Positions 1-64,000 of a DNA stretch of 64,000 nt are shown here, piece by piece; positions within the stretch are counted from its first letter, which is position 1, and each line of letters starts with the position of its first letter. A program made the translations under genes and the position numbers. Source of the DNA: an uncultured Actinomycetes bacterium (GTDB lineage: Bacteria > Actinomycetota > Thermoleophilia > UBA2241). The notes beneath the pieces are model-generated. The model had not been told where the DNA came from and ran no database searches. It saw only the letters and a list, made by a program, of their open reading frames with translations. Where the stretch lies: positions 288,001 to 352,000 of the forward strand of contig CAVYCN010000004.1 of assembly GCA_963767005.1 (NCBI GenBank). The letters run 5' to 3'.

Positions 1-59
1 AGGGTCGCCACGCGAGCGGCGTCGACCTCGTCGACCGCCTGCGGCGCGCCGCGCTCCAC
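1..59 (-). CDS. 5' part of probable ArsR/SmtB/CadC-family metalloregulator (runs off window)
   Basis: GTG at 59 with GAGAGGAG RBS upstream; reads MERGAPQAVDEVDAARVAT. Family is inferred from the adjacent SmtB-type operator and divergent mntH, since only 19 codons are visible. Confidence 0.45.
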   Translation of the reverse strand, partial: MERGAPQAVDEVDAARVAT

Positions 60-78
60 GTCGGTCTCCTCTCGTCTG

Positions 79-104
79 AACACATGAACAACTGTTCATA
101 TGAT
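79..104. promoter_or_regulatory. SmtB/CzrA-type inverted-repeat operator
   Basis: CACATGAACA-AC-TGTTCATATG (81-102); perfect ATGAACA/TGTTCAT core, AT-rich in a GC-rich background, resembling ArsR/SmtB operators. Confidence 0.75.
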
Positions 105-226
105 ACCGGCGACAGGGGGGGTGCGCAACCGTCGACGGAGCCCCGTCACTGCTTTCGTACGGCAATCGGGTAGAGTCAGGCCGCACGAGTCGCCGCCTGA
201 GGAGGAGCGGTCTGAAGCGCGGTTTC

Positions 227-1459
227 TTGTCCGACCTGTTCTCTCGCGAGCTGCTGCGTTACCTGGGGCCGGGGTTCATCGTCACGATCGGCTTCATCGA
301 TCCCGGCAACTGGGCGACCAACTTGGCCGGCGGCAGCCAGTTCGGCTACGCCCTGCTCTGGGTCATCACGCTCAGCACGCTGATGCTGATCTTCCTGCAG
401 CACGTCGCCGCGCGCCTCGGCATCGTGACCGGCGCCTCGCTCGCGGCCAACGTGCGCCGGCGCTTCTCGCGACCGCTCGTGCTGCTCTTCGGGCTTACGA
501 TGGTGCCGGCCCTGGTCGCGACGAGCCTCGCCGAGATCCTGGGCGGCGCGCTCGGCTTTCAGATCCTCTTTCACCTGCCGCTCGCCGCCGGAGCGCCGCT
601 CACGTTCGCGCTCGTGTGGGTCGCGATCGTCGGGCAGCGCTACGACCAGCTCGAGCGGCTGATCATCGTCTTTCTCGCGTTCATCGCCGGCGCCTACATC
701 GTCGAGCTCTTCATCGTGCGGCCTGACATGGCGGCGGCGGCGCCGCGCTGGATCGTGCCGGCCTTCCCGGCCGGCAGTATCGTGGTGGCGATGGGCATGC
801 TCGGCGCGATCGTCATGCCGCACAACATCTACCTGCACTCCAACACGATCCAGTCGCGCGAGTGGGACTTCGGGGGCGCCGACCAGACGCGGCTCATGCG
901 CTTCGAGCTGATCGACACGTCGCTGTCGATGGGCATGGGCTGGCTCGTGAACTCGGCGATGATCCTGGTGGCGGCCGCCGTGTTCTTCAGGCACGGCGTC
1001 ATGGTGACGAGCATCACCCAGGCCTCGGCCACGCTACGACCCCTGGTCGGCCCGGCCGCGCAGCTGCTCTTCGGCCTGGCCCTCCTGGTCGCCGGCCTGT
1101 CGTCGTCGATCACCTCGTCGCTCGCGACGGCCAACGTGATCACCGGCTATCTGGGCCGCCCCGAGGACCCGCACAGCCGCCTGTACCGGGTCGGCATGAT
1201 CGTCGTGGCCGCCCCGGCCGTCTTGCTCATCATGATCGGCCTGAACGCCTACCGGGCGCTCATCCTGAGCCAGGTCGTGCTCAGCCTGCAGCTCCCGCTC
1301 ACGATCGTGCCGCTGCTGCTGCTGATCCGCCGGCGCGACGTGATGGGCGACATGCGCGCCGGCAGGACGACCATGGTGTCGGGCTGGACGGTGGCGGCTA
1401 TCATCATCGGGCTGAACGTGTTCCTGCTCTACCAGACCTTCATTCCGAAAGGCCTCTGA
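227..1459 (+). CDS. mntH: NRAMP-family divalent metal transporter MntH
   Basis: GPGFIVTIGFIDPGNWATN and MPHNIYLHS signature motifs; multi-pass hydrophobic; TTG start; TAGAGT -10 at 171-176. Confidence 0.92.
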   Translation: MSDLFSRELLRYLGPGFIVTIGFIDPGNWATNLAGGSQFGYALLWVITLSTLMLIFLQHVAARLGIVTGASLAANVRRRFSRPLVLLFGLTMVPALVATSLAEILGGALGFQILFHLPLAAGAPLTFALVWVAIVGQRYDQLERLIIVFLAFIAGAYIVELFIVRPDMAAAAPRWIVPAFPAGSIVVAMGMLGAIVMPHNIYLHSNTIQSREWDFGGADQTRLMRFELIDTSLSMGMGWLVNSAMILVAAAVFFRHGVMVTSITQASATLRPLVGPAAQLLFGLALLVAGLSSSITSSLATANVITGYLGRPEDPHSRLYRVGMIVVAAPAVLLIMIGLNAYRALILSQVVLSLQLPLTIVPLLLLIRRRDVMGDMRAGRTTMVSGWTVAAIIIGLNVFLLYQTFIPKGL

Positions 1460-1460
1460 G

Positions 1461-1946
1461 ATGACCTACTTCCGTCGGATCCTCGTCACGCTCGACGGCT
1501 CGCCGGTCGACGACGCCGTGCTCGCGCACGTGGCTCAGCTCGCCGAGGCCTTCCACTCCGAGGTCGTCCTGTTGCGCGTGGCCCACTTTCACACGCGCGA
1601 CACCATGACCCATGAGGTCGAGGACGCCCAGAGCGTGCTCGACGGCGCCGCCCCCCGCCTCGAGGGCAGAGGCTTTACGGTGCGCACAGTCGTGGGGCGC
1701 GGCGAGCCGGTCGACGACACGGTCGAGCAGGCCGAGAAGCTCGGCTGCGACCTGATCGCGATCGGCACACACGGCCACGGCACGCTCAAACGCGCGGTGC
1801 TGGGCAGCTTCGCCGAGAAGGTGCGCCACGCCACCGACGTGCCGCTCCTGCTCGTGAAGGCGCGCGCGACGGCCGACGGCGCGGCCGACGAGCCGGCGGG
1901 CGCCGAGGACGGCGCGGCCGACGGGCCGGCGGCGGACGGGGCGTGA
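1461..1946 (+). CDS. Universal stress protein
   Basis: RILVTLDGS...DLIAIGTHGHG...LGSFAEKVRH..VPLLLV USP motifs. Confidence 0.92.
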   Translation: MTYFRRILVTLDGSPVDDAVLAHVAQLAEAFHSEVVLLRVAHFHTRDTMTHEVEDAQSVLDGAAPRLEGRGFTVRTVVGRGEPVDDTVEQAEKLGCDLIAIGTHGHGTLKRAVLGSFAEKVRHATDVPLLLVKARATADGAADEPAGAEDGAADGPAADGA

Positions 1947-2650
1947 GCGGGCCGGCTGTGAGCGACCGGCGCCTCGTGCTGTTCGACGTCGACTGCACGA
2001 TGGTCGACACGCACGGCGCCGGCGGGCGCGCCATGTTCCGCGCCATGGCCGACGTCTACGGCGTGCGCGGCGAGCTCGATGGTTACAGCTTCCACGGCCG
2101 CACCGACCCCGCCATCATCGTCGACCTGGCTACGCGCTGGGGCGCCCCCGAGCCGGCCGTGCGCGAGGGTCTCGCCGCCTGCCTCGAGCGCTACGTCGTC
2201 TGCCTGCGCGAGGAGTTGCGCGCCGGCGACGTCGAGGTGCTGCCCGGCGTGCGCGAGCTCGTCATGACCCTGTCGCGGCACCCCCAGGTGCTGCTCGGTG
2301 TGCTGACCGGCAACGTCGACGATGGCCTCGAGCAGAAGCTGGCGCCGACCGGCCTGCTGCCGCTGCTCGAGGTGCGGGCCACCGGCTCCGACTCGGCCCT
2401 GCGGCCCGAGCTTGCGGCGATCGCCGTCGAGCGCGCCGGCCACCTCCGAGGCCACCGCTACACGGGCAAGGAGATCGTGGTGATCGGCGACACGCCGGCC
2501 GACATCCTCTGCGGCGCCGACCTGGGGGTGCGGACGATCGCCGTCGCGACCGGTCGCCACACGGTCGCCGAGCTCGCCGAGCACGCACCCGATCAGGTGT
2601 TCGCCGACCTCTCCGACTGGCGCGCGGCGCTCGCAGCGATCGTCGGCTGA
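1943..2650 (+). CDS. HAD-superfamily hydrolase (phosphoglycolate phosphatase-like)
   Basis: LFDVDCT motif I, LTGN motif II, IGDTPADI motif IV; overlaps USP stop. Confidence 0.88.
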   Translation: MSGPAVSDRRLVLFDVDCTMVDTHGAGGRAMFRAMADVYGVRGELDGYSFHGRTDPAIIVDLATRWGAPEPAVREGLAACLERYVVCLREELRAGDVEVLPGVRELVMTLSRHPQVLLGVLTGNVDDGLEQKLAPTGLLPLLEVRATGSDSALRPELAAIAVERAGHLRGHRYTGKEIVVIGDTPADILCGADLGVRTIAVATGRHTVAELAEHAPDQVFADLSDWRAALAAIVG

Positions 2651-2817
2651 AGAGCTCGACGGTGCGGGCCGCCCCTGCTGGCAGAGGCGGCCCGCGTGAC
2701 GCCGGGAGGCGGAGACCGGGCAGGGCGGTCCGGGCAGGCGCTCCCGGCGGATGTGGCCCGCGGGCGGGCGCGGATGCGCCCGCCCGCGGGGCTCTCGTCA
2801 AAGGCGCGAGTCGTCGA

Positions 2818-4698
2818 TCAGTCGGCGTTCCGCGCGACGGCGAAGGCGCCCGTGTGGTCGACGACCGCCCACGCGGTGTGCGTGGCGGGGTCGACGCCGT
2901 AGGCGCCGAGGCCGTAGCCCGCCTCCCAGGGGCCGACGACGGACTTGGGCGTGCCGCCCGCGTTCGCGTCGACGGCCTTCACCCAGCGGCCGCTCGCGTC
3001 CATCGCCACGAGCGTGAGGTCGTGGCCGTGGCAGCCGCGGTAGCTCAGCGAGAGCGCATAGGTGTCGCTCTTCGAGGCGCCCACGTCGGACAGGCCCCAG
3101 AGCGTGAAGACGTTGCTCGCGAGAACGTCGCGCGAAGTGTCGCAGCTCCAGCCGGTGGTGACGTCCTTGGTGAAGGCACGACCTTCGGAGTCGGTGGCCG
3201 TGCTCGTGTTCGTGCCGCCGAGGATCTGGGCCGTCGTGCCGCCGAAGCTGTCCTTGACCGTCGTGTACGGCTTGCCCTCTGGCACGAAGAACTCCTTGCC
3301 CTTCAGGCCGTAGCCGAACGACTCTTCCTTCACGAAGTTGAGGTAGGGCGTGCTCGCGATGGTGTACTCGCTGTGGTTGCTCGCCAGGGTCGGGTTGCTC
3401 ACCGGCGCAGCGTAGTAGTCGACCGTGACGTTGGCGCCGTCGACCGTGACGATGTAGTAGCCGACCTTGTTCAGGTCCTGGGCGATCGGCGTCTCACGGG
3501 TGTTGCCGGTGAAGGGCTGGCCCGCGCCGGTCAGCCCCTGGGCCTTCGCCAGGGCGACATCGAACAGGTAGTCGTTGGTCTGCGTGGGATCGGCCTTGGT
3601 CAGGTAGGGCGTGCCGTCCGTCACCGTGGCCGAGCTGCCGCTGCCCGTGATCGTCTGTGTGGGTGCGCCGATCTCGCCGTAGGGCAGGTAGTACTTCGAG
3701 GCGTCGGACTGGCAGACGATGTCCTGGACGCTCGACTTGCCGTCGGGGCTCGTGTCGACGGCGCGGTTGTACATGTGGTCGTGGCCGCCGATGTAGTAGT
3801 GCACGCCGGCCTTCTGCAGGTCGCTGATGAAGGTGTCCTGCAGGGCGGGCTGCTGCAGCGGGTTGGCGCCGAACAGGTCGTCCTGGTGGCTCTGGGTGAT
3901 GATCCCCTTGTGGGCGAAGACGAAAGCCTGGGTGCCAGCCGGGCGGCTGGTGAGCTCGCTGTTCATCCAGTTCACGTCGTCGGCCGTCAGGGCTTCGTGA
4001 GCCGGCACGGTCGTGTCGGGGCTCGTGAACTGATCGACGAAGACCAGGCGGGCGTTGCGGTAGTCGACCGCATAGTCGAGGCCGGCGAAGCCCTTGGGGG
4101 CCGCGTTGGTCACGACCGCGCCGCACTCGAAGGGCTCGCTCAGCACAGACGCGAACGGCTGCAGGGGATCGTTGCCGGTGGGGTTGAAGGCGCTCGACGG
4201 CGTGGTGCTCATGACCCCCGTCTGCGTCTGTGGATAGTTGGCCACGAGGGCGGCGCCCTGGCCGTCGTCGTGGTTGCCGCTCACGGGGTAGAAGCCGATG
4301 CCGGCGTTGTAGAGATCCTGCGCGAAGGCGGCGCGGGCAGCCTCATTGGCGGCCGAGCCGGTGTCGACGAGGTCGCCGACCTCGACCACGAACTTGACGT
4401 TCTTCTGGATGAACTGGTTGTCGAGCTGGCGGGCGATGTCGACCGAGCAGGTGAACGGGTTGCGGCCGTCGTCGGCCACTGTCCACTGCGTGTCGGCCTC
4501 GATGCCGAACGACCAGGCTTTGCTCGAGCGAACGTAGCTCGAGTCGGCGCACTTGAGATGCGTGGGCAGCACGCCGCGGCCGAACGGCTGCACCGACGCT
4601 GCGGCGCCCGCCGGCGAGCCGGCCAGAGCGACCAGACCGGCGCTCGCCATCACGGCGACGCCCGCGAGCAGCGCCGTCGCCTTTGCCATCCTCTTCAC
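2818..4698 (-). CDS. Secreted calcineurin-like metallophosphoesterase
   Basis: Signal peptide; intact ADTQ, GDLVD, GNHD, FAHK and GGHDH motifs; GTG start with GGAGGG RBS. Confidence 0.85.
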   Translation of the reverse strand: MKRMAKATALLAGVAVMASAGLVALAGSPAGAAASVQPFGRGVLPTHLKCADSSYVRSSKAWSFGIEADTQWTVADDGRNPFTCSVDIARQLDNQFIQKNVKFVVEVGDLVDTGSAANEAARAAFAQDLYNAGIGFYPVSGNHDDGQGAALVANYPQTQTGVMSTTPSSAFNPTGNDPLQPFASVLSEPFECGAVVTNAAPKGFAGLDYAVDYRNARLVFVDQFTSPDTTVPAHEALTADDVNWMNSELTSRPAGTQAFVFAHKGIITQSHQDDLFGANPLQQPALQDTFISDLQKAGVHYYIGGHDHMYNRAVDTSPDGKSSVQDIVCQSDASKYYLPYGEIGAPTQTITGSGSSATVTDGTPYLTKADPTQTNDYLFDVALAKAQGLTGAGQPFTGNTRETPIAQDLNKVGYYIVTVDGANVTVDYYAAPVSNPTLASNHSEYTIASTPYLNFVKEESFGYGLKGKEFFVPEGKPYTTVKDSFGGTTAQILGGTNTSTATDSEGRAFTKDVTTGWSCDTSRDVLASNVFTLWGLSDVGASKSDTYALSLSYRGCHGHDLTLVAMDASGRWVKAVDANAGGTPKSVVGPWEAGYGLGAYGVDPATHTAWAVVDHTGAFAVARNAD

Positions 4699-4887
4699 GG
4701 TTCCCTCCCGAGTCACTTGCAGGGCTTGCGGCATGAGCGGTCGGCCTGCGCGCCGGCGACGCGCGCACCCCCCTCCTTTCGCTCGCACCGGCTCCTCTTG
4801 CCGGAGCCGGGTCTCGCGTCGCGACGCGGCGACCGGGCGTCTCCCACCCGGCTCGTCGCGCACGCCCGCAGGGCGACCAGCGAGGCA

Positions 4888-4942
4888 AGGCTAGAGGGCG
4901 GCCGCGAGCTTTCGATGAGGGTCGGGGAAGGTTGGCGTTACG
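4888..4942 (-). promoter_or_regulatory. Putative Pho-box-type promoter of metallophosphoesterase (degenerate)
   Basis: -10 TAGCCT (4888-4893); in-register hexamers GCTCGC (4904-09), CCTCAT (4915-20), CCTTCC, CGTAAC at 11-bp period; more in-phase units at 5001/5012/5023. Confidence 0.45.
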
Positions 4943-5050
4943 CCGTGGTTGCGACCGCCGCTCCTGTCGCCGCCCCCGTCGCTTCGCCAGTTCGGGCGGT
5001 GCGAGCATGCAGTGAGCAGGTCGTTGCGGCGTCGCCGCCGCGATGCTCAC

Positions 5051-5094
5051 GCTCACGTTTTCCTCACCATGCGCTCACATCAGCCGGGTAGAGT
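5051..5094 (+). promoter_or_regulatory. Pho-box-type promoter (three 11-bp-period repeats plus -10)
   Basis: GCTCAC 5051, CCTCAC 5062, GCTCAC 5073, then 10 bp, then TAGAGT 5089-5094. Confidence 0.8.
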
Positions 5095-5157
5095 GCCCGC
5101 CGGGAATCCGCCGGCCGGGCCAGGCCTTGCCGCGTAACGACGTCCTGGAATGAAAGG

Positions 5158-6120
5158 GTGGCAACGTTGCTGCACACACGCTACGGGCGCAGCCTGCTCC
5201 TGGTCGTGCTCGGCCTGGCGGTGGCGGGCGGCGCGCTCTGCGTCGGCGCACCCGTGGCCCGCGCGGCCCTCGGTCCGCAGCAGATCGACGCCTTCCTGCT
5301 CGAGCAGGGATCGCCGCTTGCCGGGGAGGGAGAAGCCTTCTACCTCGCTGCCGAGCGCAACGGTGTCGACCCCGCCTTTCTCGTCGCCATATCCGGCGCC
5401 GAGTCGAGCTTCGGCCGGTTCCTCTTCTCGAGTGGCTCCCTGACGGCCACGTACAACGCCTTCAACTGGTTCTACGCACCCACGCGGGCCGGCAGCGCCT
5501 TCGCGAGCTGGAGCGAAGCGATCGACACGGTGGCGGCCGGCTTGCGCGGCCCCCTCTACTACGGCGCCGGTCGCTACAGCGTGGCGGCGATCGCTCCGGT
5601 CTACTGCCCGCAGGGCACGCAGGACTGGGTGACCAACGTCACGCTGTACATGCAGGAGCTCGGCGCCGACCCCGCGGACACCCGCTGGCCGGCGGCGACA
5701 CTCGGCGCCGGCGCGACCAGGAGCGCCGCGGTGACGCTGGCCGGGTCGGGCGGCGCGACGCTCGTCGTCGAACACCCGATCACCGTCGTGCCTCGGCGGG
5801 TCGCGGCCGGCACCCGCGTGCGCATCCGTTTCACGCTCACCGACGGTGGCCTCGCGGCCGAGACCTGGCAGGCCGTCGTCCTGCGCCTCGAAGGACCGGG
5901 CGGACAGGAGCTCGCCCTTGGTACCCGTGCGCCGCTAAGGCTCGGCGCGGGACGCTCCTTCGCCTTCGTCGCGAGCCTGTGCCTGACGGCGGCGGGCCGC
6001 TGGCGCGGCTGGATCGACGCGCAGACGCAGGCCGGCGCGCTGGTGAGCCGTGCCCGGCCCGTCCTGTGGGTCGAGGTCGCGGCCGCCTCAGGCCGCGCTG
6101 CGCGGCGCGACGACCGGTGA
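5158..6120 (+). CDS. Secreted lysozyme-fold/glucosaminidase (GH73-like) peptidoglycan hydrolase with C-terminal beta-sandwich domain
   Basis: Signal peptide; AERNGVDPAFLVAISGAESSFG with catalytic-type Glu, YNAFNW, FASWSEAI, VYCP..DWVTNV. Confidence 0.7.
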   Translation: MATLLHTRYGRSLLLVVLGLAVAGGALCVGAPVARAALGPQQIDAFLLEQGSPLAGEGEAFYLAAERNGVDPAFLVAISGAESSFGRFLFSSGSLTATYNAFNWFYAPTRAGSAFASWSEAIDTVAAGLRGPLYYGAGRYSVAAIAPVYCPQGTQDWVTNVTLYMQELGADPADTRWPAATLGAGATRSAAVTLAGSGGATLVVEHPITVVPRRVAAGTRVRIRFTLTDGGLAAETWQAVVLRLEGPGGQELALGTRAPLRLGAGRSFAFVASLCLTAAGRWRGWIDAQTQAGALVSRARPVLWVEVAAASGRAARRDDR

Positions 6121-6900
6121 GCCGTCGCGCTCCTCGACGTCGCGTCGCCAGGGCAGGCGCTTGCCGACGGTCGCGCGCAGCTTGAAGCGGAGCGATTTGT
6201 CTTCGAGCGCGAGAGCCTCGCGCAGCCCGGCGAGACGCCTGACCACCGCGGCCCGCTGCGCCGCCGGGACGTCGTAGCGCGCCACTGCGGCGACCGTGTC
6301 GAGGTTGGCGCAGACGTCGACGAAGGTACCCCAGTCGCGGGCGCAGACCTGGGCGATGCGGCGCATGCAGATCGAATGCTCGTCGTCGCTCTCGCTGAGC
6401 GGCAGGTCCTTGAGCAGGCCGATCACGTCGTGGACGTCTTTGTCGGCGAGGCGTCCGATCTGCAGCTTCGAGAGCAGCACGTCGGCCGGCGAGATCGCCC
6501 ACGGGTCGATGTCGAGCCGGCCGCGCAGGTCGATGTCGTGGTCCATACGGATCACGTCGAGGAACACGTCGACGTGGTCAGCCGGGTCGAGCGTCCGCAC
6601 GAACTGGAGCTGACCGCCGGCCGTCGCCTCGGCGACGTGCCGGTTCTCGGCGTAGCCCTCACGCGCGAGGGCGCGAGGCAGCCGTGCGGCCTCCGCGGAG
6701 GAGCCGACCACGTCGATGTCCGAGAACTCGCGCGCCATGAAGGTGCGGTCGACGGCGTAGCGGTAGGCGGCGAGGCCACCGGCGAGCCGCAGACGCACCC
6801 CATCGTGGGCTGCCTCCTCGATGAGCGTGAGCGCGTGCGCGAGGCGGCGATCCGCGGCGTGCCTGCGCGCCGTCCGGTCGCTGTCGTCGCTCGAGGACAT
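6088..6900 (-). CDS. Nucleotidyltransferase-family protein
   Basis: RLAGGLA...SDIDVV (hG[GS]-x-DhDh) plus HVDVFLD; ATG at 6900 with GGAGGAG RBS. Confidence 0.72.
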   Translation of the reverse strand: MSSSDDSDRTARRHAADRRLAHALTLIEEAAHDGVRLRLAGGLAAYRYAVDRTFMAREFSDIDVVGSSAEAARLPRALAREGYAENRHVAEATAGGQLQFVRTLDPADHVDVFLDVIRMDHDIDLRGRLDIDPWAISPADVLLSKLQIGRLADKDVHDVIGLLKDLPLSESDDEHSICMRRIAQVCARDWGTFVDVCANLDTVAAVARYDVPAAQRAAVVRRLAGLREALALEDKSLRFKLRATVGKRLPWRRDVEERDGSPVVAPRSAA

Positions 6901-6961
6901 GCTCCTCCCGTCGGTCGGTCGTCTCGGGGCCGTTCGTCCGGCCCCACGGTCGTCCACTCGC

Positions 6962-7016
6962 AGTGTCGGCGCCCCGCGTTGGCTCGACATGAAGGACGCG
7001 TGAGTTTGCGGCGACC
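6962..7016 (-). promoter_or_regulatory. Putative Pho-box-type promoter of nucleotidyltransferase (degenerate)
   Basis: Minus-strand GGTCGC, ACTCAC, CTTCAT, GCCAAC at 11-bp period (7011/7000/6989/6978), then 10 bp, then GACACT (6962-67). Confidence 0.4.
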
Positions 7017-7128
7017 GCGCCTGGGCGGGGCTCGCGCGCCGGCGCGCCATCGTCCGCGTTCCGCGGGAGGATGCGACGAGCGGCCGCCCGTCGGTCAGGC
7101 ACTCGCAGGCGGCCGTTCGAAACGAGTC

Positions 7129-7194
7129 GCTAACGGAGCGCTCACCGACGTCTCTCACCGCGCTCATCGAGCGCTAGCGACGATCCGTCAGACT
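7129..7194 (+). promoter_or_regulatory. Pho-box-type promoter (five 11-bp-period repeats plus -10)
   Basis: GCTAAC 7129, GCTCAC 7140, TCTCTC 7151, GCTCAT 7162, GCTAGC 7173, then 10 bp, then CAGACT 7189-7194. Confidence 0.75.
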
Positions 7195-7238
7195 GGCGTG
7201 ACCCACGGGGGACGAACGTCCGAAGGAGAGATGGCAAG

Positions 7239-8873
7239 GTGAAGGGCTCGCGCAGGCGCCGGGTCGGCGCCAAGCCGGCGCTGCCGCTGGCCGTCTTCCT
7301 CGCGGCCGTCGCGGCGGTGGCCGTGTCGCACCCCGCTTGCGCGTGGGGAAAGGCTCGCTGGCTGGCGGGCGATCTCAGCACCGGCACCTACCTCACCGAC
7401 GGCAGGACCAGTGAGCACGTCATCGTGTCGAAGGTCATGGCCGACGATGCGTCCGGCTTCGGGCTCCGCTACCTGGCGAACGCCGAACCGGGCGGCCGAT
7501 CCGAGCGGAACGCCGCGGGCGTCAGGTTCACGCTTCCCGTGTGGCGCTGGCAGACGCTGATCTTCGAGTCGTTCCCGCAGATCGTCGCGGCGCGTCAGGC
7601 GCATCCCGACGATTACTTCATCCAGGGACTGCAGTGGGACGCGCCGACGCACGATCAGGTGACCGTGGGCATCGTCGGCAGCGCCAATGAGCCGCAGGCG
7701 GTCGCGGATTTCGAGTACAGGTTCGACGCGGCCGACACGGACACGAGCCGGTCTGACGAGAGCAAGCAGAACACGACGGCGCAGGACGCCTTGAAGGCGG
7801 CCTCCTGGCTGCAGAAGAACTACGCCGCGTCCAGCTACGCGTTCGTCGATCACCCCTCGCGTGACCTGGCGTGGACCGTGGGCGACCTGCGCGCCCTGCA
7901 GGACGCCGCGCCGTCGGTGGTGTGCGGCTTCGAGGGCTTTCCCGGCGATCAGGCGGCCGGCGCGCGAGGCGGCTACGGCGGCTACTTCGACGTGAGCGGC
8001 CACGAGGTGAGCGATCCCGCCGCGGCTGACCCGGTCGAGACGGCGCGTGCTCGCACCTACGGCGGCGCCGACGCGATGGTCGCGAAGGTGGGCGGCGTGT
8101 GGGACGCGCTCCTGGGTGAGGGCCGTCGCTGGTTCGTGTACGGCGACAGCGACTTCAAATGGTGGACGACGAGCTACAAGGACCAAAGCGGCAAGGTGGT
8201 GGGCTCCTCGTACTGCGACTTCTGGCCGGGCCAGTACGGCAAGACCTGGACCTGCGTGCCGAGGAGCGGCTACGGCGGTCTCGTGGCCGCCATCAAGTCG
8301 GGCGACTCGTTCATCGTGAACGGTGACCTCATCGACGCGCTCGATTTCCACGCCGCCTGCGGCAGCACCTCGAAGACGATGGGTCAGACGCTCACGGTCG
8401 GCAAGGGTCGCAGGATCGTGGTCACCATCCGCGTCAAGAGTCCGGCGAAGAACCACGACGGCCGCAAGGTGCACCCCGACCACATCGACCTGATCGCGGG
8501 TGCTGTCACAAGCCGGATCGCACCCTCGAGCCCGGCCTACCCGACACGGGACACGAACCCTACGGCGCACGTGGTGGTGAGCTTCCCCTGGGCGAAGATG
8601 CGCGTCATCAAGGGCTGGCGCGTGGCGACGGTCGCCTTCGTGCTGAAGAAGCGCATGTACTTCCGTCTGCGGGGCACCAATCTGGCGTGCGGCACGACCA
8701 ACCAGACGGATGCATCCGGCGATCCCCTGATCGACACCCTCAGTTACCAGACGCTGCCGAACCCGGACCCCGCGCAGGTCGCGGCGCAGCCGACGGTGAC
8801 CATCAACACGCCCAAGCAGGCCTGGGCCGACCTCTGGTTCTACAGCGACCCGGTCTTCGTCAAGGTCACGTGA
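7239..8873 (+). CDS. Secreted PHP-fold (histidinol-phosphatase-like) protein, apparently catalytically degenerate
   Basis: Signal peptide; WLAGD...TDG, HPSR, GFEGFPG, ARTYGGADAMVAKVGGVWDALLGEGRRW, DFWPGQYGKT, YFRLRGTN and WADLWFYSDP typical of secreted PHP-domain proteins, but expected His ligands are missing. Confidence 0.7.
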   Translation: MKGSRRRRVGAKPALPLAVFLAAVAAVAVSHPACAWGKARWLAGDLSTGTYLTDGRTSEHVIVSKVMADDASGFGLRYLANAEPGGRSERNAAGVRFTLPVWRWQTLIFESFPQIVAARQAHPDDYFIQGLQWDAPTHDQVTVGIVGSANEPQAVADFEYRFDAADTDTSRSDESKQNTTAQDALKAASWLQKNYAASSYAFVDHPSRDLAWTVGDLRALQDAAPSVVCGFEGFPGDQAAGARGGYGGYFDVSGHEVSDPAAADPVETARARTYGGADAMVAKVGGVWDALLGEGRRWFVYGDSDFKWWTTSYKDQSGKVVGSSYCDFWPGQYGKTWTCVPRSGYGGLVAAIKSGDSFIVNGDLIDALDFHAACGSTSKTMGQTLTVGKGRRIVVTIRVKSPAKNHDGRKVHPDHIDLIAGAVTSRIAPSSPAYPTRDTNPTAHVVVSFPWAKMRVIKGWRVATVAFVLKKRMYFRLRGTNLACGTTNQTDASGDPLIDTLSYQTLPNPDPAQVAAQPTVTINTPKQAWADLWFYSDPVFVKVT

Positions 8874-8949
8874 TGCCGGCGTGAGGCGTGCGCCGCCGCA
8901 GGCCGCGGACGATCCGTACGACGAGTCCATCGCGTGGCCCTCGCGCCAT

Positions 8950-8993
8950 GCTCACCGCGCGCTCACGGCGCGCTCACTCGAGCTGGGTATCGT
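8950..8993 (+). promoter_or_regulatory. Pho-box-type promoter (three perfect GCTCAC repeats plus -10)
   Basis: GCTCAC at 8950, 8961, 8972, then 10 bp, then TATCGT 8988-8993. Confidence 0.85.
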
Positions 8994-9005
8994 GCCGTGA
9001 CGCTG

Positions 9006-10701
9006 ATGGGCGACCCGATGCGGATGAACGACGAGCGGTCCGGACGGCGGCCGTTGCGGGTGGTGAGCGGCCGGCCGCGCCGCAGCGCGCGACGCGCAGC
9101 CCAGGTCCGACGCCGCCGGTTCGTCGCGCTCACCGTCATCGTGCTCGGGGGCCGGCGTGCTGTTCGCGAGCGGCGCTCTGCGGGCCGGCGCGGCGACGCC
9201 GCCGGGCGCCGGCGCGACGCTCGCCTCGATCGCCGGCACGACGACCGGCGACGTGTTCGACCAGCCCTCGGTGACGGCCAACGACGCGACGGCGAGCGGC
9301 GGCCGCCGCTCGTCCGACCTGGCGTTCCGTGACGGTGCGGCCAGCGTCAGCTCGACCCTGGTAGGTAGCGCGCTCCACTCCGAGAGCGATGTCTCTCTCA
9401 GCGACGTCAGCCTGCTGGGCGGCGTCGTCACGGCCGATGCCGTCGAGCTCGTGGCCACGGCCGACGCGAGCGCGCACTCGGCCGACGCCGGCATCGACGG
9501 CAGCTACGTGAGCGGCCTCTCGTCGACGGTCAGCCGGTGAGCGACGAGGAGCTTTCCGGCCCCATCGCCGTGCCCGATGTCGGCACCCTGACAGTGCTCA
9601 GCGCCGCCATCGACGCGAGCGCGCCGTCGCCGAGCGCGACCATCACCGGCCTTACGCTCGTGCTCGATCAGCAGGTCGACGGCCTGCCGGCCGGCAGCGT
9701 CGTCACGGTCGGCAGCGCGGTCGCGTCGGCCGACGCCGCTACCGCCGGCGAGCTGATCAAGATCGCGGCCGAGACGACCGGCCCCACGCCCTTGCCGGCG
9801 CCGACGCCCACCCCCAGCGCGGCGTCCACGTCGAAGGCCAAGCACTCACCCAGCGGCTCGACCGGGAGCGGCGGCTCGGCGACGGGCTCCTCGGGTGGCA
9901 GCGGCGGATCGGTCACCTCGATGCCGGCGCCGTCGGCGCCCAGCAAGGCGGTGCTCGACCGGTTCCCCGGGGCGGTGTTCCCGGTGCGCGGGCACGGTCG
10001 AGTTCACCGACACGTTCGGCGCCTACCGCGCAGACATAAAGGGGCACCGCCACGAGGGCAACGATCTCTTCGCGAAGATGGGCACGCCGATCGTCGCGGT
10101 GCTGGCCGGCACCATCGAGTACAGCACCTACGGGATCGGCGGCAACAACGCCCGCCTGACCGACGCGGCCGGCGACTACTTCTACTACGCACACATGGAG
10201 CGCTTCGCGGCAGGCCTGAAGACGGGGGACCATGTGGCCAAGGGACAGGTGATCGGCTACGTGGGTGAGACCGGCGACGCCGCCGGCACGTCGCCCCATT
10301 GCCACTTCGAGATCCACCCCGGCGGCGGCGCGGCGATCGACCCCTACCCCTACCTGCAGGCCTGGCGCGCCGCCGGCGCCGGGATCGGTCCCATCGACGC
10401 GACGACGCCGGTGGCCACCATCGTGGCGGCCGGCGTCGGCATCCCGCTCGCCGAGATCCTCGCCCGCCGGGGCGTGCTCGCCGTCGAGGCGAGCACGGCG
10501 CTCGCCGGCGGGCGCCGCGTCGTGCCGCGCGACGAGCCGGCCGGGGGCGTGCTCGAGCTGGTCCTGGCCGTGTCGTCGCTGGGCGGTGTCGCCGCGCTGC
10601 GGCGCCTGCGCGCGCCGGCGCTCCCCGAGCTGCTCGCCGAGCACGAGACCGTCGTGCGGCGCACCGTCGTGATCGCCGAACGCTCGCTCACGAAGTCTTA
10701 A
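9006..10701 (+). pseudogene. M23-family metallopeptidase with N-terminal TM and beta-rich domain, split by three frameshifts (pseudogene or sequencing error)
   Basis: Pieces in ORFs 8934.., 9157.., 9537.., 9895.. join into one protein; HEGND, YYAHM, GQVIGYVG.TG, HCHFE and IDPYPYL M23 motifs intact; shifts near 9147 (G5), 9520 and 9990. Confidence 0.75.
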
Positions 10702-10718
10702 CGTTTCGTCGCTATACT
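10686..10718 (+). promoter_or_regulatory. Pho-box-type autoregulatory promoter of phoB-phoR
   Basis: GCTCAC 10686, CTTAAC 10697, then 10 bp, then TATACT 10713-10718. Confidence 0.75.
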
Positions 10719-10760
10719 GCGGCTGCATCGCGTCAGGGGACGCAAGGAACGAGGGGTGCG

Positions 10761-11465
10761 ATGGCCAAGGAATCGATCCTCGTCGTCGACGACGAGCGTG
10801 AGATCCTCGAGCTGGTCAAGTACAACCTGACCAAGGAAGGCTACAACGTGGTGTGCGTCGAGACGGGCGAGGACGCCCTGAGCGCCGCGCGCCTCAAGCT
10901 GCCCGACCTGGTCCTGCTCGACCTCATGCTGCCCGGCGTCGACGGCCTCGAGGTGTGCCGCAAGCTCAAGGCCGACCCCAAGACGCAGGAGATCCCGGTC
11001 GTCATGCTGACCGCGAAGGGCGGCGAGGCCGACATCGTGGCCGGCCTCGAGCTGGGCGCCGACGACTACGTCACCAAACCCTTCAGCCCGCGTGTGCTCA
11101 CGGCGCGCATCAAGGCCGTGCTGCGGCGCGACCAGACCGAGGACGGCGACGGCCAGTCGACCGTCAAGATCAAGGACCTCGTCATCCACCCCGGTCGACA
11201 CCAGGTGCTCGTCGCCGAGCGGCCCGTCGACCTCACCGCGTCGGAGTTTCGCATCCTGCTGTTCATGGCGCGCAAGCCGGGCTGGGTGTTCACGCGTCAG
11301 CAGATCGTCGACGCCGCACAGGGCGATGACGTCTACGTCAACGAGCGCTTCGTTACCGACCGCTCGGTCGACGTGCACATCGTCTCGCTGCGCCGCAAGC
11401 TCGGACCGTGCGGCGGCTACATCGACACGGTCAGGGGTGTAGGCTACCGGCTCAAGGACGAGTGA
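10761..11465 (+). CDS. phoB: OmpR/PhoB-family response regulator (PhoB/PhoP)
   Basis: ILVVDDE, LLDLMLPG, GADDYVTKPFS, RSVDVHI..LRRKL and TVRGVGYR; next to phoR and pst. Confidence 0.9.
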   Translation: MAKESILVVDDEREILELVKYNLTKEGYNVVCVETGEDALSAARLKLPDLVLLDLMLPGVDGLEVCRKLKADPKTQEIPVVMLTAKGGEADIVAGLELGADDYVTKPFSPRVLTARIKAVLRRDQTEDGDGQSTVKIKDLVIHPGRHQVLVAERPVDLTASEFRILLFMARKPGWVFTRQQIVDAAQGDDVYVNERFVTDRSVDVHIVSLRRKLGPCGGYIDTVRGVGYRLKDE

Positions 11466-11503
11466 GCGGCAAGGCCGCCTGACAGGCGGCGACGATCGCA
11501 CCC

Positions 11504-13312
11504 ATGCGCCACACTCCGCTGTTCTGGAAGCTGTATCTGACCTACCTCGTCGCCGTCGCGCTGTGCGCCGGCGTCGTAGGCTGGTTCGCGGTCGGCACCG
11601 CCTCCGATCTCTACCACCAGCAGGCGGTGAGCGACCTCCACTCGCGCGCCGAGCTCGCCGCGGGCCAGCTCTCGCCGCTGCTCGAGCACCCGCTGCAGCT
11701 GCAGACGCTGGTCCGGCAGCTCGGCTCGAGCGCCGACACGCGCCTCACCGTGATCGCCGGCCCGGCGAGCACCGTGGGCGTCGAAGGCAAGGTGCTCGGC
11801 GACTCCGAGCACGACCCCGCCACCATGGCCAATCACGACACATCCGACCGGACCGAGGTGCTCGCGGCGCTGGACGGCACCGTGGGCGAGAGCGTGCGGC
11901 GCAGCGACACGCTCGGCATCCGCATGTTCTACGTGGCCGTGCCCGTCTTCGACGCCGGCCACCACGTCGAAGCGGTCGTGCGCACGGCGCTGCCGGTGTC
12001 GCAGGTCAACAGCAAGCTCAGCGTGATGCGCGGTCGCATCATCCTCGGCGCGCTGATCGTCGCCCTCGCCATGGCGCTGCTCGGCTACCTCGTGTCGCGT
12101 GGCATCTCCGGTCGCATGCGGGCGATCAAGCGCGGTGCCGAACGCTTCGCCGCCGGCGACTTCGGTCACGAGATCCACGTCACCGATCTCGACGAGATCG
12201 GTGAGGTGGCGACGGGCCTGAACGCCATGGGGCGGCAACTGTCCGAGACGATCCGCGCGATCACCGAGGAGCGCAACGAGCGTGAGGCGGTGCTCAGCGC
12301 CATGACCGAGGGTGTGCTCGCGGTCGACGGACAGGAGCGCGTGATCACGATCAACGCTGCCGGCGCCGGCCTCCTGGGCGTGACGCCTGAACAGGCCCAT
12401 GGCCGCAGCATCCCGGAGGTCGTGCGCAACCCCGAGCTCCAGGCCTTCGTGGCCGCCGTGCTGGCCGGGACGGAGCCCATGGAGGACCACATCGTGCTGC
12501 ACGGCGACGAGGAGCCGCGCGAGCTGCGCGTGCACGGCGACCAGCTGCGGGACAGCGACGGCGAGACCGACGGCGAGGGTCGCGGCGCCGTCATCGTGCT
12601 GAGCGACATCACCCGCATGCGGCGCTACGAGGCGGTGCGCCGCGACTTCGTGGCCAACGTCTCGCACGAGATCAAGACGCCGGTCACCACCATCAAGGGC
12701 TTCGCCGAGACCCTGCTCGACGGCGCGCTCGACGATCGTGCCGACGCCGAGCGGTTCCTGCGCATCATCGTCGGGCAGGCCGACCGCCTGAGCGCCATCA
12801 TCGAGGACCTCCTCAGCCTTTCGAGCCTCGAGGGCGGTCCCGACGACGTCGCGATCACGCTCGAGCGGGGCAGTATCCGCGACGTGCTGCAGGTCGCCCT
12901 CGACGTCTGCGAGATGAAGGCGACGGCACGCGACATCCGGCTCGAGCTCGACTGCCCCGACGATCTGTTCGCCGACATCAACGCGCCGCTGCTCGAGCAG
13001 GCCGTGGTCAATCTCGTCGACAACGCGGTGAAGTACAGCCCCGAGGGCTCGACCGTGGCCGTCTCGGCGGGGATCGAGGCGGCCGGCCTGTCGATCAAGG
13101 TCGAGGATACCGGGCGGGGCATCGGTCGCGACCACCTCTCCCGCCTGTTCGAGCGGTTCTACCGGGTCGACAAGGCGCGCAGCCGCGACATGGGCGGCAC
13201 AGGCCTCGGCCTCGCGATCGTCAAGCACATCGCCGCGGCCCACAGCGGCTGGGTGGCCGTCGAGAGCACACCCGGCGCGGGCAGCACGTTCACCATCACG
13301 CTGCCCGTCTGA
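11504..13312 (+). CDS. phoR: Phosphate regulon sensor histidine kinase (TM-HAMP-PAS-HisKA-HATPase)
   Basis: RRDFVANVSHEIKTP H-box, NLVDNAVKY and FERFYRVDKARSR.MGGTGLGLAIVKH. Confidence 0.92.
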   Translation: MRHTPLFWKLYLTYLVAVALCAGVVGWFAVGTASDLYHQQAVSDLHSRAELAAGQLSPLLEHPLQLQTLVRQLGSSADTRLTVIAGPASTVGVEGKVLGDSEHDPATMANHDTSDRTEVLAALDGTVGESVRRSDTLGIRMFYVAVPVFDAGHHVEAVVRTALPVSQVNSKLSVMRGRIILGALIVALAMALLGYLVSRGISGRMRAIKRGAERFAAGDFGHEIHVTDLDEIGEVATGLNAMGRQLSETIRAITEERNEREAVLSAMTEGVLAVDGQERVITINAAGAGLLGVTPEQAHGRSIPEVVRNPELQAFVAAVLAGTEPMEDHIVLHGDEEPRELRVHGDQLRDSDGETDGEGRGAVIVLSDITRMRRYEAVRRDFVANVSHEIKTPVTTIKGFAETLLDGALDDRADAERFLRIIVGQADRLSAIIEDLLSLSSLEGGPDDVAITLERGSIRDVLQVALDVCEMKATARDIRLELDCPDDLFADINAPLLEQAVVNLVDNAVKYSPEGSTVAVSAGIEAAGLSIKVEDTGRGIGRDHLSRLFERFYRVDKARSRDMGGTGLGLAIVKHIAAAHSGWVAVESTPGAGSTFTITLPV

Positions 13313-13582
13313 GGCGAGCGCCCGGCGGGTGCGCGCGGGGCCGCTCGCGAGGCGTCGACACCCGGCCGTGCGCGGGGATGGTGCGGCTGGCAGGAGGGCT
13401 CCGCTACCAAGGACAGACCGGGCGGCCGCTTTCGCGGCCGCCCGGCAGGGGCTGTCTAGATCCGGCGCTCGTCCGGGCTTTCGTCGGAGCCCGGGGGCAC
13501 CGACTGTTAGTCGGGCATGGGGTCCGCCAGGGAAGGGGAGCCCGCCTCGGACGTTCGCGGCTAGCCCCCTACTTGATGCCCG

Positions 13583-14650
13583 TCACCAGCAGGGCTTGCT
13601 GCCGGCCTTGATGCTGGAGTGCCAGACCTTCTCGATCGCCGTGATCGCCTTGCTCGGCAGCGGCACGAAGGTGAGCTTCTTGGTGTCGCTGACGCCCGTG
13701 CTGCTCTTGAGCGCCCAGTTGAAGAAGGTGAGCATGGCGTGCGCGTTCGCGTAGCTCGACTGGCTGCGGCGCACGAGGATGTACGTCTCGCCCGTGATCG
13801 GCCAGGCCGTCGTGCCCTTCATGTTCTCGAGGTTGGTGGCGAAGCCGTTCGTCCACGTGTACGAGGCGTGAGAACCGGCGGCGGCGAAGCTCTTCTCCGA
13901 CGGCTGGACCCAAGCACTCGAGGCGTTCTTCATCTGCGCGTAGGCGATGTGGTAGTTGACGGCCCAGCTGTACTCGTCGTAGCCGATCGAGTACGGCCTG
14001 GTCTTGACCGCGTTGGCCACGCCCGACGACTTGGCATAGCCAAGGCCGGTGGGCCAGCTGATCAGCATGCCCTGCTTGGTCCAGCCCGAGTAGGCCTTCT
14101 TGAGGTACATGGTGAAGATGTAGGTCGTGCCCGACTTGTCGGAGCGGTGAATGACCGTGATGGGCTTGGCCGGGAGGGTCAGGCCCGGGTTGATCGCCTT
14201 GATGCGACTGTCGTTCCACTTGGTGATCTTGCCCAGGTAGATCTGCGCCAGGACGGCGCCGGTGAGCTTCAGCTTGCCGGTCTTGGCGCCCATGTTGACG
14301 ATGGGCACGATCCCCTCGATGCACGAGGGAAACTGGACCAGCTGAGGCGACCCGTTCAGCGTTGGCGGGGTCCCGCCGGAGCGCGCCAGGGGCTGGTCGC
14401 TCGCGCCGAAGTTCACGGTGCCGGCCTCGATGGCGTTGATGCCCGCGCCCGAGCCGACTCCCTCGTAGATGACCTTGGCCGTCTTGGTGTAGTTGGAGGC
14501 CCACTGCTGGTAGAGGATCTGGGGCGCAGTCGCGCCGGCGCCGGTGATCGTCGGCACGGCGAAGGCCGCCGATGCGAAGACCAGCATGGCAAGCCCGACA
14601 CCGAGAGCGATGCCGCCTCGCACAGGCCATGATCTTGCCGATAGTCTCAT
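13583..14650 (-). CDS. pstS: Second phosphate-binding protein PstS (signal peptidase I type, no lipobox, Lys-rich)
   Basis: GAGAT, GVGSGAG, FGASD, HRSDKSGTT and WPITG PstS motifs; AFA signal cleavage site. Confidence 0.88.
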   Translation of the reverse strand: MRLSARSWPVRGGIALGVGLAMLVFASAAFAVPTITGAGATAPQILYQQWASNYTKTAKVIYEGVGSGAGINAIEAGTVNFGASDQPLARSGGTPPTLNGSPQLVQFPSCIEGIVPIVNMGAKTGKLKLTGAVLAQIYLGKITKWNDSRIKAINPGLTLPAKPITVIHRSDKSGTTYIFTMYLKKAYSGWTKQGMLISWPTGLGYAKSSGVANAVKTRPYSIGYDEYSWAVNYHIAYAQMKNASSAWVQPSEKSFAAAGSHASYTWTNGFATNLENMKGTTAWPITGETYILVRRSQSSYANAHAMLTFFNWALKSSTGVSDTKKLTFVPLPSKAITAIEKVWHSSIKAGSKPCW

Positions 14651-14710
14651 CCTTCTCTCTCCTTTGCTCTGGTCCCGCGCCCTTGTGCGCGGCTCCGACT
14701 AACGCAGCCG

Positions 14711-14754
14711 ACTGTAGAGAGCCGACGTGAGCCGGCAGTGAGGGGCCGGTGAGC
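14711..14754 (-). promoter_or_regulatory. Pho-box-type promoter of second pstS
   Basis: Minus-strand GCTCAC (14749-54), CCTCAC (14738-43), GCTCAC (14727-32), then 10 bp, then TACAGT (14711-16). Confidence 0.82.
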
Positions 14755-14876
14755 GATGCGATAGATGTCCGTTGCGGCGTCGTGGCGGCTCGATGTGCGG
14801 GACGTTAAGTCCCTGCGTGGTGGGGGCGAGGATGGGACCGCGCGTGGCATGGCAGGCGGCGGGAGCCGCGCCTCAA

Positions 14877-14922
14877 GCAAAGAGACGGCGGGCCCGCGTA
14901 CGCGGGCCCGCCGTCTCTTTGC
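14877..14922. terminator. 46-bp perfect palindrome, probable terminator of the IPT/TIG gene
   Basis: GCAAAGAGACGGCGGGCCCGCGT|ACGCGGGCCCGCCGTCTCTTTGC, ~40 bp after the stop at 14961. Confidence 0.7.
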
Positions 14923-14960
14923 GATCCCGCGTCCGGCCTGCCGGACGCGGGAGTCTCGCC

Positions 14961-15956
14961 TCAGTTGGTGTAGTCGAACTCGTCGACCGGCGCGTTTGCC
15001 GTGCTCTGACCGGAGGCGTTGGTGACGAGAACATCCGCTGTGCCACTGCCGGCCGGCACGACGGCCGTGATGGTCCCGTCATCGACGACGGTGACGTCGG
15101 TGGCGGGGGTCGAGTCGAAGTCGACCTCGGTCGTGCCCGTGAAGTTGCTGCCCGCGATCGTGACGCTGTCGCCGGCCACGCCGGTGGCGGCGCCGGTGAC
15201 GGGATCCTTCGTGTTGGTGGTGGTATCGGTGACGCTCGTCACCTTCGGGAGCGACGACGTCGACGGTACGGTGAAGGTGTACCCGGCGTACATCGACGGC
15301 AGCGCCCACCCCGCCGGGGTCAGGACCGACACGTACAAGGAGGTGTTGGTGTTCGGGACCAGTGGCGTGTAGGCCGGAGAGGTGGCTGTGATCGTCGTGT
15401 CATTGACGACGGTGACGTTGGTGGCCGGGTCGAGGCCGAACCAGACGGCGGTCGCGCCCGTGAAGTAGGTGCCGGTGATCGTCACGGCCGTGCCACCGGT
15501 CATCGGGCCCGAAGTCGGGGCCACGAGCGTGATGTTCGGCAAGGGCAGGCGGTAGGTGTAACGTGCGGCCTTCGCTGCAGCGCTCATGGCGCCGGACTTG
15601 CCGACGACCCGCACCAGGACGGCGCCGGTGGCGTGGCTCGGTGCCATGACCGTGATCTTCCCCGCCGAGACCACGTGCACGTGGCTCGCGGCCTTGGTGC
15701 CGAAGAGGACCTTCTTGACCGCGCTCTTGCCGCCGCTCATGAAGTTCTTGCCGGTGATGGTGACCGTGTTGCCGCCGGTGGTCGGGCCGCTCGCCGCGCG
15801 GACGTGGGTCACGACCGGGCCGGCCGCCGCGAAGGCCAGGCCGGCCGAGGCCAGGCTGACGATCGCCAGCGCGACGAGCGCGAGCGTCAGCAGGCAGAGC
15901 GCGACCGGCCGCGCGCGTCGAGCCGATGGATGGAGTGTGCCGTTGCGTGTCCTCAT
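14961..15956 (-). CDS. Secreted protein with three IPT/TIG (Ig-like) domains
   Basis: Signal peptide; three repeats of P.VT.V...SGP..GG..VTITG.NF.....V.FG......VV....IT...P. Confidence 0.85.
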   Translation of the reverse strand: MRTRNGTLHPSARRARPVALCLLTLALVALAIVSLASAGLAFAAAGPVVTHVRAASGPTTGGNTVTITGKNFMSGGKSAVKKVLFGTKAASHVHVVSAGKITVMAPSHATGAVLVRVVGKSGAMSAAAKAARYTYRLPLPNITLVAPTSGPMTGGTAVTITGTYFTGATAVWFGLDPATNVTVVNDTTITATSPAYTPLVPNTNTSLYVSVLTPAGWALPSMYAGYTFTVPSTSSLPKVTSVTDTTTNTKDPVTGAATGVAGDSVTIAGSNFTGTTEVDFDSTPATDVTVVDDGTITAVVPAGSGTADVLVTNASGQSTANAPVDEFDYTN

Positions 15957-16058
15957 CTTCTTCCCTTCGTGTTGCCCTCGCGCTTGGTGCGCCCCTCGGC
16001 TAGGCGCGCGACGAGGCCGGCCAGCGGCAACGACGTCGCGTCAGGGCCTAGCGCGCTG

Positions 16059-16102
16059 ACTCTAGTGAGTCGATGTGAACCGGACGTGAGCGCCGTATGA
16101 GT
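16059..16102 (-). promoter_or_regulatory. Pho-box-type promoter of IPT/TIG gene
   Basis: Minus-strand ACTCAT (16097-102), GCTCAC (16086-91), GTTCAC (16075-80), then 10 bp, then TAGAGT (16059-64). Confidence 0.8.
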
Positions 16103-16255
16103 TGCCGGCCATCGGCGCGTTGACGCCGCGCGAGGAAGACGTGAGCGCTCCGTTTCGGCGAGGCCAACTACGCTGCCAACACGGCCCGTGGAGAGGTGGT
16201 CGGCGGCGACCGGCTGGGGCCCTTATCGGCACGGCGGCCCGGCACGTGGCCGGCC

Positions 16256-16310
16256 GCTCACGGCAAAAACACCGGTCGCTAACAGGGCGCTAACCCGGCG
16301 ACGGTAACTT
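16256..16310 (+). promoter_or_regulatory. Pho-box promoter of pstSCAB-phoU
   Basis: GCTCAC 16256, AAACAC 16267, GCTAAC 16278, GCTAAC 16289, then 10 bp, then TAACTT 16305-16310. Confidence 0.85.
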
Positions 16311-16365
16311 CTCGCCCGGTGGCCGACGGCTGCCATCGTCCAGGGAAGGGACAAGGAGACCGTTG

Positions 16366-17472
16366 ATGAAGAGATCGAGAAGGTTCTGGTACGCAGTGGC
16401 CTTGGGTCTGGTCGCTCTTGTGGCGGCGGTCGCGCTCGCCGCCTGCGGCAACTCGAACTCGGGCACGTCGAGCAGCTCGAGCCCGTCGTCGGGCTCGGGT
16501 GGTGGCAGCAGCCTGCTCGGCTCTGGCTCGACCTTCGCCCAGCCGCTGTATTCGGCGTGGGCCCAGACCTACCAGGGCGTCGCGGGCGTCAAGCTGAACT
16601 ACCAGGGCGTGGGTTCGGGCACCGGCATCGCCAACATCGAGGCCAAGACGGTGCAGTTCGGCGCCACCGACGCGCCGCTCACCGAATCCGATCTGCAGAG
16701 CAACTCGCTCGTACAGTTCCCGACGGCCGTGGGCGGCACGGTGGTGATCGTCAATCTGAGCGACGTGCCGAACGGCAAGCTCGTGCTGAACGGTCCCACG
16801 CTCGCCAACATCTACCTCGGCAAGATCACCAAGTGGAACGACGCGGCGATCAAGGCCCTGAACCCCGGACTGACCCTGCCGTCGACCGCCATCCACGTGG
16901 TGCATCGCTCCGACAGCTCGGGCACGTCGTGGATCTTCACGAGCTACCTCTCCGCGGTGTCGCCCACGTGGAAGAGCCAGGTCGGCGCCGACAAGTCGCC
17001 CACCTGGCCGGTAGGGGCGGGCGGCGCCAAGAGCGCCGGCGTGGCCGCTCTCGTGGAGCAGATCAAGGGCTCGATCGGCTACGTCGAGTACTCGTACGCC
17101 AAGCAGAACGACATCAGCACCGCGCAGATGGTGAACGCTGCCGGCAAGACCCTCGTGCCGACACTGGCGGGCTTCGCGGCGGCCGCCAAGAACGCGACCT
17201 GGGACCCGAACCAGGGCTTCGCGCTGGCGATCGTCAACGAGTCCGGGGCGACCGCCTGGCCGATCACCGGCGCGACGTACGCCCTGGTGCAGAAGGACCA
17301 GCCCAGCGCCGCGACCGGCAAGATGATCCTCAAGTTCTTCGACTGGGGTTACAAGAACGGCGCCAGTCAGGCGCAGAGCCTGGACTACGTGCCGATCCCG
17401 GCCAGCGTCTACAGCGTGGTCGAGCAGCAGTGGTCACAGATCACGGCGGGCGGCAGCCCGGTGTGGCCGTGA
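16366..17472 (+). CDS. pstS: Phosphate ABC transporter substrate-binding lipoprotein PstS
   Basis: LAAC lipobox; GSGST, YQGVGSGTG, HRSDSSGTS and WPITGATY; AGGAG RBS. Confidence 0.95.
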   Translation: MKRSRRFWYAVALGLVALVAAVALAACGNSNSGTSSSSSPSSGSGGGSSLLGSGSTFAQPLYSAWAQTYQGVAGVKLNYQGVGSGTGIANIEAKTVQFGATDAPLTESDLQSNSLVQFPTAVGGTVVIVNLSDVPNGKLVLNGPTLANIYLGKITKWNDAAIKALNPGLTLPSTAIHVVHRSDSSGTSWIFTSYLSAVSPTWKSQVGADKSPTWPVGAGGAKSAGVAALVEQIKGSIGYVEYSYAKQNDISTAQMVNAAGKTLVPTLAGFAAAAKNATWDPNQGFALAIVNESGATAWPITGATYALVQKDQPSAATGKMILKFFDWGYKNGASQAQSLDYVPIPASVYSVVEQQWSQITAGGSPVWP

Positions 17473-17493
17473 TCTGATCGCACGCAGGCGGCG

Positions 17494-17527
17494 GCGGGCG
17501 GCGAAGCCCTTGGGCTTCGCCGCCCGC
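17494..17527 (+). other. GC-rich stem-loop between pstS and pstC (mRNA stabiliser or partial terminator)
   Basis: 16-bp arms GCGGGCGGCGAAGCCC / GGGCTTCGCCGCCCGC. Confidence 0.65.
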
Positions 17528-17571
17528 TCGTCGCGTTTCGGAGAACCGACGACTCACAGGCGGGTCCGGAG

Positions 17572-18564
17572 ATGAGTACAGTCGAGGCAGAGACAGGAAG
17601 ACAGCCGGGCGGGGCCGGCGCGCAGACCCACGCGCGGCGTCACCACTTCTCGTGGGGCGACCCGCTCTTTCGCTGGTTCACCGTCGCCTGCGCGGCGGCG
17701 GTGGCCCTCGCGATGGTCCTGCTCGTCGGGGTGCTGCTGAAGAACTCCTGGCTGGCGATCCACACGCTCGGCTTCAAACCCCTCACGCACGTCGCCTACG
17801 CGCCGCCGGACACCTATGGTGCCTGGTCGAGCCTCATCGGGACGTTCGTGACGACGATCATCGCCATGGTCATCGCGGTGCCGCTCGCCCTGGCCATCGC
17901 CCTGCTGCTGGTCGAGCTCGTGCACCCCATCGTGTCGCGGGTCGTCGGCACGACGATCGAGATGCTCGCGGCCGTGCCCAGCATCATCTTCGGCATGTGG
18001 GGCCTCTGGATCGTCGTCCCGCTCATGTACAACCACGTGGAGCCCTGGATCCAGGCGACCCCGCTCGGTCGGCTGGCGCTCTTCGGCGGCACGCCGTACG
18101 GCACCGACATCTTCACGGCGGGCGTCGTGCTCAGTCTCATGATCCTGCCGTTCGTCACTGCCGTCTCGCGCGACGTGCTGAAGATGGTGCCGACCGTCAC
18201 CAAGGAGGCGGGCTACGGCATGGGGTCGACCACCTGGGAAGTCATGCGCAAGGTCAGCATGCCGTACGCCCTGTCGGGCATCGCCGGCGCGGTGTTCCTG
18301 GGGCTCGGCCGGGCCCTCGGCGAGACCATGGCGGTGGCGCTGATCATCGGTGGCGGTTTCACCGGCTTCCCGCACAGCCTGTTCGCTCAGGGCACCACAG
18401 TGTCGGCCACGATCGCGCTCAACTTCGGTGACGCCACGTCGAAGCTCGAGACGAGCATGCTCATCGAGCTCGCGCTCATCCTGTTCGCCATCACCATGGT
18501 GTTCCAGGCGCTCGCTCAGCTCTGGCTGGCGCGCGCTCGCCGCATGTCGGGGAGCCGGGCATGA
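17572..18564 (+). CDS. pstC: Phosphate ABC transporter permease PstC
   Basis: IEMLAAVPSIIFGMWGL and LGLGRALGETMAV. Confidence 0.95.
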   Translation: MSTVEAETGRQPGGAGAQTHARRHHFSWGDPLFRWFTVACAAAVALAMVLLVGVLLKNSWLAIHTLGFKPLTHVAYAPPDTYGAWSSLIGTFVTTIIAMVIAVPLALAIALLLVELVHPIVSRVVGTTIEMLAAVPSIIFGMWGLWIVVPLMYNHVEPWIQATPLGRLALFGGTPYGTDIFTAGVVLSLMILPFVTAVSRDVLKMVPTVTKEAGYGMGSTTWEVMRKVSMPYALSGIAGAVFLGLGRALGETMAVALIIGGGFTGFPHSLFAQGTTVSATIALNFGDATSKLETSMLIELALILFAITMVFQALAQLWLARARRMSGSRA

Positions 18565-18595
18565 GCGCCGACAGCATAGGCTCCGCCGGCCTCCC

Positions 18596-19465
18596 ATGAA
18601 GCGGCGCAACGTGGCCGGCCGGAGGCTCACGAACAGGCTTGTCACGACCGGTGCCTGGGTCGCGGCGACGATCGGCATCTTCGTGATGGCCTGGATCGTC
18701 TACACGGTCGTCAGGCGCGGCATCGGCGCCTGGAACCTGGACTTCTTCACGAAGACGCCGCCGCAGGGTCAATGGTTGTCGGGCCACGGCATCGCGAACT
18801 GCATCGTCGGCACCATCCTCATCACTGGCGGTGCGGCTATCGTCGGCCTGCCGCTCGGCTTCTTCGGCGCGATCTACCTGTCGGAGTTCGGTCGCACGGG
18901 GCGCATCGCCACGGTGATCCGCGCCATCACCAACATCGTGCTCGGCGTGCCCTCGATCATCGCCGGCCTGTTTGCCTACGGCCTGATCGTGGTGACCCAG
19001 CACCACTACTCGGGCTTCGCCGGGTCGTTCGCCCTCATGTTCATCATGCTGCCGGTCATGACGCGCACGGCCGAGGACATTCTGAACCTGGTGCCCAACG
19101 AGCTCCGCGAGTCGGCCCTCGCCATGGGCGTGCCCCGCTGGCGCGCGACGCTCGGCGTGGTCGTCAAGGCCGCGCGCGGCGGCCTGATCACCGGCGGTAT
19201 TCTCGCCGTAGTGCGCGTCGCCGGCGAGACCGCGCCCCTGCTGTTCACCGCCCTCAGCAGCCCCTACTGGGTCACGGCGCGCGGGTCGTCGAGCTACTTC
19301 GGCGGCCCGACGGCGAACCTCACGAAGTTCATCTGGGACTACTCCAACGACCCGGATCCCCGCATGGTGCAGATGGCCTGGGGCGCGGCGCTGCTGATCA
19401 TCGTCGCCGTGCTCGGCGCCAACGTCCTGACAAGGCTTCTCTTTCAGCGAGGCAAGGAATGGTAG
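18596..19465 (+). CDS. pstA: Phosphate ABC transporter permease PstA (true start may be 18561)
   Basis: [23 protein letters not shown] and [12 protein letters not shown]. Confidence 0.93.
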
Positions 19466-19470
19466 AGCTC

Positions 19471-20334
19471 ATGGACACGACCGAACCAGGCGCGCCGCCC
19501 CCGGTCGCCAGGCCGTTGCCGCCGCGGCTCGAAGTGACCACCCAGGGCGGCGGTCACGAGGCGGCCGAGTTCGACGCGTTGCCCAGCAAGCTGTCGGTGC
19601 GCGGCCTGAACTTCTTCTACGGCAAGGAGCAGGCGCTCTTCGGTAACGACCTCGACGTCAAGGAGCACCGCGTCACCGCGATCATCGGCCCGTCCGGCTG
19701 CGGCAAGTCGACTCACCTGCGCTGCTACAACCGCATCTACGAGCTCTACCGGGACCAGAAGGCCTCGGGCGAGATCGTGCTCGACGGTGAGAACATCCTG
19801 GCGTCGGGCACCGACCTGCTCGGCCTGCGTCGGCGCGTGGGCATGATCTTCCAGAAGCCGAGCCCGTTCCCCATGACCGTGTTCGACAACGTCGCTTACG
19901 GTCTGCGCATGCACTTCAAGCTGTCGCGGTCGGAGCTCGCCGAGCGCGTCGAGGACGCCCTCAAGCGCGGCGCCCTGTGGGACGAGGTCAAGCACAAGTT
20001 GAACGAGCCCGGCCTCGCCCTGTCCGGTGGTCAGCAGCAGCGCCTCTGCATCGCGCGCGCGATCGCCGCCGAGCCCGAGCTCATCCTCATGGACGAGCCC
20101 TGTTCGGCGATCGACCCGGTCGCCACGGGCAAGATCGAGGAGCTCGTCCAGGAGCTCAAGTCGTCGTACACGATCGCTCTGGTCACCCACAACATGCAGC
20201 AGGCCGCCCGCGTGTCCGACTACACGGCCTTCTTCTTCGAGGGCCGCATCATCGAGTTCGGCGCCACGACGCAGATCTTCGAGAACCCACTTCAGAAGCA
20301 GACAGAGGAATACATCACCGGCCGCTTCGGCTGA
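19471..20334 (+). CDS. pstB: Phosphate ABC transporter ATPase PstB
   Basis: [32 protein letters not shown] and EEYITGRFG. Confidence 0.97.
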
Positions 20335-20347
20335 TCCAGGGGAGTCC

Positions 20348-21067
20348 ATGGCGACACAGCTACAGCGCGAGATCGGCAACCTGAAGAAGAGCATCCTCAC
20401 CCTGAGCGCCCTCGTCGAGGACAATCTGCGGCGCGCCTTCGAGGCCACCGAGCGCCGCGACGAGGCCCTCGCCACCGAGGCCATCGAGCGCGACTTCCCG
20501 ATCGACGTCATGGAGGTCGACGTCGAGGAGGACTGCCTCAAGGCGCTGGCCCTCTACCAGCCGGTGGCCGGCGACCTGCGTTTCATCGTCACCACCATCA
20601 AGATCAACACCACGCTCGAGCGCGTCGGCGACCTCGCCGTGAACATCGCCGAGCGCGCCCGGGAGCTGGCCGGCCTCGATCAGCCGGTCATGGCCTTCGA
20701 CATGACCGGCATGGCGGGCAAGGCGCAGCGCATGGTGGCAAGCGCCCTCGACGCGCTGGTGCGCTCCGACGCGGGCCTGGCGCGCGCCGTCCTGTTGGCC
20801 GACGACGAGGTCGACGACCTCGACCGCGAGATGACCGCCCGGCTGCACGAGGTCGTGCGCGAGCACCCCGAGTGGTTCGAGCCGGTCATGCAGCTTCTGC
20901 AGATCTCACGCTTCATCGAGCGCGTGGCCGACCACGCGACGAGCATCGCCGAAGACGTCATCTACATGGTCGAAGGCGAGATCCCGCGTCACTCGGTCAA
21001 GCGCGCCGTGGCCGAGGCGATGGGCTTCAACGGCACGACGACGCCGCCGAGCTCCCGGCTGGGCTGA
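20348..21067 (+). CDS. phoU: Phosphate signalling complex protein PhoU
   Basis: QPVAGDLR, LERVGDLAVNIA and IERVADHATSIAEDVIYMVEG. Confidence 0.95.
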   Translation: MATQLQREIGNLKKSILTLSALVEDNLRRAFEATERRDEALATEAIERDFPIDVMEVDVEEDCLKALALYQPVAGDLRFIVTTIKINTTLERVGDLAVNIAERARELAGLDQPVMAFDMTGMAGKAQRMVASALDALVRSDAGLARAVLLADDEVDDLDREMTARLHEVVREHPEWFEPVMQLLQISRFIERVADHATSIAEDVIYMVEGEIPRHSVKRAVAEAMGFNGTTTPPSSRLG

Positions 21068-21078
21068 CGAAGCTGCCG

Positions 21079-22872
21079 CTAGCTCGCGGTGACGGTCGCG
21101 GGCGAACTTGCGCCGGCCGCGTACTTGCTCGAGGCGGGCACCGAGATGCGCAGCGAGGTGGTGCCGGCCACGGCCGTCCAGCCCACGCTGTAGGAGCCGT
21201 CGCTGCCGACGGTGACCGCGACCGCGTTCGTCCAGCTCGTGGCGCCCTCCGCCTTGGTCTGCAGCCAGACGGTGCCGGCCGCGGCCACGGGCAGCACCGT
21301 CCCCGTGAACGTGACCGGGGCGCCTGTGGCGACGGTCGTGCTCGTGGGGGCGATCGTCACTGCCGGCTTGACGCGGATCGTGACGATCGCCGACGTCACG
21401 GTGTGGGCCATGGGCGTGGCGGCCGAGAAGTAGTAGCGCGTGGTGCAGGCCGGCGCGAGCTTGACCGAGAAGGTGCTGTCCTTGACCACATAGCCGTCGA
21501 CCGTGGCCGTCGCCACCTTGCCTTTGAGCGAGCTGGTCTTCCACGAGCCCCCTGCCGGCTGCTGGTGCAGCGTGGCGGTCTTGCCGGTGGCGAGCGCCGG
21601 GTACAGCCGTCCGCCCAGGGTGACCTTCGTGCCGTAGGTGACGACCCCGCTCGGCGGCGTGATGGCGAGCGACGTGAAGTAGGCCCATGTGTCGCGCAGA
21701 CCGAGGTCGGCACGTATGGTGGCGCCGTCGGTGAGCTGCCAGCCGCCGTCGCCGATCAGGAGCGCCTTGACGATGCGCGGCGAGGTGCCGCGCTTGACGA
21801 CGTAGACGGCGCGCAGCGGACCCTTGGTGAAGCCCAGCGCCGCCGCGATCGAGGCCGGCGTGCGCTTGATCGGGTTGTCCGGCCACTTGTCGTAGGGCGA
21901 GGTGGAGTCGTAGGGGTCGGGCACGCCGACGAGGTAGGGATACGACGACTGCGACACGCTGGTCCAGACGTTCGAGATGCTCTCGGTGTGTCCGCCCGAG
22001 GTCGAGAAGAAGAAGGCCATGATCGGCGTGCCCTTGTACTTGGGGACGATGCCGGCGGTGGCGGTCACGGCTTTGGTCGAGCTCGCCGCCTCGCCGTCGG
22101 CGCCGCCGTACACCTGGCTTGCCGTCGTGCAGTACACGTCGTACAGGCCCGAGCCGCCGGTCGAGCGGAAGGCGTAGGAGCGGGCCGCCACTGCCTGGGC
22201 CTCGAGCGCCGCGAGCGGCCACGACGCCGGCGACTCGCGCGGCACCACGCCACGCAGGTACGACTCGAGCGGCAGCTTGTTGACGATGGCGAGGCCGGAG
22301 GTGGTGCGCACGACGCGCAGCGTGCCGCGGTAGTGGCCCACGTAGCCGTTGTCGTTGGCGGTGAGCAGCCTGAGGCGCGACGAGCCCGGCTTGAAGGTGA
22401 TCGGGCCCCCCGCCGTCCAGGTCTTCGTGCCGGCCTTCAGACGGTAGGCGCTGCCGGTCCAGGTCACGGTCGCCGTGACGCCGGCGCCCAGCGTGATCGT
22501 CGTCGACCCCCAGCTCGCCTTGAACTTGGTGGCGTCGGTCACGACGGCCGACGCGGCGTCGTCGCGCAGCAGGACGCGGATCGGCACGTTGGCGACCTTG
22601 CCGAGAGTCACCCCGGTGTAGTAGTGCCTGATGATGTTGCCGTACGACCAGCCGTGCAGCGCGTAGCCGTAGGCGCCGTACTGGGACAGGCCGATGCCGT
22701 GACCCCAGCCGCGCCCCTCGATCGTCATGGTCGTCGTCGTGGTGCCGAAGGCCGGCGCGCAGAAGGTGAGGCCGGCGGCAAGCGCGCAGAGCGCGCCGAG
22801 GACCATCGCCAGCGGGCGGCGGCCGGCGGGGCGGAGAGATGTGGGAAGAGGCGCTTTCATCGATGTCGCCAT
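21079..22872 (-). CDS. SpoIID/LytB-domain secreted cell-wall hydrolase with C-terminal Ig-like domains
   Basis: GRGWGHGIGLSQYGA, LESYLRGVVPRE.P.SW..AALEAQAVAARSYA and FFSTSGGHT. Confidence 0.9.
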   Translation of the reverse strand: MATSMKAPLPTSLRPAGRRPLAMVLGALCALAAGLTFCAPAFGTTTTTMTIEGRGWGHGIGLSQYGAYGYALHGWSYGNIIRHYYTGVTLGKVANVPIRVLLRDDAASAVVTDATKFKASWGSTTITLGAGVTATVTWTGSAYRLKAGTKTWTAGGPITFKPGSSRLRLLTANDNGYVGHYRGTLRVVRTTSGLAIVNKLPLESYLRGVVPRESPASWPLAALEAQAVAARSYAFRSTGGSGLYDVYCTTASQVYGGADGEAASSTKAVTATAGIVPKYKGTPIMAFFFSTSGGHTESISNVWTSVSQSSYPYLVGVPDPYDSTSPYDKWPDNPIKRTPASIAAALGFTKGPLRAVYVVKRGTSPRIVKALLIGDGGWQLTDGATIRADLGLRDTWAYFTSLAITPPSGVVTYGTKVTLGGRLYPALATGKTATLHQQPAGGSWKTSSLKGKVATATVDGYVVKDSTFSVKLAPACTTRYYFSAATPMAHTVTSAIVTIRVKPAVTIAPTSTTVATGAPVTFTGTVLPVAAAGTVWLQTKAEGATSWTNAVAVTVGSDGSYSVGWTAVAGTTSLRISVPASSKYAAGASSPATVTAS

Positions 22873-23186
22873 GGAGCGGGCCTCCTGATGCTACGACCGA
22901 CCGTCGCCTACGGCAAACGGTGCGGCCGATCGCTCGTCGCTTCTCAGTTTCGGCTGTCGGCAGTAGCTTCCTCTCTGATGACGTTCCGGGACCTGCGAGC
23001 CTAGCGCAGGTGTCGACTGCCGCGGCAACGGCCGCTGCGTCCGCATGTGGCAAGGTGCCCCGATCCCGCCGCCGCCGTTTTGTGTTGACAAGACGGACAA
23101 CAGCGGCGCCGTCACGAGTGGGCCCGCAGGCCGCGACACCCGGGGCGGGCTCAAGGCCCCCGGTGTTCGGCCGACACAAGGAGGGC

Positions 23187-24443
23187 ATGGAGCGCAGGCC
23201 GACACGAACCCCCTCCCCCCGCCGCCGTCACCGGCGCGCGCTCGGCGCTCTCGCGACGCTGACCTGCGCCGTCGCCGGCCTGCTCGTCGCGGCCAGCCCG
23301 GCCCTCGCCAAGACCTACAAGGACGTGCCCAAGACGTTCTGGGACCGCGGCGACATCACCTGGGTCACGAACCAGGGGCCGGCTACGGCGCGCGCGCTGG
23401 ACGACGTGGGCGGCGGCCTCTTCAGGCCCGGCCGGGCGGTCACGCGCGAGCAGTTCGCGCGCGCCCTCGTCACGGTCGCCGGCCTCGAGAACGAGCAGGT
23501 GACGGCGGTCCCGATCGCCGACATGACGAGCTCCGACCCGTACTACGCGAGCGTCGAGATCGCGCTGCACCTGGGCCTTATGTCGCAGTTCAAGGACGGC
23601 TTCCACCCCACGCAGGCGATGCTCTCGTGGCAGGCCGACGGGGCCGTGGTGCGGCTGCTGAGGGCGCTCGATCCGGGCGCGGACTGGAGCATGCTCACCG
23701 CGCTCAACCCGAGCAAGTGGCAGCCGAACCCCGGCTGGAAGACCGGCGCCCCGCGCTACCTGCCGACCGAGGTCGCCGCGCGGTACCTGGGCCTGCGCTT
23801 CAATCACCTGTCGACGAGCGACGCGCTCGAGGAGTCCCCGACCGACCCGATGACCCGCGCCGAGGCGGCCTACGTGCTGTACCACGCGCGTCACCTGTCG
23901 TCGTGGGCCATCGCCGGCCTCGCCGAGTACGACAAGGTCACGCTGCCGGCGCTGACCGACCGCGAGAAGCAGGTCGTGGCCTTCGCGCTCAGGTACATCG
24001 GGTATCCGTACGTCTGGGGCGGCGAATACCCGACGAAGGACTCGCCCTACGGCAAGCAGGCCCACGGCGGCTTCGACTGCTCGGGCTTCGACTGGTGGGT
24101 CATGAAGATCCACTTCGGCTACACGATAAGCGAACGCACCGCCGCCGGCATGGCCGGCGGCGCCAAGCCACGGATCACCTACGCCAAGCTCAAGCCGGGC
24201 GACCTCATCTTCTTCGGCCCGAAGGGTTCCAAGTCGACCGTCACGTCGATCTACCATGCCGCGCTCTACCTGGGCGACGGCTGGTTCATCCAGTCGACGG
24301 GCTCGCTCGACGGCGTCAGCATCTCGTCGCTCACGGCGGACTCCTACTGGAAGACGGCCTTCGCCTGGGGGCGCCGCGTGCTCAAGAAGAGCGAGATCAC
24401 CCCCCCGCCGTCACCGTCGCCCTCGCCTTCGCCCTCGTCGTAG
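23187..24443 (+). CDS. NlpC/P60 cell-wall peptidase with N-terminal SLH-like repeats
   Basis: YPYVWGG...GFDCSG...LKPGDLIFF...HAALY; FRPGRAVTREQFA and MTRAEAA SLH-like motifs; signal peptide. Confidence 0.88.
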   Translation: MERRPTRTPSPRRRHRRALGALATLTCAVAGLLVAASPALAKTYKDVPKTFWDRGDITWVTNQGPATARALDDVGGGLFRPGRAVTREQFARALVTVAGLENEQVTAVPIADMTSSDPYYASVEIALHLGLMSQFKDGFHPTQAMLSWQADGAVVRLLRALDPGADWSMLTALNPSKWQPNPGWKTGAPRYLPTEVAARYLGLRFNHLSTSDALEESPTDPMTRAEAAYVLYHARHLSSWAIAGLAEYDKVTLPALTDREKQVVAFALRYIGYPYVWGGEYPTKDSPYGKQAHGGFDCSGFDWWVMKIHFGYTISERTAAGMAGGAKPRITYAKLKPGDLIFFGPKGSKSTVTSIYHAALYLGDGWFIQSTGSLDGVSISSLTADSYWKTAFAWGRRVLKKSEITPPPSPSPSPSPSS

Positions 24444-24493
24444 GAGATGCGCGACGGCGCCGCGCGCCGTCGTGACCGGGCGCGTCGGGCGCC

Positions 24494-25528
24494 TCACGCT
24501 GTCGTGCCCGTGCCCCCCGGATCGGGCGCCGCGAGCGCCCCGTACTGCCGCGCGTAGTAGCGCTGCCACTCGCCCGACTTGATCTTCTCCCACCAGGCGC
24601 GGTGCTCGCGATACCAGGCGACCGTGCGGGCCAGGCCGTCCTCGTAGGAGACCTGGGGCGCCCAGCCCAGGGCGCGCAGCTTGGCGCAGTCGACCGAGTA
24701 GCGGCGGTCGTGACCGGCGCGGTCTGAGACCCAGCGGATCATCTCGTCGCCCCGGCCGGTGGCGGCGAGGAGGGCTCGCGTGAGATCGATGTTGGCGACC
24801 TCGCATCCGCCGCCGACGTTGTAGATCTCGCCGTCGGTGCCCTGCCGCAGCACGAGGTCGAGGGCGCGACAGTTGTCTGAGACGTAGATCCAGTCGCGCA
24901 CATTTGCCCCGTCGCCGTAGACGGGCACCGGACGTGAGTCGAGCAGGTTGGTGACAAAGAGCGGTACGATCTTCTCGGGGTACTGGTAGGGACCGTAGTT
25001 GTTCGAGCTGCGCGTGATCAGCACCGGGGAGCCGAAGGTGCGCCGGTAGGCGAGCACCATGAGGTCGGCGGCGGCCTTGCTGGCCGAGTAGGGGCTCGAG
25101 GGTCGCAGCGGGTCGGTCTCGCGCGATGAGCCCGTGGCGATGTCGCCGTAGACCTCGTCGGTCGAGACCTGCAGGTAGCGCGCCGTGCCACAGGCGCGCA
25201 CCGCCTCGAGCAGCACGTGGGTGCCGAGCACGTCGGTGCGGATGAAGTCCTCGGGCCCCGTGATGGAGCGGTCGACGTGCGTCTCGGCCGCGAAGTTGAC
25301 CACGGCGTCGGCCCCGACCAGGACACCGGCCACCGCCCCGGCGTCGCAGATGTCGCCCTGGACGAAGGCGTAGCGGGGGTCGGCCTCGAGGTCGCGCAGG
25401 TTGTCGAGGTTGCCGGCGTAGGTGAGCTTGTCGAAGACGACGACCTCGTCGGCCGGGTGCGCCGCCAGCAGGTGGCGCACGAAGTTCGCGCCGATGAAGC
25501 CGGCTCCGCCGGTGACCACGATCCTCAT
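24494..25528 (-). CDS. rfbB: dTDP-glucose 4,6-dehydratase
   Basis: VTGGAGFIG, AAETHVDRS, STDEVYG and PYSASK. Confidence 0.96.
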   Translation of the reverse strand: MRIVVTGGAGFIGANFVRHLLAAHPADEVVVFDKLTYAGNLDNLRDLEADPRYAFVQGDICDAGAVAGVLVGADAVVNFAAETHVDRSITGPEDFIRTDVLGTHVLLEAVRACGTARYLQVSTDEVYGDIATGSSRETDPLRPSSPYSASKAAADLMVLAYRRTFGSPVLITRSSNNYGPYQYPEKIVPLFVTNLLDSRPVPVYGDGANVRDWIYVSDNCRALDLVLRQGTDGEIYNVGGGCEVANIDLTRALLAATGRGDEMIRWVSDRAGHDRRYSVDCAKLRALGWAPQVSYEDGLARTVAWYREHRAWWEKIKSGEWQRYYARQYGALAAPDPGGTGTTA

Positions 25529-25550
25529 GCGCGACCTCCCTTGCCCCGTC

Positions 25551-26411
25551 TCAGGGTGCCTCGAGCAACTCGTCCATGACGGCCGCGACGCCGTCCTCCC
25601 AGCAGGGCGGCTGCGGCAGGCCGCGCTCGCTGGCGAGCGCGCTGAAGGCCGGCCGCGGCGCCGGCCGGCCGGACTGCGCAGTGGTGATCGGCTCGACCGA
25701 CACCCGCAGCCCGGCGAGGGCGACGATCTCGCGAGCGAGCTCGCACCAGCTGCAGACCCCGCCGCCGGCCATGTGGTAGATGCCGGGCGGCAGGCCGGCG
25801 TCGAGCGCCGCCGCGACGGTGGCGGCGAGGTGGCCCGCGTAGGTCGGCGAGCCGACCTGGTCGTCGACGACGCGCAGCGGCTCGCGTGAGCCGGTCGCCA
25901 CCCGCTCGCGGGCGAGCGCCAGGATCGTCGTCACGAAGTTGCGGCCGATCGCCGAGAACAGCCAGGCGGTGCGTACAACCGTGCCGTGCACCCAGGACAG
26001 GGTCTCGTGCTCCTGGGCGAGCTTGGTGCGGCCGTAGGCGTTCAGTGGGTGGGGCTCGTCGTGCTCGACGTACGGTGCGCCCTTGACGCCGTCGAAGACG
26101 TAGTCGGTCGAGAACGAGACGAGCTGCGTGTGCGTGCCGCGCAGGGCGGCGGCCAGATGGCGCGTCCCCCCCGCGTTCACGGCCAGGGCGGTCGCCTCGT
26201 CGCGCTCGGCGCCGTCGACGTCGGTATAGGCCGCGGTGTGGAGCACGACGTCGGGGGCAAAGGCGCGCACGGCGGCCGCGACCGCCGGCCCGTCGCGCAG
26301 GTCGAGGGCCTCTTCGCGGGCCACGAAGACCTCGCCGTCGAGCACGTCGACGAGCGCGCTCGCGAGCTGCCCGCCGCCGCCCGTCACCAGGTAGCGCCGC
26401 AGGCCGCTCAT
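25551..26411 (-). CDS. rfbD: dTDP-4-dehydrorhamnose reductase
   Basis: VTGGGGQL, STDYVFDG, YGRTKL and DDQVGSPT. Confidence 0.95.
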   Translation of the reverse strand: MSGLRRYLVTGGGGQLASALVDVLDGEVFVAREEALDLRDGPAVAAAVRAFAPDVVLHTAAYTDVDGAERDEATALAVNAGGTRHLAAALRGTHTQLVSFSTDYVFDGVKGAPYVEHDEPHPLNAYGRTKLAQEHETLSWVHGTVVRTAWLFSAIGRNFVTTILALARERVATGSREPLRVVDDQVGSPTYAGHLAATVAAALDAGLPPGIYHMAGGGVCSWCELAREIVALAGLRVSVEPITTAQSGRPAPRPAFSALASERGLPQPPCWEDGVAAVMDELLEAP

Positions 26412-26465
26412 GTGCCGTCGGGCGCCGCCGCCGGGCGAGGCGCCGCGCGCCGCCCGCGGCCGCGC

Positions 26466-26921
26466 CTAGCGCGGCCGGATGTCCCAGTCATAAGGGATGA
26501 GGTCGGTGTCGGCCGGCAGCTCGTCCTGGTCGGGGTCGTCGTAGCGGTACAGCTCGGTGGGCGCGTTCACGATGTAGGCCTCGTCGGGGCTCACGCACTT
26601 CCAGCCGTGCTGGACCTCGGGCGGCACGCGCACGAGCAGCGGGTTGTGCTCGCCGATGAAGAGCTCGTCGATCTCGCCCTTCGTGGCGGAGCCCTCGCGG
26701 CCGTCGTACAGCACGAGCTTGATCATGCCCTTCACACACACGATGTTGTCGTACTGGAGGTGGTGCAGGTGCCAGCCCTTCACCACGCCGGGCAGCGTCG
26801 TCGTCATGTAGAGCTGGCCGAACTTGAGGAACAGGTCGTCGTCGCAGCGCAGGCACTCCATGAGCCGGCCGCGCTCGTCGGGGATCACCCGCAGCTTCTT
26901 GTGCATGACGCCGTCGATCAT
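26466..26921 (-). CDS. rfbC: dTDP-4-dehydrorhamnose 3,5-epimerase family protein
   Basis: DERG, PGVVKGWHLH and R.GSAT; position within rml cluster. Confidence 0.9.
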   Translation of the reverse strand: MIDGVMHKKLRVIPDERGRLMECLRCDDDLFLKFGQLYMTTTLPGVVKGWHLHHLQYDNIVCVKGMIKLVLYDGREGSATKGEIDELFIGEHNPLLVRVPPEVQHGWKCVSPDEAYIVNAPTELYRYDDPDQDELPADTDLIPYDWDIRPR

Positions 26922-26967
26922 CAGGGCCCCCTCGCGGCCGCTTCTCGCCGGCCGCTTGCGCCGTTGC

Positions 26968-28029
26968 TCAGACCACGCCGATGCGGCTCGAGTCGCCGAC
27001 CATGAAGCGGTAGGCGAGCGGGCGGCCGTCCGAGTGGCAGATGGTCACGTCGTTGCCGATCAGGCTGTCGCACAGCCGCGCCTTTAGGCCGCGGATCTGG
27101 CTGCCTGCCAGGATGATGGAGTGCTCGACCTCGGCGTGGTCGATCGTGACGCCGTGGTAGATCGCCGTGTAGGGGCCGATGAAGGCGTCGGAGAGCATGC
27201 AGCCCGTGCCGATTGTGACCGGGCCGCGCACGGTGCAGCGCAGCAGGTGGCTGCCGGCCTCGATCGCCACCGGCCCCTCGATCAGACAGTCGATCGTCTC
27301 GCCTTGCACGTCGCGCTCGAGGCCGCCCAGGATGAGACGGTTGGCCTCGAGCATGTCCTCGAGCTTGCCGGTGTCCTTCCACCAGCCGGTCACGATCTGG
27401 GGCTCCACGCGCAGGCCGCGGTCGACCATGTGCTGGATCGCGTCGGTGATCTCGAGCTCGCCGCGAGCCGACGGGCGGATGGCCTTGACGCTGGCGAAGA
27501 CCGCCGGCGTGAACAGGTAGACGCCGACCAGGGCGAGGTCGCTCCTGGGCTCGGCCGGCTTTTCGACCAGGCGCACGACCGCCCCGCCCGTGATCTCGGC
27601 CACCCCGTAGGCCTGCGGGTCGGGGACGTGCTGGAGCAGGATCATGGCGTCGGGTGCGTCGGCGTCGAAGCGCTCGACGAACGGCACGATGCCGTCCTTG
27701 AGCAGGTTGTCGCCCAGGTACATGACGAAGGGCTCGCCGGCGAGGTAGTCCTCGGCGATCAGGACGGCGTGGGCGAGGCCGAGCGGAGCCTCCTGGCGCA
27801 GGTAGGTGACCTGCAGGCCGAAGCGGGAGCCGTCGCCGACCGCGGCTTCGACCTCGGCCTGCGTGTCGCCGACGACGATGCCGACCTCGTCGATGCCGGC
27901 CTGGCGCACTGCCTCGAGGCCGTAGAAGAGGATCGGCTTGTTGGCCACCGGTACGAGCTGCTTGGCCGAGGTGTGGGTGATCGGCCGCAGCCGGGTGCCG
28001 GCGCCGCCGCACAAGATGAGCCCCTTCAC
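26968..28029 (-). CDS. rfbA: Glucose-1-phosphate thymidylyltransferase (long form)
   Basis: GGAGTRLRPIT..AKQLVPVANKP, PSARGELEITD and WWKDTG. Confidence 0.95.
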   Translation of the reverse strand: MKGLILCGGAGTRLRPITHTSAKQLVPVANKPILFYGLEAVRQAGIDEVGIVVGDTQAEVEAAVGDGSRFGLQVTYLRQEAPLGLAHAVLIAEDYLAGEPFVMYLGDNLLKDGIVPFVERFDADAPDAMILLQHVPDPQAYGVAEITGGAVVRLVEKPAEPRSDLALVGVYLFTPAVFASVKAIRPSARGELEITDAIQHMVDRGLRVEPQIVTGWWKDTGKLEDMLEANRLILGGLERDVQGETIDCLIEGPVAIEAGSHLLRCTVRGPVTIGTGCMLSDAFIGPYTAIYHGVTIDHAEVEHSIILAGSQIRGLKARLCDSLIGNDVTICHSDGRPLAYRFMVGDSSRIGVV

Positions 28030-28056
28030 GACGCGAGCGCGCCGCGGCTGGCGGCG

Positions 28057-28344
28057 CTAGATGGACTCATAGTCGTCGAGCTCGTCGTCGGTCTCGGTCG
28101 AGATGAGATCGAGGACGTCGTGCTCGTCGACCGCCTTGCCCATGAAGACGACGCTCGTCTTGTCGAGCGGACCGACCCAGAGGGTGACGCGGTCGCCCGG
28201 CGTGAACGTGACCGGCCGGCCGTCGCGCAGCACGTTGGTGAGCGTGGAGTGCTCGACGTCGCGCGCGACCTCGGCCGAGTCGATCGGCATGGGATCGGCG
28301 TCGTTCACCTGCAGGCGGGGCTGCCGCTGTGCGTCGATGTTCAC
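28057..28344 (-). CDS. Hypothetical small protein with acidic C-terminus (probably leaderless)
   Basis: Typical GC3 codon bias; TATACT -10 lies 7 bp upstream of the GTG start. Confidence 0.7.
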   Translation of the reverse strand: MNIDAQRQPRLQVNDADPMPIDSAEVARDVEHSTLTNVLRDGRPVTFTPGDRVTLWVGPLDKTSVVFMGKAVDEHDVLDLISTETDDELDDYESI

Positions 28345-28484
28345 GGCGAGGAGTATATCAGGGCCGTCGATGCACTCCGCCGCCGCCGGCCGCGAGTGGC
28401 TTGAAGTGGCGTCGGCGAGAAGGTTGAATGTGCCGGGGAGGACGCCGCGTCAGGCGCGCGTCTCACGCACAAGGGGGGACGTCG

Positions 28485-30329
28485 ATGCAAACTCCACGGC
28501 GCAGCCGGTCGCGCAGCCGTCTGCTGGGCGCGGCGGTGGTCGCCCTGCTCGCGGTCGGTCTGGTCTGGGGCCTCACCGTGGCTCTCGCCACGAACGCGAG
28601 CCCGTCGCCGGCGGGCAAGGTCGTGCTCCGTCTGGGCATGACCAACATCCCCGACAACGTCAACCCGTTCGTCGGGCAGATGTCGTCGTGCTACGAGATC
28701 TGGTCGCTCAACTACGACCTCATGGTCGGCTTCAGCGTCGGCGACTACGGCCATCCGCAGGGCGCCGGCGCCACCGGCCTGGCCGACCACTGGACGGTGT
28801 CCGACGGCGGTCGGGTGTGGACGTTCCACATCCGCTCCGGCGTCAAATGGCAGGACGGCGTGCCGCTCACCGCGCACGACGTCGCCTTCACCTACAACTA
28901 CGTCATCAAGAATCAGCTCAGCAACTACACGATGTACGTCAACTTCATCAAGAGCGTCGTCGCGCCCAACGACAACACAGTGGTGTTCACCTGCACGAAG
29001 CCCAAGGCGAACATGCTCAACATGTGGGTCTACATCGTGCCCGAGCACATCTGGGGCCAGATCTCCGGCAAGGCCGCCGGGGCGACCTACCCGAACAACC
29101 CGCCCGTGGTGGGCAGCGGCCCCTTCCAGCTCACGCAGTACAAGAAGGACCAGTACGCGGTCATGACGGCCAACAAGAGCTACTGGGGCGGCGCGCCCAA
29201 GATCGACGAGGTCGACTTCGTCTACTACCAGAACGCCGACACGATGGTGCAGGAGATGAAGGCGGGATCGCTGCAAGGCTGCTGGGGCCTGCTCGAGGCG
29301 CAGTTCGGCCAGCTCAAGAACGACCCGACCTACAAGCCGATCGCCTGCATCGACCCCGAGCTCGACGAGCTCGGCTTCAACTGTTACACGGGTCCGTCGC
29401 TCGGCAACCCGGTGCTCAAGGACTGGCACTTCCGCCAGGCCCTGCAGTGGGCGATCGACCACAACAAGCTCGTGCAGATCGCCTACGGCGGCCTCGCCCA
29501 GCCGGCCACGTCCGTGCTCGTCTCGCACCTGTGGACGGACCCCGACTGGCACTGGGAGCCGGCGGCGAGCGAGGCCTACACGTTCGATCTCGCCAAGGCG
29601 AGCCAGATGCTCACCGCGGCGGGCTACCCGCTGAAGAACGGCGTGCGCCTGAACAAGCAGGGCAAGCCGATCGTGCTGCGCCTGTGGACCCGCAGCAACT
29701 CCGAGGCGCAGCAGTCGGCCGGCAAGCTGATGGCCGGCTGGTTCGGGCAGCTCGGCCTCAAGATCAAGCTTTCGGTCATGGACGAGGGCGCGATCGACGA
29801 CGGTCTCTACAACATGGACGGGAACACGTTCAAGCCCAACTACGACATGTTCCTCTGGGGCTGGGGCGGCGATCCCGACCCGAACTTCATCCTCAGCATT
29901 TTCACCTCGTCGCAGATCAACAGCTGGAGCGACTGCGCCTGGTCAGACGCGCAGTACGACAAGCTCTTCCTGCAGCAGCAGACCACGATCGACCCCACGC
30001 AACGGCTGGCGCTCGTGTACAAGATGGAGCAGATCATCTACCAGCAGTCGCCCTACATCCCGACCGTCTACCCCGAGAACGTCGAGGCCTACAACTTCAA
30101 GGACTGGGAGGGCTGGCAGTTCACGCCGGGCAAGGGTGGCGGCGTCTTCTTCACATCGCCCGTCATGGCGAGCTACCTGACGGTGCACCCGGTGCCCGGG
30201 ACCTCCGGCGGCTCGAGCTCGAAGACCTGGCTGATCGGACTGATCGTGGCGATCGTCGTCGTGATCGTCGTGGTCGCCCTCGTCGCGACGCTGCGCGGTC
30301 GCGGCAAGCAGATCGAGGAGACGATGTAG
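28485..30329 (+). CDS. Peptide/nickel ABC transporter substrate-binding protein (family 5) with C-terminal TM anchor
   Basis: GLADHW..SDGGRVWTFHIR.GVKWQDG.PLTAHDV.FT, GSGPF and FRQALQWAID; hydrophobic C-terminal helix. Confidence 0.9.
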   Translation: MQTPRRSRSRSRLLGAAVVALLAVGLVWGLTVALATNASPSPAGKVVLRLGMTNIPDNVNPFVGQMSSCYEIWSLNYDLMVGFSVGDYGHPQGAGATGLADHWTVSDGGRVWTFHIRSGVKWQDGVPLTAHDVAFTYNYVIKNQLSNYTMYVNFIKSVVAPNDNTVVFTCTKPKANMLNMWVYIVPEHIWGQISGKAAGATYPNNPPVVGSGPFQLTQYKKDQYAVMTANKSYWGGAPKIDEVDFVYYQNADTMVQEMKAGSLQGCWGLLEAQFGQLKNDPTYKPIACIDPELDELGFNCYTGPSLGNPVLKDWHFRQALQWAIDHNKLVQIAYGGLAQPATSVLVSHLWTDPDWHWEPAASEAYTFDLAKASQMLTAAGYPLKNGVRLNKQGKPIVLRLWTRSNSEAQQSAGKLMAGWFGQLGLKIKLSVMDEGAIDDGLYNMDGNTFKPNYDMFLWGWGGDPDPNFILSIFTSSQINSWSDCAWSDAQYDKLFLQQQTTIDPTQRLALVYKMEQIIYQQSPYIPTVYPENVEAYNFKDWEGWQFTPGKGGGVFFTSPVMASYLTVHPVPGTSGGSSSKTWLIGLIVAIVVVIVVVALVATLRGRGKQIEETM

Positions 30330-30415
30330 CGCCAGGCTGAGGCGGCGAGCGTCGCGCCGAGCGCGCCGCGCCCCGTCGTCTCTGTGGCCGCGGTCGCGCG
30401 GAGTCTGCGAGTCGG

Positions 30416-30922
30416 TCAGGCGGGACGCGCCCAGGCGAGGTACGGCCGCCACGAGTCGTGGATGTGCTCGACCTCGGTGAAGATGAAGCTGAATGGCTCC
30501 GGCGGCCGCGGCTTGCGCGCCAGGGTCAGCCCGTCGGCGGGCAGCAGCCGGTCGCCTTTGCGCAGGTTGCAGGGCGCGCACGAGGTGACGACGTTGTCCC
30601 AGCCGTCGCCCCCGCCCTTGGACCGCGGCACGACGTGGTCGACGGTGAGCCGCTTCTGGGCGCCGCAGTACTGGCAGCGGAACTGGTCGCGGGCGAAGAC
30701 GGCGCGCCGCGAGATGCGCCGGCACGCGGCGCGCGGCACCGACACGTACGAGCGTAGCCTGATGACGTGCGGGACGGTGAACGAGGCGCGTTCGGAACGG
30801 ACCGTGGTGGGGGAGTCCTCGATGACCTCGGCCTTGTCTTTGAGCATCAGCACGAGGGCGCGACGCAACGAGCACACGTTGAGCGGCTCGTATGTGGTGT
30901 TCAGGACCAGCACCTTGAGCAT
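30416..30922 (-). CDS. HNH endonuclease (McrA-like)
   Basis: VLVLNTTYEPL; RD..CQYCG...TVDHVVPRSKGG...W.NVV..C..CN..K. Confidence 0.92.
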   Translation of the reverse strand: MLKVLVLNTTYEPLNVCSLRRALVLMLKDKAEVIEDSPTTVRSERASFTVPHVIRLRSYVSVPRAACRRISRRAVFARDQFRCQYCGAQKRLTVDHVVPRSKGGGDGWDNVVTSCAPCNLRKGDRLLPADGLTLARKPRPPEPFSFIFTEVEHIHDSWRPYLAWARPA

Positions 30923-30996
30923 CGACCCTCATCTTAGCAGCCCGGTCCAGCCTCGGGCGAGCCGTCCCGGGGGCGCGCGAGGGTAGACTACGGGCC

Positions 30997-32370
30997 ATGG
31001 ACAGCCTGTTCGAGCCATCGGACGAGCAGATCACCGCGCAGGCGCCGCTCGCGGCCCGCATGCGGCCGCGGTCGCTGGCCGGCTTCGTGGGGCAGCGCGA
31101 GATCGTCGGGCCCGGCACGATCCTGCGTGCCGCCATCGAGCGTGGCGAGCTCTTCTCGATGATCTTCTGGGGCCCCCCGGGGTCGGGCAAGACGACCCTG
31201 GCGCGGGCGATCGCCGCGGAGACGGGCGCGCGGCTCGAGCAACTGTCGGCCGTGAACGCCGGCACCGCCGACGTGCGCGCCGCGATCAAGGCCGCGCGCG
31301 AGGCGCGCGGCCTTGCCGCGCGGCGCACGGTGCTGTTCATCGACGAGATCCACCGCTTCAACAAGGCCCAGCAGGACGCCCTGCTGCCGGCGATCGAAGA
31401 CGCGCTGGTCTACCTGATCGGTGCGACCACCGAGAACCCCTACTTCGAGGTCAACTCGGCGTTGCTGTCGCGCTGCCAGCTCTACCGCTTCGCGCCGCTC
31501 GGCGGCGACGACGTCGAGGAGCTCGTGTGCCGCGCCCTCGACGACCGCGAGCGCGGCCTGGGCGAGCTCGGGCTGACACTGGCCGACGGCGCCCTGCCGT
31601 TCCTGGTCGAGGTCGCCCACGGCGACGCCCGGGTCGCGCTGAACGCTCTTGAGACGGCCGTGCGGTCGCGCGGCCTGCGGGCCGGAGCGGCCGGCGAGAT
31701 CACGGTCGACGACCTGAAAGACGCCGCCCAGAAGAAGCCGCTCTCCTACGATCGCGACGACGCCCACTACGACACCATCTCGGCCTTCATCAAGTCGATG
31801 CGGGGCAGCGACCCCGACGCCGTCGAGTACTACCTGGCCGCCATGCTGGCGGGCGGCGAGGACCCCAAGTTCATCGCCCGCCGCATCATCATCTTCGCGT
31901 CGGAGGACGTGGGCAACGCCGACCCGCGCGCCCTCGAGGTGGCCGTCGCCGCGGCGCGCGCCGTCGAGTTCGTCGGTCTGCCCGAGTGTCGCCTCAACCT
32001 GAGTCAGGCGGCGCTCTACATGGCGCTCGCCCCTAAGAGCAACGCGGCCTACAAGGCGATCGACGCCGCCATGGCCGACGTCGAACGGCGCGGCAACGAG
32101 CCGCCGCCGCCGCATCTGCGCGACGCCAACTACCGCGGCGCGCGCAAGCTGGGTCACGGCGAGGGTTACCTCTATCCGCACGCGTTCGGCGGCTGGGTCG
32201 AGCAGCAGTACCTGCCCGACGCGCTGCGCGGCGCCACCTACTTCACGGCGCAGCGCGGCCTCGAGCTCGAGCGCGCGCGCCGGCTCGACGAGATCAGGCG
32301 CGCGGGGCTTGAGAAGCGGCCCGCGACAGCCGAAAACGATGACGTGCGCGCGCCGGACGAGCCCACCTGA
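30997..32370 (+). CDS. rarA: Replication-associated recombination protein RarA/MgsA
   Basis: PLAARMRP, GPPGSGKTT, DEIHRFNKAQQD and ISAFIKSMRGSDPDA. Confidence 0.96.
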   Translation: MDSLFEPSDEQITAQAPLAARMRPRSLAGFVGQREIVGPGTILRAAIERGELFSMIFWGPPGSGKTTLARAIAAETGARLEQLSAVNAGTADVRAAIKAAREARGLAARRTVLFIDEIHRFNKAQQDALLPAIEDALVYLIGATTENPYFEVNSALLSRCQLYRFAPLGGDDVEELVCRALDDRERGLGELGLTLADGALPFLVEVAHGDARVALNALETAVRSRGLRAGAAGEITVDDLKDAAQKKPLSYDRDDAHYDTISAFIKSMRGSDPDAVEYYLAAMLAGGEDPKFIARRIIIFASEDVGNADPRALEVAVAAARAVEFVGLPECRLNLSQAALYMALAPKSNAAYKAIDAAMADVERRGNEPPPPHLRDANYRGARKLGHGEGYLYPHAFGGWVEQQYLPDALRGATYFTAQRGLELERARRLDEIRRAGLEKRPATAENDDVRAPDEPT

Positions 32371-32486
32371 GGGGCGGCCGTCCGTGAGGGCGGGGGCCGG
32401 CGAGCAGAGACGCCCCCGCAAGAGGGGCGTCGTGGGGCCGGCGTGCGACGAGGCGTCACGCCTGAAACGGGGCAAGGGAGGTCTCG

Positions 32487-32888
32487 ATGAGCTGGGCGTT
32501 GGCGATCATCATGATCGTGACGATCGTGCTGATCGTCCTGATCTCGGCGCTGTACTGGTACGCGTCGCGGCTCAAGCGCTCGTTCGAGGCCCCGTCGCCG
32601 GCGGCGCTCGCCGCCCAGCCGCCGCTCGTCTTCACCCTGTCTCAGACGAGCGCCGACAGCCTGGCCCACCTCTCGCGCGAGCCGATCCTCATCCGCCAGG
32701 CGCAGGATGGCCTGCGGGTGCAGCTCGACAATCGCCCTCTCGTGCCGATCGCGATCCTCACCGACCGCGCGGCGGCCGCGGCGCTGCGCGAGATCGTCGC
32801 GCACGCGAGCCAGCGCTACGGGGCACAGTGGACCGCCCTGGTCATGCCGGGCGGCAACGGGTCCGTCTCGGTGCAGCGGCTGGCCTAG
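32487..32888 (+). CDS. Hypothetical membrane-anchored protein
   Basis: GGGAGG RBS; N-terminal TM helix; typical codon bias. Confidence 0.7.
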   Translation: MSWALAIIMIVTIVLIVLISALYWYASRLKRSFEAPSPAALAAQPPLVFTLSQTSADSLAHLSREPILIRQAQDGLRVQLDNRPLVPIAILTDRAAAAALREIVAHASQRYGAQWTALVMPGGNGSVSVQRLA

Positions 32889-33163
32889 GGCAGCCGTCGG
32901 CGAGCGCCTGAGCCCTTCCGCAGGCCCGCTGCGCCGCATCCTCTCCCTTCACGGCGACGGCGGCGAGCCGCCGTCGCCGCGCGGCCTGTCCGGCGTCGGC
33001 TGCCCGATGTCCCTCCCGACGATGCTCCGCGGCGTTCTCTGTCGGGGGTGTATACAGAGTTGTACACTGTTAAAGGAACCTTTCTGTTCTGTCGAAGAAC
33101 ACTTGCGCCGGTCCGCTCCGCGTGCGCGGGCGGCGACACGCTCGGGGGCTCAAGGAGGCTTCA

Positions 33164-35209
33164 ATGGGACGGCTCTTCAAATTCCTCTTCGGTATGGCCG
33201 TTGGCGCGGGCGCCGCGCTGCTCGTGACGCCCAAGACGGGGCACGAGATGCGCGAGATGCTCTCCGGGCCGCAGGTCCGCAGCCTCATGCCGACCCGCCT
33301 CGCCGAGCTCGCACGACCACACGACGTCGCCGAGCCCTACGCGGGCGGCGCGACAGCCGTGGCCGAGCCGCCCGCCCCGACCTGGTCGGTACCCGTGGCT
33401 GAACCGGTCGCCGAGCCCGAACCTGAGCCCCTCGCCGAGCCCGAACCCGAACCGGTCGCCGAGGTCGTTCCCGAGCCGGTCGCCGAGCCCGAACCTGAGC
33501 CCCTCGCCGAGGCAGAGCCCGAACCGGTCGCCGAGCCCGAACCCGAACCGGTCGCCGAGGTCGTTCCCGAGCCGGTCGCCGAGCCCGAACCTGAGCCCCT
33601 CGCCGAGGCAGAGCCCGAACCGGTCGCCGAGCCCGAACCCGAACCGGTCGCCGAGGTCGTTCCCGAGCCGGTCGCCGAGCCCGAACCTGAGCCCCTCGCC
33701 GAGGCAGAGCCCGAGCCGGTCGCCGAGCCCGAACCCGAACCGGTCGCCGAGGTCGTTCCCGAGCCGGTCGCCGAGCCCGAACCTGAGCCCCTCGCCGAGG
33801 CAGAGCCCGAACCGGTCGCCGAGCCCGAACCCGAACCGGTCGCCGAGGCAGAGCCCATCGCCGAGCCCGCTGTGTCGAGCGACGACCTGCGGGCCCGCAT
33901 CGAGGAGACCAAGGCCGCGCTGCTGTCGGAGATTCAGCGGCCGTTCCAGGGCGTCCCCGAGCCGGAGCCCATCGCCGAGCCCGCCGCCGAGCAAGAACCC
34001 GCCGCCGAGCAAGAACCCGCCGCCGAGCAAGAGCCCGCTCCCGAGGAGACCACGTGGGCGGGGTACCCGGCGTCCGCAGAGCCCGTGGCGCCCGCGGCCG
34101 AGACCGAGCTCGTCGCACGAGCCGAGCCCGACCCAGACGCCGAGGGCGGTCATGCGACGCTCGAAGCCGAGCTCGGCGGCGCAGCCGGCGTGTCGGCGCT
34201 CGGCACCGACGAGCTCGACTCAGGCGCCCCCCTCGGCGTTGCCGAGGAGACCGCCGCGGAGCCCGCCCCCACCGAGACCGAGATCGAGCCGATCGAGGCT
34301 GAGCCCCCGGTCGCCGAGACGCCCGTGGAGCCCACGGCCGTCGAGGCACCGGTCGAAGCACCGGCCGCTGAAGTCGCGGACACGCCGTTCGCGGCGCCCG
34401 GCGAAGAGCCGGTCGCGGCCGGACCCGCCGAGGCGGCGGAGCCCGTCGGCTACGAGGCGCCACTGGCCGCGCCGGCGCCCCCCGAGGTCCCGCCGGCTCC
34501 CGAAGCCACCGCGTTCCCCGCACCTCCGGCGCCCGTGGTGGCAGCCGAGACGCCGCACGACATCTGGACCGCCGATCCGGTGCCGGCTACCTTCGAGTCG
34601 CAGATCGCCGAGCCCGCCGTGACGGCCGCGCCGCCGCAGGAGGCGCCCGAGACCGCGCCGGTCGAGCCCGAGGCCGCACCGCTCGAAGCCGCACCGGTCG
34701 AAGCCGCTCCTGCAGAGGCCTCCGCGGCCGAGCCGTTCGCCCCCGAGGCCGTGGCAACCGAGTCGCTCGAGAGGCCGGTCGAGTCCGAGGCGCCTGCCGC
34801 ACCGCTCGAGGTCGCGCCACCGGTCGTCGAGGCCGCGCCCGAGCCGGTCGTCGCGGAGACGGCCACGCCGGCCGAGCCCGCCGCGGCGCTCGAGGGGCCG
34901 GCCGAGACCGACGAGTTCGCGGCCGCTCCGGTCGCCGACGCCCCGGCCGCCGAGGCTCCCGCAGCCGACGCCGCCGCGCCGGCCGAGGAACCCGCCCCGG
35001 CGTCGATCGATCAGGCCGAGATGCGGCGGCGCATCGAGGAGACCCGCGCCCGGCTCAAGGCCAAGGCCTTCGACGCGATGATGAGTGGCGAAGCCGCCCT
35101 GCTTGCCCGCGACTCCGGCGAGAAGCCGGTGCCGCGCGCGGTCGACGTCCCGGTCGACCACGACATCGCCGAGACGCTCGACGAGTCGCTGTCGCAGGAC
35201 GACGAGTAG
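33164..35209 (+). CDS. YtxH-like N-terminal anchor protein with very long acidic Glu/Pro/Ala-rich disordered region
   Basis: AAGGAGG RBS; [30 protein letters not shown] YtxH-like start; EPVA-rich tandem repeats. Confidence 0.8.
33401..33868 (+). repeat. Coding tandem repeat: 96-bp higher-order unit (4 x 24 bp), at least 4 copies
   Basis: GAGGTCGTTCCC recurs at 33461, 33557, 33653 and 33749; encodes [33 protein letters not shown] separate 18-bp x3 repeat (EQEPAA) lies at ~33985-34038. Confidence 0.95.
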
Positions 35210-35217
35210 ACGCACGA

Positions 35218-35261
35218 ACGCGGACGGGCCGGCCGCCGACAGGCGGCCGGCCCGTCCGCGT
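35218..35261. terminator. Bidirectional hairpin between convergent genes
   Basis: 20-bp arms ACGCGGACGGGCCGGCCGCC / GGCGGCCGGCCCGTCCGCGT with a 4-nt loop. Confidence 0.75.
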
Positions 35262-35269
35262 CTCTGGAC

Positions 35270-37048
35270 TCAGTGCGGCGGCTCCTCCGTCGCTCGCGGA
35301 CGCTCACGGAGACGCCACCCGGCCGCGGCGTGCCTGGCCCGCTGCGGCCGTCGCGCGCGATCGGCCGCTCCGTGCTCGGCCGCCCGCGGCACGTGGAGCT
35401 CGTGGCTGAGCAGGGTGGCCGACGCCACGAAGACGACGGCGAGGACGACCGCCGCGACCGGGATCGTGCGCGTCTCGAGGAGCAGGAAGAAGTACCACCA
35501 GACGTCCCAGCCCAGGTGGAGCCGGTCGCCCAGGTAGACGAGCGACGCCCCGATCACCGCGAGGCCGGCCCACACCGGCAGGGCCGAGCGCAGCCACGGA
35601 CCGCGACGAGCGATGGGCCAGAGCAGCGCGGCCGGCAGGACGAGGGCGAGCGAGAAGGGGTTGATGGTCAGCATGACGAGGGCCACCAGAAGCAGGGCAA
35701 GATGGGCGACCGTCACGACCGCCTCGGTGTCGACGGGGAAGTGCCGCGCGAGGCGGTGCTCGATCGCCATGGCGTAGTGGTACGTGACGGCCAGGAACAG
35801 CAGGATGAGGACCACGCGCAGGTAACGCGGCGCGTGGCTCACGAGCGCGTCGGGTGACACCGCGGCGCCGAAGCCGCCCGGGAGCAGGTCGAGCAGGCCG
35901 GCGAGGTACACGAGCGCGAGCGTGAGCAGCCAGGGCGCCACGCGCAGCGCCAGGCGCACCACGGCGTGGCGCAGCGGCAGGCGGCGGTGCACCGCGTGGG
36001 TCGCCAGCACGACCGACACGACGGCCAGCGGCATCGTGAGGACGATCAGGATCCAGACCACGAAGCCGCCCGATAGCTGGCGGAACCGGGAGAAGAAGAC
36101 GGTGTGGCCGCTGCCGGCCAGCGGCACCGGCGCGACGTCGAGGCTGGCGATCAGCAGCTCGGCCGTGCGCCCGCTGCGCAGCAGCGTGTCGGTAGAGACG
36201 GTGTCGAGCGTGTCGGCGACGGCGGGCACCGTCGCTCCCGGCGCCGATATCTCGATGGCCGGCAAGCCCGCGGCGACGAACGGGGCCTGGCTGCCGCCGC
36301 CGCTCGGCACCGCGAGCCGTACGATCTGGGTGGTCACCGGCGGCAGCGGCGTGCGCAGACCGGCGCCGAGCCGCCCGGAGGCTTGAGCGAGCCCCCACAG
36401 CCAGGGCGGGGCGAGCCTGGGCTGGGCGCTCCAGCCGTTGAGCGTGATGCTGTGGACGTCGCGGCCCGCCATGCGGCGCAGCGCCACGACGGCGAGGATC
36501 CCGAGGTCGCGATGGCGCGCGAGGAACGCGTGCGCGCCCAGGGCGCCGTTCGTGTCGCCGTCGGTCGAGACGAAGACGATGGGGTGGAGGTGGGCGCTGC
36601 CGGCGAACAGCGACGCCAGCTCGAGCAGGCAGGCGGTGCCCGAAGCGTCGTCGTTGGCGCCCTGCGTGGCGAGCGGCGGTGAGTCGCGGGGGGCGATCAC
36701 GACGATGGTCCCCGCGGCCGTCCCGTTGGAGGTCGCCCAGACGTTCGCGAGACCGACGCGGCGGCCGGCGACCTCGCCGGCGAACGCGTCGATGTGCGTC
36801 GTGAGGCCGTCCGCGGCCAGTTGACCCGCGACCCAGCCGGCCGCCCGGCGGTCGGCGGACGAGCCGGCCACGCGCCCGGGGAAGCCGTTCGCCAGAGTCC
36901 TGAGGTCGCCGGCGGCCGCCTGCGGGTCGAACACCGTGGGCTGGGTCGAGACGGTGATCGCCTGGGGCGGTCTCAGGGCCACGAGCGCGCCGGCGGCGAG
37001 GACCACGGCGACGAGCAGGGCCACGCGGTAGATCCTCAGGTCGGGCAT
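35270..37048 (-). CDS. M28-peptidase-like domain fused to a multi-pass membrane region
   Basis: GRVAGS, DS...GANDDASG..LLELA; several C-terminal TM helices; ATG with AGGGAGG RBS. Confidence 0.75.
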   Translation of the reverse strand: MPDLRIYRVALLVAVVLAAGALVALRPPQAITVSTQPTVFDPQAAAGDLRTLANGFPGRVAGSSADRRAAGWVAGQLAADGLTTHIDAFAGEVAGRRVGLANVWATSNGTAAGTIVVIAPRDSPPLATQGANDDASGTACLLELASLFAGSAHLHPIVFVSTDGDTNGALGAHAFLARHRDLGILAVVALRRMAGRDVHSITLNGWSAQPRLAPPWLWGLAQASGRLGAGLRTPLPPVTTQIVRLAVPSGGGSQAPFVAAGLPAIEISAPGATVPAVADTLDTVSTDTLLRSGRTAELLIASLDVAPVPLAGSGHTVFFSRFRQLSGGFVVWILIVLTMPLAVVSVVLATHAVHRRLPLRHAVVRLALRVAPWLLTLALVYLAGLLDLLPGGFGAAVSPDALVSHAPRYLRVVLILLFLAVTYHYAMAIEHRLARHFPVDTEAVVTVAHLALLLVALVMLTINPFSLALVLPAALLWPIARRGPWLRSALPVWAGLAVIGASLVYLGDRLHLGWDVWWYFFLLLETRTIPVAAVVLAVVFVASATLLSHELHVPRAAEHGAADRARRPQRARHAAAGWRLRERPRATEEPPH

Positions 37049-37136
37049 GGCCTCCCTGTCCACGAGTCCGCGACGGTCGGACGGCACGAGCGGTGGACGC
37101 CATCGCCGCACACACCTATGCCTCGAGGATGGTACC

Positions 37137-37175
37137 AAAAGCCGGCGGGGGGCGCTTGCGCGCCCCCCGCCGGCT
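37137..37175 (-). terminator. Intrinsic terminator of trpB2
   Basis: 16-bp GC stem followed by TTTT on the minus strand, ~20 bp after the stop. Confidence 0.75.
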
Positions 37176-37196
37176 CGTGCGTCCGCTCGACGACCG

Positions 37197-38555
37197 TCAG
37201 GCCGACGGCACGTGCGTCATCGCGACCTTGATCGCCTCCTCGGGGTGATCGTAGTCCTCGAGCTTGCCGGCGAGGAACTGCTCGTAGGCGCCGAGGTCGA
37301 GGAGGCCGTGACCGGTGAGGTTGAACAGGATGGTCCTCGGCTTGCCCTCGGCCTTGGCCGCGAGCGCTTCGTTCTGCGCCGCGAGGATCGCGTGCGCCGA
37401 CTCGGGCGCCGGCACGATGCCCTCGGTCTGCGTGAACACGCGGGCCGCTCCGAAGACCTTGGTCTGCGGCAGCGCGACGGCCTCCATGAGGCCGAGGTGG
37501 TAGGCGTGGCTGATCAGCGGCGCCATGGCGTGGTAGCGCAGCCCGCCGGCGTGGATGCCGGCCGGCATGAAGTCGTGGCCCAGCGTGTACATCTTGAGCA
37601 GCGGCGTGCTCTTGGCAACGTCGCCGAAGTCGTACGTGAACACGCCCTTCGTGAGCGACGGGCAGGCCGTGGGCTCGACTCCGACGAAGCGCGTCTTGGC
37701 TCTGCCGGCCATGGTCTCGCGCATGAAGGGGAAGGCGATGCCGGCGAAGCTCGAGCCGCCGCCGACGCAGCCGATCACGACGTCGGGATAGGCGTCGGCG
37801 TCGGCGACCTGCTCGAGCGCCTCCTCGCCGATCACGGTCTGGTGCAGCAGCACATGGTTGAGCACGCTGCCGAGCGAGTACTTCGAGCCGGGGTGACCGA
37901 CGACGTCCTCGACCGCCTCGGAGATGGCGAGACCCAGGCTGCCGGGGCTGTCGGGATCGGCCGCGAGGGCGTTGCGACCGGCGTTGGTGAGGTCGGTCGG
38001 ACTGGCGAAGACGGTGGCGCCGTTCAGCTCCATGAGCACGCGGCGGTAGGGCTTCTGGAAGTAGCTCACCTTGACCATGTAGACGGTGAGATCGATGCCG
38101 AAGATCTGGCAGGCCATCGACAGCGCGCTGCCCCACTGGCCGGCGCCGGTCTCGGTGGCCAGCCGCTTGATGCCGGCCTCACGGTTGTAGTAGGCCTGCG
38201 CGACGGCCGTGTTGGACTTGTGCGAGCCCGATGGGCTCACGCCCTCGAACTTGAAGAAGATGCGCACGTCGTCGGGCAGCCCCAGGGCCTTCTCGAAGCC
38301 GTTCGCCCTGACCAACGGCGTCGGTCTCCAGATCCGGTAGATGTCACGGATCTCCTCGGGGATGTCGATGTACTGGTCCATCGACGCTTCCTGCGCGATC
38401 AGGCCCATGGGGAAGATCGCCGCCAGGTCGTCGGGTCCGGCCGGCTGTCCGGTGCCGGGGTGCAGCGGCGGTGCGGGCGGCTCCGGGAAGTCCGGCGCGA
38501 TGTTGTACCAGCGCCGCGGGATCCTCTCTTCGCCCAACAGGTACTTCTTCTGCAT
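37197..38555 (-). CDS. trpB2: TrpB-like PLP enzyme (tryptophan synthase beta chain, type 2)
   Basis: IPRRWYNI, EGVSPSGSHKSN, TETGAGQWG, LGSVLNHV and IHAGGLRYH. Confidence 0.95.
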   Translation of the reverse strand: MQKKYLLGEERIPRRWYNIAPDFPEPPAPPLHPGTGQPAGPDDLAAIFPMGLIAQEASMDQYIDIPEEIRDIYRIWRPTPLVRANGFEKALGLPDDVRIFFKFEGVSPSGSHKSNTAVAQAYYNREAGIKRLATETGAGQWGSALSMACQIFGIDLTVYMVKVSYFQKPYRRVLMELNGATVFASPTDLTNAGRNALAADPDSPGSLGLAISEAVEDVVGHPGSKYSLGSVLNHVLLHQTVIGEEALEQVADADAYPDVVIGCVGGGSSFAGIAFPFMRETMAGRAKTRFVGVEPTACPSLTKGVFTYDFGDVAKSTPLLKMYTLGHDFMPAGIHAGGLRYHAMAPLISHAYHLGLMEAVALPQTKVFGAARVFTQTEGIVPAPESAHAILAAQNEALAAKAEGKPRTILFNLTGHGLLDLGAYEQFLAGKLEDYDHPEEAIKVAMTHVPSA

Positions 38556-38706
38556 GACGCACCTCCTTACGTTCCGTGAGCGGCATTGGGCCGGTCGTTT
38601 CGATCCTCGGGTGAGGGTTCAGTGCCACGGGTCGGGGCATGCCGAAACGGTGGCGCTGATCGGGGCGAGGCGGGGGTTGCCCGCAGGGGATGTCAGAGAG
38701 GGCGCG

Positions 38707-38754
38707 CTAGGCGCGCCAGAGCCAGGCCGTCGTAGTGACGTTCGTCTCCGTCAT
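38707..38754 (-). CDS. trpL: Putative Trp leader peptide MTETNVTTTAWLWRA
   Basis: 15-codon uORF with two TGG codons near its end, 10 bp after an extended -10 (TGGTAGAAT, 38765-38773) and ~150 bp upstream of trpB2. Confidence 0.75.
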   Translation of the reverse strand: MTETNVTTTAWLWRA

Positions 38755-38812
38755 CGTGCCGGGGATTCTACCATGGAAGTCAAGCGCGCCCTTCCGCCCG
38801 GCGTTGCCGGTC

Positions 38813-38868
38813 GTGCATACTGGACGGCGGCGCCCGAGCTGCGAGCCTCGCCGCCGTCCAGTATGCAC
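38813..38868. repeat. 20-bp perfect inverted repeat in the divergent intergenic region
   Basis: GTGCATACTGGACGGCGGCG (38813-32) / CGCCGCCGTCCAGTATGCAC (38849-68). Confidence 0.85.
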
Positions 38869-38885
38869 CCGAGAGGAGTGGCCTT

Positions 38886-39701
38886 GTGAGGGTCGCCTGC
38901 GTGCAGATGAACTCGCGGTCCGACAGGGCCGACAACGTCGCCACGGCGACGCGCCTCGTGCGTCGCGCGGCGGTCGCCGGCGCCCGCCTCGTCGTGCTGC
39001 CCGAGACGTGGGCGTTCAAGGGCGGGCGGATCGAGTCGGCCGCCGCCGCCGAGCCGCTCGACGGGCCCAGCAACAGCGCGCTCGCCGGGCTCGCCGCCGA
39101 GCTCGGCGTCTACCTGCTGGCCGGCTCGATCTACGAGGCCCGCGAGGGGGCGGACCTGCCCTTCAACGCGAGCGTGCTCTTCGACCCGGACGGTGCGGCG
39201 GTCGCCGTGTATCGCAAGATCCACCTGTTCGACGCGGTCGCCGGGGAGCAGGTGTACCGCGAGTCCGACGACCTCGCCGCCGGCGCCGACCTCGTGACGG
39301 CGGCGGTCGACGACGTCAGGGTCGGCCTCACGATCTGCTACGACCTGCGCTTTCCCGAGCTGTACCGGGCGCTTGCCGCGCACGGTGCGCAGATGCTGCT
39401 CGTGCCGTCCGCCTTCACCGAGGCCACCGGCCGCGACCACTGGGAGGTCCTGCTGCGGGCGCGCGCCGTCGAGAACGGCTGCTTCGTCGTCGCCGCGGGC
39501 CAGTGGGGCGAGTACGCCAAGGGCCGTCGCTGCCACGGGCGCAGCATGATCGTCGATCCCTGGGGGGTCGTCCTCGCGGTCGCGCCCGACGGCGTGGGGC
39601 TCTGCGCGGCCGACCTCGACCTCGGCGCGGTCGCGCGCGTCAGACGGCAGCTGCCGGCGCTGACGCACCGGCGCCCCGATCTCTACGGGAGCTGGGAGTA
39701 G
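38886..39701 (+). CDS. Carbon-nitrogen hydrolase (Nit1-like amidase)
   Basis: [21 protein letters not shown] and RARAVEN; E-K-C triad present. Confidence 0.92.
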
Positions 39702-39704
39702 GAC

Positions 39705-40574
39705 TTACGCCGGGGCGGCGTCGCGGCGGCGGCGCTCGAGCACCGCCGCCGCGATCAAGCCGACCAGCACACCGACGACAAAGCCGACGGCGGCGTGCAG
39801 ATGCAGGGCCTTGGGCTGCGCCGCCGCCGGCGCGGCCGCGCGGGCGACGATCGCCGGCGTCTCGACGTCGTGGGCGACGAGCAAGTCGAGCGTGGCGGTG
39901 CGCTTGTCGTCGAGCAGGCTCTGGATCTCCGTCGAGGTCGACTGGGTGATAGCGAGGTAGGGCGCGCTCGCCATGGCCCGTTCCGCCGCCGAGCCGCCCG
40001 ACGTGGCGATCGACGTGAGAGCCCGCTCGGCCTGATCGTTGCTCTTCTGCAGCTCCGCCAGGCGTCGTGTGTCGCTCGTCACCTCCTCGGTGAGCGCGGC
40101 GATCTTCGCCTGTACGTAGACGGCCAGCTTGGCGACGACGACCTCGGCGATCGCGTTGGCGGCCGCCGCGGCGCGCGCCGGCTTCGAGTCGGTCACGTCG
40201 ACATTGACGAGGTTGATGGGCCCCGTGGCGCTCTTGGTCGCGGGCGGCACGATGATCGTGAGGCCTTCTCTCAGATTGCGCGCGGTCTCGCCCATGCCGA
40301 CACTGGGCACGACGGCGCGGATCGTGCTGTCGGCGCCGCCGATCGACGAGGCCGCTCTCGGATCGGTGTTGAGGGCGCTGATCGAGGTGCCGGTGGCGTC
40401 GGTGGGCTGACCGAGATAGAGGGAGCTCGTCGCGGTGTAGGTGGTCTTCTGGGCCACAGTGAGCCCGGCGCCGAGGATCACGCCCAGCAACGCCAGGGCC
40501 ACGACGACCCACCACCAGCGCAGCAGTCCGCGCAGGTACTCGCCGAGCTCGATGTCGTACGTGTCGTCTGCCAC
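39705..40574 (-). CDS. Wzz/CapA-like polysaccharide chain-length determinant
   Basis: IEL.EYLR.L.R.WW; N- and C-terminal TM helices flanking a coiled coil; Y.ATS.LY. Confidence 0.78.
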   Translation of the reverse strand: MADDTYDIELGEYLRGLLRWWWVVVALALLGVILGAGLTVAQKTTYTATSSLYLGQPTDATGTSISALNTDPRAASSIGGADSTIRAVVPSVGMGETARNLREGLTIIVPPATKSATGPINLVNVDVTDSKPARAAAAANAIAEVVVAKLAVYVQAKIAALTEEVTSDTRRLAELQKSNDQAERALTSIATSGGSAAERAMASAPYLAITQSTSTEIQSLLDDKRTATLDLLVAHDVETPAIVARAAAPAAAQPKALHLHAAVGFVVGVLVGLIAAAVLERRRRDAAPA

Positions 40575-40629
40575 TGCTTCCTCCGTCGGGGCGATCAGCG
40601 CCGACCGCGCGGCCGGTGCCGTGCCGCCA

Positions 40630-41817
40630 TCAGGTCGCCTCGAGCGTCCGCCGCACGCGGGGTGCCTGCTCGTGCACGGCAATCATACATGCGGCGATGC
40701 GCTCGACGTGGCCCGACTCGAGGCGGCCGTAGGCCGGCAGCGTGATCACTTCGTCGCACAGCCGGGCGGTCTCGGGCAGGCGCTCCCCGAACATCGGTCC
40801 GCTCGCGGCGAAGGCCGTCAGGCGGTGCACCGGCGGCACGTAGTAGGCGCGCGTGTCGATCCCCTCGGCGTCGAGCGCCGCCGCGAGCTGATCGCGCGTG
40901 AGGCCGAACTGGGCGGCGCGCACGCGCAGCGAGAAGTCCTTGAACGACGAGCGGTCCTGGGGACGCAGCCGCTGGAAGGCGACCCCCGGCAGGTCGCCGA
41001 GCAGGCTGCGGTAGACGGCGGCGAGCTCGTTGCGGCGCGCGGCCTCGGCCTCGAGCAGGCCGAGGCCCTCGAGCCCGAGCAGCGCGCTGGCCTCGGGCAG
41101 GCGCGCGTTGAGGCCCGGGAAGAGCGCGTCGTAGTTGCCGGGGTTGCCGTACTCGCGACCGACGACGACGCGCTCGGCGAGCGCGTCGTCGTCGGTCGCG
41201 ACGACCCCGCCCTCGCCGGTGATCAGGAGCTTCGTGGGCGACGTGCTGAAGACCTGAGCAAGACCCTGGCGGCCGACCGGGAAGCCGTCGCGCCGCGCGC
41301 CGAAGCCGTGGGCAGCGTCGTAGACGACGTCGACGCCACGCCGCCGCCCGAGGTCGTCGAAGGCGTCGGTGTCGGCCGGGGCGCCGAACACGTGGACCGG
41401 CGCGACCAGGGCCGTGTCGCTCGTGAGCGCCGCCTCGGCCGCCGCCGGGCTCAGACACCAGGTCTCGGGGTCGATGTCGGCGAAGACCGGCTCGAGGCCG
41501 GCCCAGACCGCCGCCATGGCGGTCGCCATGAACGTGAAGCTCGGCAGCACGATGCGGGCGCCGCGGTAGCGGTCGAACACGAGCATGAGGCCGGCGGTGC
41601 ACGACGACACGCCCAGCGCGTGGCGCACGCCGAGGTGCTCGGCGAGCGCCTGCTCGTACTCGGCGAGCACATGTCCCTTGGTGACGAGGCCCGATGAGTA
41701 GATCTCTCGCAGGGTCGGCTCGAGCCGCTCGAACGGAGCCAGGGTCGGGCGCAGCAGGTGGACGCGCTCGGCGAAGGCGGCCTCGCCGCCGAGGATGGCC
41801 GGGGTGCGGGCGATCAT
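40630..41817 (-). CDS. DegT/DnrJ/EryC1/StrS aminotransferase
   Basis: SSCTAGL, PSFTFMAT, DAAHGFG and FSTSPTKLLITGEGG. Confidence 0.92.
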   Translation of the reverse strand: MIARTPAILGGEAAFAERVHLLRPTLAPFERLEPTLREIYSSGLVTKGHVLAEYEQALAEHLGVRHALGVSSCTAGLMLVFDRYRGARIVLPSFTFMATAMAAVWAGLEPVFADIDPETWCLSPAAAEAALTSDTALVAPVHVFGAPADTDAFDDLGRRRGVDVVYDAAHGFGARRDGFPVGRQGLAQVFSTSPTKLLITGEGGVVATDDDALAERVVVGREYGNPGNYDALFPGLNARLPEASALLGLEGLGLLEAEAARRNELAAVYRSLLGDLPGVAFQRLRPQDRSSFKDFSLRVRAAQFGLTRDQLAAALDAEGIDTRAYYVPPVHRLTAFAASGPMFGERLPETARLCDEVITLPAYGRLESGHVERIAACMIAVHEQAPRVRRTLEAT

Positions 41818-41879
41818 CGGCGCATCCTACCCCACGCGCGGGGCCGGCGCGACCGGGCGGAGGCGTCTCGCGGCTGCGC

Positions 41880-42569
41880 TCAGGGCCGGTCGGCGGCCGC
41901 GAGGTCTTCGAGGAACTCGCGCGGCGCGTCGTTGGTCGAGCCCCTCCGCAGCACCACGGTCGGGATGGTGCGCAGGATGATGCCGAGGTCGGTGCGCAGA
42001 CCGAGCGTCGCGACGTAGCGTTCGTCCCAGTCGAGCATCTGCGAGCGCCGCAGGCGGTTGCGGCCGTTGATCGCCACGAGGCCGGTCAGCCCCGGCTTGA
42101 CCTGGAGGATGCGCGCGAAGCGCTCCCGGTGCTCGACCACGACCGTGGGCACGTTGGGACGCGGTCCGACCACGCTCATGTCGCCCTTCAGCACGTTGAG
42201 GAGCTGAGGCAGCTCGTCGAGGCTGAAGGCGCGCATCCAGCGGCCGGCCCAGGTGATGCGCTCGTCGCCCTCCTCGACGTACAGGCCGGCGCCGTGGTCG
42301 ACCGCGTCGGGGATCATCGAGCGGAACTTGACCATGCCGAAGAGGACGCCGCCTTTGCCGGCCCGGTCCTGCACGAAGAACACCGGCCGCCCGCTCGTCG
42401 CGTAGACGGTCGCCGCCAGGGTGGCCAGGATCGGCGCCGCCACCAGGGTGGCGGTACCGGCCACCGCCAGGTCGAGCAGGCGCTTGCCGCGGCGCTCGTA
42501 GAAGCCGTCGGGATGCGGCGTGACCGCGAGCGGCGGGAACGGCGGGAGGGGCGGCGATGACGGCGTCAT
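41880..42569 (-). CDS. Initiating phosphoglycosyl transferase (bacterial sugar transferase)
   Basis: KRLLD, KFRSM and SLDELPQLLNVLKGDMSVVGPRP. Confidence 0.93.
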   Translation of the reverse strand: MTPSSPPLPPFPPLAVTPHPDGFYERRGKRLLDLAVAGTATLVAAPILATLAATVYATSGRPVFFVQDRAGKGGVLFGMVKFRSMIPDAVDHGAGLYVEEGDERITWAGRWMRAFSLDELPQLLNVLKGDMSVVGPRPNVPTVVVEHRERFARILQVKPGLTGLVAINGRNRLRRSQMLDWDERYVATLGLRTDLGIILRTIPTVVLRRGSTNDAPREFLEDLAAADRP

Positions 42570-43831
42570 CGCCGCCCCTCCCGCCCGGCGCCGCTCGCGG
42601 TCACGCCGGCGCCGTCGCGCACGGCGCCTTCGAGCGCTCGGCACAGCCGCGCCGCCATCTCGTCGCGGCTGAAGTCGCGCTCGGCCAGGCGGCGAGCGTT
42701 CGCGCCCATCGCGACGACGAGGTCGGGCTCGTCGGCGAGGGCCGCCAGTGTAGCGGCGAGCGCCGCGCCGTCGCCGGCCGGCACCCAGGCGCCGGCACGG
42801 TCGCGCTCGACCACACGGCGCAGCCAGCCGTCGAGGTTGACGATCACCGCCCGCCCGGCGGCCAGCGAGTCGAAGAACTTGTTGGGCGAGTTGGTCTCGA
42901 AGGCCGGGTGCGGCGCGAACAGGGTGAGCGTGACGTCGGCCGCGCCCACCACGCCGGCGAGGCGGGCCTTGGGCAGCGGCGGCAGGACGAGGACGTTGTC
43001 GAGCCCGAGCTTGCGGACGCGCTCCTCGAGGTGGGGTCGTCGGCCGCCGTCGCCGATCGCGACGATCGCTACGTCGTCGCGTCCGGCGGTGCGCAGACAG
43101 GCGGCCGCGTCGACGAGCTGGTCCAGACCGTTGGCACGCCCCATCGCGCCGCTGTAGAGCGCGACGAACCTGCCCTCAAGGCCGTGGCGGGCGCGAAACT
43201 CGCGGTCGACGTTGTCGGGCGAGAAGAGGTCGAGGTCGCAGGCGTTCGGCACGAAGACGAGGCGCGCGGGCGGCACGCCCATGGCGAGCAGCGCGTCGCG
43301 GCTCGCCTCGCTCAGCACGACGATGCGTCGCGCGCCACGGTAGAGCAGGCGCTCGAGCGCCTGCGAGGCGAGGACCAGTGGCGGCGAGCGCAGAGCCCCG
43401 ATGGCGATCGGCACGTCGGGCCACAGGTCGCGCAGCTCGAAGACGAACGGCACGCGTCGCAGGCGCGCGGTGAGCAGTCCCGGCAGGCCGATGGTGAGCG
43501 GTGTCGACGAGGCGAACACCACGTCGGGGCGGGGCAGGAGCGGACCGGCCAGGCAGGCGCCGGCGGTGAAGGCGACGAAGGCGGCGAGGCGGCGCGGCGT
43601 CGAGAAGTAGTTCGAGTAGGGCACGTTCAGCAGGACGAGGTCGATGCCGTCGATGCGGTCGCGCCCGAACAGGCGCAGGCCGCGGCCGCCGTCGGGCGGG
43701 AGCTGGGCCACGCTGCTGACGATGGTGACCTCGTGGCCGCGCGCCACGAAGCGCCGGGCCAGCTCGAGCGAACGGGTGCCGGTCGCGCTGTCGCGGGTGG
43801 CGAAGTACTGGTGGAAGTAGAGGATCCTCAC
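42566..43831 (-). CDS. GT4 glycosyltransferase (WbuB-like)
   Basis: ILYFHQYF, FELRDLWP, YSGAMGRANG and SPNKFFDSLAAG. Confidence 0.9.
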   Translation of the reverse strand: MRILYFHQYFATRDSATGTRSLELARRFVARGHEVTIVSSVAQLPPDGGRGLRLFGRDRIDGIDLVLLNVPYSNYFSTPRRLAAFVAFTAGACLAGPLLPRPDVVFASSTPLTIGLPGLLTARLRRVPFVFELRDLWPDVPIAIGALRSPPLVLASQALERLLYRGARRIVVLSEASRDALLAMGVPPARLVFVPNACDLDLFSPDNVDREFRARHGLEGRFVALYSGAMGRANGLDQLVDAAACLRTAGRDDVAIVAIGDGGRRPHLEERVRKLGLDNVLVLPPLPKARLAGVVGAADVTLTLFAPHPAFETNSPNKFFDSLAAGRAVIVNLDGWLRRVVERDRAGAWVPAGDGAALAATLAALADEPDLVVAMGANARRLAERDFSRDEMAARLCRALEGAVRDGAGVTASGAGREGRR

Positions 43832-44982
43832 GCCCGTGCCGCCTCGTCGCGCGTCGGCGCGCAGACCCGCGCGTAGAAGTCGAGGAACCGCTCGCCGAGC
43901 GCCTCCCACGAGTAGGTGCGCCGCACCGCCGCGCGCCCGCGCGCGCCCATGGCGGCCGTGCCGGCACGGTCGGCCATCAACCGGCGTACGCCGTCGAGGT
44001 GACCCTCGACGTTCGCCGGGACGAGGATGCCGAAGCCCTCGTCACGGATGACCTCGCGCCCGGGCAGGTCGCTGGCGAGCGCGGCAAGCCCGACCGCGGC
44101 TCCCTCGAAGACCTTGGTGGCGACGGTCGGCCGCGAGTACTGGACGCTCGGCCAGCTGGCCGTCCAGACGACGTCGGCCGATGCCAGGTAGCGAGGGACG
44201 TCGGCGCGCGACACACGCCCGAGGAACCGGACTCTGTCGTCGAGTCCGGCCCGCAAACGGGCCATCGTCTCCGCCTCGAACTCGGCCGACCCGAAGCTGC
44301 CGCCGAGCAGGAGCAGGGCCTTGCTGGAATCGAGCTGCTCCATGACATCGAGCATGAGCCCGACGCCACGGATGCGTGACAGCGCTCCGATGTACACGAG
44401 ACGAAGGCGCGGGTCGGCGGCGAGATCGACGAACGGTTCGGCTCCCTCGAACTGCGCGAGGCGCGGGTAGTTGGGAGCGACGAGGCAAGGGATCCGCTGC
44501 GGGCCGAAGTCGTCGAGCACCGCGTCGGCGGCGGCGACGATGCCATCGGCGAGAAGCGTGAGGCCGCGCTGTGCGTACCCGCTCGCCGCTGCGACGTACG
44601 GTCGCAGACGGGCGGCGATGTACTCCTTGGACGCCACCTGCTCACGCACGAACTCATGCACGTCGACCACGAGGCGCGGCACGAACGGGCGCAGCAGCGG
44701 GTAGAGGGTGAGCAGCTCGGGGTCGTGCGTATGGACGACGAAGGGTCGGATGCCGCGCAAGGCTGCGATCACGTCGGGCGCACTCAGGAAGCGTCGGGAG
44801 CGGCGCCGCACCGGCAGCGGCGCGAGGCGGACGCCGTGCTCGTCGATCCGGGGCGTGGCGCCCGGCGCGAGGTAGGTCACGTCGTAGCCGGCGTCGGCGA
44901 GCGTGCGGCACTCGCGCTCGTAGATGCGGGCGTCGTCGGGCCGGTGGACGACGGTCAAGTGGACCACTTTGAGGCCGCTCAC
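43828..44982 (-). CDS. GT4 glycosyltransferase
   Basis: HRPDDARIYERE, HTHDPEL, YIGALSRIRG and KVFE. Confidence 0.88.
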   Translation of the reverse strand: MSGLKVVHLTVVHRPDDARIYERECRTLADAGYDVTYLAPGATPRIDEHGVRLAPLPVRRRSRRFLSAPDVIAALRGIRPFVVHTHDPELLTLYPLLRPFVPRLVVDVHEFVREQVASKEYIAARLRPYVAAASGYAQRGLTLLADGIVAAADAVLDDFGPQRIPCLVAPNYPRLAQFEGAEPFVDLAADPRLRLVYIGALSRIRGVGLMLDVMEQLDSSKALLLLGGSFGSAEFEAETMARLRAGLDDRVRFLGRVSRADVPRYLASADVVWTASWPSVQYSRPTVATKVFEGAAVGLAALASDLPGREVIRDEGFGILVPANVEGHLDGVRRLMADRAGTAAMGARGRAAVRRTYSWEALGERFLDFYARVCAPTRDEAARA

Positions 44983-46139
44983 GCGACCTCCTCGTAGATC
45001 TCGATCTGGCGGGCCGCGTTGCGCTCCCAGGTGAGGTCGAGGATCGCGCGACGGCCGGCCGCAGCCAGCCGCCTCGCAGCGTCTGGATCGTCGAGCAGCC
45101 GGGCGATGGCGGCCGTCACCGCGGCCTCGTCGCCGGGTGGCACAAGCAGACCGCTCTCGCCGTCGACGACGAAGTCGGCGGGGCCCTCGCCGCGGCAGGC
45201 GACGACCGGTGCGCCCTGTGCCATCGCTTCGGCGTAGACCACGCCGAAGCCCTCCGGTGCGCTCGGCAGGACGAACGCGTCGGCTCGCGCCATCAGGCCG
45301 AGCACCTCGTCGTGAGGTCGCCAACCGAGAAACAGGGTACGTTCGGCCATACCCAGCTCGCGCGCCCGCGCCGCAAGACGGCGGTGCTCGGGACCGTCCC
45401 CGACGACGACCCAGGCCACATCGGCATAGGGAGTGCCGAGACGGGCGAGAGCGGCTAGCACCGCGGCGTGGCCCTTCGACGCAAACAGGTTGCCGACCGA
45501 CAGCACGACGCGGTGGCCGGGCAGGATCGTGCTCGGCGTCGCCCGATGGTGCACCCCGACGCCGTTTGGCACGACGTGCAGACGGTGCGCCGGCACGACC
45601 GCGGCGAGGCGCCGCGCGACCGCGCCGCTCACCGCCATGACCGCGGCGGCATCGTCGAGCGCCTGCACCGTGCGGCGGCGCACCGGGCCGTCTCCGGCGA
45701 GGTTCACGTTCACGTCGGCGCCGTGCACGGTGACGACGTACTGGAGGCCCAGGTCAGCGGCGAGCAGGCGGACGGCCGCGCCGTCGGGGAACGCCTGATG
45801 GGCGTGGATCATGTCGATGCCCGCACCGCGCAGGCGAGGCACGAACGCACGCAGCCCCCGGTAGAACAGCTCGACCTGGCGCTGCCGCAGGATACGCCGC
45901 GGTGGCACCACGACACGCGGGTAGTCGATCGCAACGGCATCGATCACCGCGGCGGCCGGGGTGGCGGCCCGGGCACGAAGGCGGTCGTTCAGGCGCAGGA
46001 GGCGGGGTGTGCAGGCCGTCGGCGACACGACGCTCACGTCGACGCCGAGCTCGCGCAGCGCCACGACCTGGTCGTGCACGAACAGCGACGAGGCGCGCGC
46101 CGGCGTCGGGTACAGGTGGGAGACGACGAGGATCCTCAC
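44979..46139 (-). CDS. GT4 glycosyltransferase (TuaC-like)
   Basis: IHAH..FPDG, TVHGADV and EGFGVVYAEAMA.G.P. Confidence 0.9.
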   Translation of the reverse strand: MRILVVSHLYPTPARASSLFVHDQVVALRELGVDVSVVSPTACTPRLLRLNDRLRARAATPAAAVIDAVAIDYPRVVVPPRRILRQRQVELFYRGLRAFVPRLRGAGIDMIHAHQAFPDGAAVRLLAADLGLQYVVTVHGADVNVNLAGDGPVRRRTVQALDDAAAVMAVSGAVARRLAAVVPAHRLHVVPNGVGVHHRATPSTILPGHRVVLSVGNLFASKGHAAVLAALARLGTPYADVAWVVVGDGPEHRRLAARARELGMAERTLFLGWRPHDEVLGLMARADAFVLPSAPEGFGVVYAEAMAQGAPVVACRGEGPADFVVDGESGLLVPPGDEAAVTAAIARLLDDPDAARRLAAAGRRAILDLTWERNAARQIEIYEEVA

Positions 46140-46221
46140 GGCCGCGGGAGGTCTCGAACGGCGGCGTGTGCCGCCGACGCGCCGTCGGATCGCGCTCCGC
46201 GGTCGGCCTGTCCGCGGCCGG

Positions 46222-46857
46222 CTACAGGATCCATCGGTAGACCTCGAAGACCTCGGCGTACTCGCAGCCGACGTCGATCGCGCGCGTGAGTGCCACGTTG
46301 CGGATGTAGTCTTCGCGCACGTAATTGCGGTGCTGCTGAGAGTGGTAGCAGGCGAGGGCGTCGACCTTCTTCTGCACGTGGCGCTCCTGCAGGCTCACAT
46401 AGGCCTGGTGCGAGAAGTTGAGGTTGTTCCAGGGGATCTCGTAGGCGAGCACTGTGGTGCGCTTGAAGGCGCGCAAACCCTCTTCGGCGATCGTCTTGTG
46501 ATCCTGGTGCAGATCGATCAGGGCGGGCATGAAGACGCAGTCCGGACGCAGCTCCTGCTGCAGGACGATCATCTCGTCGAGGATCTCCTGACGGGCGGTG
46601 GGGAACGTGCGCACCTCGAAGTCGTAGACCTTCAGGTGCGCCTTGTCGATGCCGATGATGGCGGTCGCCTCACGGACTTCGCGCTTCAGGATGTCACGGG
46701 GAAAGCCGGCCGGCACGGACTTCGCGGCGGTGCTGAAGGCCACGTAGGTGACCTCGACCCCGCCCTCGATGAGTCGCGCCATGGTGCCCCCGCAGCCGAA
46801 CTCGCCGTCGTCTGTGTGCGGAGCAAGCACGAGCGCCGTACGGAGCTGATCGATCAT
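46222..46857 (-). CDS. PIG-L/LmbE family deacetylase
   Basis: APHTDDGEFGCGGT and DLHQDH. Confidence 0.92.
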   Translation of the reverse strand: MIDQLRTALVLAPHTDDGEFGCGGTMARLIEGGVEVTYVAFSTAAKSVPAGFPRDILKREVREATAIIGIDKAHLKVYDFEVRTFPTARQEILDEMIVLQQELRPDCVFMPALIDLHQDHKTIAEEGLRAFKRTTVLAYEIPWNNLNFSHQAYVSLQERHVQKKVDALACYHSQQHRNYVREDYIRNVALTRAIDVGCEYAEVFEVYRWIL

Positions 46858-48449
46858 CTGTCTTCCCCCTCAAGGCGCTGGTCGGGCTCGAGACGCTCGG
46901 CTGTGGCGCCGCCCGCTGCGTGGCCGGCCGGGACAGCCCGTGAGTCTAGCAAATCGGTGCGACCCGCAGGCGGGCTCGGTCCGCCGGCCGCCGCCGGCCC
47001 CGCCTGTTCGCGCTGAGCGCGGATGAGGACCGCGATCGCGAGGCCGAGGAGCACCGCCATCGGTGGAAAGAGGATCGCGGTGCTCGGTCCCACGATGGAG
47101 ATGCTGAAGCCGACCAGCGCCACGCCCGTCGCCGCCCCGAGGTACCGCAGCAACGGGTCGCGAGCCTGCCGCACGACGCGTGCCATGGCCTGCAGGAGCA
47201 GCGCCCAGATCGCGAGGAAGATGAGCAGGGCCGGCAGACCGCCGTCGACCAGCACCTCGAGCCACCAGTCGTGGAGGTTGACGATAACGAACGACGGGTT
47301 CTGGGCGGCCACGAGCGGCTCGGCGTTGCCGGGCCCTACGCCCAGGAACCAGCGCGTGGCGGCGGCCTGCAGGCCCGCCGCCTGCAGCTCGGAGCGTACG
47401 CCGCCGCTGCCTGTGCCGCTCTGCACCTGGTTCACCAGGTTGGTCGCGCTGAGCGCGCTGCCGAACCCTCCGGCCAGCGCCACGCCGACGGCGACCAGGG
47501 CGATCACGACGAGGACGCCGGCGGCGATCCGCAGGTGTCGCCCTGTCTTCCGGGCCACCGCGAGGGCGACGACGACGGTCTCGAACCCGACGGCGAGCAC
47601 GCTGGTGCGCGAGGTCGTGTAGCGCACCACGACGAGGGTTACGAGCAGGGCCACCACGGTGACGACGACGGCCGCGCGGCGGCGCCGCAGGTAGGGCAGG
47701 AGCAGCACGAACGGCCAGCAGAAGGCGAGGTACGTGCCGAAGTCGTTGGTGTTGAAGAAGTAGCCGGCCGCCTTGCCGTGGTGAGCGTAGGTCGGCGAGG
47801 CGCTCGGCAGGTGCAGGTGCAGCCGCCATTCGGCGAGACCGATCAGCAGGGACAGGCCGTAGACGGCCGCCAGCGCGAGCATGAGCCAGGCGAGCCGGCA
47901 CCGGCTCACGCCACAGCTTGCCGTGGCGGCCGCGAGGATGCCGAGGGTGACGAACTGGAGCAGGTAGCGAGGGGCCGCGTCGGGGTAGGGCGCCCACGCC
48001 AGCGTGATGAGCAGCCAGCTCAGCCAGGCGCCGTACAACGCGGCGAAGGTGTGCGCACCGACGTGCAGCCGGCGTTGCGTGAGGATGAGCCACAGCAGGC
48101 CCGAGAAGCCGACCAGCGCCATCACGAAGCGCGCGGCGTAGAGTTCGCGGAGGTGTGGGACCGCCAGGACCGGCCCGATGATGGCAAGACCCGGCAGGGC
48201 GACCAGCCCGAGCACGAGGAGGCGGCTCACCCGCACGCGCGCCAGACGGTGGCGTGCGACGATCAGCAGCAGCACGACACCGACCGTCAGAGGCAGGCCC
48301 ACGGCGACCGCCGCATGCGAAAGCGGGGCGCGGCCGCGCAGGGCGAAGTCGGTGAGAGCCGCAGTCGCGGCAACGGCGACGGCGAGCACGGTCGCCCCGG
48401 TCAGACGGTCCTTGCCGCGTGGCGCGGTCGTCAGGGCGTGATCGGTCAC
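46854..48449 (-). CDS. O-antigen ligase/Wzy-like polymerase (TuaE-like)
   Basis: Multi-pass TM; FFNTNDFG, TTSRT, GVGPGN and HDWWLEVLVDGG. Confidence 0.82.
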   Translation of the reverse strand: MTDHALTTAPRGKDRLTGATVLAVAVAATAALTDFALRGRAPLSHAAVAVGLPLTVGVVLLLIVARHRLARVRVSRLLVLGLVALPGLAIIGPVLAVPHLRELYAARFVMALVGFSGLLWLILTQRRLHVGAHTFAALYGAWLSWLLITLAWAPYPDAAPRYLLQFVTLGILAAATASCGVSRCRLAWLMLALAAVYGLSLLIGLAEWRLHLHLPSASPTYAHHGKAAGYFFNTNDFGTYLAFCWPFVLLLPYLRRRRAAVVVTVVALLVTLVVVRYTTSRTSVLAVGFETVVVALAVARKTGRHLRIAAGVLVVIALVAVGVALAGGFGSALSATNLVNQVQSGTGSGGVRSELQAAGLQAAATRWFLGVGPGNAEPLVAAQNPSFVIVNLHDWWLEVLVDGGLPALLIFLAIWALLLQAMARVVRQARDPLLRYLGAATGVALVGFSISIVGPSTAILFPPMAVLLGLAIAVLIRAQREQAGPAAAGGPSPPAGRTDLLDSRAVPAGHAAGGATAERLEPDQRLEGEDR

Positions 48450-48609
48450 GGCGCGACAAGGAGCTTCATGGGGCCCATTGTACCTGCTCGAGGGGGCGCC
48501 TCCGGGTCGCGTGGCGCCGTCGCGGTTGCCGGTCCGGGCGTACGGGCGGCATAATCGGGGCAGACACGGCCGGGCCGGGCCGGTGCACCACGACCGCGAA
48601 GGGAGCCGG

Positions 48610-49728
48610 GTGACGTCGGGACCACATGCGACTGGGCGGGCGCCGCGCTCACGGCGACCGCACGGCGTGCTCGCGCCGGCTCGGGCGATCGTGGCCGCGC
48701 CGATCGTGGCCGCCCTGGTGCTCGGCGCGCTCCTCCTGACCGCCCCCGGCGCGGCGCGAGCCGCCGCCACCACGAACGGCGCGGCGGCGACGACGCCGGC
48801 CGCCGCGACCCTCACCCCGCCGGCGACCATCAAGGTCGCCCGGCGGTTCCCCGCGGGCGACCCGAGCGGCGTGATCGTGGGCGTCGACACGGTCGACTTT
48901 CGCACGTACTGCGTGCGCGTGCTGTCGCACGAGTGGGCGCCGCCGTCCGCCTTCTCGGACCAGGCCCTCCAGGCCGGCGCCCTGGCCGTGAAGGAGTACG
49001 CCTGGTACTGGGCGACCCATCCGACCAAGCTGCCCGACGTCGCCGCCTGGGGCGCCGACGTCGACGACACGACCAACTACCAGGTCTACATGGACTGGGA
49101 CTACGGGCAGCGCTACTGGAACGCCGTCGACAGCACCTGGGGCACGGCCATGACCCGGAGCGGCCAGATCTTCGAGGCCTCCTATTATGCCGGCGACTAT
49201 TCCGGGGCGTCGACCGACGGCGACCACATGACGCAGTGGGGCTCGCAGTACTGGGCCGCGCACGGCATGAGCGCCGCCTCGATCATCGACTTCTACTACC
49301 CGGGCACCCAGTTCGTGGCCGTGGCGGGGGGCACGGCGATCGGCGCCGGCACCGCGACCGGCTGGAACGGCCCCGACGCGCCCAAGGGGACGGCCAAGCT
49401 CGACGTGATCGGCCCGGTGCAGCTCACACCGGGCCCCCATCACAAGGGGCAGTTCCTGAAGGTCTCGTTCACCCTGCGCAACGACGGCGCTCAGACGGGC
49501 CGCTGGGCGATCGTCACACTGGTCGTACGCGGGCCGGGCGACCAGCCTCGTGACGTGGGCTCGGTCACCGGCCTCACGCTCGGGCCCGGCGCCTACCGGC
49601 TGTTCACCGGGAGGCTGCGGCTCGACCTCGTCGGCCGCTGGCACGGCTGGCTGATCGTCGGCGACGGCACGAGCCTGTCGCTGCTCGACGGCGGCGCTCC
49701 GTTCCAGTTCGTGGTCGGTCGGCGCTAG
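48610..49728 (+). CDS. Secreted SpoIID/LytB-like protein with C-terminal beta-sandwich domain
   Basis: Y..RVLSHEW...ALQAGALAVKEYAWY, DVDDTTNYQVY, MTQWGS..A..G.....I..YYPG; promoter TTGCCG-N18-CATAAT at 48526-48555. Confidence 0.78.
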   Translation: MTSGPHATGRAPRSRRPHGVLAPARAIVAAPIVAALVLGALLLTAPGAARAAATTNGAAATTPAAATLTPPATIKVARRFPAGDPSGVIVGVDTVDFRTYCVRVLSHEWAPPSAFSDQALQAGALAVKEYAWYWATHPTKLPDVAAWGADVDDTTNYQVYMDWDYGQRYWNAVDSTWGTAMTRSGQIFEASYYAGDYSGASTDGDHMTQWGSQYWAAHGMSAASIIDFYYPGTQFVAVAGGTAIGAGTATGWNGPDAPKGTAKLDVIGPVQLTPGPHHKGQFLKVSFTLRNDGAQTGRWAIVTLVVRGPGDQPRDVGSVTGLTLGPGAYRLFTGRLRLDLVGRWHGWLIVGDGTSLSLLDGGAPFQFVVGRR

Positions 49729-49737
49729 CAGGGCCTA

Positions 49738-49855
49738 CGTCGTAAGAGACCTCTGTGCCGCCTTCGAGCAGGCGGGCCATGGTGGCGCCGCAGCCGAACT
49801 CACCGTCGTCGGTGTGCCGCGCGAGCACGAGCGCTCTCCCGAGCTGCTCGATCAT
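49738..49855 (-). pseudogene. Truncated duplicate of the 5' end of the PIG-L deacetylase gene
   Basis: MIEQLGRALVLARHTDDGEFGCGATMARLLEGGTEVSY versus MIDQLRTALVLAPHTDDGEFGCGGTMARLIEGGVEVTY at 46857; similarity ends after ~38 codons. Confidence 0.85.
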
Positions 49856-49985
49856 CGCCCGTCTCCTCGGCGACCGCCGCGGTGATCGGGCCGCATCGTC
49901 GTCACCGCCGTCGACGCCAGCGTCCGGCAGAGCGTGGTGCCGGCCGGACGCGCGGCGCGCCGCCGGCGCCCCCATGCGCCGTCGC

Positions 49986-50399
49986 CTAGTCGAGCTCGAG
50001 ACCGGCGTGGGGTCCCGGGCTCATGTCCCAGACCGACTCGACCTCGATCTTCACCACGTACTTGACCGGCGGCAGGTTGAGCTTGGCCGACAACCCGGCG
50101 AGGCGCTCGCCGACCTGGTCGAACTCAGGGCCGTGGTCGATGAGCTCGGCGCGGCCCTTGACCTGCACAGCGACCTTGCGCTCGGGGTCGTGGACGCCGA
50201 CGGCGACGCGGACGTCGTGCTCGAGGTTCTCGCGGGTCTTGTGCGAGAACATGTCCGCAAAGTAGAGGTGACCGTCGTCGAGCAGAGCTCCGGAGCCCTT
50301 GATCGAGATGTTCGGCGTGCCGTCGGGCGCGACGGTCGCGACCCAGATGTTGTGGCCGCCCTGGAGCAGGTCGAGGAGCTGGTCGGGAAGCTTCTTCAC
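49986..50399 (-). CDS. Pyridoxamine 5'-phosphate oxidase-like FMN-binding protein
   Basis: WVATVAPDGTPN, KTRENL and QVKGRAE; AGGAGG RBS before GTG. Confidence 0.85.
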   Translation of the reverse strand: MKKLPDQLLDLLQGGHNIWVATVAPDGTPNISIKGSGALLDDGHLYFADMFSHKTRENLEHDVRVAVGVHDPERKVAVQVKGRAELIDHGPEFDQVGERLAGLSAKLNLPPVKYVVKIEVESVWDMSPGPHAGLELD

Positions 50400-50595
50400 A
50401 TGGCCCTCCTTGAGGCGTCGGGCGTCGGTCGGGCGCCCTCTTGGGCGGCCACCTTGTACCCACGCAGGAGGCCGGTCACACCTCGCCGGGCCGGTGCCGC
50501 CGGCGTAGAATCGCGACTGCCCACGAAGCCGCCGACGTCGAGCCGGCGAGGACGAGCGCGAACGGCGGCAATGTCTCGGCGAGAGGAGCACTCAA

Positions 50596-51429
50596 ATGGA
50601 GAGCATCGATTTTCGTGTCCGCTTGAGGACCGCAGAGATGCTGAAGCCCTGGAATCCCGAGCATCCGGCTCCCCATTTTGCGCAGTATATCGAGCTGTAC
50701 AAGATGAGGGACCGGCTCACGCCGATGGCCATGCCGGAGTTCGTCGACCACATGATGGCGGGCGGCGTGCAGAAGGGCGTCGTGTGCGGCGGTTCGATCG
50801 ACGACAACGACCACCTCATCGACATCATGCGCTCCCCGCAGGGCGGTAGCTTCTTCTATATCGCGGGGGTCCACCCGAGCTGCGGCATTCGGCGCAACCT
50901 CGAGGAGCTCGAGCGCTGCCGCGTGGCCGGGTTCCTCGGCGTCAACATCAGCCCCTACATCTGGGGCGTGCCCGCCAACGCAGGCCTGCTCTTTCCGATC
51001 TACGCCTACTGTGAGCAGAACGGCATGGTTGCGATCGTGCACGGCAGCCTGCACTACAACCGCTTCCAGAGCATGTGGCTCGGCGACCCCCAGTACATGG
51101 ATGAGATCGCGATCAACTTCCCCGAGCTGAAGTTGGTCATCTCGCACGCCGGCAACGGCTTCGGCGTCCTTGCCCTGGCCGTGGCCCAGAAGCACCCCAA
51201 CATCTTCCTCGAGTTCAGCGCCCTCTGGCCCAACTACCTGCCTGAGGCGACCATTCAGGCGGTCAACACGTACCTGAGCGACCGCTGCCTGTTCGGCACC
51301 GACTACCCGCTCGTCGAGTTCGAGCAAGCGATCGCCGCGTGGGACGCCGTGCTCAGGCCCGAGGTCAAGCAGCGATTTTTCGGCGGGAACGCTGCGCGGT
51401 GCCTGTTCGAGGGGCCACGTCCGATCTGA
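50596..51429 (+). CDS. Amidohydrolase-2 family protein
   Basis: IDFRVR, IVHG, FPELKLVISHAG and LFGTDYP. Confidence 0.85.
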   Translation: MESIDFRVRLRTAEMLKPWNPEHPAPHFAQYIELYKMRDRLTPMAMPEFVDHMMAGGVQKGVVCGGSIDDNDHLIDIMRSPQGGSFFYIAGVHPSCGIRRNLEELERCRVAGFLGVNISPYIWGVPANAGLLFPIYAYCEQNGMVAIVHGSLHYNRFQSMWLGDPQYMDEIAINFPELKLVISHAGNGFGVLALAVAQKHPNIFLEFSALWPNYLPEATIQAVNTYLSDRCLFGTDYPLVEFEQAIAAWDAVLRPEVKQRFFGGNAARCLFEGPRPI

Positions 51430-51450
51430 GGCGGCCGCCGGTCCGCCAGT

Positions 51451-52026
51451 TCACCGCGGCCCGTCTCCCCAGCGTCGGCCCCAGACCACGAGCTCGCGGA
51501 GCTGTGCCGCCACGAGTTCCCGGGCGGTCTCGTCGACGAGCTCCCCCGCGTCGTCGAAGCGTTCGGCCGCGCGAAAGACGAGGACCTCGGGCTTCAGCAG
51601 CACGGGCGACTCCACGAAGAGCAACGTCTGGCGCAGCGCGAGCTGAGCGCGGACGGTGCCGAAGTTGCCCGTGCTGGCGCCCATCAGGGCGACGGGCTTG
51701 TGCCGTAGCGGCGTCTCGGCTGGCGGGCGCGAGACCCAGTCCAGGGCGTTCTTCAGCAAGCCGGGCGGTCCGTAGTTGTACTCGGGGGTGGCGATGAGCA
51801 GCGCGTCGGCGTCGTCGATCTCGCGCCAGAGCGCGGCGACCGGCGCGGGCAGGCCGCGCAGGCGCGCGTCGTCGTCGTAGGGCGGGATCTCGCCGAGCCG
51901 GTCGAAGGTGTGCAGGCCGGCGCCGGGCGGCACGAGCGCCGCGGCCGCGCGCAGCAGGGCGCGGTTGTACGACTCGCGTCGCAGGCTCCCGCAGAGCCCC
52001 AGGATCGAGAAGCTCGGATGCGTCAC
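51451..52026 (-). CDS. NADPH-dependent FMN reductase (ChrR/YieF-like)
   Basis: GSLRRESYN, ATPEYN..PGLLKNALDWVSR and GAS.G.FG..RAQ. Confidence 0.92.
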   Translation of the reverse strand: MTHPSFSILGLCGSLRRESYNRALLRAAAALVPPGAGLHTFDRLGEIPPYDDDARLRGLPAPVAALWREIDDADALLIATPEYNYGPPGLLKNALDWVSRPPAETPLRHKPVALMGASTGNFGTVRAQLALRQTLLFVESPVLLKPEVLVFRAAERFDDAGELVDETARELVAAQLRELVVWGRRWGDGPR

Positions 52027-52217
52027 GTCGTCCCTCCCCCGTCGCGCCTTCGGCCGTGTGGCGGCCACGGGGCGGGCGGCGGCGGGGCCGGGACGGCCCC
52101 GCCGCCGCCCGCCGTATCGCTAGCCTACGCCCCGGCGAGGTCAACGGGGTCGGATCGTCGCGCCCGGGAACCGTCAGGTGGCCTCACGTGACGCGAAGCA
52201 AGCAGAGGAGGACCCGC

Positions 52218-52793
52218 ATGTCAGACGAGTTGCACGACAAGCGCATCGCCATCCTGTTCACCGACGGCGTCGAGCGCGCCGAGCTCATGCGACCGCTCGA
52301 GGCCCTGCGCGAGGCCGGCGCCCGCATCGACCTGCTCTCGATCCACGATGGCCCCGTGCAGACGATGGAGCACGCCGACAAGGCGGAGACGGTGATGGTC
52401 GATGGCACGGTGGAGAGGGCCGACCCCGGTAGCTACGAAGGTCTCGTGCTCCCCGGTGGCGTCTCCAACCCCGACAAGCTGCGTATGAACGGCGCGGCGG
52501 TGGCCTTCGTCCGCGCCGCCTTCACCGCCGGCGTCCCCATCGCGGTCATCTGTCACGGCCCCTGGACGATGGTCGAGGCCGGTGTCGTGAAGGGGCTCAC
52601 GATGACCTCGTATCCAAGTCTGAAGACCGACATCCGCAACGCGGGCGGCACCTGGGTCGACCGGGAGGCGGTGGTCGACCGCGCCGTCGTCTCGAGTCGC
52701 GACCCGCACGACCTGCCCGCGTTCTGCTCGCAAATGATCCGTCTGTTCGCCGCCGGCCGCCAGCGCACGGAGCGCGGCAGCCTCGCCGCCTAA
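52218..52793 (+). CDS. PfpI/DJ-1 family protein
   Basis: DGVE..E, LPGG..NPDKLR, ICHGPW and SSR.P.DL.AF. Confidence 0.93.
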   Translation: MSDELHDKRIAILFTDGVERAELMRPLEALREAGARIDLLSIHDGPVQTMEHADKAETVMVDGTVERADPGSYEGLVLPGGVSNPDKLRMNGAAVAFVRAAFTAGVPIAVICHGPWTMVEAGVVKGLTMTSYPSLKTDIRNAGGTWVDREAVVDRAVVSSRDPHDLPAFCSQMIRLFAAGRQRTERGSLAA

Positions 52794-52819
52794 AGCTGCC
52801 CGGACGCCGTGCGCCGGCG

Positions 52820-54487
52820 CTAGGGCGCGGGCGCGGCGGCGGGCGACTGGGTGTCGTCGGCGGCGGCCGTCGCCGATGTGGTCGCCGGCGGCGCTCCCGC
52901 CGGCAGGGCCGCCGGCATGGCGGCCGTCGGGCCGGTCGCCAGGCGCACGGCGGCGGCCGACGCCAGAGCGGCGAAGAGCCACAGGTAAGGGTCTTCGAAG
53001 AAGGCGTTGTAGGTCATGCTGTGCACGAGGATAGAGACGACGCACGCCACGAGACCGGCTTGCAAGAGGTAGAGGCGCCGGTCGGCGCCGAAGCGGCGCC
53101 GGCCGGCGGTGGTCGCGAAGAAGGTGGCAAGCAGCGCGGCGAAGGCCAGCAGCCCGATCGTGCCCTGCTCGGCGGCGACGGTGAGGACCGTCGTGTGGCT
53201 GTCGCGCACGGCGAGGCTGGCCGCGTGCGTGTGGCGGAAGTGCGGGTAGGCGAGCGGGAACTGGGCCAGCCCGAGGCCGTCCAGCGGGTGCTTCTCGAAC
53301 ATGAAGATGCCCGCCTCCATGAGGTAGACGCGCCCTCCGGTGATCTTGTTCCAGCCCCTGGTCGTCGTCAGCTTGTTGCGGACGTCCTGAGGGTGCCTCA
53401 CGGCGGTGAGGCCGGTGAGGCCGGCCGCAAGCACGAGCACGGTGAGCAGCACGGCGACCGCCCCGCGTCGCCGCCCGAGCCACCCGAGCTCGAGCACGAC
53501 GGCGCCGAGCAGCAGGCCGGCGACGCTCGAGCGCGAGAAGGTCACGACCAGGGCGATCGCCGCGAGCACGACGGCGCCGCCCGTGAGCCACAGGCCGCGG
53601 GTGCGCTCGCGGCCGGGCTCGCGCAAGCGGATGGCGAGGAACAAGGCGAGGCCGGCCAGCATGACGAGGCCGAGAAAGCGTCCGTAGATGTTGGGATCCC
53701 AGAACACCGAGTTCGAGCGGAACGTATGTTGCAGGGCGAGGTCGTGCTCGATGCCGGCGCGATTCACGATGATGAGGTGCGTCGGGTACTGGACGATGCC
53801 GACCACGGCGAGGACGGCGCCGGCGCCGACGAAGGTGACGAGCAGCCGCCACAGGCGGCGCGCGTCGGTCACGTAGCGGTAGACGAGGTAGTAGAGCACG
53901 CCGAACGGCAGGTAGAAGGCAAAGAGCTTGACGAGCGCGTCGGCGAAGCCCTTGTCGAGGGATGCGTAGCGCGGCCCGATCCACAAGGTCGACAGGCCGA
54001 TCACGGCGATCATGACGGCGAACGCGAGGCGCAGCGGGTCGCGGCGGCGCTCGTCGGGCACGCGCAGCCGGTCACGCACGAGCAGCTCGGCGATGGCGAC
54101 CGCGAGCAGCACGAGGTAGAGCGGGATCAGCAGGTCGCTCGTGGTGGAGCCGAGCGGCAGCTCGATGCGCAGCGGGGCGAGGACGAGCACGACCGGCATG
54201 GCCCAGTCGGGGTAGCGCCAGGCGAGCCACGTCGCCGCGGTCAGAAAGACGGTGAGCGCGAGGCCGCCGGCGGCGAGCAGGGGCAGATGATGAGAGACGC
54301 GGGCCGCGGTCCCGCCCGCGGTGCTGAGCGCGTCGAGGGTCGAGACGGCGAGCAGCACGGTGCACGCGATGAGGGCGGCGAAGACCACGCGCCGCGCCAG
54401 CGCGCCGCGCGGGACGTCGACGAACAGCGCCAGGTACGTGGCCAGCAGGCCGACGAGGCTGAGCTTGGCGACGAGGAGGCCGGACAG
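52820..54487 (-). CDS. O-antigen ligase family membrane protein (start uncertain: CTG 54487 or GTG 54388)
   Basis: R..SVFWDPNIYG, TFSRS, GLGL..F and SHTT...AAEQG.IG; the hydrophobic reading frame extends upstream of the first canonical start. Confidence 0.8.
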   Translation of the reverse strand: MSGLLVAKLSLVGLLATYLALFVDVPRGALARRVVFAALIACTVLLAVSTLDALSTAGGTAARVSHHLPLLAAGGLALTVFLTAATWLAWRYPDWAMPVVLVLAPLRIELPLGSTTSDLLIPLYLVLLAVAIAELLVRDRLRVPDERRRDPLRLAFAVMIAVIGLSTLWIGPRYASLDKGFADALVKLFAFYLPFGVLYYLVYRYVTDARRLWRLLVTFVGAGAVLAVVGIVQYPTHLIIVNRAGIEHDLALQHTFRSNSVFWDPNIYGRFLGLVMLAGLALFLAIRLREPGRERTRGLWLTGGAVVLAAIALVVTFSRSSVAGLLLGAVVLELGWLGRRRGAVAVLLTVLVLAAGLTGLTAVRHPQDVRNKLTTTRGWNKITGGRVYLMEAGIFMFEKHPLDGLGLAQFPLAYPHFRHTHAASLAVRDSHTTVLTVAAEQGTIGLLAFAALLATFFATTAGRRRFGADRRLYLLQAGLVACVVSILVHSMTYNAFFEDPYLWLFAALASAAAVRLATGPTAAMPAALPAGAPPATTSATAAADDTQSPAAAPAP

Positions 54488-54494
54488 GGGAGGC

Positions 54495-56489
<1,995 letters not shown>

Positions 56490-56556
56490 CGGGTCTCCCG
56501 GTCCCGGTGACCCTGGCGGCGCGACGGCCGGCGAAGCCGCCGGCCGGCGTGACCCA

Positions 56557-57603
56557 TCATAGCACCGGCTCCAGAGGCCGGCGCAGGAGCCGGCGACGGG
56601 CGACGTCGAGGATCTCGTCGACGAACAGCTGGGGGTCGCGGCGTTCGGCCTGTAGCGCGTGACGGCCCTTCTTCTTGAGCTGCACGTCGTCGGCCGACGA
56701 GGCGCGGCGCAGGCGGCCCTCGGCGATGAGCCGCTCGTCGACGGCGCCGAGGCGGCCGGCGAACATCGTGTAGGCCGGCGTGCCCAGCGCGACGGCCTCG
56801 CGGTTCATGGTGCCGCCGGCGCCGATCACGAAGTCGGCGGCGGCGATCAGGCTGAGGCCGTCGATCGCGCGCTCGGGGACGACGACGTTGCCGAGGTCGA
56901 GCGCGCCGTAGTGGCGGCGCTGCTCGTCGGTGCGCGGGATGATCACGAGCGTCACGTTGCGGCGCGCCGCGAGGTCGCGCACGACGCTGTCGAACAGCGG
57001 GTTCTCGTGGCGGTGGTAGAGCGTCACGTGGGGCGCCGGGCGCAGCACACCGATGACGCGGCGCGCGTCGAGGTCGAGCTGCTCGAGGATCGTGGCATCG
57101 GGCTGGAAGTCATAGAGGTAGTACTCCTCCTTGAGCCCCGGGTAGCGGAACACCTTCCCCGACTTTGCCCCGTACGGCGCGAGACGATCCAGGGGGATGG
57201 CCTCGGGCACGACGATCTCGTCGACGAGGCGCACGTTCAGGTGGTGCGACACCGTCGCGTACTCGTAGTCGAACATCGTGAGCTGCGGTATGCCGAGGGT
57301 CCAGGCGGCGAGGGCGAGGTCGTTCGAGTTGTGGCCGACCGCCACGTGGAAGCCGGCGGAACGAGCCTGGGCGACGAGGTGCGCCGAACGATTGAACAGG
57401 CCGATCGCCTTGGCCGGCACGCTGCGTCCCATGTGCTGGCCGGTGATCACCGCGGCCAGGCCGTAGCGCGACAGGAGCTGCTCGGTCTGCGCGTACTTGC
57501 GCGCGGTGAGCGTGACCGTGTGGCCCTGCGCCTCGAGCCGCCGGATGATCGGCGCGAAGAACAGCACGTGCGGTGAGTTCGTGATGTCGATCCAGACGCG
57601 CAC
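56557..57603 (-). CDS. DUF354-family (GT-B fold) protein
   Basis: MRVWIDITNSPHVLFF, YPGLKE and GGTMNREA..LGTP. Confidence 0.85.
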   Translation of the reverse strand: MRVWIDITNSPHVLFFAPIIRRLEAQGHTVTLTARKYAQTEQLLSRYGLAAVITGQHMGRSVPAKAIGLFNRSAHLVAQARSAGFHVAVGHNSNDLALAAWTLGIPQLTMFDYEYATVSHHLNVRLVDEIVVPEAIPLDRLAPYGAKSGKVFRYPGLKEEYYLYDFQPDATILEQLDLDARRVIGVLRPAPHVTLYHRHENPLFDSVVRDLAARRNVTLVIIPRTDEQRRHYGALDLGNVVVPERAIDGLSLIAAADFVIGAGGTMNREAVALGTPAYTMFAGRLGAVDERLIAEGRLRRASSADDVQLKKKGRHALQAERRDPQLFVDEILDVARRRLLRRPLEPVL

Positions 57604-57615
57604 GGCGCCGCTGCC

Positions 57616-58713
57616 CTAGGCGAGCACCCCGGCGAGGACCTCGGCGACCGCGGCGACCTGTTCCCGTCCGAGATGCGGATGCATGGGCAGGGCGAGGTTG
57701 GTGCGGGCCGCCTCTTCGGTCGCCGGGAAGTCGCCCTGCCTGTGGCCCAGGAACGCGAGCGCGGGCTGCAGGTGGAGCGGCGTCGTGTAGTAGGCGGCGC
57801 AGGCCACGCCGGCCTCTTTCAGGGCTGTCGCGGCCGCGTCGCGCTGGGCGAGGCGGGCGACGTAGAGGTGGTAGACGTGGGTGAGGCCGGCGGGCACGGC
57901 CGGGCGCCGGACGGCGGCCGGGAGGCCCTCGTCGTACCAGGCCGCGACCTGGGCGCGCCATGCGTTCCAGGCGTCGACCTTCGTGAGGCCGACGCGCAGC
58001 ACGGCCGCCTGGATCTCGTCGAGCCGCGAGTTGTAGCCGACGTAGTCGAAGTCCACCTTGTCGCGGCTGCCGTGGAAGCGCAGCAGGCGGGCCATGTCGA
58101 CGAACTCGGCGATGCGACCGGTGACGAGGCCGCCGTCGCCGTAGCCGCCCAGGTTCTTGGTCGGGAAGAAGCTGAAGACGCCGAGGTCGCCGAGACCGCC
58201 GGCGCGGCGCCCTTTGTAGCTCGCGCCGAATGCCTGGCAGGCGTCCTCGACGACCGTGAGGCCGTGCTCGCTGGCCACCGCGCTCAGGGCGTCGGCGTCG
58301 GCCGGCAGGCCGAACAGGTCGACCGGCACGATCGCCTTGGTCATGGCGGTGACGGCGCCGGGGACGGCGGCGGGGTCGATGTTGAGGGTCTCGGGGTCGA
58401 TGTCGACGAACACGGGGCGGGCGCCGGCCTGCACGATGGCCTCGGCCGTGGCGTAGAAGGTGAACGGCGTGGTGATCACCTCGTCGCCCTCGCCGACGCC
58501 GGCCGCTCGCAGGGCGATCGTCAGGCCATCGGTGCCGTTCGCCACGCCGACCGCGCCGACGGTGCCGAGGTACGCGGCGAGCTCGGCCTCGAGGGCCTTT
58601 ACGTTGGGCCCGAGGATGAACTGCCCGCCGCGCAGGACCGCGAGGACGGCGGCTTCGACCTCGTCCTGTACGTCGGCGATCTGCCCCTTGATGTCCATCA
58701 GACCGATCGGCAC
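57616..58713 (-). CDS. DegT/DnrJ/EryC1/StrS aminotransferase
   Basis: ANGTD, EDACQAFG, FSFFPTKNLGGYGDGG and NSRLDEIQA. Confidence 0.95.
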   Translation of the reverse strand: MPIGLMDIKGQIADVQDEVEAAVLAVLRGGQFILGPNVKALEAELAAYLGTVGAVGVANGTDGLTIALRAAGVGEGDEVITTPFTFYATAEAIVQAGARPVFVDIDPETLNIDPAAVPGAVTAMTKAIVPVDLFGLPADADALSAVASEHGLTVVEDACQAFGASYKGRRAGGLGDLGVFSFFPTKNLGGYGDGGLVTGRIAEFVDMARLLRFHGSRDKVDFDYVGYNSRLDEIQAAVLRVGLTKVDAWNAWRAQVAAWYDEGLPAAVRRPAVPAGLTHVYHLYVARLAQRDAAATALKEAGVACAAYYTTPLHLQPALAFLGHRQGDFPATEEAARTNLALPMHPHLGREQVAAVAEVLAGVLA

Positions 58714-58863
58714 GTCAAACGCCTCCCGTAAGCTCGTCGCAGACCCGCACGCGGGCGCGCGCGGTCGCGCTGAACGCTAGCACAGCGCGCGGCGGCCGAC
58801 CAAACGACGGCCCGGGTCGCAGCCGGTCGGGGCAAGTCGGCCTGTGGTAGTGTACGGCCCGTC

Positions 58864-59502
58864 ATGCAGCACGTCATCGACCCCATCGTCACCTGGTGCA
58901 CCCACCTGATCGGCAATTGGGGACTGCCCGCGGTCTTCGTCTTGATGCTCCTCGAGAGCGCCTGCATCCCGATCCCGAGCGAGGCGATCATGCCCTTTGC
59001 CGGCTTCGCCGTCAGCCAGGGTCACATGAGCCTCGCGGGGATCGTCGTGGCGGGCGTGGTCGGCAACCTGTGCGGCTCGTGGGTGAGCTACGGCGTCGGC
59101 TACCGCGGCGGCCGGCCGTTCGTCGAACGCTACGGTCGCTACGTGCTCCTGCGCACGCATCATCTCGCCCTGGCCGAACGCTTCTTCGCCCGCTACGGAC
59201 CGATCACGGTGTTCTTCGCGCGCATGGTGCCGATCGTGTGCACTTTCATCTCGCTGCCGGCCGGCTTCGGCCGCATGCGGTTCTGGAAGTTCACGCTGTA
59301 CACCGTCATGGGATCCGTGCCCTGGGTGCTGATGCTTGGCTTCGTCGGCGAGAAGCTCGGCGGCAACTGGAAGAAGATCGACCCGCTGCTGCACTACCTC
59401 GACTACGCGGTCGTCGTCGCCGCCATTGGGCTCATCGTCTGGGTCGTGCTGCGCCGGCGCGGCTCGCGGGGAGCGGCGGGCGACGCCGCCGGCGGCTCGT
59501 GA
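58864..59502 (+). CDS. DedA family membrane protein
   Basis: LESACIPIPSEAIMPFAG and FFARMVP...FISLPAG. Confidence 0.93.
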   Translation: MQHVIDPIVTWCTHLIGNWGLPAVFVLMLLESACIPIPSEAIMPFAGFAVSQGHMSLAGIVVAGVVGNLCGSWVSYGVGYRGGRPFVERYGRYVLLRTHHLALAERFFARYGPITVFFARMVPIVCTFISLPAGFGRMRFWKFTLYTVMGSVPWVLMLGFVGEKLGGNWKKIDPLLHYLDYAVVVAAIGLIVWVVLRRRGSRGAAGDAAGGS

Positions 59503-59539
59503 ACGCCGCGCCCGCAGCCGCGTGCACGAGGCGGCGGCC

Positions 59540-60928
59540 ATGACGTCGCTGTCGCTGCCCTCGGCCGCCCGCGTGGTCGCGCCGGCGACCACCGCCAACC
59601 TCGGGCCGGGCTTCGACTGCCTGGGGCTCACGCTCGACCTGTGGAACGCGGCGACCTTCTCGCTCGTCGGCGACGGCGTCGCGGTGCACGTGCGCGGCGA
59701 GGGCAGCGAGGTGCTGCCGGACGGCGCCACAAACATGGTCGCGCGCGCGTTCCAGCGTCTGTACGACGAGGCCGGCGCGCCCCTGCCGGCCGGGCTCACG
59801 ATCGACTGCGACGTCGCCGTCCCGCTGTCGTCGGGCCTGGGCTCGAGCGCCGCGGCGATCGTGAGTGGGCTGCTCGGCGCCAACGAGCTCCTCGGCCGGC
59901 CGCTCGACGCGGCCGGCATCCTCGCCCTGGCCACCGAGATCGAGGGCCACCCCGACAACGTCGCGGCCACGCTCGACGGCGGCCTCGTGATCGTCGTGAA
60001 CGGCGAGGAGGGCCTGCTCACCGAGCGCATCGAGGTGCGGCCCGTGCTCGTGGCGCTCGCCGTGTCGCAGATCGAGTACTCGACGAGCGCGGCGCGGGCC
60101 GAGCTGCCCACCTACGTGGCGCTGGCCGACGCCGTCTACAACATGGGTCGCGCCGCCCTCGTGGTCGAGGCCTTGCGCCGCGGCGACCTCGAGCTGCTCG
60201 GCAAGGCGATGGACGACCGCCTGCATCAGGCGCAGCGCCTCGAGCACATGCCCGGTGGCCCGGCGGCCATGGCGGCGGCACGCGCCGCGGGCGCGGCCGC
60301 GGTCGCCGTCTCCGGGTCCGGGCCGAGCCTGATCGCGTTCCCGGCGCCCGGCGCGTCGGTCGACGACGTCGCCGCGGCCATGGTCGAGGCGCTCGCCGGC
60401 GTGGGCGTGCGCGCCCGCCCGTTCACGCTCGCGACGAGCGACCGGGGAGCGTCCTCGCGGCCGCTGCTCGTGGGCGGGCAGCGGCCGGCATCGCGGGTGG
60501 GCGAGACCGCCGGCTTCGAGCTCACCGACCACACCGCCGACGTCGGCCTGCGCGTCTGGGGACCGTCGGAGCCGGGGCTCTTCGAGCAGGCCGCCCTCGG
60601 CCTCGCGTCGCTGCTGTGCGACCCCGCCGGCGTCGAGCCGCGCGAGACCTACAGCGTGATCGCCGAGGCTCCGGCTGGCGCGCCCGACGCGCTGCTCGTG
60701 GCCTGGCTCAACGAGCTGCTCTACCGGATCGACACCGACGGCATCGTCTTTAGCGAGGTCGCCGTCGAGGGCCTCACCCACCGCTACGTGTCGGCCCGGT
60801 TGCGCGGCGAACCGCTCGACCGGACTCGCCACCGCACCCGGCTCGACGTGAAGGCGGCCACCTACCACGGTCTGTCGGTGAGCCACGGCGACCAGGGCTG
60901 GGAGGCCACGGTCGTCCTCGACGTCTGA
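59540..60928 (+). CDS. thrB: Homoserine kinase fused in frame to archease
   Basis: APATTANLGPGFD, PLSSGLGSSA, EGHPDN, DRLHQ and SGSGP, then DHTADVG...LLVAWLNELLY...VKAATYH...VVLDV in one ORF. Confidence 0.88.
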   Translation: MTSLSLPSAARVVAPATTANLGPGFDCLGLTLDLWNAATFSLVGDGVAVHVRGEGSEVLPDGATNMVARAFQRLYDEAGAPLPAGLTIDCDVAVPLSSGLGSSAAAIVSGLLGANELLGRPLDAAGILALATEIEGHPDNVAATLDGGLVIVVNGEEGLLTERIEVRPVLVALAVSQIEYSTSAARAELPTYVALADAVYNMGRAALVVEALRRGDLELLGKAMDDRLHQAQRLEHMPGGPAAMAAARAAGAAAVAVSGSGPSLIAFPAPGASVDDVAAAMVEALAGVGVRARPFTLATSDRGASSRPLLVGGQRPASRVGETAGFELTDHTADVGLRVWGPSEPGLFEQAALGLASLLCDPAGVEPRETYSVIAEAPAGAPDALLVAWLNELLYRIDTDGIVFSEVAVEGLTHRYVSARLRGEPLDRTRHRTRLDVKAATYHGLSVSHGDQGWEATVVLDV

Positions 60929-60976
60929 CGGGGCCGGCGCGCCTCGCGCGGCGCGAGGCCAGCTGCCGGCGCTCGT

Positions 60977-61012
60977 GCGATCCGGCGCTTCCGCGATCCG
61001 GCGCTTCCGCGA
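60977..61012 (+). repeat. 16-bp tandem duplication upstream of rtcB
   Basis: GCGATCCGGCGCTTCC x2 plus GCGA. Confidence 0.85.
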
Positions 61013-61142
61013 CACGGGCACCTGGGCTGCCGGCGCCCTGGTCTCTCGCGCGCGGGCGCGTCGTGAAACAGCGCGAGGACGGGAAAGCGCGAGAACGGGC
61101 ACAACCGCGGCAGACGCTGTCCGGTGGATCGGCAGGTGGCCC

Positions 61143-62597
61143 ATGGAGGGCGTGAACGCCGGCGGACTTGAGATCCGCCGCCTCGATGAGTACGTGTGGG
61201 AGATCCCGGCGCAGGGCGACATGCGCGTGCCGGGGATCGTCTACGCCGGGGCCGAGCTCTTCGACCAGACCGGCTCCGACGAGGCGCTGCGGCAGGTGGC
61301 CAACGTGGCCACGCTGCCCGGTGTGCTGAAAGCCAGCTTCGCCATGCCCGACATCCACTGGGGGTACGGCCTTCCGATCGGCGGCGTGGCGGCGACCGAC
61401 GAGCGCGACGGCGTGGTCTCACCCGGCGGCGTCGGCTTCGACATCAACTGCGGCGTGCGGCTCGTGCGCACGAATCTGCGCCTGACCGACGTGGCGCCGC
61501 GGCTCGAGGAGCTGCTCCACGAGCTCGAGCGGCGGGTGCCGCGGGGCACCGGCGCCCGCGGGGCGCTGCGCCTGACCCCCCGCGATCTGCACCGCCTGGT
61601 CGAGGAGGGCGTGCCGTTCCTCGCGGAGCTGGGCCTGGCGACCGAGGACGACCTCGCCCACACCGAGGAGGGCGGCGCCGTGCCGGGCGCCGACCCCGAC
61701 ACAGTCACGCAGAAGGCGCTCGCTCGCGGCCTGCCCCAGGTGGGCAGCCTGGGCGCCGGCAACCACTTCCTCGAGGTGCAGGCCGTCGACGAGGTGGTCG
61801 ACGTCGAAGCTGCCGAGGCCTTCGGCGTCGCCGCCGGACAGGTCGTCGTCATGATCCACTCCGGTTCCCGCGGCTTCGGCCACCAGACCTGCACCGACCA
61901 CCTGGCGCGCATGAACGCACCCAACCGCTTCGGCTTCGAGTTGCCCGACCGGCAGCTCGCCTGCGCGCCGGTCGGCTCGCCCGAGGGGCGCGACTACCTG
62001 GCCGCCATGGCCTGCGCCTGCAACTTCGCCTTCGCCAACCGGCAGGTGATGATGAACGAGGTGCGCGGCGCGCTGGAACAGGTCTTCCGGGCGAGCCACG
62101 AGCGCCTGGGGGTCGAGCTCGTCTACGACGTGGCCCACAACATCGCCAAGCGCGAGACGCACGTGGTCGACGGGGTCGAGCGCGCCGTCCTCGTGCACCG
62201 CAAGGGGGCGACCCGGGCCTTCGGCCCGGGTCGCCCCGACGTGCCGGCCGACTATCGCAACGTCGGCCAGCCGGTGATCATCCCGGGCGACATGGGCCGC
62301 GAGAGCTGGCTGCTGGCCGGCACCGACACGGCCATGCGCGAGACGTTCGGCTCGACCTGCCACGGTGCCGGCCGCCTGCTGTCGCGCGGCGCGGCGCGCA
62401 AGGTACGCAGCGGGCCCGAGGTGCGCCGCGAGCTCGAAGAGCAGGGCATCCTGGTGCACGCCGCCTCGACCGGGCTGCTCGCCGAAGAGGCGCCGTACGC
62501 CTACAAGGACGTCGCCCGGGTAGTGGCCATCGTCGAGGCGGTCGGCCTGTCGCGGCGCGTGGCCCGCCTCAAGCCGCTCGGCGTGCTCAAGGGCTAG
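61143..62597 (+). CDS. rtcB: RNA-splicing/repair ligase RtcB (archaeal-type, archease-dependent)
   Basis: MPDIHWGYG.PIGG, GFDINCG, LGAGNHFLE, IHSGSRG, HNIAK, HRKGATR, HGAGR and EEAP.AYK. Confidence 0.96.
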   Translation: MEGVNAGGLEIRRLDEYVWEIPAQGDMRVPGIVYAGAELFDQTGSDEALRQVANVATLPGVLKASFAMPDIHWGYGLPIGGVAATDERDGVVSPGGVGFDINCGVRLVRTNLRLTDVAPRLEELLHELERRVPRGTGARGALRLTPRDLHRLVEEGVPFLAELGLATEDDLAHTEEGGAVPGADPDTVTQKALARGLPQVGSLGAGNHFLEVQAVDEVVDVEAAEAFGVAAGQVVVMIHSGSRGFGHQTCTDHLARMNAPNRFGFELPDRQLACAPVGSPEGRDYLAAMACACNFAFANRQVMMNEVRGALEQVFRASHERLGVELVYDVAHNIAKRETHVVDGVERAVLVHRKGATRAFGPGRPDVPADYRNVGQPVIIPGDMGRESWLLAGTDTAMRETFGSTCHGAGRLLSRGAARKVRSGPEVRRELEEQGILVHAASTGLLAEEAPYAYKDVARVVAIVEAVGLSRRVARLKPLGVLKG

Positions 62598-62661
62598 CAC
62601 GCGGCCGGCGAACGACTTCGTCGCCGGCTCTCAGGCAGGCGTGACCTCGTCGCGCGCCTCG

Positions 62662-63600
62662 TCAGGCGGCGCGCTCCCGAGTCTCGCCGGCCAGCCTGAG
62701 CTCGAGACCGGCGACCTCTTCGTAGAGGCGCACCGGCGACATCTCGCCGGCACCGTCGCCGAAGGCGGCCCGCGCCCGCCGGAACACCTGCTCGACCAGG
62801 GCGCTGAGCTCGACCGGCACGCCCTGGGCGCGCGCCAGGTCGACGGCGAGGCCGAGGTCCTTGCAGGCCAGGGCGACGGCGAAGCCGGGCTCGTAGTCGC
62901 CGTGACGCAGCAGCGGCAGCAGGTCGCGCTCGAGCAGCACGCTGTTCGCGGGGCTCGCGACGAGCGCGTCGTGGAGCACGGCCAGGTCGACGCCGGCGCG
63001 GGTCCCCACCGTCAGGACCTCGGTCACGGCGACGAGCGACGAGAACCAGAGCAGGTTGAGCAGGAGCTTCACGGTGTAGCCGGCCCCGTGGCCGCCGACG
63101 TGGCGGATGCCGGCGGGGTCACCGATCACCTCGAGGACCGGACGGACCCGCTCGAGGTCGTCCGCCTCGCCGCCCACGTAGATCGAGAGCGTGCCGGCAG
63201 CGGCACCCTTGCTCATGCCCGCGACGGGCGCGTCGAGCGTGCGGATGCCGCGCGCCGCGGCGCGGGAGCGCACCTGTTCGGCCACCGCCGGCGTCGACGT
63301 CGACAGGTCGACCCAGAGGGCACTGGCGGGCAGCGCCTCGAGCACGCGGCCCTCGCCGAGCAGGACGTCGGCGACCGCGGCGGGCGTGGGCAGGCTCGTG
63401 AGCAGCACCTCGGCGCCGCCGGCCGCGGCCGCGGCGGAGCGCGCACCACGCGCGCCGGCCGCGACGACCGGCGCCATCCGCCGCGCGTCGATGTCGAACA
63501 CGGTGAGGTCGAAGCCGGCCTGCGCGAGCCGCCGGCTCATGTGGCCGCCCATGCTGCCGAGGCCGACGAAGGCGAGGCGGCTGGTCGTGGCGCCGCTCAT
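62662..63600 (-). CDS. NAD(P)-dependent beta-hydroxyacid dehydrogenase (3-hydroxyisobutyrate dehydrogenase family)
   Basis: FVGLGSMG, DLST, LDAPV, GAG...KL..N and KDL.LA. Confidence 0.9.
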   Translation of the reverse strand: MSGATTSRLAFVGLGSMGGHMSRRLAQAGFDLTVFDIDARRMAPVVAAGARGARSAAAAAGGAEVLLTSLPTPAAVADVLLGEGRVLEALPASALWVDLSTSTPAVAEQVRSRAAARGIRTLDAPVAGMSKGAAAGTLSIYVGGEADDLERVRPVLEVIGDPAGIRHVGGHGAGYTVKLLLNLLWFSSLVAVTEVLTVGTRAGVDLAVLHDALVASPANSVLLERDLLPLLRHGDYEPGFAVALACKDLGLAVDLARAQGVPVELSALVEQVFRRARAAFGDGAGEMSPVRLYEEVAGLELRLAGETRERAA

Positions 63601-64000
63601 GAGCGGCGGAAGAACGGGTTGACGGGTGTCTCGCCGGCGGCGAGGACGTCGTCGAGCGCCGGGAGCCCGGCGCTCGCGTTGCGCAGCGCGGCGAGCGTGG
63701 CCGCGCGGTTGTTGCGGTAGACGGCCTCCTCGTCGCTCGCAGCCGGGTTTACCCAGACGGCGGCGATCAGCAGCAGGTCGTCGGCGGCCGTGCGGGCGAT
63801 CGCGCCCTCGGCCACGGCGTCGGCGACGCCCCCGGCGACGCCGGCCTGCGCGGCGCCCCAGGTGAGGTCGCCGTGGCGCTCCGAGCCGATGGCCGCCTTG
63901 TTGACGAACAGGGTGAGCGGCTTGACGGCCAGGCCCGGCCGCACGACCGCCACGAACGGCACATGGCCGGCCCGGGGCGTGGCGAGCGCCGTCGCCCAGG
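63597..64000 (-). CDS. fae: Formaldehyde-activating enzyme homologue (5'-truncated by window end)
   Basis: ATPRAGHVPFVAV..P...VKP.TLFVNK, WGAAQAGVA.GVADAV..G.I, LIAAVWV and VYRNNR.AT. Confidence 0.8.
   Translation of the reverse strand, partial: WATALATPRAGHVPFVAVVRPGLAVKPLTLFVNKAAIGSERHGDLTWGAAQAGVAGGVADAVAEGAIARTAADDLLLIAAVWVNPAASDEEAVYRNNRAATLAALRNASAGLPALDDVLAAGETPVNPFFRRS

Follow-up and report, generated by a model that had tools for sequence, protein, structure and literature searches.

A predicted PHO-box regulon in an actinobacterial genome sets candidate peptidoglycan hydrolases beside phosphate transport genes

In Escherichia coli, PhoB activates its promoters in class II fashion through region 4 of sigma-70; its pho boxes, made of 11-bp direct repeats, replace the -35 element and stop 10 bp short of the -10. 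Its core target is pstSCAB-phoU, and it also controls its own gene. In Caulobacter and its relatives, phosphate starvation drives stalk growth, a localised remodelling of the wall, and in species related to Caulobacter the shaping of stalks or buds involves M23-type endopeptidases; we know of no PhoB boxes placed directly on hydrolase genes in this group. Unlike the organism studied here, whose phylum is Actinomycetota, these bacteria belong to the Alphaproteobacteria. In Streptomyces coelicolor, according to PMC2275107, PhoP recognises 11-nt direct repeats of consensus G(G/T)TCAYYYR(G/C)G, arranged in operators of two to six or more units near the -35 of pstS and phoU, with weaker extension units beside the core units; the same paper reports that PhoP binding in Streptomyces requires a T at unit position 2. 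Among Gram-positive systems with a link to the envelope, Bacillus subtilis has a PhoR with a PAS domain and a PhoPR phosphate response tied to the envelope (PMC6232261), and in WalRK (YycFG) of Bacillota peptidoglycan hydrolases are under the control of an OmpR-family regulator whose sites are direct repeats (PMC7299342).

The locus compared with these systems here is an 18-kb stretch from an uncultured actinobacterium, holding nine promoters with PHO boxes, of two to five units each. It lies in a window of 64,000 nucleotides (the whole stretch of DNA analysed, to which all positions refer) and contains the following features:

2818..4863, minus strand: Metallophos gene, calcineurin-like metallophosphoesterase (Pfam Metallophos, E 2.4e-08)
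4888..4942, minus strand: weak box array of the Metallophos gene, -10 TAGCCT (score 16.6)
5051..5094, plus strand: P1 promoter, three in-register units and one abutting out of register, -10 TAGAGT (37.6 bits)
5158..6120, plus strand: P1, secreted GH73-like N-acetylglucosaminidase domain with C-terminal beta-sandwich (fold match)
6088..6900, minus strand: P3, 270 aa, nucleotidyltransferase-like (Pfam NTP_transf_5, below cut-off)
6962..7016, minus strand: weak box array of P3, -10 GACACT (score 16.7)
7129..7194, plus strand: P2 promoter, five units, one of them degenerate, -10 CAGACT (score 14.9)
7239..8873, plus strand: P2, secreted PHP-fold protein with C-terminal beta-sandwich domains (model, Foldseek)
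8950..8993, plus strand: M23 promoter, three perfect GCTCAC units, -10 TATCGT (34.5 bits)
9006..10701, plus strand: M23 metallopeptidase gene, broken reading frame (Pfam Peptidase_M23, 75.2 bits)
10686..10718, plus strand: phoB promoter, two units, -10 TATACT (score 28.4)
10776..11465, plus strand: phoB-like OmpR-family response regulator (TIGR02154)
11504..13312, plus strand: phoR-like histidine kinase with HAMP, PAS, HisKA and HATPase (Pfam domains)
13583..14650, minus strand: pstS2, second PstS phosphate-binding protein (TIGR00975, 288.1 bits, cut-off 205)
14711..14754, minus strand: pstS2 promoter, three units, -10 TACAGT (36.0 bits)
14961..15956, minus strand: IPT/TIG protein, secreted or anchored, three IPT/TIG domains (Pfam TIG, E 8.4e-31)
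16059..16102, minus strand: TIG promoter, three units, -10 TAGAGT (34.2 bits)
16256..16310, plus strand: pstSCAB-phoU promoter, four units, -10 TAACTT (score 26.2)
16363..17472, plus strand: pstS (NF008171, 371.4 bits, cut-off 339)
17572..18564, plus strand: pstC (Pfam BPD_transp_1; syntenic orthologues)
18570..19465, plus strand: pstA, start approximate (Pfam BPD_transp_1 in ORF 18350-19465; orthologues)
19560..20334, plus strand: pstB, start approximate (Pfam ABC_tran in ORF 18772-20334; orthologues align from residue 2)
20360..21067, plus strand: phoU, start approximate (TIGR02135, 184.7 bits, cut-off 130.25; orthologues align from residue 1)

The phoB promoter overlaps the last codons of the M23 gene. 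The translated TIG protein shows three Pfam TIG stretches and an N-terminal hydrophobic segment.

At the seven strong promoters, (G/C)CT(C/A)AC units follow one another at an 11-bp period, the last unit ends 10 bp before a TAnnnT-like -10, and all seven arrays fall into register once the -10s are aligned. The initial annotation had described seven arrays of this period and gap, and reading of the sequence confirmed every one of them at the coordinates above. A usable -35 is absent from all seven: with spacers of 16-18 bp, none agrees with TTGACA at more than three of the six positions. As far as can be read from sequence, these promoters would work as E. coli pho boxes do, from which the island differs in its unit, which is not of the CTGTCAT type, in its regulator (251 bits against the PhoB cut-off of 296.2) and in its phylum. 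The likeness to Streptomyces PhoP boxes extends to the unit itself, the 11-nt direct repeat and the actinobacterial host. However, the island-type unit has C at position 2 (43 of the 56 units used to train the relatives-based matrix below), and no letters after the hexamer are conserved among the window's units. The content of the regulon differs as well; a review of phosphate control in Streptomyces and related Actinobacteria does not contain the word peptidoglycan (PMC7866108).

A strict two-unit pattern matched the genome 12 times (both strands), eight of these inside the 18-kb stretch, and three-unit matches occurred three times genome-wide, all within it. With a matrix built from the window's sites, period 11 and gap 10 returned eight matches exceeding 24 bits, while each of 24 other period and gap settings returned none or one; this test is circular for the matrix's own training sites. 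The training set of a second matrix consisted solely of 21 pstS, pstS2 and phoB promoters from related genomes (56 units). At period 11 and gap 10 this second matrix likewise gave eight matches, here exceeding 22 bits and with six of them in the island, against none or one at the 24 other settings. Among its matches in the 3.44-Mb genome, of which 21 exceed 15 bits, P1 ranks first, pstS2 second, M23 third, TIG fourth, phoB fifth and pstS seventh. The genome scan, a check that had been suggested, places the glucosaminidase-like, M23 and TIG promoters near the top with a matrix blind to them. Background was taken as the best score in each of 4000 random 350-bp windows (99th percentile 5.5, 99.9th percentile 15.4, maximum 19.1); the P1, M23 and TIG arrays score 34.2-37.6. 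The weaker copies noted earlier at 4888-4942 (16.6) and 6962-7016 (16.7) lie just above the 99.9th percentile, and only the latter is kept throughout, the former being retained in part. A counterpoint to the regulon reading is that the P2 promoter reaches only 14.9 with the relatives-trained matrix.

These data also bear on the explanation that the arrays at genes other than those for transport arose by chance or from base composition and regulate nothing. Though GCTCAC is common in this genome (G+C content 71%; 4580 copies, counting both strands) and unit pairs are as frequent genome-wide at 12-bp spacing as at 11 bp (16 vs 12), the top ranks from a blind matrix and the specificity of the sites for one period and one gap make this explanation already extremely unlikely, and conservation in relatives counts against it further. 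Synonymous divergence among the compared genomes is 0.27-0.65, and unconstrained sequence therefore had time to drift; nonetheless, boxes are conserved at nine of nine P1 promoters in congeners (scores 19.1-37.6), at five of five TIG promoters in genomes possessing the gene, and at six of six P3 promoters (14.0-21.8).

The check for conservation in relatives, also proposed in the initial annotation, thus finds boxes retained before orthologues in congeneric genomes, alongside syntenic orthologues of the Pst genes. The pstS2 box is present in seven of seven genomes, the phoB box in eight of nine (another genus included) and the pstS box in eight of nine (two other genera included). Orthologous P2 sites exceed 5.5 in 7/7 genomes (range 8.4-24.9), with the -10 CAGACT in all where it was printed. 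The M23 box occurs in four of seven genomes; in the remaining three the M23 gene abuts P2, beginning, in the congener G011, 5 nt after it. Three genomes have a full-length Metallophos gene, and in them its weak box scores 16.6, 14.4 and 6.1. Outside the genus, P1 boxes were found at none of eight orthologues from five other genera of the family, a distribution by which the P1 hydrolase is predicted to have been recruited to the regulon within one genus. Because P1 boxes are confined to that genus, the link to the wall would be young and possibly of small physiological weight.

The phoB-like gene adjoins both the PhoR-like kinase gene and pstSCAB-phoU. Its product scores 249.5-251.2 bits with the PhoB model TIGR02154 and is the best match to that model among the genome's seven OmpR-type regulators, the next reaching 225 bits. 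The kinase scores 379.8 bits with the NCBIfam model PnpS (cut-off 400), 364.9 with WalK (725) and 289.6 with PhoR (334.2); neither regulator nor kinase reaches the curated cut-off of any PhoB or PhoR model. In its architecture (TM, HAMP, PAS, HisKA, HATPase) the kinase resembles Bacillus PhoR. The Bacillus link to the envelope, however, runs through synthesis and breakdown of wall teichoic acid, whereas the island has peptidoglycan hydrolases, and Glyphos_transf, GDPD and PhoD were not found.

The boxes might instead be read by another or an additional OmpR-family regulator with 11-bp direct-repeat sites (MtrA-, WalR- or GlnR-like), the island being a wall regulon that also touches pst. Streptomyces MtrA and GlnR sites overlap PhoP sites, the seven OmpR-type regulators of this genome score alike, and the kinase's WalK score stands beside its PnpS score. 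Bacillus WalRK controls peptidoglycan hydrolases (PMC7299342). Nevertheless, we regard this possibility as distinctly improbable. The kinase falls far below the WalK cut-off, and the boxes stand foremost at phosphate transport genes; the strongest and most widely conserved are those of pstS, pstS2 and the regulator's own promoter, which recur in two other genera. The island regulator tops the PhoB model, while the best match to the MtrA model is a different gene, 130 kb away, and among the 21 genome-wide matches above 15 bits there is neither a nitrogen gene nor, beyond the island, one for wall synthesis.

By fold, the 320-aa P1 protein is most like the GH73 domain of 8yxk (Z 12.5, rmsd 2.4 over 119 aligned residues) and also matches 7pj3 (Z 10.9); profile matches to GH73 chains have E values of 0.017 and 0.069. 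The GH73-like domain occupies residues about 37-178, following a cleavable-looking signal peptide and preceding the C-terminal beta-sandwich. An invariant glutamate, E82, aligns with the Glu of the HET motif of the GH73 chain, which we take to be the catalytic residue. The earlier description of P1 as glucosaminidase-like is borne out by this fold, with the Pfam Glucosaminidase score (17.6 bits) staying below its cut-off of 30.2.

The M23 gene carries three frame shifts, with breaks near 9147, 9522 and 9990 (frame plot; indels against G011), and because of them yields no full-length product as assembled. P0244, at 99% identity, reads through two of the breaks, and the gene is intact as one ORF in six congeners (566 aa in G011 from the chosen start). 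The initial annotation is corrected on this point: the HEGND and HCH motifs are retained, but the gene lies in three out-of-frame pieces in this assembly. In relatives, the protein comprises an N-terminal TM, a beta-rich domain, a Pro/Ser/Gly linker, the M23 domain and a second hydrophobic segment; the N-terminal membrane helix was found by scan, whereas the second stretch, near the C-terminus, was read by eye and is absent from the scan's list. The relatives' M23 protein looks membrane-anchored, and this topology speaks for a target in the wall of the producing cell itself.

The remaining envelope proteins are less readily assigned. The P2 model (pLDDT 89.4) finds its best Foldseek match in the PHP-like phosphoesterase 3e38 (E 1.4e-05), and NCBIfam CehA/McbA scores 27.9 bits, where the cut-off is 80. 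However, six His present in 16-25 of 25 more distant family members are replaced in P2 by S, G, P, Q, D and K, and P2 is therefore probably no canonical phosphoesterase and likely binds rather than cleaves; its dN/dS is 0.21-0.33. Its initial designation as a secreted phosphoesterase is accordingly doubtful, the PHP fold being kept and the metal-ligand His largely lost. P3 matches Pfam NTP_transf_5 below the cut-off (E 0.00094), and its Atlas neighbours are named as a nucleotidyltransferase family. The Metallophos protein, whose Atlas neighbours are all Metallophos, has a longest ORF of 681 aa, a likely start Met at about 4689 before a signal-peptide-like stretch, and GDxxD, GNHD and GHDH motifs in translation; behind its weak box, it is the only plausible candidate phosphoesterase. 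The TagF, GlpQ, PhoD, PhoA and PhoX families (Glyphos_transf, GDPD, PhoD, Alk_phosphatase, PhoX) were not found in the genome, which is rated 100% complete. The suggestion that phosphate is released from teichoic acids is left without support because of these absences.

This inventory informs a further reading, already put forward in the initial annotation as release of phosphate from walls or necromass: the wall enzymes act outward, opening the walls of dead or neighbouring cells, so that the metallophosphoesterase and both PstS proteins gain access to wall polymers or phosphorus-rich cell contents. The cleavable-looking signal peptide of P1, its C-terminal beta-sandwich of a kind that often binds carbohydrate, the metallophosphoesterase gene with a signal-like N-terminus divergent to P1, and the co-regulation of two PstS genes all fit such a role, and with the usual secreted phosphatases not found in the genome, another route to organic phosphate would be useful. 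Yet the relatives' M23 protein, apparently membrane-anchored, would suit work on the producer's own wall, the metallophosphoesterase box is weak and partly conserved, PHP-fold P2 is without its His ligands, teichoic-acid polymerase, GlpQ and the PhoD family were not found in the genome, and the predicted regulon includes no nuclease. Outward action therefore appears unlikely.

Taken together, the island is predicted to be a PHO-box regulon of actinobacterial type, in which, with a probability of roughly 0.75, the boxes let the local PhoB-type regulator co-activate wall hydrolases, envelope proteins and phosphate transport. Under low phosphate, PhoR would phosphorylate PhoB, and PhoB-P would bind the units head to tail, replacing the missing -35 contact for RNA polymerase. 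It would thereby co-induce the Pst transporter with PhoU, the second PstS and its own operon, together with the secreted GH73-like glucosaminidase, the membrane-anchored M23 endopeptidase (frame-shifted as assembled here, though relatives have it intact), and the PHP-fold, IPT/TIG surface and nucleotidyltransferase-like proteins; the metallophosphoesterase would be induced more weakly. The co-regulation first proposed from this DNA is supported in silico insofar as a shared activator-type architecture links pstS, pstS2 and phoB to the P1, M23, PHP-like and TIG genes, but not in its teichoic-acid and secreted-phosphoesterase parts. The purpose of the wall enzymes is the least supported step: a function other than own-wall remodelling or scavenging is conceivable, if somewhat doubtful, and topology and context tentatively suggest, as the most likely purpose, that these enzymes may serve a controlled remodelling of the organism's own peptidoglycan under phosphate starvation.

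When the seven promoters of the predicted Pho regulon island (2818-21067 of the window) are aligned on their -10 hexamers, their (G/C)CT(C/A)AC units fall into one register with an 11-bp period, at least two units at each promoter, and a distance of exactly 10 bp between the last unit and the -10 hexamer in seven of seven cases; we refer to such repeats as boxes. Each array named in the initial annotation is present where that annotation had placed it. At all seven promoters, TTGACA is matched at usable spacing in at most three of six positions. The lack of a good -35, together with a box at a fixed distance, is as expected for promoters at which an activator replaces the -35 contact. Gene calls across the island (2.8-21.1 kb), which combined third-position G+C with family searches, give the following order:

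Metallophosphoesterase, (-), 681 aa
5158-6120 (+), P1, GH73-like protein, 320 aa
6088-6900 (-), P3, nucleotidyltransferase-like protein, about 270 aa
7239-8873 (+), P2, PHP-fold protein, 544 aa
9006-10701 (+), M23 metallopeptidase gene
10776-11465, phoB, followed by phoR
13583-14650 (-), second pstS (pstS2)
14961-15956 (-), protein with three IPT/TIG domains (TIG)
pstS, pstC, pstA, pstB and phoU, last in order

The genome itself comprises 3.44 Mb in 19 contigs (71% G+C), and its nearest named relatives are metagenome-assembled genomes of Thermoleophilia or uncultured Actinomycetes. The metallophosphoesterase retains the GDxxD, GNHD, and GHxH motifs, with no solved relative recovered by sequence search; P3 weakly resembles nucleotidyltransferases. 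The TIG protein matches the NCBIfam choice-of-anchor Z repeat at 47.2 bits (cut-off 30). On its upstream side, the island is flanked by Nramp, Usp, and HAD genes. Directly after phoU, at 21079-24443, follow a SpoIID/LytB-domain gene (-) and an NlpC/P60 gene with SLH repeats, as also in relatives; in other genera, SpoIID follows phoU in G013 and G022, and NlpC/P60 in G013. No box was found before either gene. Their adjacency to phoU, retained among relatives, places the pho locus within an old wall-enzyme neighborhood. Horizontal acquisition of the island was considered and rejected, since G+C is flat (0.68-0.72) over the stretch and the flanks (Nramp-Usp-HAD on one side, SpoIID with NlpC/P60 on the other) are syntenic within the genus.

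That the box arrays reflect chance is a minor rival explanation. GCTCAC is common in the genome, with 4580 copies, and is paired as often at 12 bp as at 11 bp; the signal resides in the clustering and the full architecture, not in the hexamer. Of 12 genome-wide occurrences of the strict two-unit pattern (both strands), eight fall within the island stretch, where all three three-unit matches of the genome are also located. With a matrix derived from the window's own sites, period 11 and gap 10 yield eight positions over 24 bits, as compared with 0-1 at each of 24 other settings. Because this test is circular for its training sites, a second matrix was trained on 21 pstS, pstS2, and phoB promoters of related genomes, including no sequence from the genome of the window and no non-canonical gene, and was scanned over all 6.9 million positions of the genome. 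The P1 promoter ranks first (37.6 bits), followed by pstS2, M23, TIG, and phoB in second to fifth place, a site on another contig in sixth, and pstS in seventh. At period 11 and gap 10, eight positions score over 22 bits, as compared with 0-1 at other settings; only this period and this gap are enriched. As a measure of chance, best scores per random 350-bp window (n = 4000) reach 5.5 at the 99th percentile and 19.1 at most.

Comparison extended to 40 kb around the P2 orthologue in nine relatives (30.6 kb in G008, which reaches a contig end), onto which the island proteins were mapped. Six congeners keep the island gene set, with protein identities of 55-80% (about 93% for PhoB), and carry correctly oriented box arrays before the orthologues. 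The letters of the units vary among genomes; register and distance are constant. Synonymous divergence between compared genome pairs is 0.27-0.65.

Table. Boxes before orthologues of island genes: genomes with a box, and box scores.
P1: 7/7 genomes, 9/9 with two more congeners; 19.1-37.6
TIG: 5/5 genomes having the gene; 29.6-35.7
pstS2: 7/7 genomes; 26.9-36.5
phoB: 8/9 genomes; 28.4-29.7 in those eight
pstS: 8/9 genomes; 26.2-34.1 in those eight
P3: 6/6 genomes; 14.0-21.8
P2: 7/7 genomes above the 99th percentile, 3/7 above the 99.9th; 8.4-24.9
M23: 4/7 genomes; 28.7-34.5 in those four

The metallophosphoesterase box is weak and partly conserved (16.6, 14.4, and 6.1 in the three genomes whose copy is full-length). 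Where M23 lacks a box, in three genomes, the gene directly follows P2 (in G011 it starts 5 nt past the P2 end) and would therefore be transcribed from the P2 promoter. Outside the genus the pattern is different. Two other genera of the family have boxes at pstS and phoB only, and among P1 orthologues from five other genera (43-46% identity) none of eight has a box (best scores -7.3 to 1.8). Gene order suggests an ancestral arrangement of HAD, phoBR, pstSCAB-phoU, and SpoIID, into which one genus may have inserted boxed new genes on both sides of phoBR. Separately, between phoR and pstS2, G002 and G003 contain another, divergent set of pst-like genes (L028, L030; about 6.4-11 kb into these loci), consisting of pstS, pstC, pstB, and phoU paralogues at 27-42% identity; near this set, G003 has three GCTAAC-like units without a good -10.

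The island regulator scores 251.2 bits against the PhoB model (curated cut-off 296.2), the best of seven OmpR-type regulators (next, 225). The MtrA model is best matched by a different gene, located 130 kb away, with the island regulator fifth. The kinase consists of TM, HAMP, PAS, HisKA, and HATPase regions, and scores 379.8 bits for PnpS, 364.9 for WalK, and 289.6 for proteobacterial PhoR, all below the respective cut-offs. A different OmpR-type regulator as reader of the boxes is a minor rival. The boxes in the window at pstS, pstS2, and phoB cover the pst operon and the regulator's own promoter. Given the regulator's position, its autoregulation, and the pst targets, PhoB is the most natural candidate to read them; we infer that the island PhoB binds the boxes. 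E. coli PhoB oligomerizes on the pho box and activates from the -35 position. By analogy, phosphorylated PhoB would oligomerize on the units described here and would activate from the -35 position, a regulatory reading to which we assign a probability of roughly 75-80%. The 11-nt repeats of Streptomyces PhoP (PMC2275107) suggest a like mode of action; that paper gives the PHO-box consensus as G(G/T)TCAYYYR(G/C)G, with T at position 2 reported as necessary. The island units do not match this consensus: position 2 is C in 43 of 56 units, and positions 7-11, conserved in Streptomyces, show no strong preference here. To judge from sequence, the site acts alike, yet with a different consensus.

At 10675-10718, the phoB box lies within the last codons of the M23 gene, and its two units encode the C-terminal residues of the peptidase (AERSLTKS here; ERTLTKS or ERSLTNS in relatives). 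This conserved end implies that protein terminus and operator constrain one another. Read-through from the M23 gene into phoBR is also possible.

The M23 domain is recognized by Pfam at 75.2 bits (cut-off 28.7), and HEGND and HCH, corresponding to the HxxxD and HxH motifs, are present in the window's frame. The coding frame changes three times in the window, near 9147, 9522, and 9990, where, relative to G011, two bases are missing, one is missing, and one is extra, respectively. Six congeners have the gene as one uninterrupted ORF (566 aa in G011, counted from the chosen start). The product comprises, in order, an N-terminal membrane helix (by scan), a beta-rich domain, a Pro/Ser/Gly linker, the M23 domain, and a second hydrophobic segment (by reading the sequence). 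A protein record of 514 aa (P0244), 99% identical over the last 235 residues, starts where the window's middle frame starts and reads across the second and third breaks, which indicates that those two are peculiar to this assembly; they may be errors or fresh decay. A search for sequencing runs listed seven DNA runs with small shares (0.06-0.16) and no RNA run. Reads from four runs over 8900-10800 left 9147 and 9522 uncovered, and covered only the stretch just past 9990. Among relatives, several orthologues align as two abutting, frame-shift-like pieces (L029+L030, L031+L032, L037+L038): P3 (about 19.1-19.8 kb) and TIG (about 32.8-33.8 kb) in G003, and phoR in G008 (about 15.5-17.3 kb) and G022 (about 31.7-33.4 kb). 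This raises the possibility that such metagenome assemblies often carry indel errors, which bears on the broken M23 frame. The middle part of M23 (9157-9540) gives a weak, below-cut-off match to NCBIfam choice-of-anchor P (E = 0.00033).

P1 has a signal-like N-terminus and scores 17.6 bits against Pfam Glucosaminidase, below the gathering score of 30.2. In its structural model (mean pLDDT 76.8, with low confidence in loop 83-112), residues 37-178 match GH73 folds (8yxk, Z 12.5, rmsd 2.4 over 119 aligned residues; 7pj3, Z 10.9; 5wqw, Z 8.8) and are followed by a beta-sandwich domain. A profile of 35 homologues matches GH73 chains at E = 0.017 and 0.069. E82, invariant in these 35 homologues, aligns to the Glu of the HET motif in 5wqw, which we take to be the catalytic residue. 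Assignment to the SLT_2 lytic transglycosylases, based on a weak Pfam match (E = 0.0083) and the label on some homologues, was set aside, as the fold search favors GH73.

P2 had been described as a PHP-like phosphoesterase. The PHP fold is upheld: the model (pLDDT 89.4) has as best PDB matches the PHP-type phosphoesterases 3e38 (E = 1.4e-05), 7ug9, and 2anu, at low TM-scores of 0.25-0.58, and named homologues are CehA/McbA family metallohydrolases. The enzymatic part of the description fares less well; P2 reaches 27.9 bits against NCBIfam CehA/McbA (cut-off 80) and has no Pfam match at E up to 1. The His/Asp/Glu positions of the family pattern (HxH, EH, HEH, H, H, DxH) are presumably metal ligands. 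P2 retains E83, H138, H205, and D305, but S47, G49, P84, Q140, D237, and K307 occupy positions that are His in 21, 25, 17, 16, 23, and 20 of 25 more distant homologues. Its ten closest relatives share four of these six losses. With six His replaced, P2 is read as PHP-derived and lacking the usual metal centre. Its dN/dS of 0.21-0.33, like that of pstS2, indicates purifying selection. P2 is thus a possible pseudo-enzyme, with ligands lost yet maintained by selection and under predicted phosphate control. Six of 300 further genomes from the phylum have distant P2 homologues. At these six loci, a strict search of a fixed stretch, only roughly upstream for three minus-strand loci, recovered neither G(G/T/C)TCA(C/T) pairs nor TCA(C/T) triples at 11 bp, too narrow a result to indicate that the homologues are free of phosphate control.

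In the genome, the phosphatases typical of a Pho regulon were not found. Searches of the whole genome, rated 100% complete, returned no Glyphos_transf, PhoD, GDPD, Alk_phosphatase, or PhoX, with positive controls in known genomes. The proposal that the island releases phosphate from teichoic acids consequently has no enzyme basis here. Remodeling of the cell's own wall in starvation is the favored, though tentative, role for the hydrolases, given the membrane anchoring of M23 and the lack of secreted phosphatases or nucleases. The main rival is that these hydrolases would scavenge outward.

Boxes also occur outside the island. A 133-aa protein encoded at C10:62675-63073 (-), beyond the window, is helical by eye, without apparent signal peptide, and has a conserved YLAARTYDQVR motif close to its end; no Pfam or PDB relative was found. 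Its four-unit box, at about C10:63137-63191, ranks sixth genome-wide, and across 10 genomes of the genus 12/12 family members have a strong box (21.9-30.4 bits). In some relatives the gene lies inside the island, and the protein is probably a core regulon member. At C4:281310-282708, 5.3-6.7 kb before the window, are a STAS-domain protein gene and a neighbor with HTH_23, sigma-70 region 4, and HNH-repeat matches, each preceded by one correctly spaced box (20.9 and 21.3 bits). The HTH gene lies within the island in G002 and G003, after the 133-aa gene (boxes of 28-30 bits), and has its own box in G001 and G007 (23.5 bits); this boxed gene suggests a possible second regulatory layer below PhoB. 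Also outside the window, at C4:527335-528714 (-), the gene of a secreted peptidase A4 (Pfam) that bears a Big_13 Ig-like domain is preceded by a two-unit box, which TAGGCT follows at 10 bp (21.9 bits). Matches at C13:25150, C6:175763, C19:148032, and C3:108065 were not counted, for want of a convincing gene downstream or an informative family.

Pho regulons are a textbook subject, yet what they contain is poorly known beyond a few model organisms. This kind of system is known as well, and it is the regulon content and its recent, one-genus assembly that we did not find described in the papers searched. Full-text searches turned up no paper in which peptidoglycan hydrolases are direct Pho-box targets, and none that treats Pho boxes in Thermoleophilia; the word peptidoglycan is absent from a review of phosphate control in Actinobacteria (PMC7866108).

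Here, a regulon from an uncultured class is legible almost entirely from sequence, and the strongest of its predicted targets outside transport encode peptidoglycan hydrolases and functionally unassigned proteins instead of phosphatases. Should a congener be cultured or the regulator expressed, its nine promoters would offer a direct test bed for bench work. A fuller scenario, which we consider unlikely, is that one genus of Thermoleophilia rebuilt its Pho regulon: the classical phosphatases are missing, and in their place the regulator came to command an envelope module at the pho locus (GH73, anchored M23, a dead PHP serving as binding protein, TIG, and a second PstS) with which the starved cell would re-cut its own walls or mine foreign ones and capture what is released. 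If true, it would amount to a wall programme, triggered by starvation, of a kind not described in any Gram-positive lineage. New genes have arrived at the pho locus, each with its own box, and the P1 hydrolase, boxed in nine of nine genomes of one genus as compared with none of eight in five sister genera, represents a dated case of regulon growth.

Follow-up and report, generated by a model that had tools for sequence, protein, structure and literature searches.

A probably secreted PHP-fold protein at a Pho locus that lost most of its metal ligands, with parallel losses in related lineages

The window, by which we mean the whole 64,000-nucleotide stretch of DNA that was analysed, contains an intact, uninterrupted reading frame at 7239-8873 (+) encoding a protein of 544 aminoacids, here called P0001. 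A Shine-Dalgarno-like AAGGAG is found at 7223-7228 (+), with a GTG start 10 nt downstream. Inspection by eye reveals a basic N-region, a hydrophobic stretch and A-C-A at residues 33-35, from which a Sec-type signal peptide of residues 1-35 is predicted (7239-7343, +); residues 1-37 have a pLDDT below 50. The N-termini of degenerate homologues (with fewer than nine metal ligands, see below) and intact homologues are alike. A sequence-only reading of this DNA had proposed an intact frame for a secreted PHP-fold pseudo-phosphatase, and the frame is borne out. A protein from another assembly, P0002, is 98% identical and carries the same degenerate motifs, so the motif changes of P0001 are not a sequencing error.

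In terms of neighbours, a predicted secreted calcineurin-like metallophosphoesterase is encoded at 2818-4683 (-). Downstream, a response regulator and a histidine kinase (10761-13312, +), assigned by Pfam and synteny, are likely regulators and phoB-phoR by context. They are followed at 13583-21067 by a pstS-like gene (-), an IPT/TIG gene (-) and pstS-pstC-pstA-pstB-phoU (+), where pstC, pstA and pstB were named by sequence and context. The order HAD-(M23)-PHP-phoB-phoR-pstS is common to degenerate and intact forms of the family. The Nramp-Usp-HAD genes (227-2650) are linked to the PHP locus across three genera, with the PHP protein intact or degenerate. The second PstS-like protein (13583-14650, -) has no lipobox, is Lys-rich with a net charge of +21, and apparently keeps its phosphate-binding motifs by eye. 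Lastly, the M23 peptidase gene (9020-10701) lies in overlapping pieces with single-base indels relative to its orthologue in G011, and in two relatives it forms a single frame of about 545-557 codons; it is either an assembly error or a recent pseudogene.

A candidate PhoB box precedes the gene at 7129-7183 (+), with five 11-bp direct-repeat units (GCTAAC/GCTCAC/TCTCTC/GCTCAT/GCTAGC). The five-unit Pho-type box of the sequence-only reading is thus found, and in a Pho-locus context. When scored with a matrix derived from 13 repeat units in four further promoters of the cluster, this site ranked second of the 8 five-unit sites over threshold in 3.4 Mb, and was the top held-out one. Under a strict search, which required three GCTCAC-like units spaced at an 11-bp period, the same 3.4 Mb gave 4 matches at 3 sites, all in the cluster, and the box upstream of the P0001 gene did not pass. 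Upstream of orthologues in the genus the box scores 6-20 bits for three units, and most sister-genus copies are low; it is weak or absent upstream of many intact orthologues and of both other degenerate lineages with DNA (G102 and G073, whose scanned upstream region was too short). A scan for sigma-70 promoters and terminators gave no match.

The GCTCAC/GCTAAC repeats with an 11-bp period, a candidate PhoB box for the bacterial family of P0001, were also seen at window positions 5051, 8939, 14765 (-), 16113 (-) and 16256, and at position 63191 (-) of contig C10 of the same genome (G000). They precede both pstS genes, the TIG gene, the M23 gene and a glucosaminidase-like gene, and one strong site outside the cluster lies upstream of a short ORF. 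From the box shared with the pstS promoters and from linkage to phoBR-pstS, we infer that the P0001 gene is a member of the Pho regulon. Streptomyces PhoP boxes likewise have an 11-bp period and several units and lie upstream of pstS, but their consensus is GG/TTCAYYYRG/CG (PMC2275107), whereas the core of the putative PhoB site here is GCTCAC/GCTAAC.

The AlphaFold2 model of P0001, built from a 119-sequence alignment, has a pLDDT of 92.5 and consists of a PHP barrel (residues 38-364, 7350-8330, +) and a C-terminal beta-sandwich (8331-8684, +). The top Foldseek match is 3E38 (E 3.8e-6). In VIA-align the same structure gives Z 17.5 with an rmsd of 2.9 over 222 aligned residues, 2ANU is next (Z 16.0), and the top 21 rows all belong to PHP proteins or to enzymes that contain a PHP domain (Z 17.5 to 7.4). 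By its modelled fold, a distorted TIM/PHP barrel, P0001 belongs to the PHP superfamily, as had been proposed. In sequence searches, Pfam gave no family at E<=0.1, with the PF02811 (PHP) HMM unmatched, a PDB sequence search gave no match, and a family profile found nothing beyond 2ANU (E 0.35) and a single unrelated row. The beta-sandwich alone had no structural match at E<=0.001. The sole library match is NF038032, the CehA/McbA family metallohydrolase domain (E 1.5e-6), where the 27.9 bits of P0001 fall short of the 80-bit cut-off; among 10 proteins scanned, the intact P0092 alone reaches it (80.5). An ESM Atlas cluster named CehA/McbA family metallohydrolase has a score of 0.92. Of 7997 candidates scored in a protein search, 1377 were relatives, and the best 120 of these 1377 were used for the family motif alignment.

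Close homologues share the pattern GDxHxHT..TDG / NSEHGG / GxEWNxPxHEH / NHPSR / EGxPGHQ / xxSDxH. The family pattern that the sequence-only reading had put forward is therefore the real one, as close homologues align to it, and every motif it quoted for P0001 is present in the sequence. Garner et al. (PMC11656708) assign H61, H63 and D260 to the alpha metal, H203 and H142 to beta, E135 to the bridge, and D68, H93 and H262 to gamma. The P0001 equivalents, mapped through the family alignment and motif order and not by residue-level superposition, are columns H47, H49 and D305 (alpha), H205 and H140 (beta), E132 (bridge), and D54, H84 and H307 (gamma). Counted over 212-233 wider-family domains per column, conservation is 98% for H47, 99% for H49, 84% for D54, 97% for H84, 98% for E132, 93% for H140, 99% for H205, 98% for D305 and 97% for H307. 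We took H140 as the ligand because H138 (75%) and H237 (64%) are less conserved. The G-H-Q that had been listed among the ligand motifs has to be dropped for this reason, H237 being no canonical ligand.

At these nine columns P0001 has S47, G49, D54, P84, Q132, Q140, H205, D305 and K307. Motif I (7377-7400) carries S47 and G49 in place of His and retains D54. The former gamma-metal His is P84 (7488-7490), a substitution whose convergence is addressed below from the alignment, lineage counts and a bootstrapped tree. Motif III (7632-7658) has Q132 for the bridging Glu, H138 as a retained non-ligand, and Q140 for the beta-metal His. Next, H205-P-S-R208 (7851-7862) keeps the beta-metal His, together with an Arg conserved in 95% of the family, and motif IV (8151-8159) keeps D305 with K307 in place of His; all these motifs are on the + strand. 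Six of the nine ligands are thus replaced (H47S, H49G, H84P, E132Q, H140Q, H307K), with two of three lost at alpha, one of two at beta, two of three at gamma, and Gln at the bridge. As only D54, H205 and D305 remain, all three metal sites are broken. The loss is as systematic as had been claimed, but these three residues are retained and the DHPSR motif was missing from the earlier list. No ligands conserved at other positions appear in the alignment. As aligned, P0001 lacks the nine-ligand set of catalytic trinuclear PHP phosphoesterases, with three of nine kept.

Other departures from the pattern exist in the wider family. In a separate subfamily (L117, L119, L167 and L118, from G028, G032, G110 and G013) Glu replaces H140 and position 237 is Ser, while the remaining ligands are intact; these proteins possibly use metals differently. 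In a betaproteobacterial branch (L073-L101, with Duganella, Janthinobacterium, Massilia and Ralstonia rows) D54 is shifted or replaced by A, V or P, and the other eight ligands are retained. Tandem PHP-PHP fusions with both sites intact (P0146, P0147, P0148, P0122) and tandem gene pairs (G028, G032) hint that the family may work as a dimer.

As for fusions with other enzymes, a Metallophos domain is present in 7 of 24 longer homologues, and several distant intact homologues lie near phoB/phoR/pst-like genes. From these neighbours and fusions, the intact enzyme is probably a secreted phosphate-scavenging phosphoesterase. The calcineurin-like subfamily encoded at 2818-4683 is the one fused to the PHP family elsewhere, in both orders; the PHP part is degenerate in L097/P0225 (apparently one lineage), and P0233 is a further PHP fusion. 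In P0266, which is also degenerate, the fusion partner is a purple-acid-phosphatase-type domain.

Of the 89 genomes of the taxonomic family, 32 gave a match to the PHP family, two of these matches being weak fragments, and so did 8 of the 11 other genomes of the P0001 genus within this set. A 301-genome sample of the class gave only 1 match outside the taxonomic family. The genome of P0001 has a single member. All 9 copies in its genus are degenerate. In the sister genus, 7 genomes have a fully intact copy and one a frameshifted copy, the G102 and G073 copies are degenerate, and the G077 copy is of outgroup type.

Once 9 duplicates, 2 truncated proteins, one frameshifted copy (G089) and one near-duplicate (L172) had been left out, the ingroup that we compared comprised 102 rows, of which 44 are intact and 58 have fewer than nine ligands. 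On a tree with the ligand columns excluded, the degenerate rows form 12 lineages, and a bootstrapped 50-row tree requires 11 changes of the H84 state. If the three basal groups are merged, and two adjacent groups likewise, 9 origins remain, of which 8 have Pro. A 55-row tree constrained to keep 23 degenerate rows together is worse by 899 lnL (p-AU 0.00013), and on residues 40-145 alone a single origin costs 108 lnL (p-AU 0.003); both a single origin and long-tract recombination are rejected by these values. A very short conversion tract behind the shared loss is possible. For the nine non-basal lineages, over residues 40-125, the nearest neighbour is intact in seven, one is a tie, and that of lineage D is degenerate.

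By majority state, H84 has changed in all 12 lineages, H140 in 11, H47 and E132 in 7 each and H307 in 6, with no lineage changed at H49 or D54; one lineage is defined by the H84 change alone. Residue 84 is Pro in 11 of the 12 and Leu in one. In neighbouring genes, used as a control, His-Pro accounts for 1 of 114 His exchanges, and Pro at 84 in 8 of 9 origins has a p of 4e-4 even at a 30% prior. The other ligand positions have mixed replacement residues. Complete domains in the wider sample mostly retain their ligands, with 8-9 present in 191 of 196, and position 84 is His in 210 of 216; the few degenerate proteins outside the ingroup clade likewise lack H84. One-, two- and multi-hit intermediates occur naturally (P0071, P0028/P0034, P0026, P0001) with surviving intact sisters alongside, where identity reaches about 89% (P0034 vs P0068; 0.83-0.94 depending on the segment compared). 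On these alignments and trees, ligand loss arose in at least 9 independent lineages, nearly always via H84P.

The degenerate gene is under purifying selection. By codon maximum likelihood (MGK+F3X4), omega is 0.156 across 10 degenerate genes and 0.102 across 9 intact orthologues, and omega=1 is worse by 563 lnL for the degenerate gene. The gap is larger and unstable with GY+F (0.082 vs 0.007-0.02 in intact genes). NG86 gives 0.38 vs 0.49, and the likelihood values are preferred because NG86 is inflated by GC3 saturation. All these estimates are far below 1. Mild relaxation of selection in the degenerate genes is possible; omega in the degenerate and intact genus is also 0.128/0.081 for HAD, 0.065/0.046 for Nramp and 0.082/0.070 for PhoR, while PhoB shifts the opposite way (0.033/0.068).

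That the gene is merely decaying, or an assembly artefact, is scarcely credible. It could draw on the single-base indels of the neighbouring M23 gene in the same assembly and on an omega about 1.5-fold above that of intact orthologues, but 58 full-length degenerate sequences exist, the genus subtree (32 rows) spans 4.1 substitutions per site, neutrality is rejected, and P0002 has identical motifs. With an enzyme fold, its catalytic residues lost as aligned, and purifying selection, P0001 qualifies as a predicted pseudoenzyme. Furthermore, ligand loss, purifying selection and the Pho context together argue for a selected role without need of the trinuclear site, and to this extent the sequence-only reading is supported; polyphosphate, phosphoesters and wall polymers, which it had suggested as binding partners, are candidates.

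The residues that persist point to one side of the old pocket. Q238, R243, S304, R218, P206 and S207 are invariant in all 58 degenerate rows, and R208 is kept in 47. Within the genus clade there is no change at H205, Q238, R243, S304, F234, G302 or W308 and one at R208, against a drift of 9, 5 and 5 changes at positions 307, 49 and 305. In No-PDE and 3E38 the leaving-group pocket is lined by the residue that comes three positions after the beta His (PMC11656708). R208 of P0001 holds this place, which favours a metal-poor binder of phosphate or a phosphoester.

One alternative is a changed enzyme. In this reading, a remodelled oxygen-donor site (D54, E83, Q132, D134, D204, D237, D303, D305) would bind Ca, Mg or Mn, or a metal-free H205/H138 pair would act, giving a slower or shifted phosphoesterase. 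The genus has gained acidic residues (D134, D204, D209, D237, D303) and keeps H205 invariant. Two genomes, G003 and G006 (84% and 92% complete), showed no PhoD, PhoA, PhoX, PF04185 or neighbouring type of metallophosphoesterase, and the degenerate PHP domain of E. coli DnaE is reported to have pyrophosphatase activity (PMC4822814), a precedent for retained activity. Against this, replacements vary by lineage (S, D, Q, T, R or Y at 140; S, K, R, Y or V at 307), D305 drifts among D/E/N/Q, H138 is gone in 6 and H205 in 4 of the 58 rows, and no common new catalytic set is visible among the degenerate rows. We regard continued catalysis as improbable.

Two inserts distinguish the clade. The span 307-327 is 21 residues long in most ingroup rows (48 of the 58 degenerate ones, 41 of the 44 intact ones), compared with 6-8 in all 16 outgroup rows. 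In P0001 it forms a beta-hairpin directly after motif IV (8160-8216, +), with strands at 310-314 and 320-325 in the model. The second insert covers residues 503-514 (8745-8780, +). Both occur in degenerate and intact members alike, which suggests that a second function predates the loss of catalysis. These inserts could serve a structural or partner role, where the protein would be a wall-associated scaffold acting through its outer surface and the clade hairpins, and H84P a stabilising route to a metal-free fold. The losses do cluster in the insert-bearing clade (58 of 102 rows) and are rare elsewhere, the hairpin persists in degenerate forms (K314 in 54 of 58 rows), omega is similar in the barrel, beta-sandwich and tail (0.14, 0.14 and 0.17), and DnaE is a precedent for a structural PHP domain. 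This role, however, leaves the fixed pocket-side residues of the genus (H205, R208, Q238, R243, F234, W308) without a part, and no partner emerged, the metallophosphoesterase having been found in only 6 of 11 genomes with a degenerate PHP protein. It is unlikely, yet not negligible.

The Lys/Arg-rich C-terminal part that had been noted is real (K+R 0.17 in P0001), but it does not distinguish the two forms, since the C-terminal domain has a median of 0.14 both in 44 intact and in 33 degenerate clade members. The basic beta-sandwich is, on sequence comparison, like that of intact relatives.

The position of the gene suggests one more role, that of a sensor accessory which binds an extracellular organophosphate and signals via the extracytoplasmic domain of the adjacent PhoR. 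In both genera the PHP gene is located a short way upstream of phoB-phoR, and PhoR does have such a domain, but intact forms occupy the same slot and the PHP family was found in only the 32 of 89 genomes given above. By eye, the PhoR ectodomains of degenerate lineages share no changes, that of L173 closely resembling the one of the intact G100. No PHP-PhoR co-evolution was seen in this way; a scripted test was informative for PhoB and HAD only, with PhoR of two lineages missing. We consider this role very improbable.

Some other accounts of the loss were rejected. An intact paralogue as partner has no candidate, G000 having one family match and its other PHP-type genes being unrelated. Replacement by the metallophosphoesterase, which turned up in 6 of 11 genomes with a degenerate PHP protein vs 1 of 8 with an intact one, is not accepted because 5 of those 6 genomes belong to one genus. 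General metal-sparing is set aside, as the neighbouring metallophosphoesterase retains its motifs by eye. PhoD, PhoA, PhoX and PF04185 gave 1, 2, 2 and 8 matches in 19 genomes, with no pattern. A complex prediction of P0001 with the metallophosphoesterase scored 0.00, which is no answer and weighs neither way.

The explanation that we prefer, at about an even chance, is that P0001 is a likely secreted, PhoB-induced pseudo-enzyme that binds a phosphate compound without cutting it. Its ancestor would have been an intact secreted phosphoesterase with a trinuclear site, similar to Sb-PDE and 3E38, that served in phosphate scavenging. The clade would then have gained the two surface inserts, one directly after ligand H307, likely with a second, non-catalytic use. 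In at least 9 lineages H84P would have removed the gamma metal and probably stiffened the loop, to be followed by losses of H140, E132, H47, H307 and, last, H49. The side with H205, R208, Q238, R243 and S304, fixed throughout, likely still holds a phosphate or phosphoester group, and through its basic beta-sandwich the protein may be kept at the wall of the cell, close to PstSCAB or to a co-induced phosphatase.

The Metallophos fusions fit such a phosphate-scavenging ancestry, and recurrent ligand loss in separate lineages suggests that a non-cutting binder of phosphate compounds arose repeatedly. On the other side, the retained residues are kept in intact enzymes too and may be structural, and R208 is replaced in 11 of the 58 degenerate rows. 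Residues that have replaced the former ligands change 2-3 times in the genus clade, close to the median of 2, and so show no unusual constraint. The pocket itself is acidic there (6-8 D/E vs 1-3 K/R), which is not an obvious anion-site design. A broader version, where H84P was positively selected at least 8 times and a silenced phosphoesterase became, without duplication, an extracellular organophosphate-capture class, is offered tentatively and is in our view somewhat more likely wrong than right.

Pseudoenzymes are mostly described as products of gene duplication. In this family the active site of a single-copy orthologue was lost in place, on many occasions and through the same unusual substitution, and the intact, intermediate and degenerate forms make up a graded series in which catalysis may have been traded for binding or structure. 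The family is possibly an unrecognised part of bacterial phosphate scavenging, and its PHP/CehA-like annotations would overcount phosphatases. If the reading as a binder is true, this would be a bacterial enzyme-to-receptor switch that repeats itself, and a new class of extracellular organophosphate-capture protein. Among the papers listed in searches of the open-access literature, none dealt with this family, with secreted stand-alone PHP pseudoenzymes or with convergence at H84P.

Finally, we compare P0001 with known systems. The closest in architecture are 3E38 (BVU_3505) and Sb-PDE/No-PDE, with a PHP barrel and a C-terminal beta domain; the alignment to 3E38 covers the range 36-496. Garner et al. 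name this structure as the one solved homologue of Sb-PDE, and the nine ligands that they list match the P0001 family in order and spacing (PMC11656708). Sb-PDE carries a Sec signal peptide (PMC5460133). They differ in identity (about 15%), in having nine ligands and three Zn where P0001 has three ligands, and in their smaller inserts. The CehA/McbA family (NF038032) is the only library match, yet below its cut-off. As for ligand loss, the variant, metal-free PHP domain of E. coli DnaE has 5 of 9 ligands replaced on a conserved scaffold, with Glu-to-Asp at position 5 and a basic residue at 9, and DnaE domains, like the P0001 family, most often lose positions 4, 6 and 9 (PMC3666897). Which ligand positions go is therefore partly a property of the fold, but this does not explain the recurrent Pro at 84. 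The DnaE domain is part of a cytoplasmic polymerase, while P0001 is stand-alone, likely secreted and single-copy. For DnaE, one event in an ancestor of alpha-, beta- and gamma-proteobacteria has been suggested, compared with at least 9 losses and recurrent His-to-Pro in the P0001 clade. Metal-free PHP domains are thus already known from DnaE, and what stands out here is repeated, stereotyped loss without duplication.
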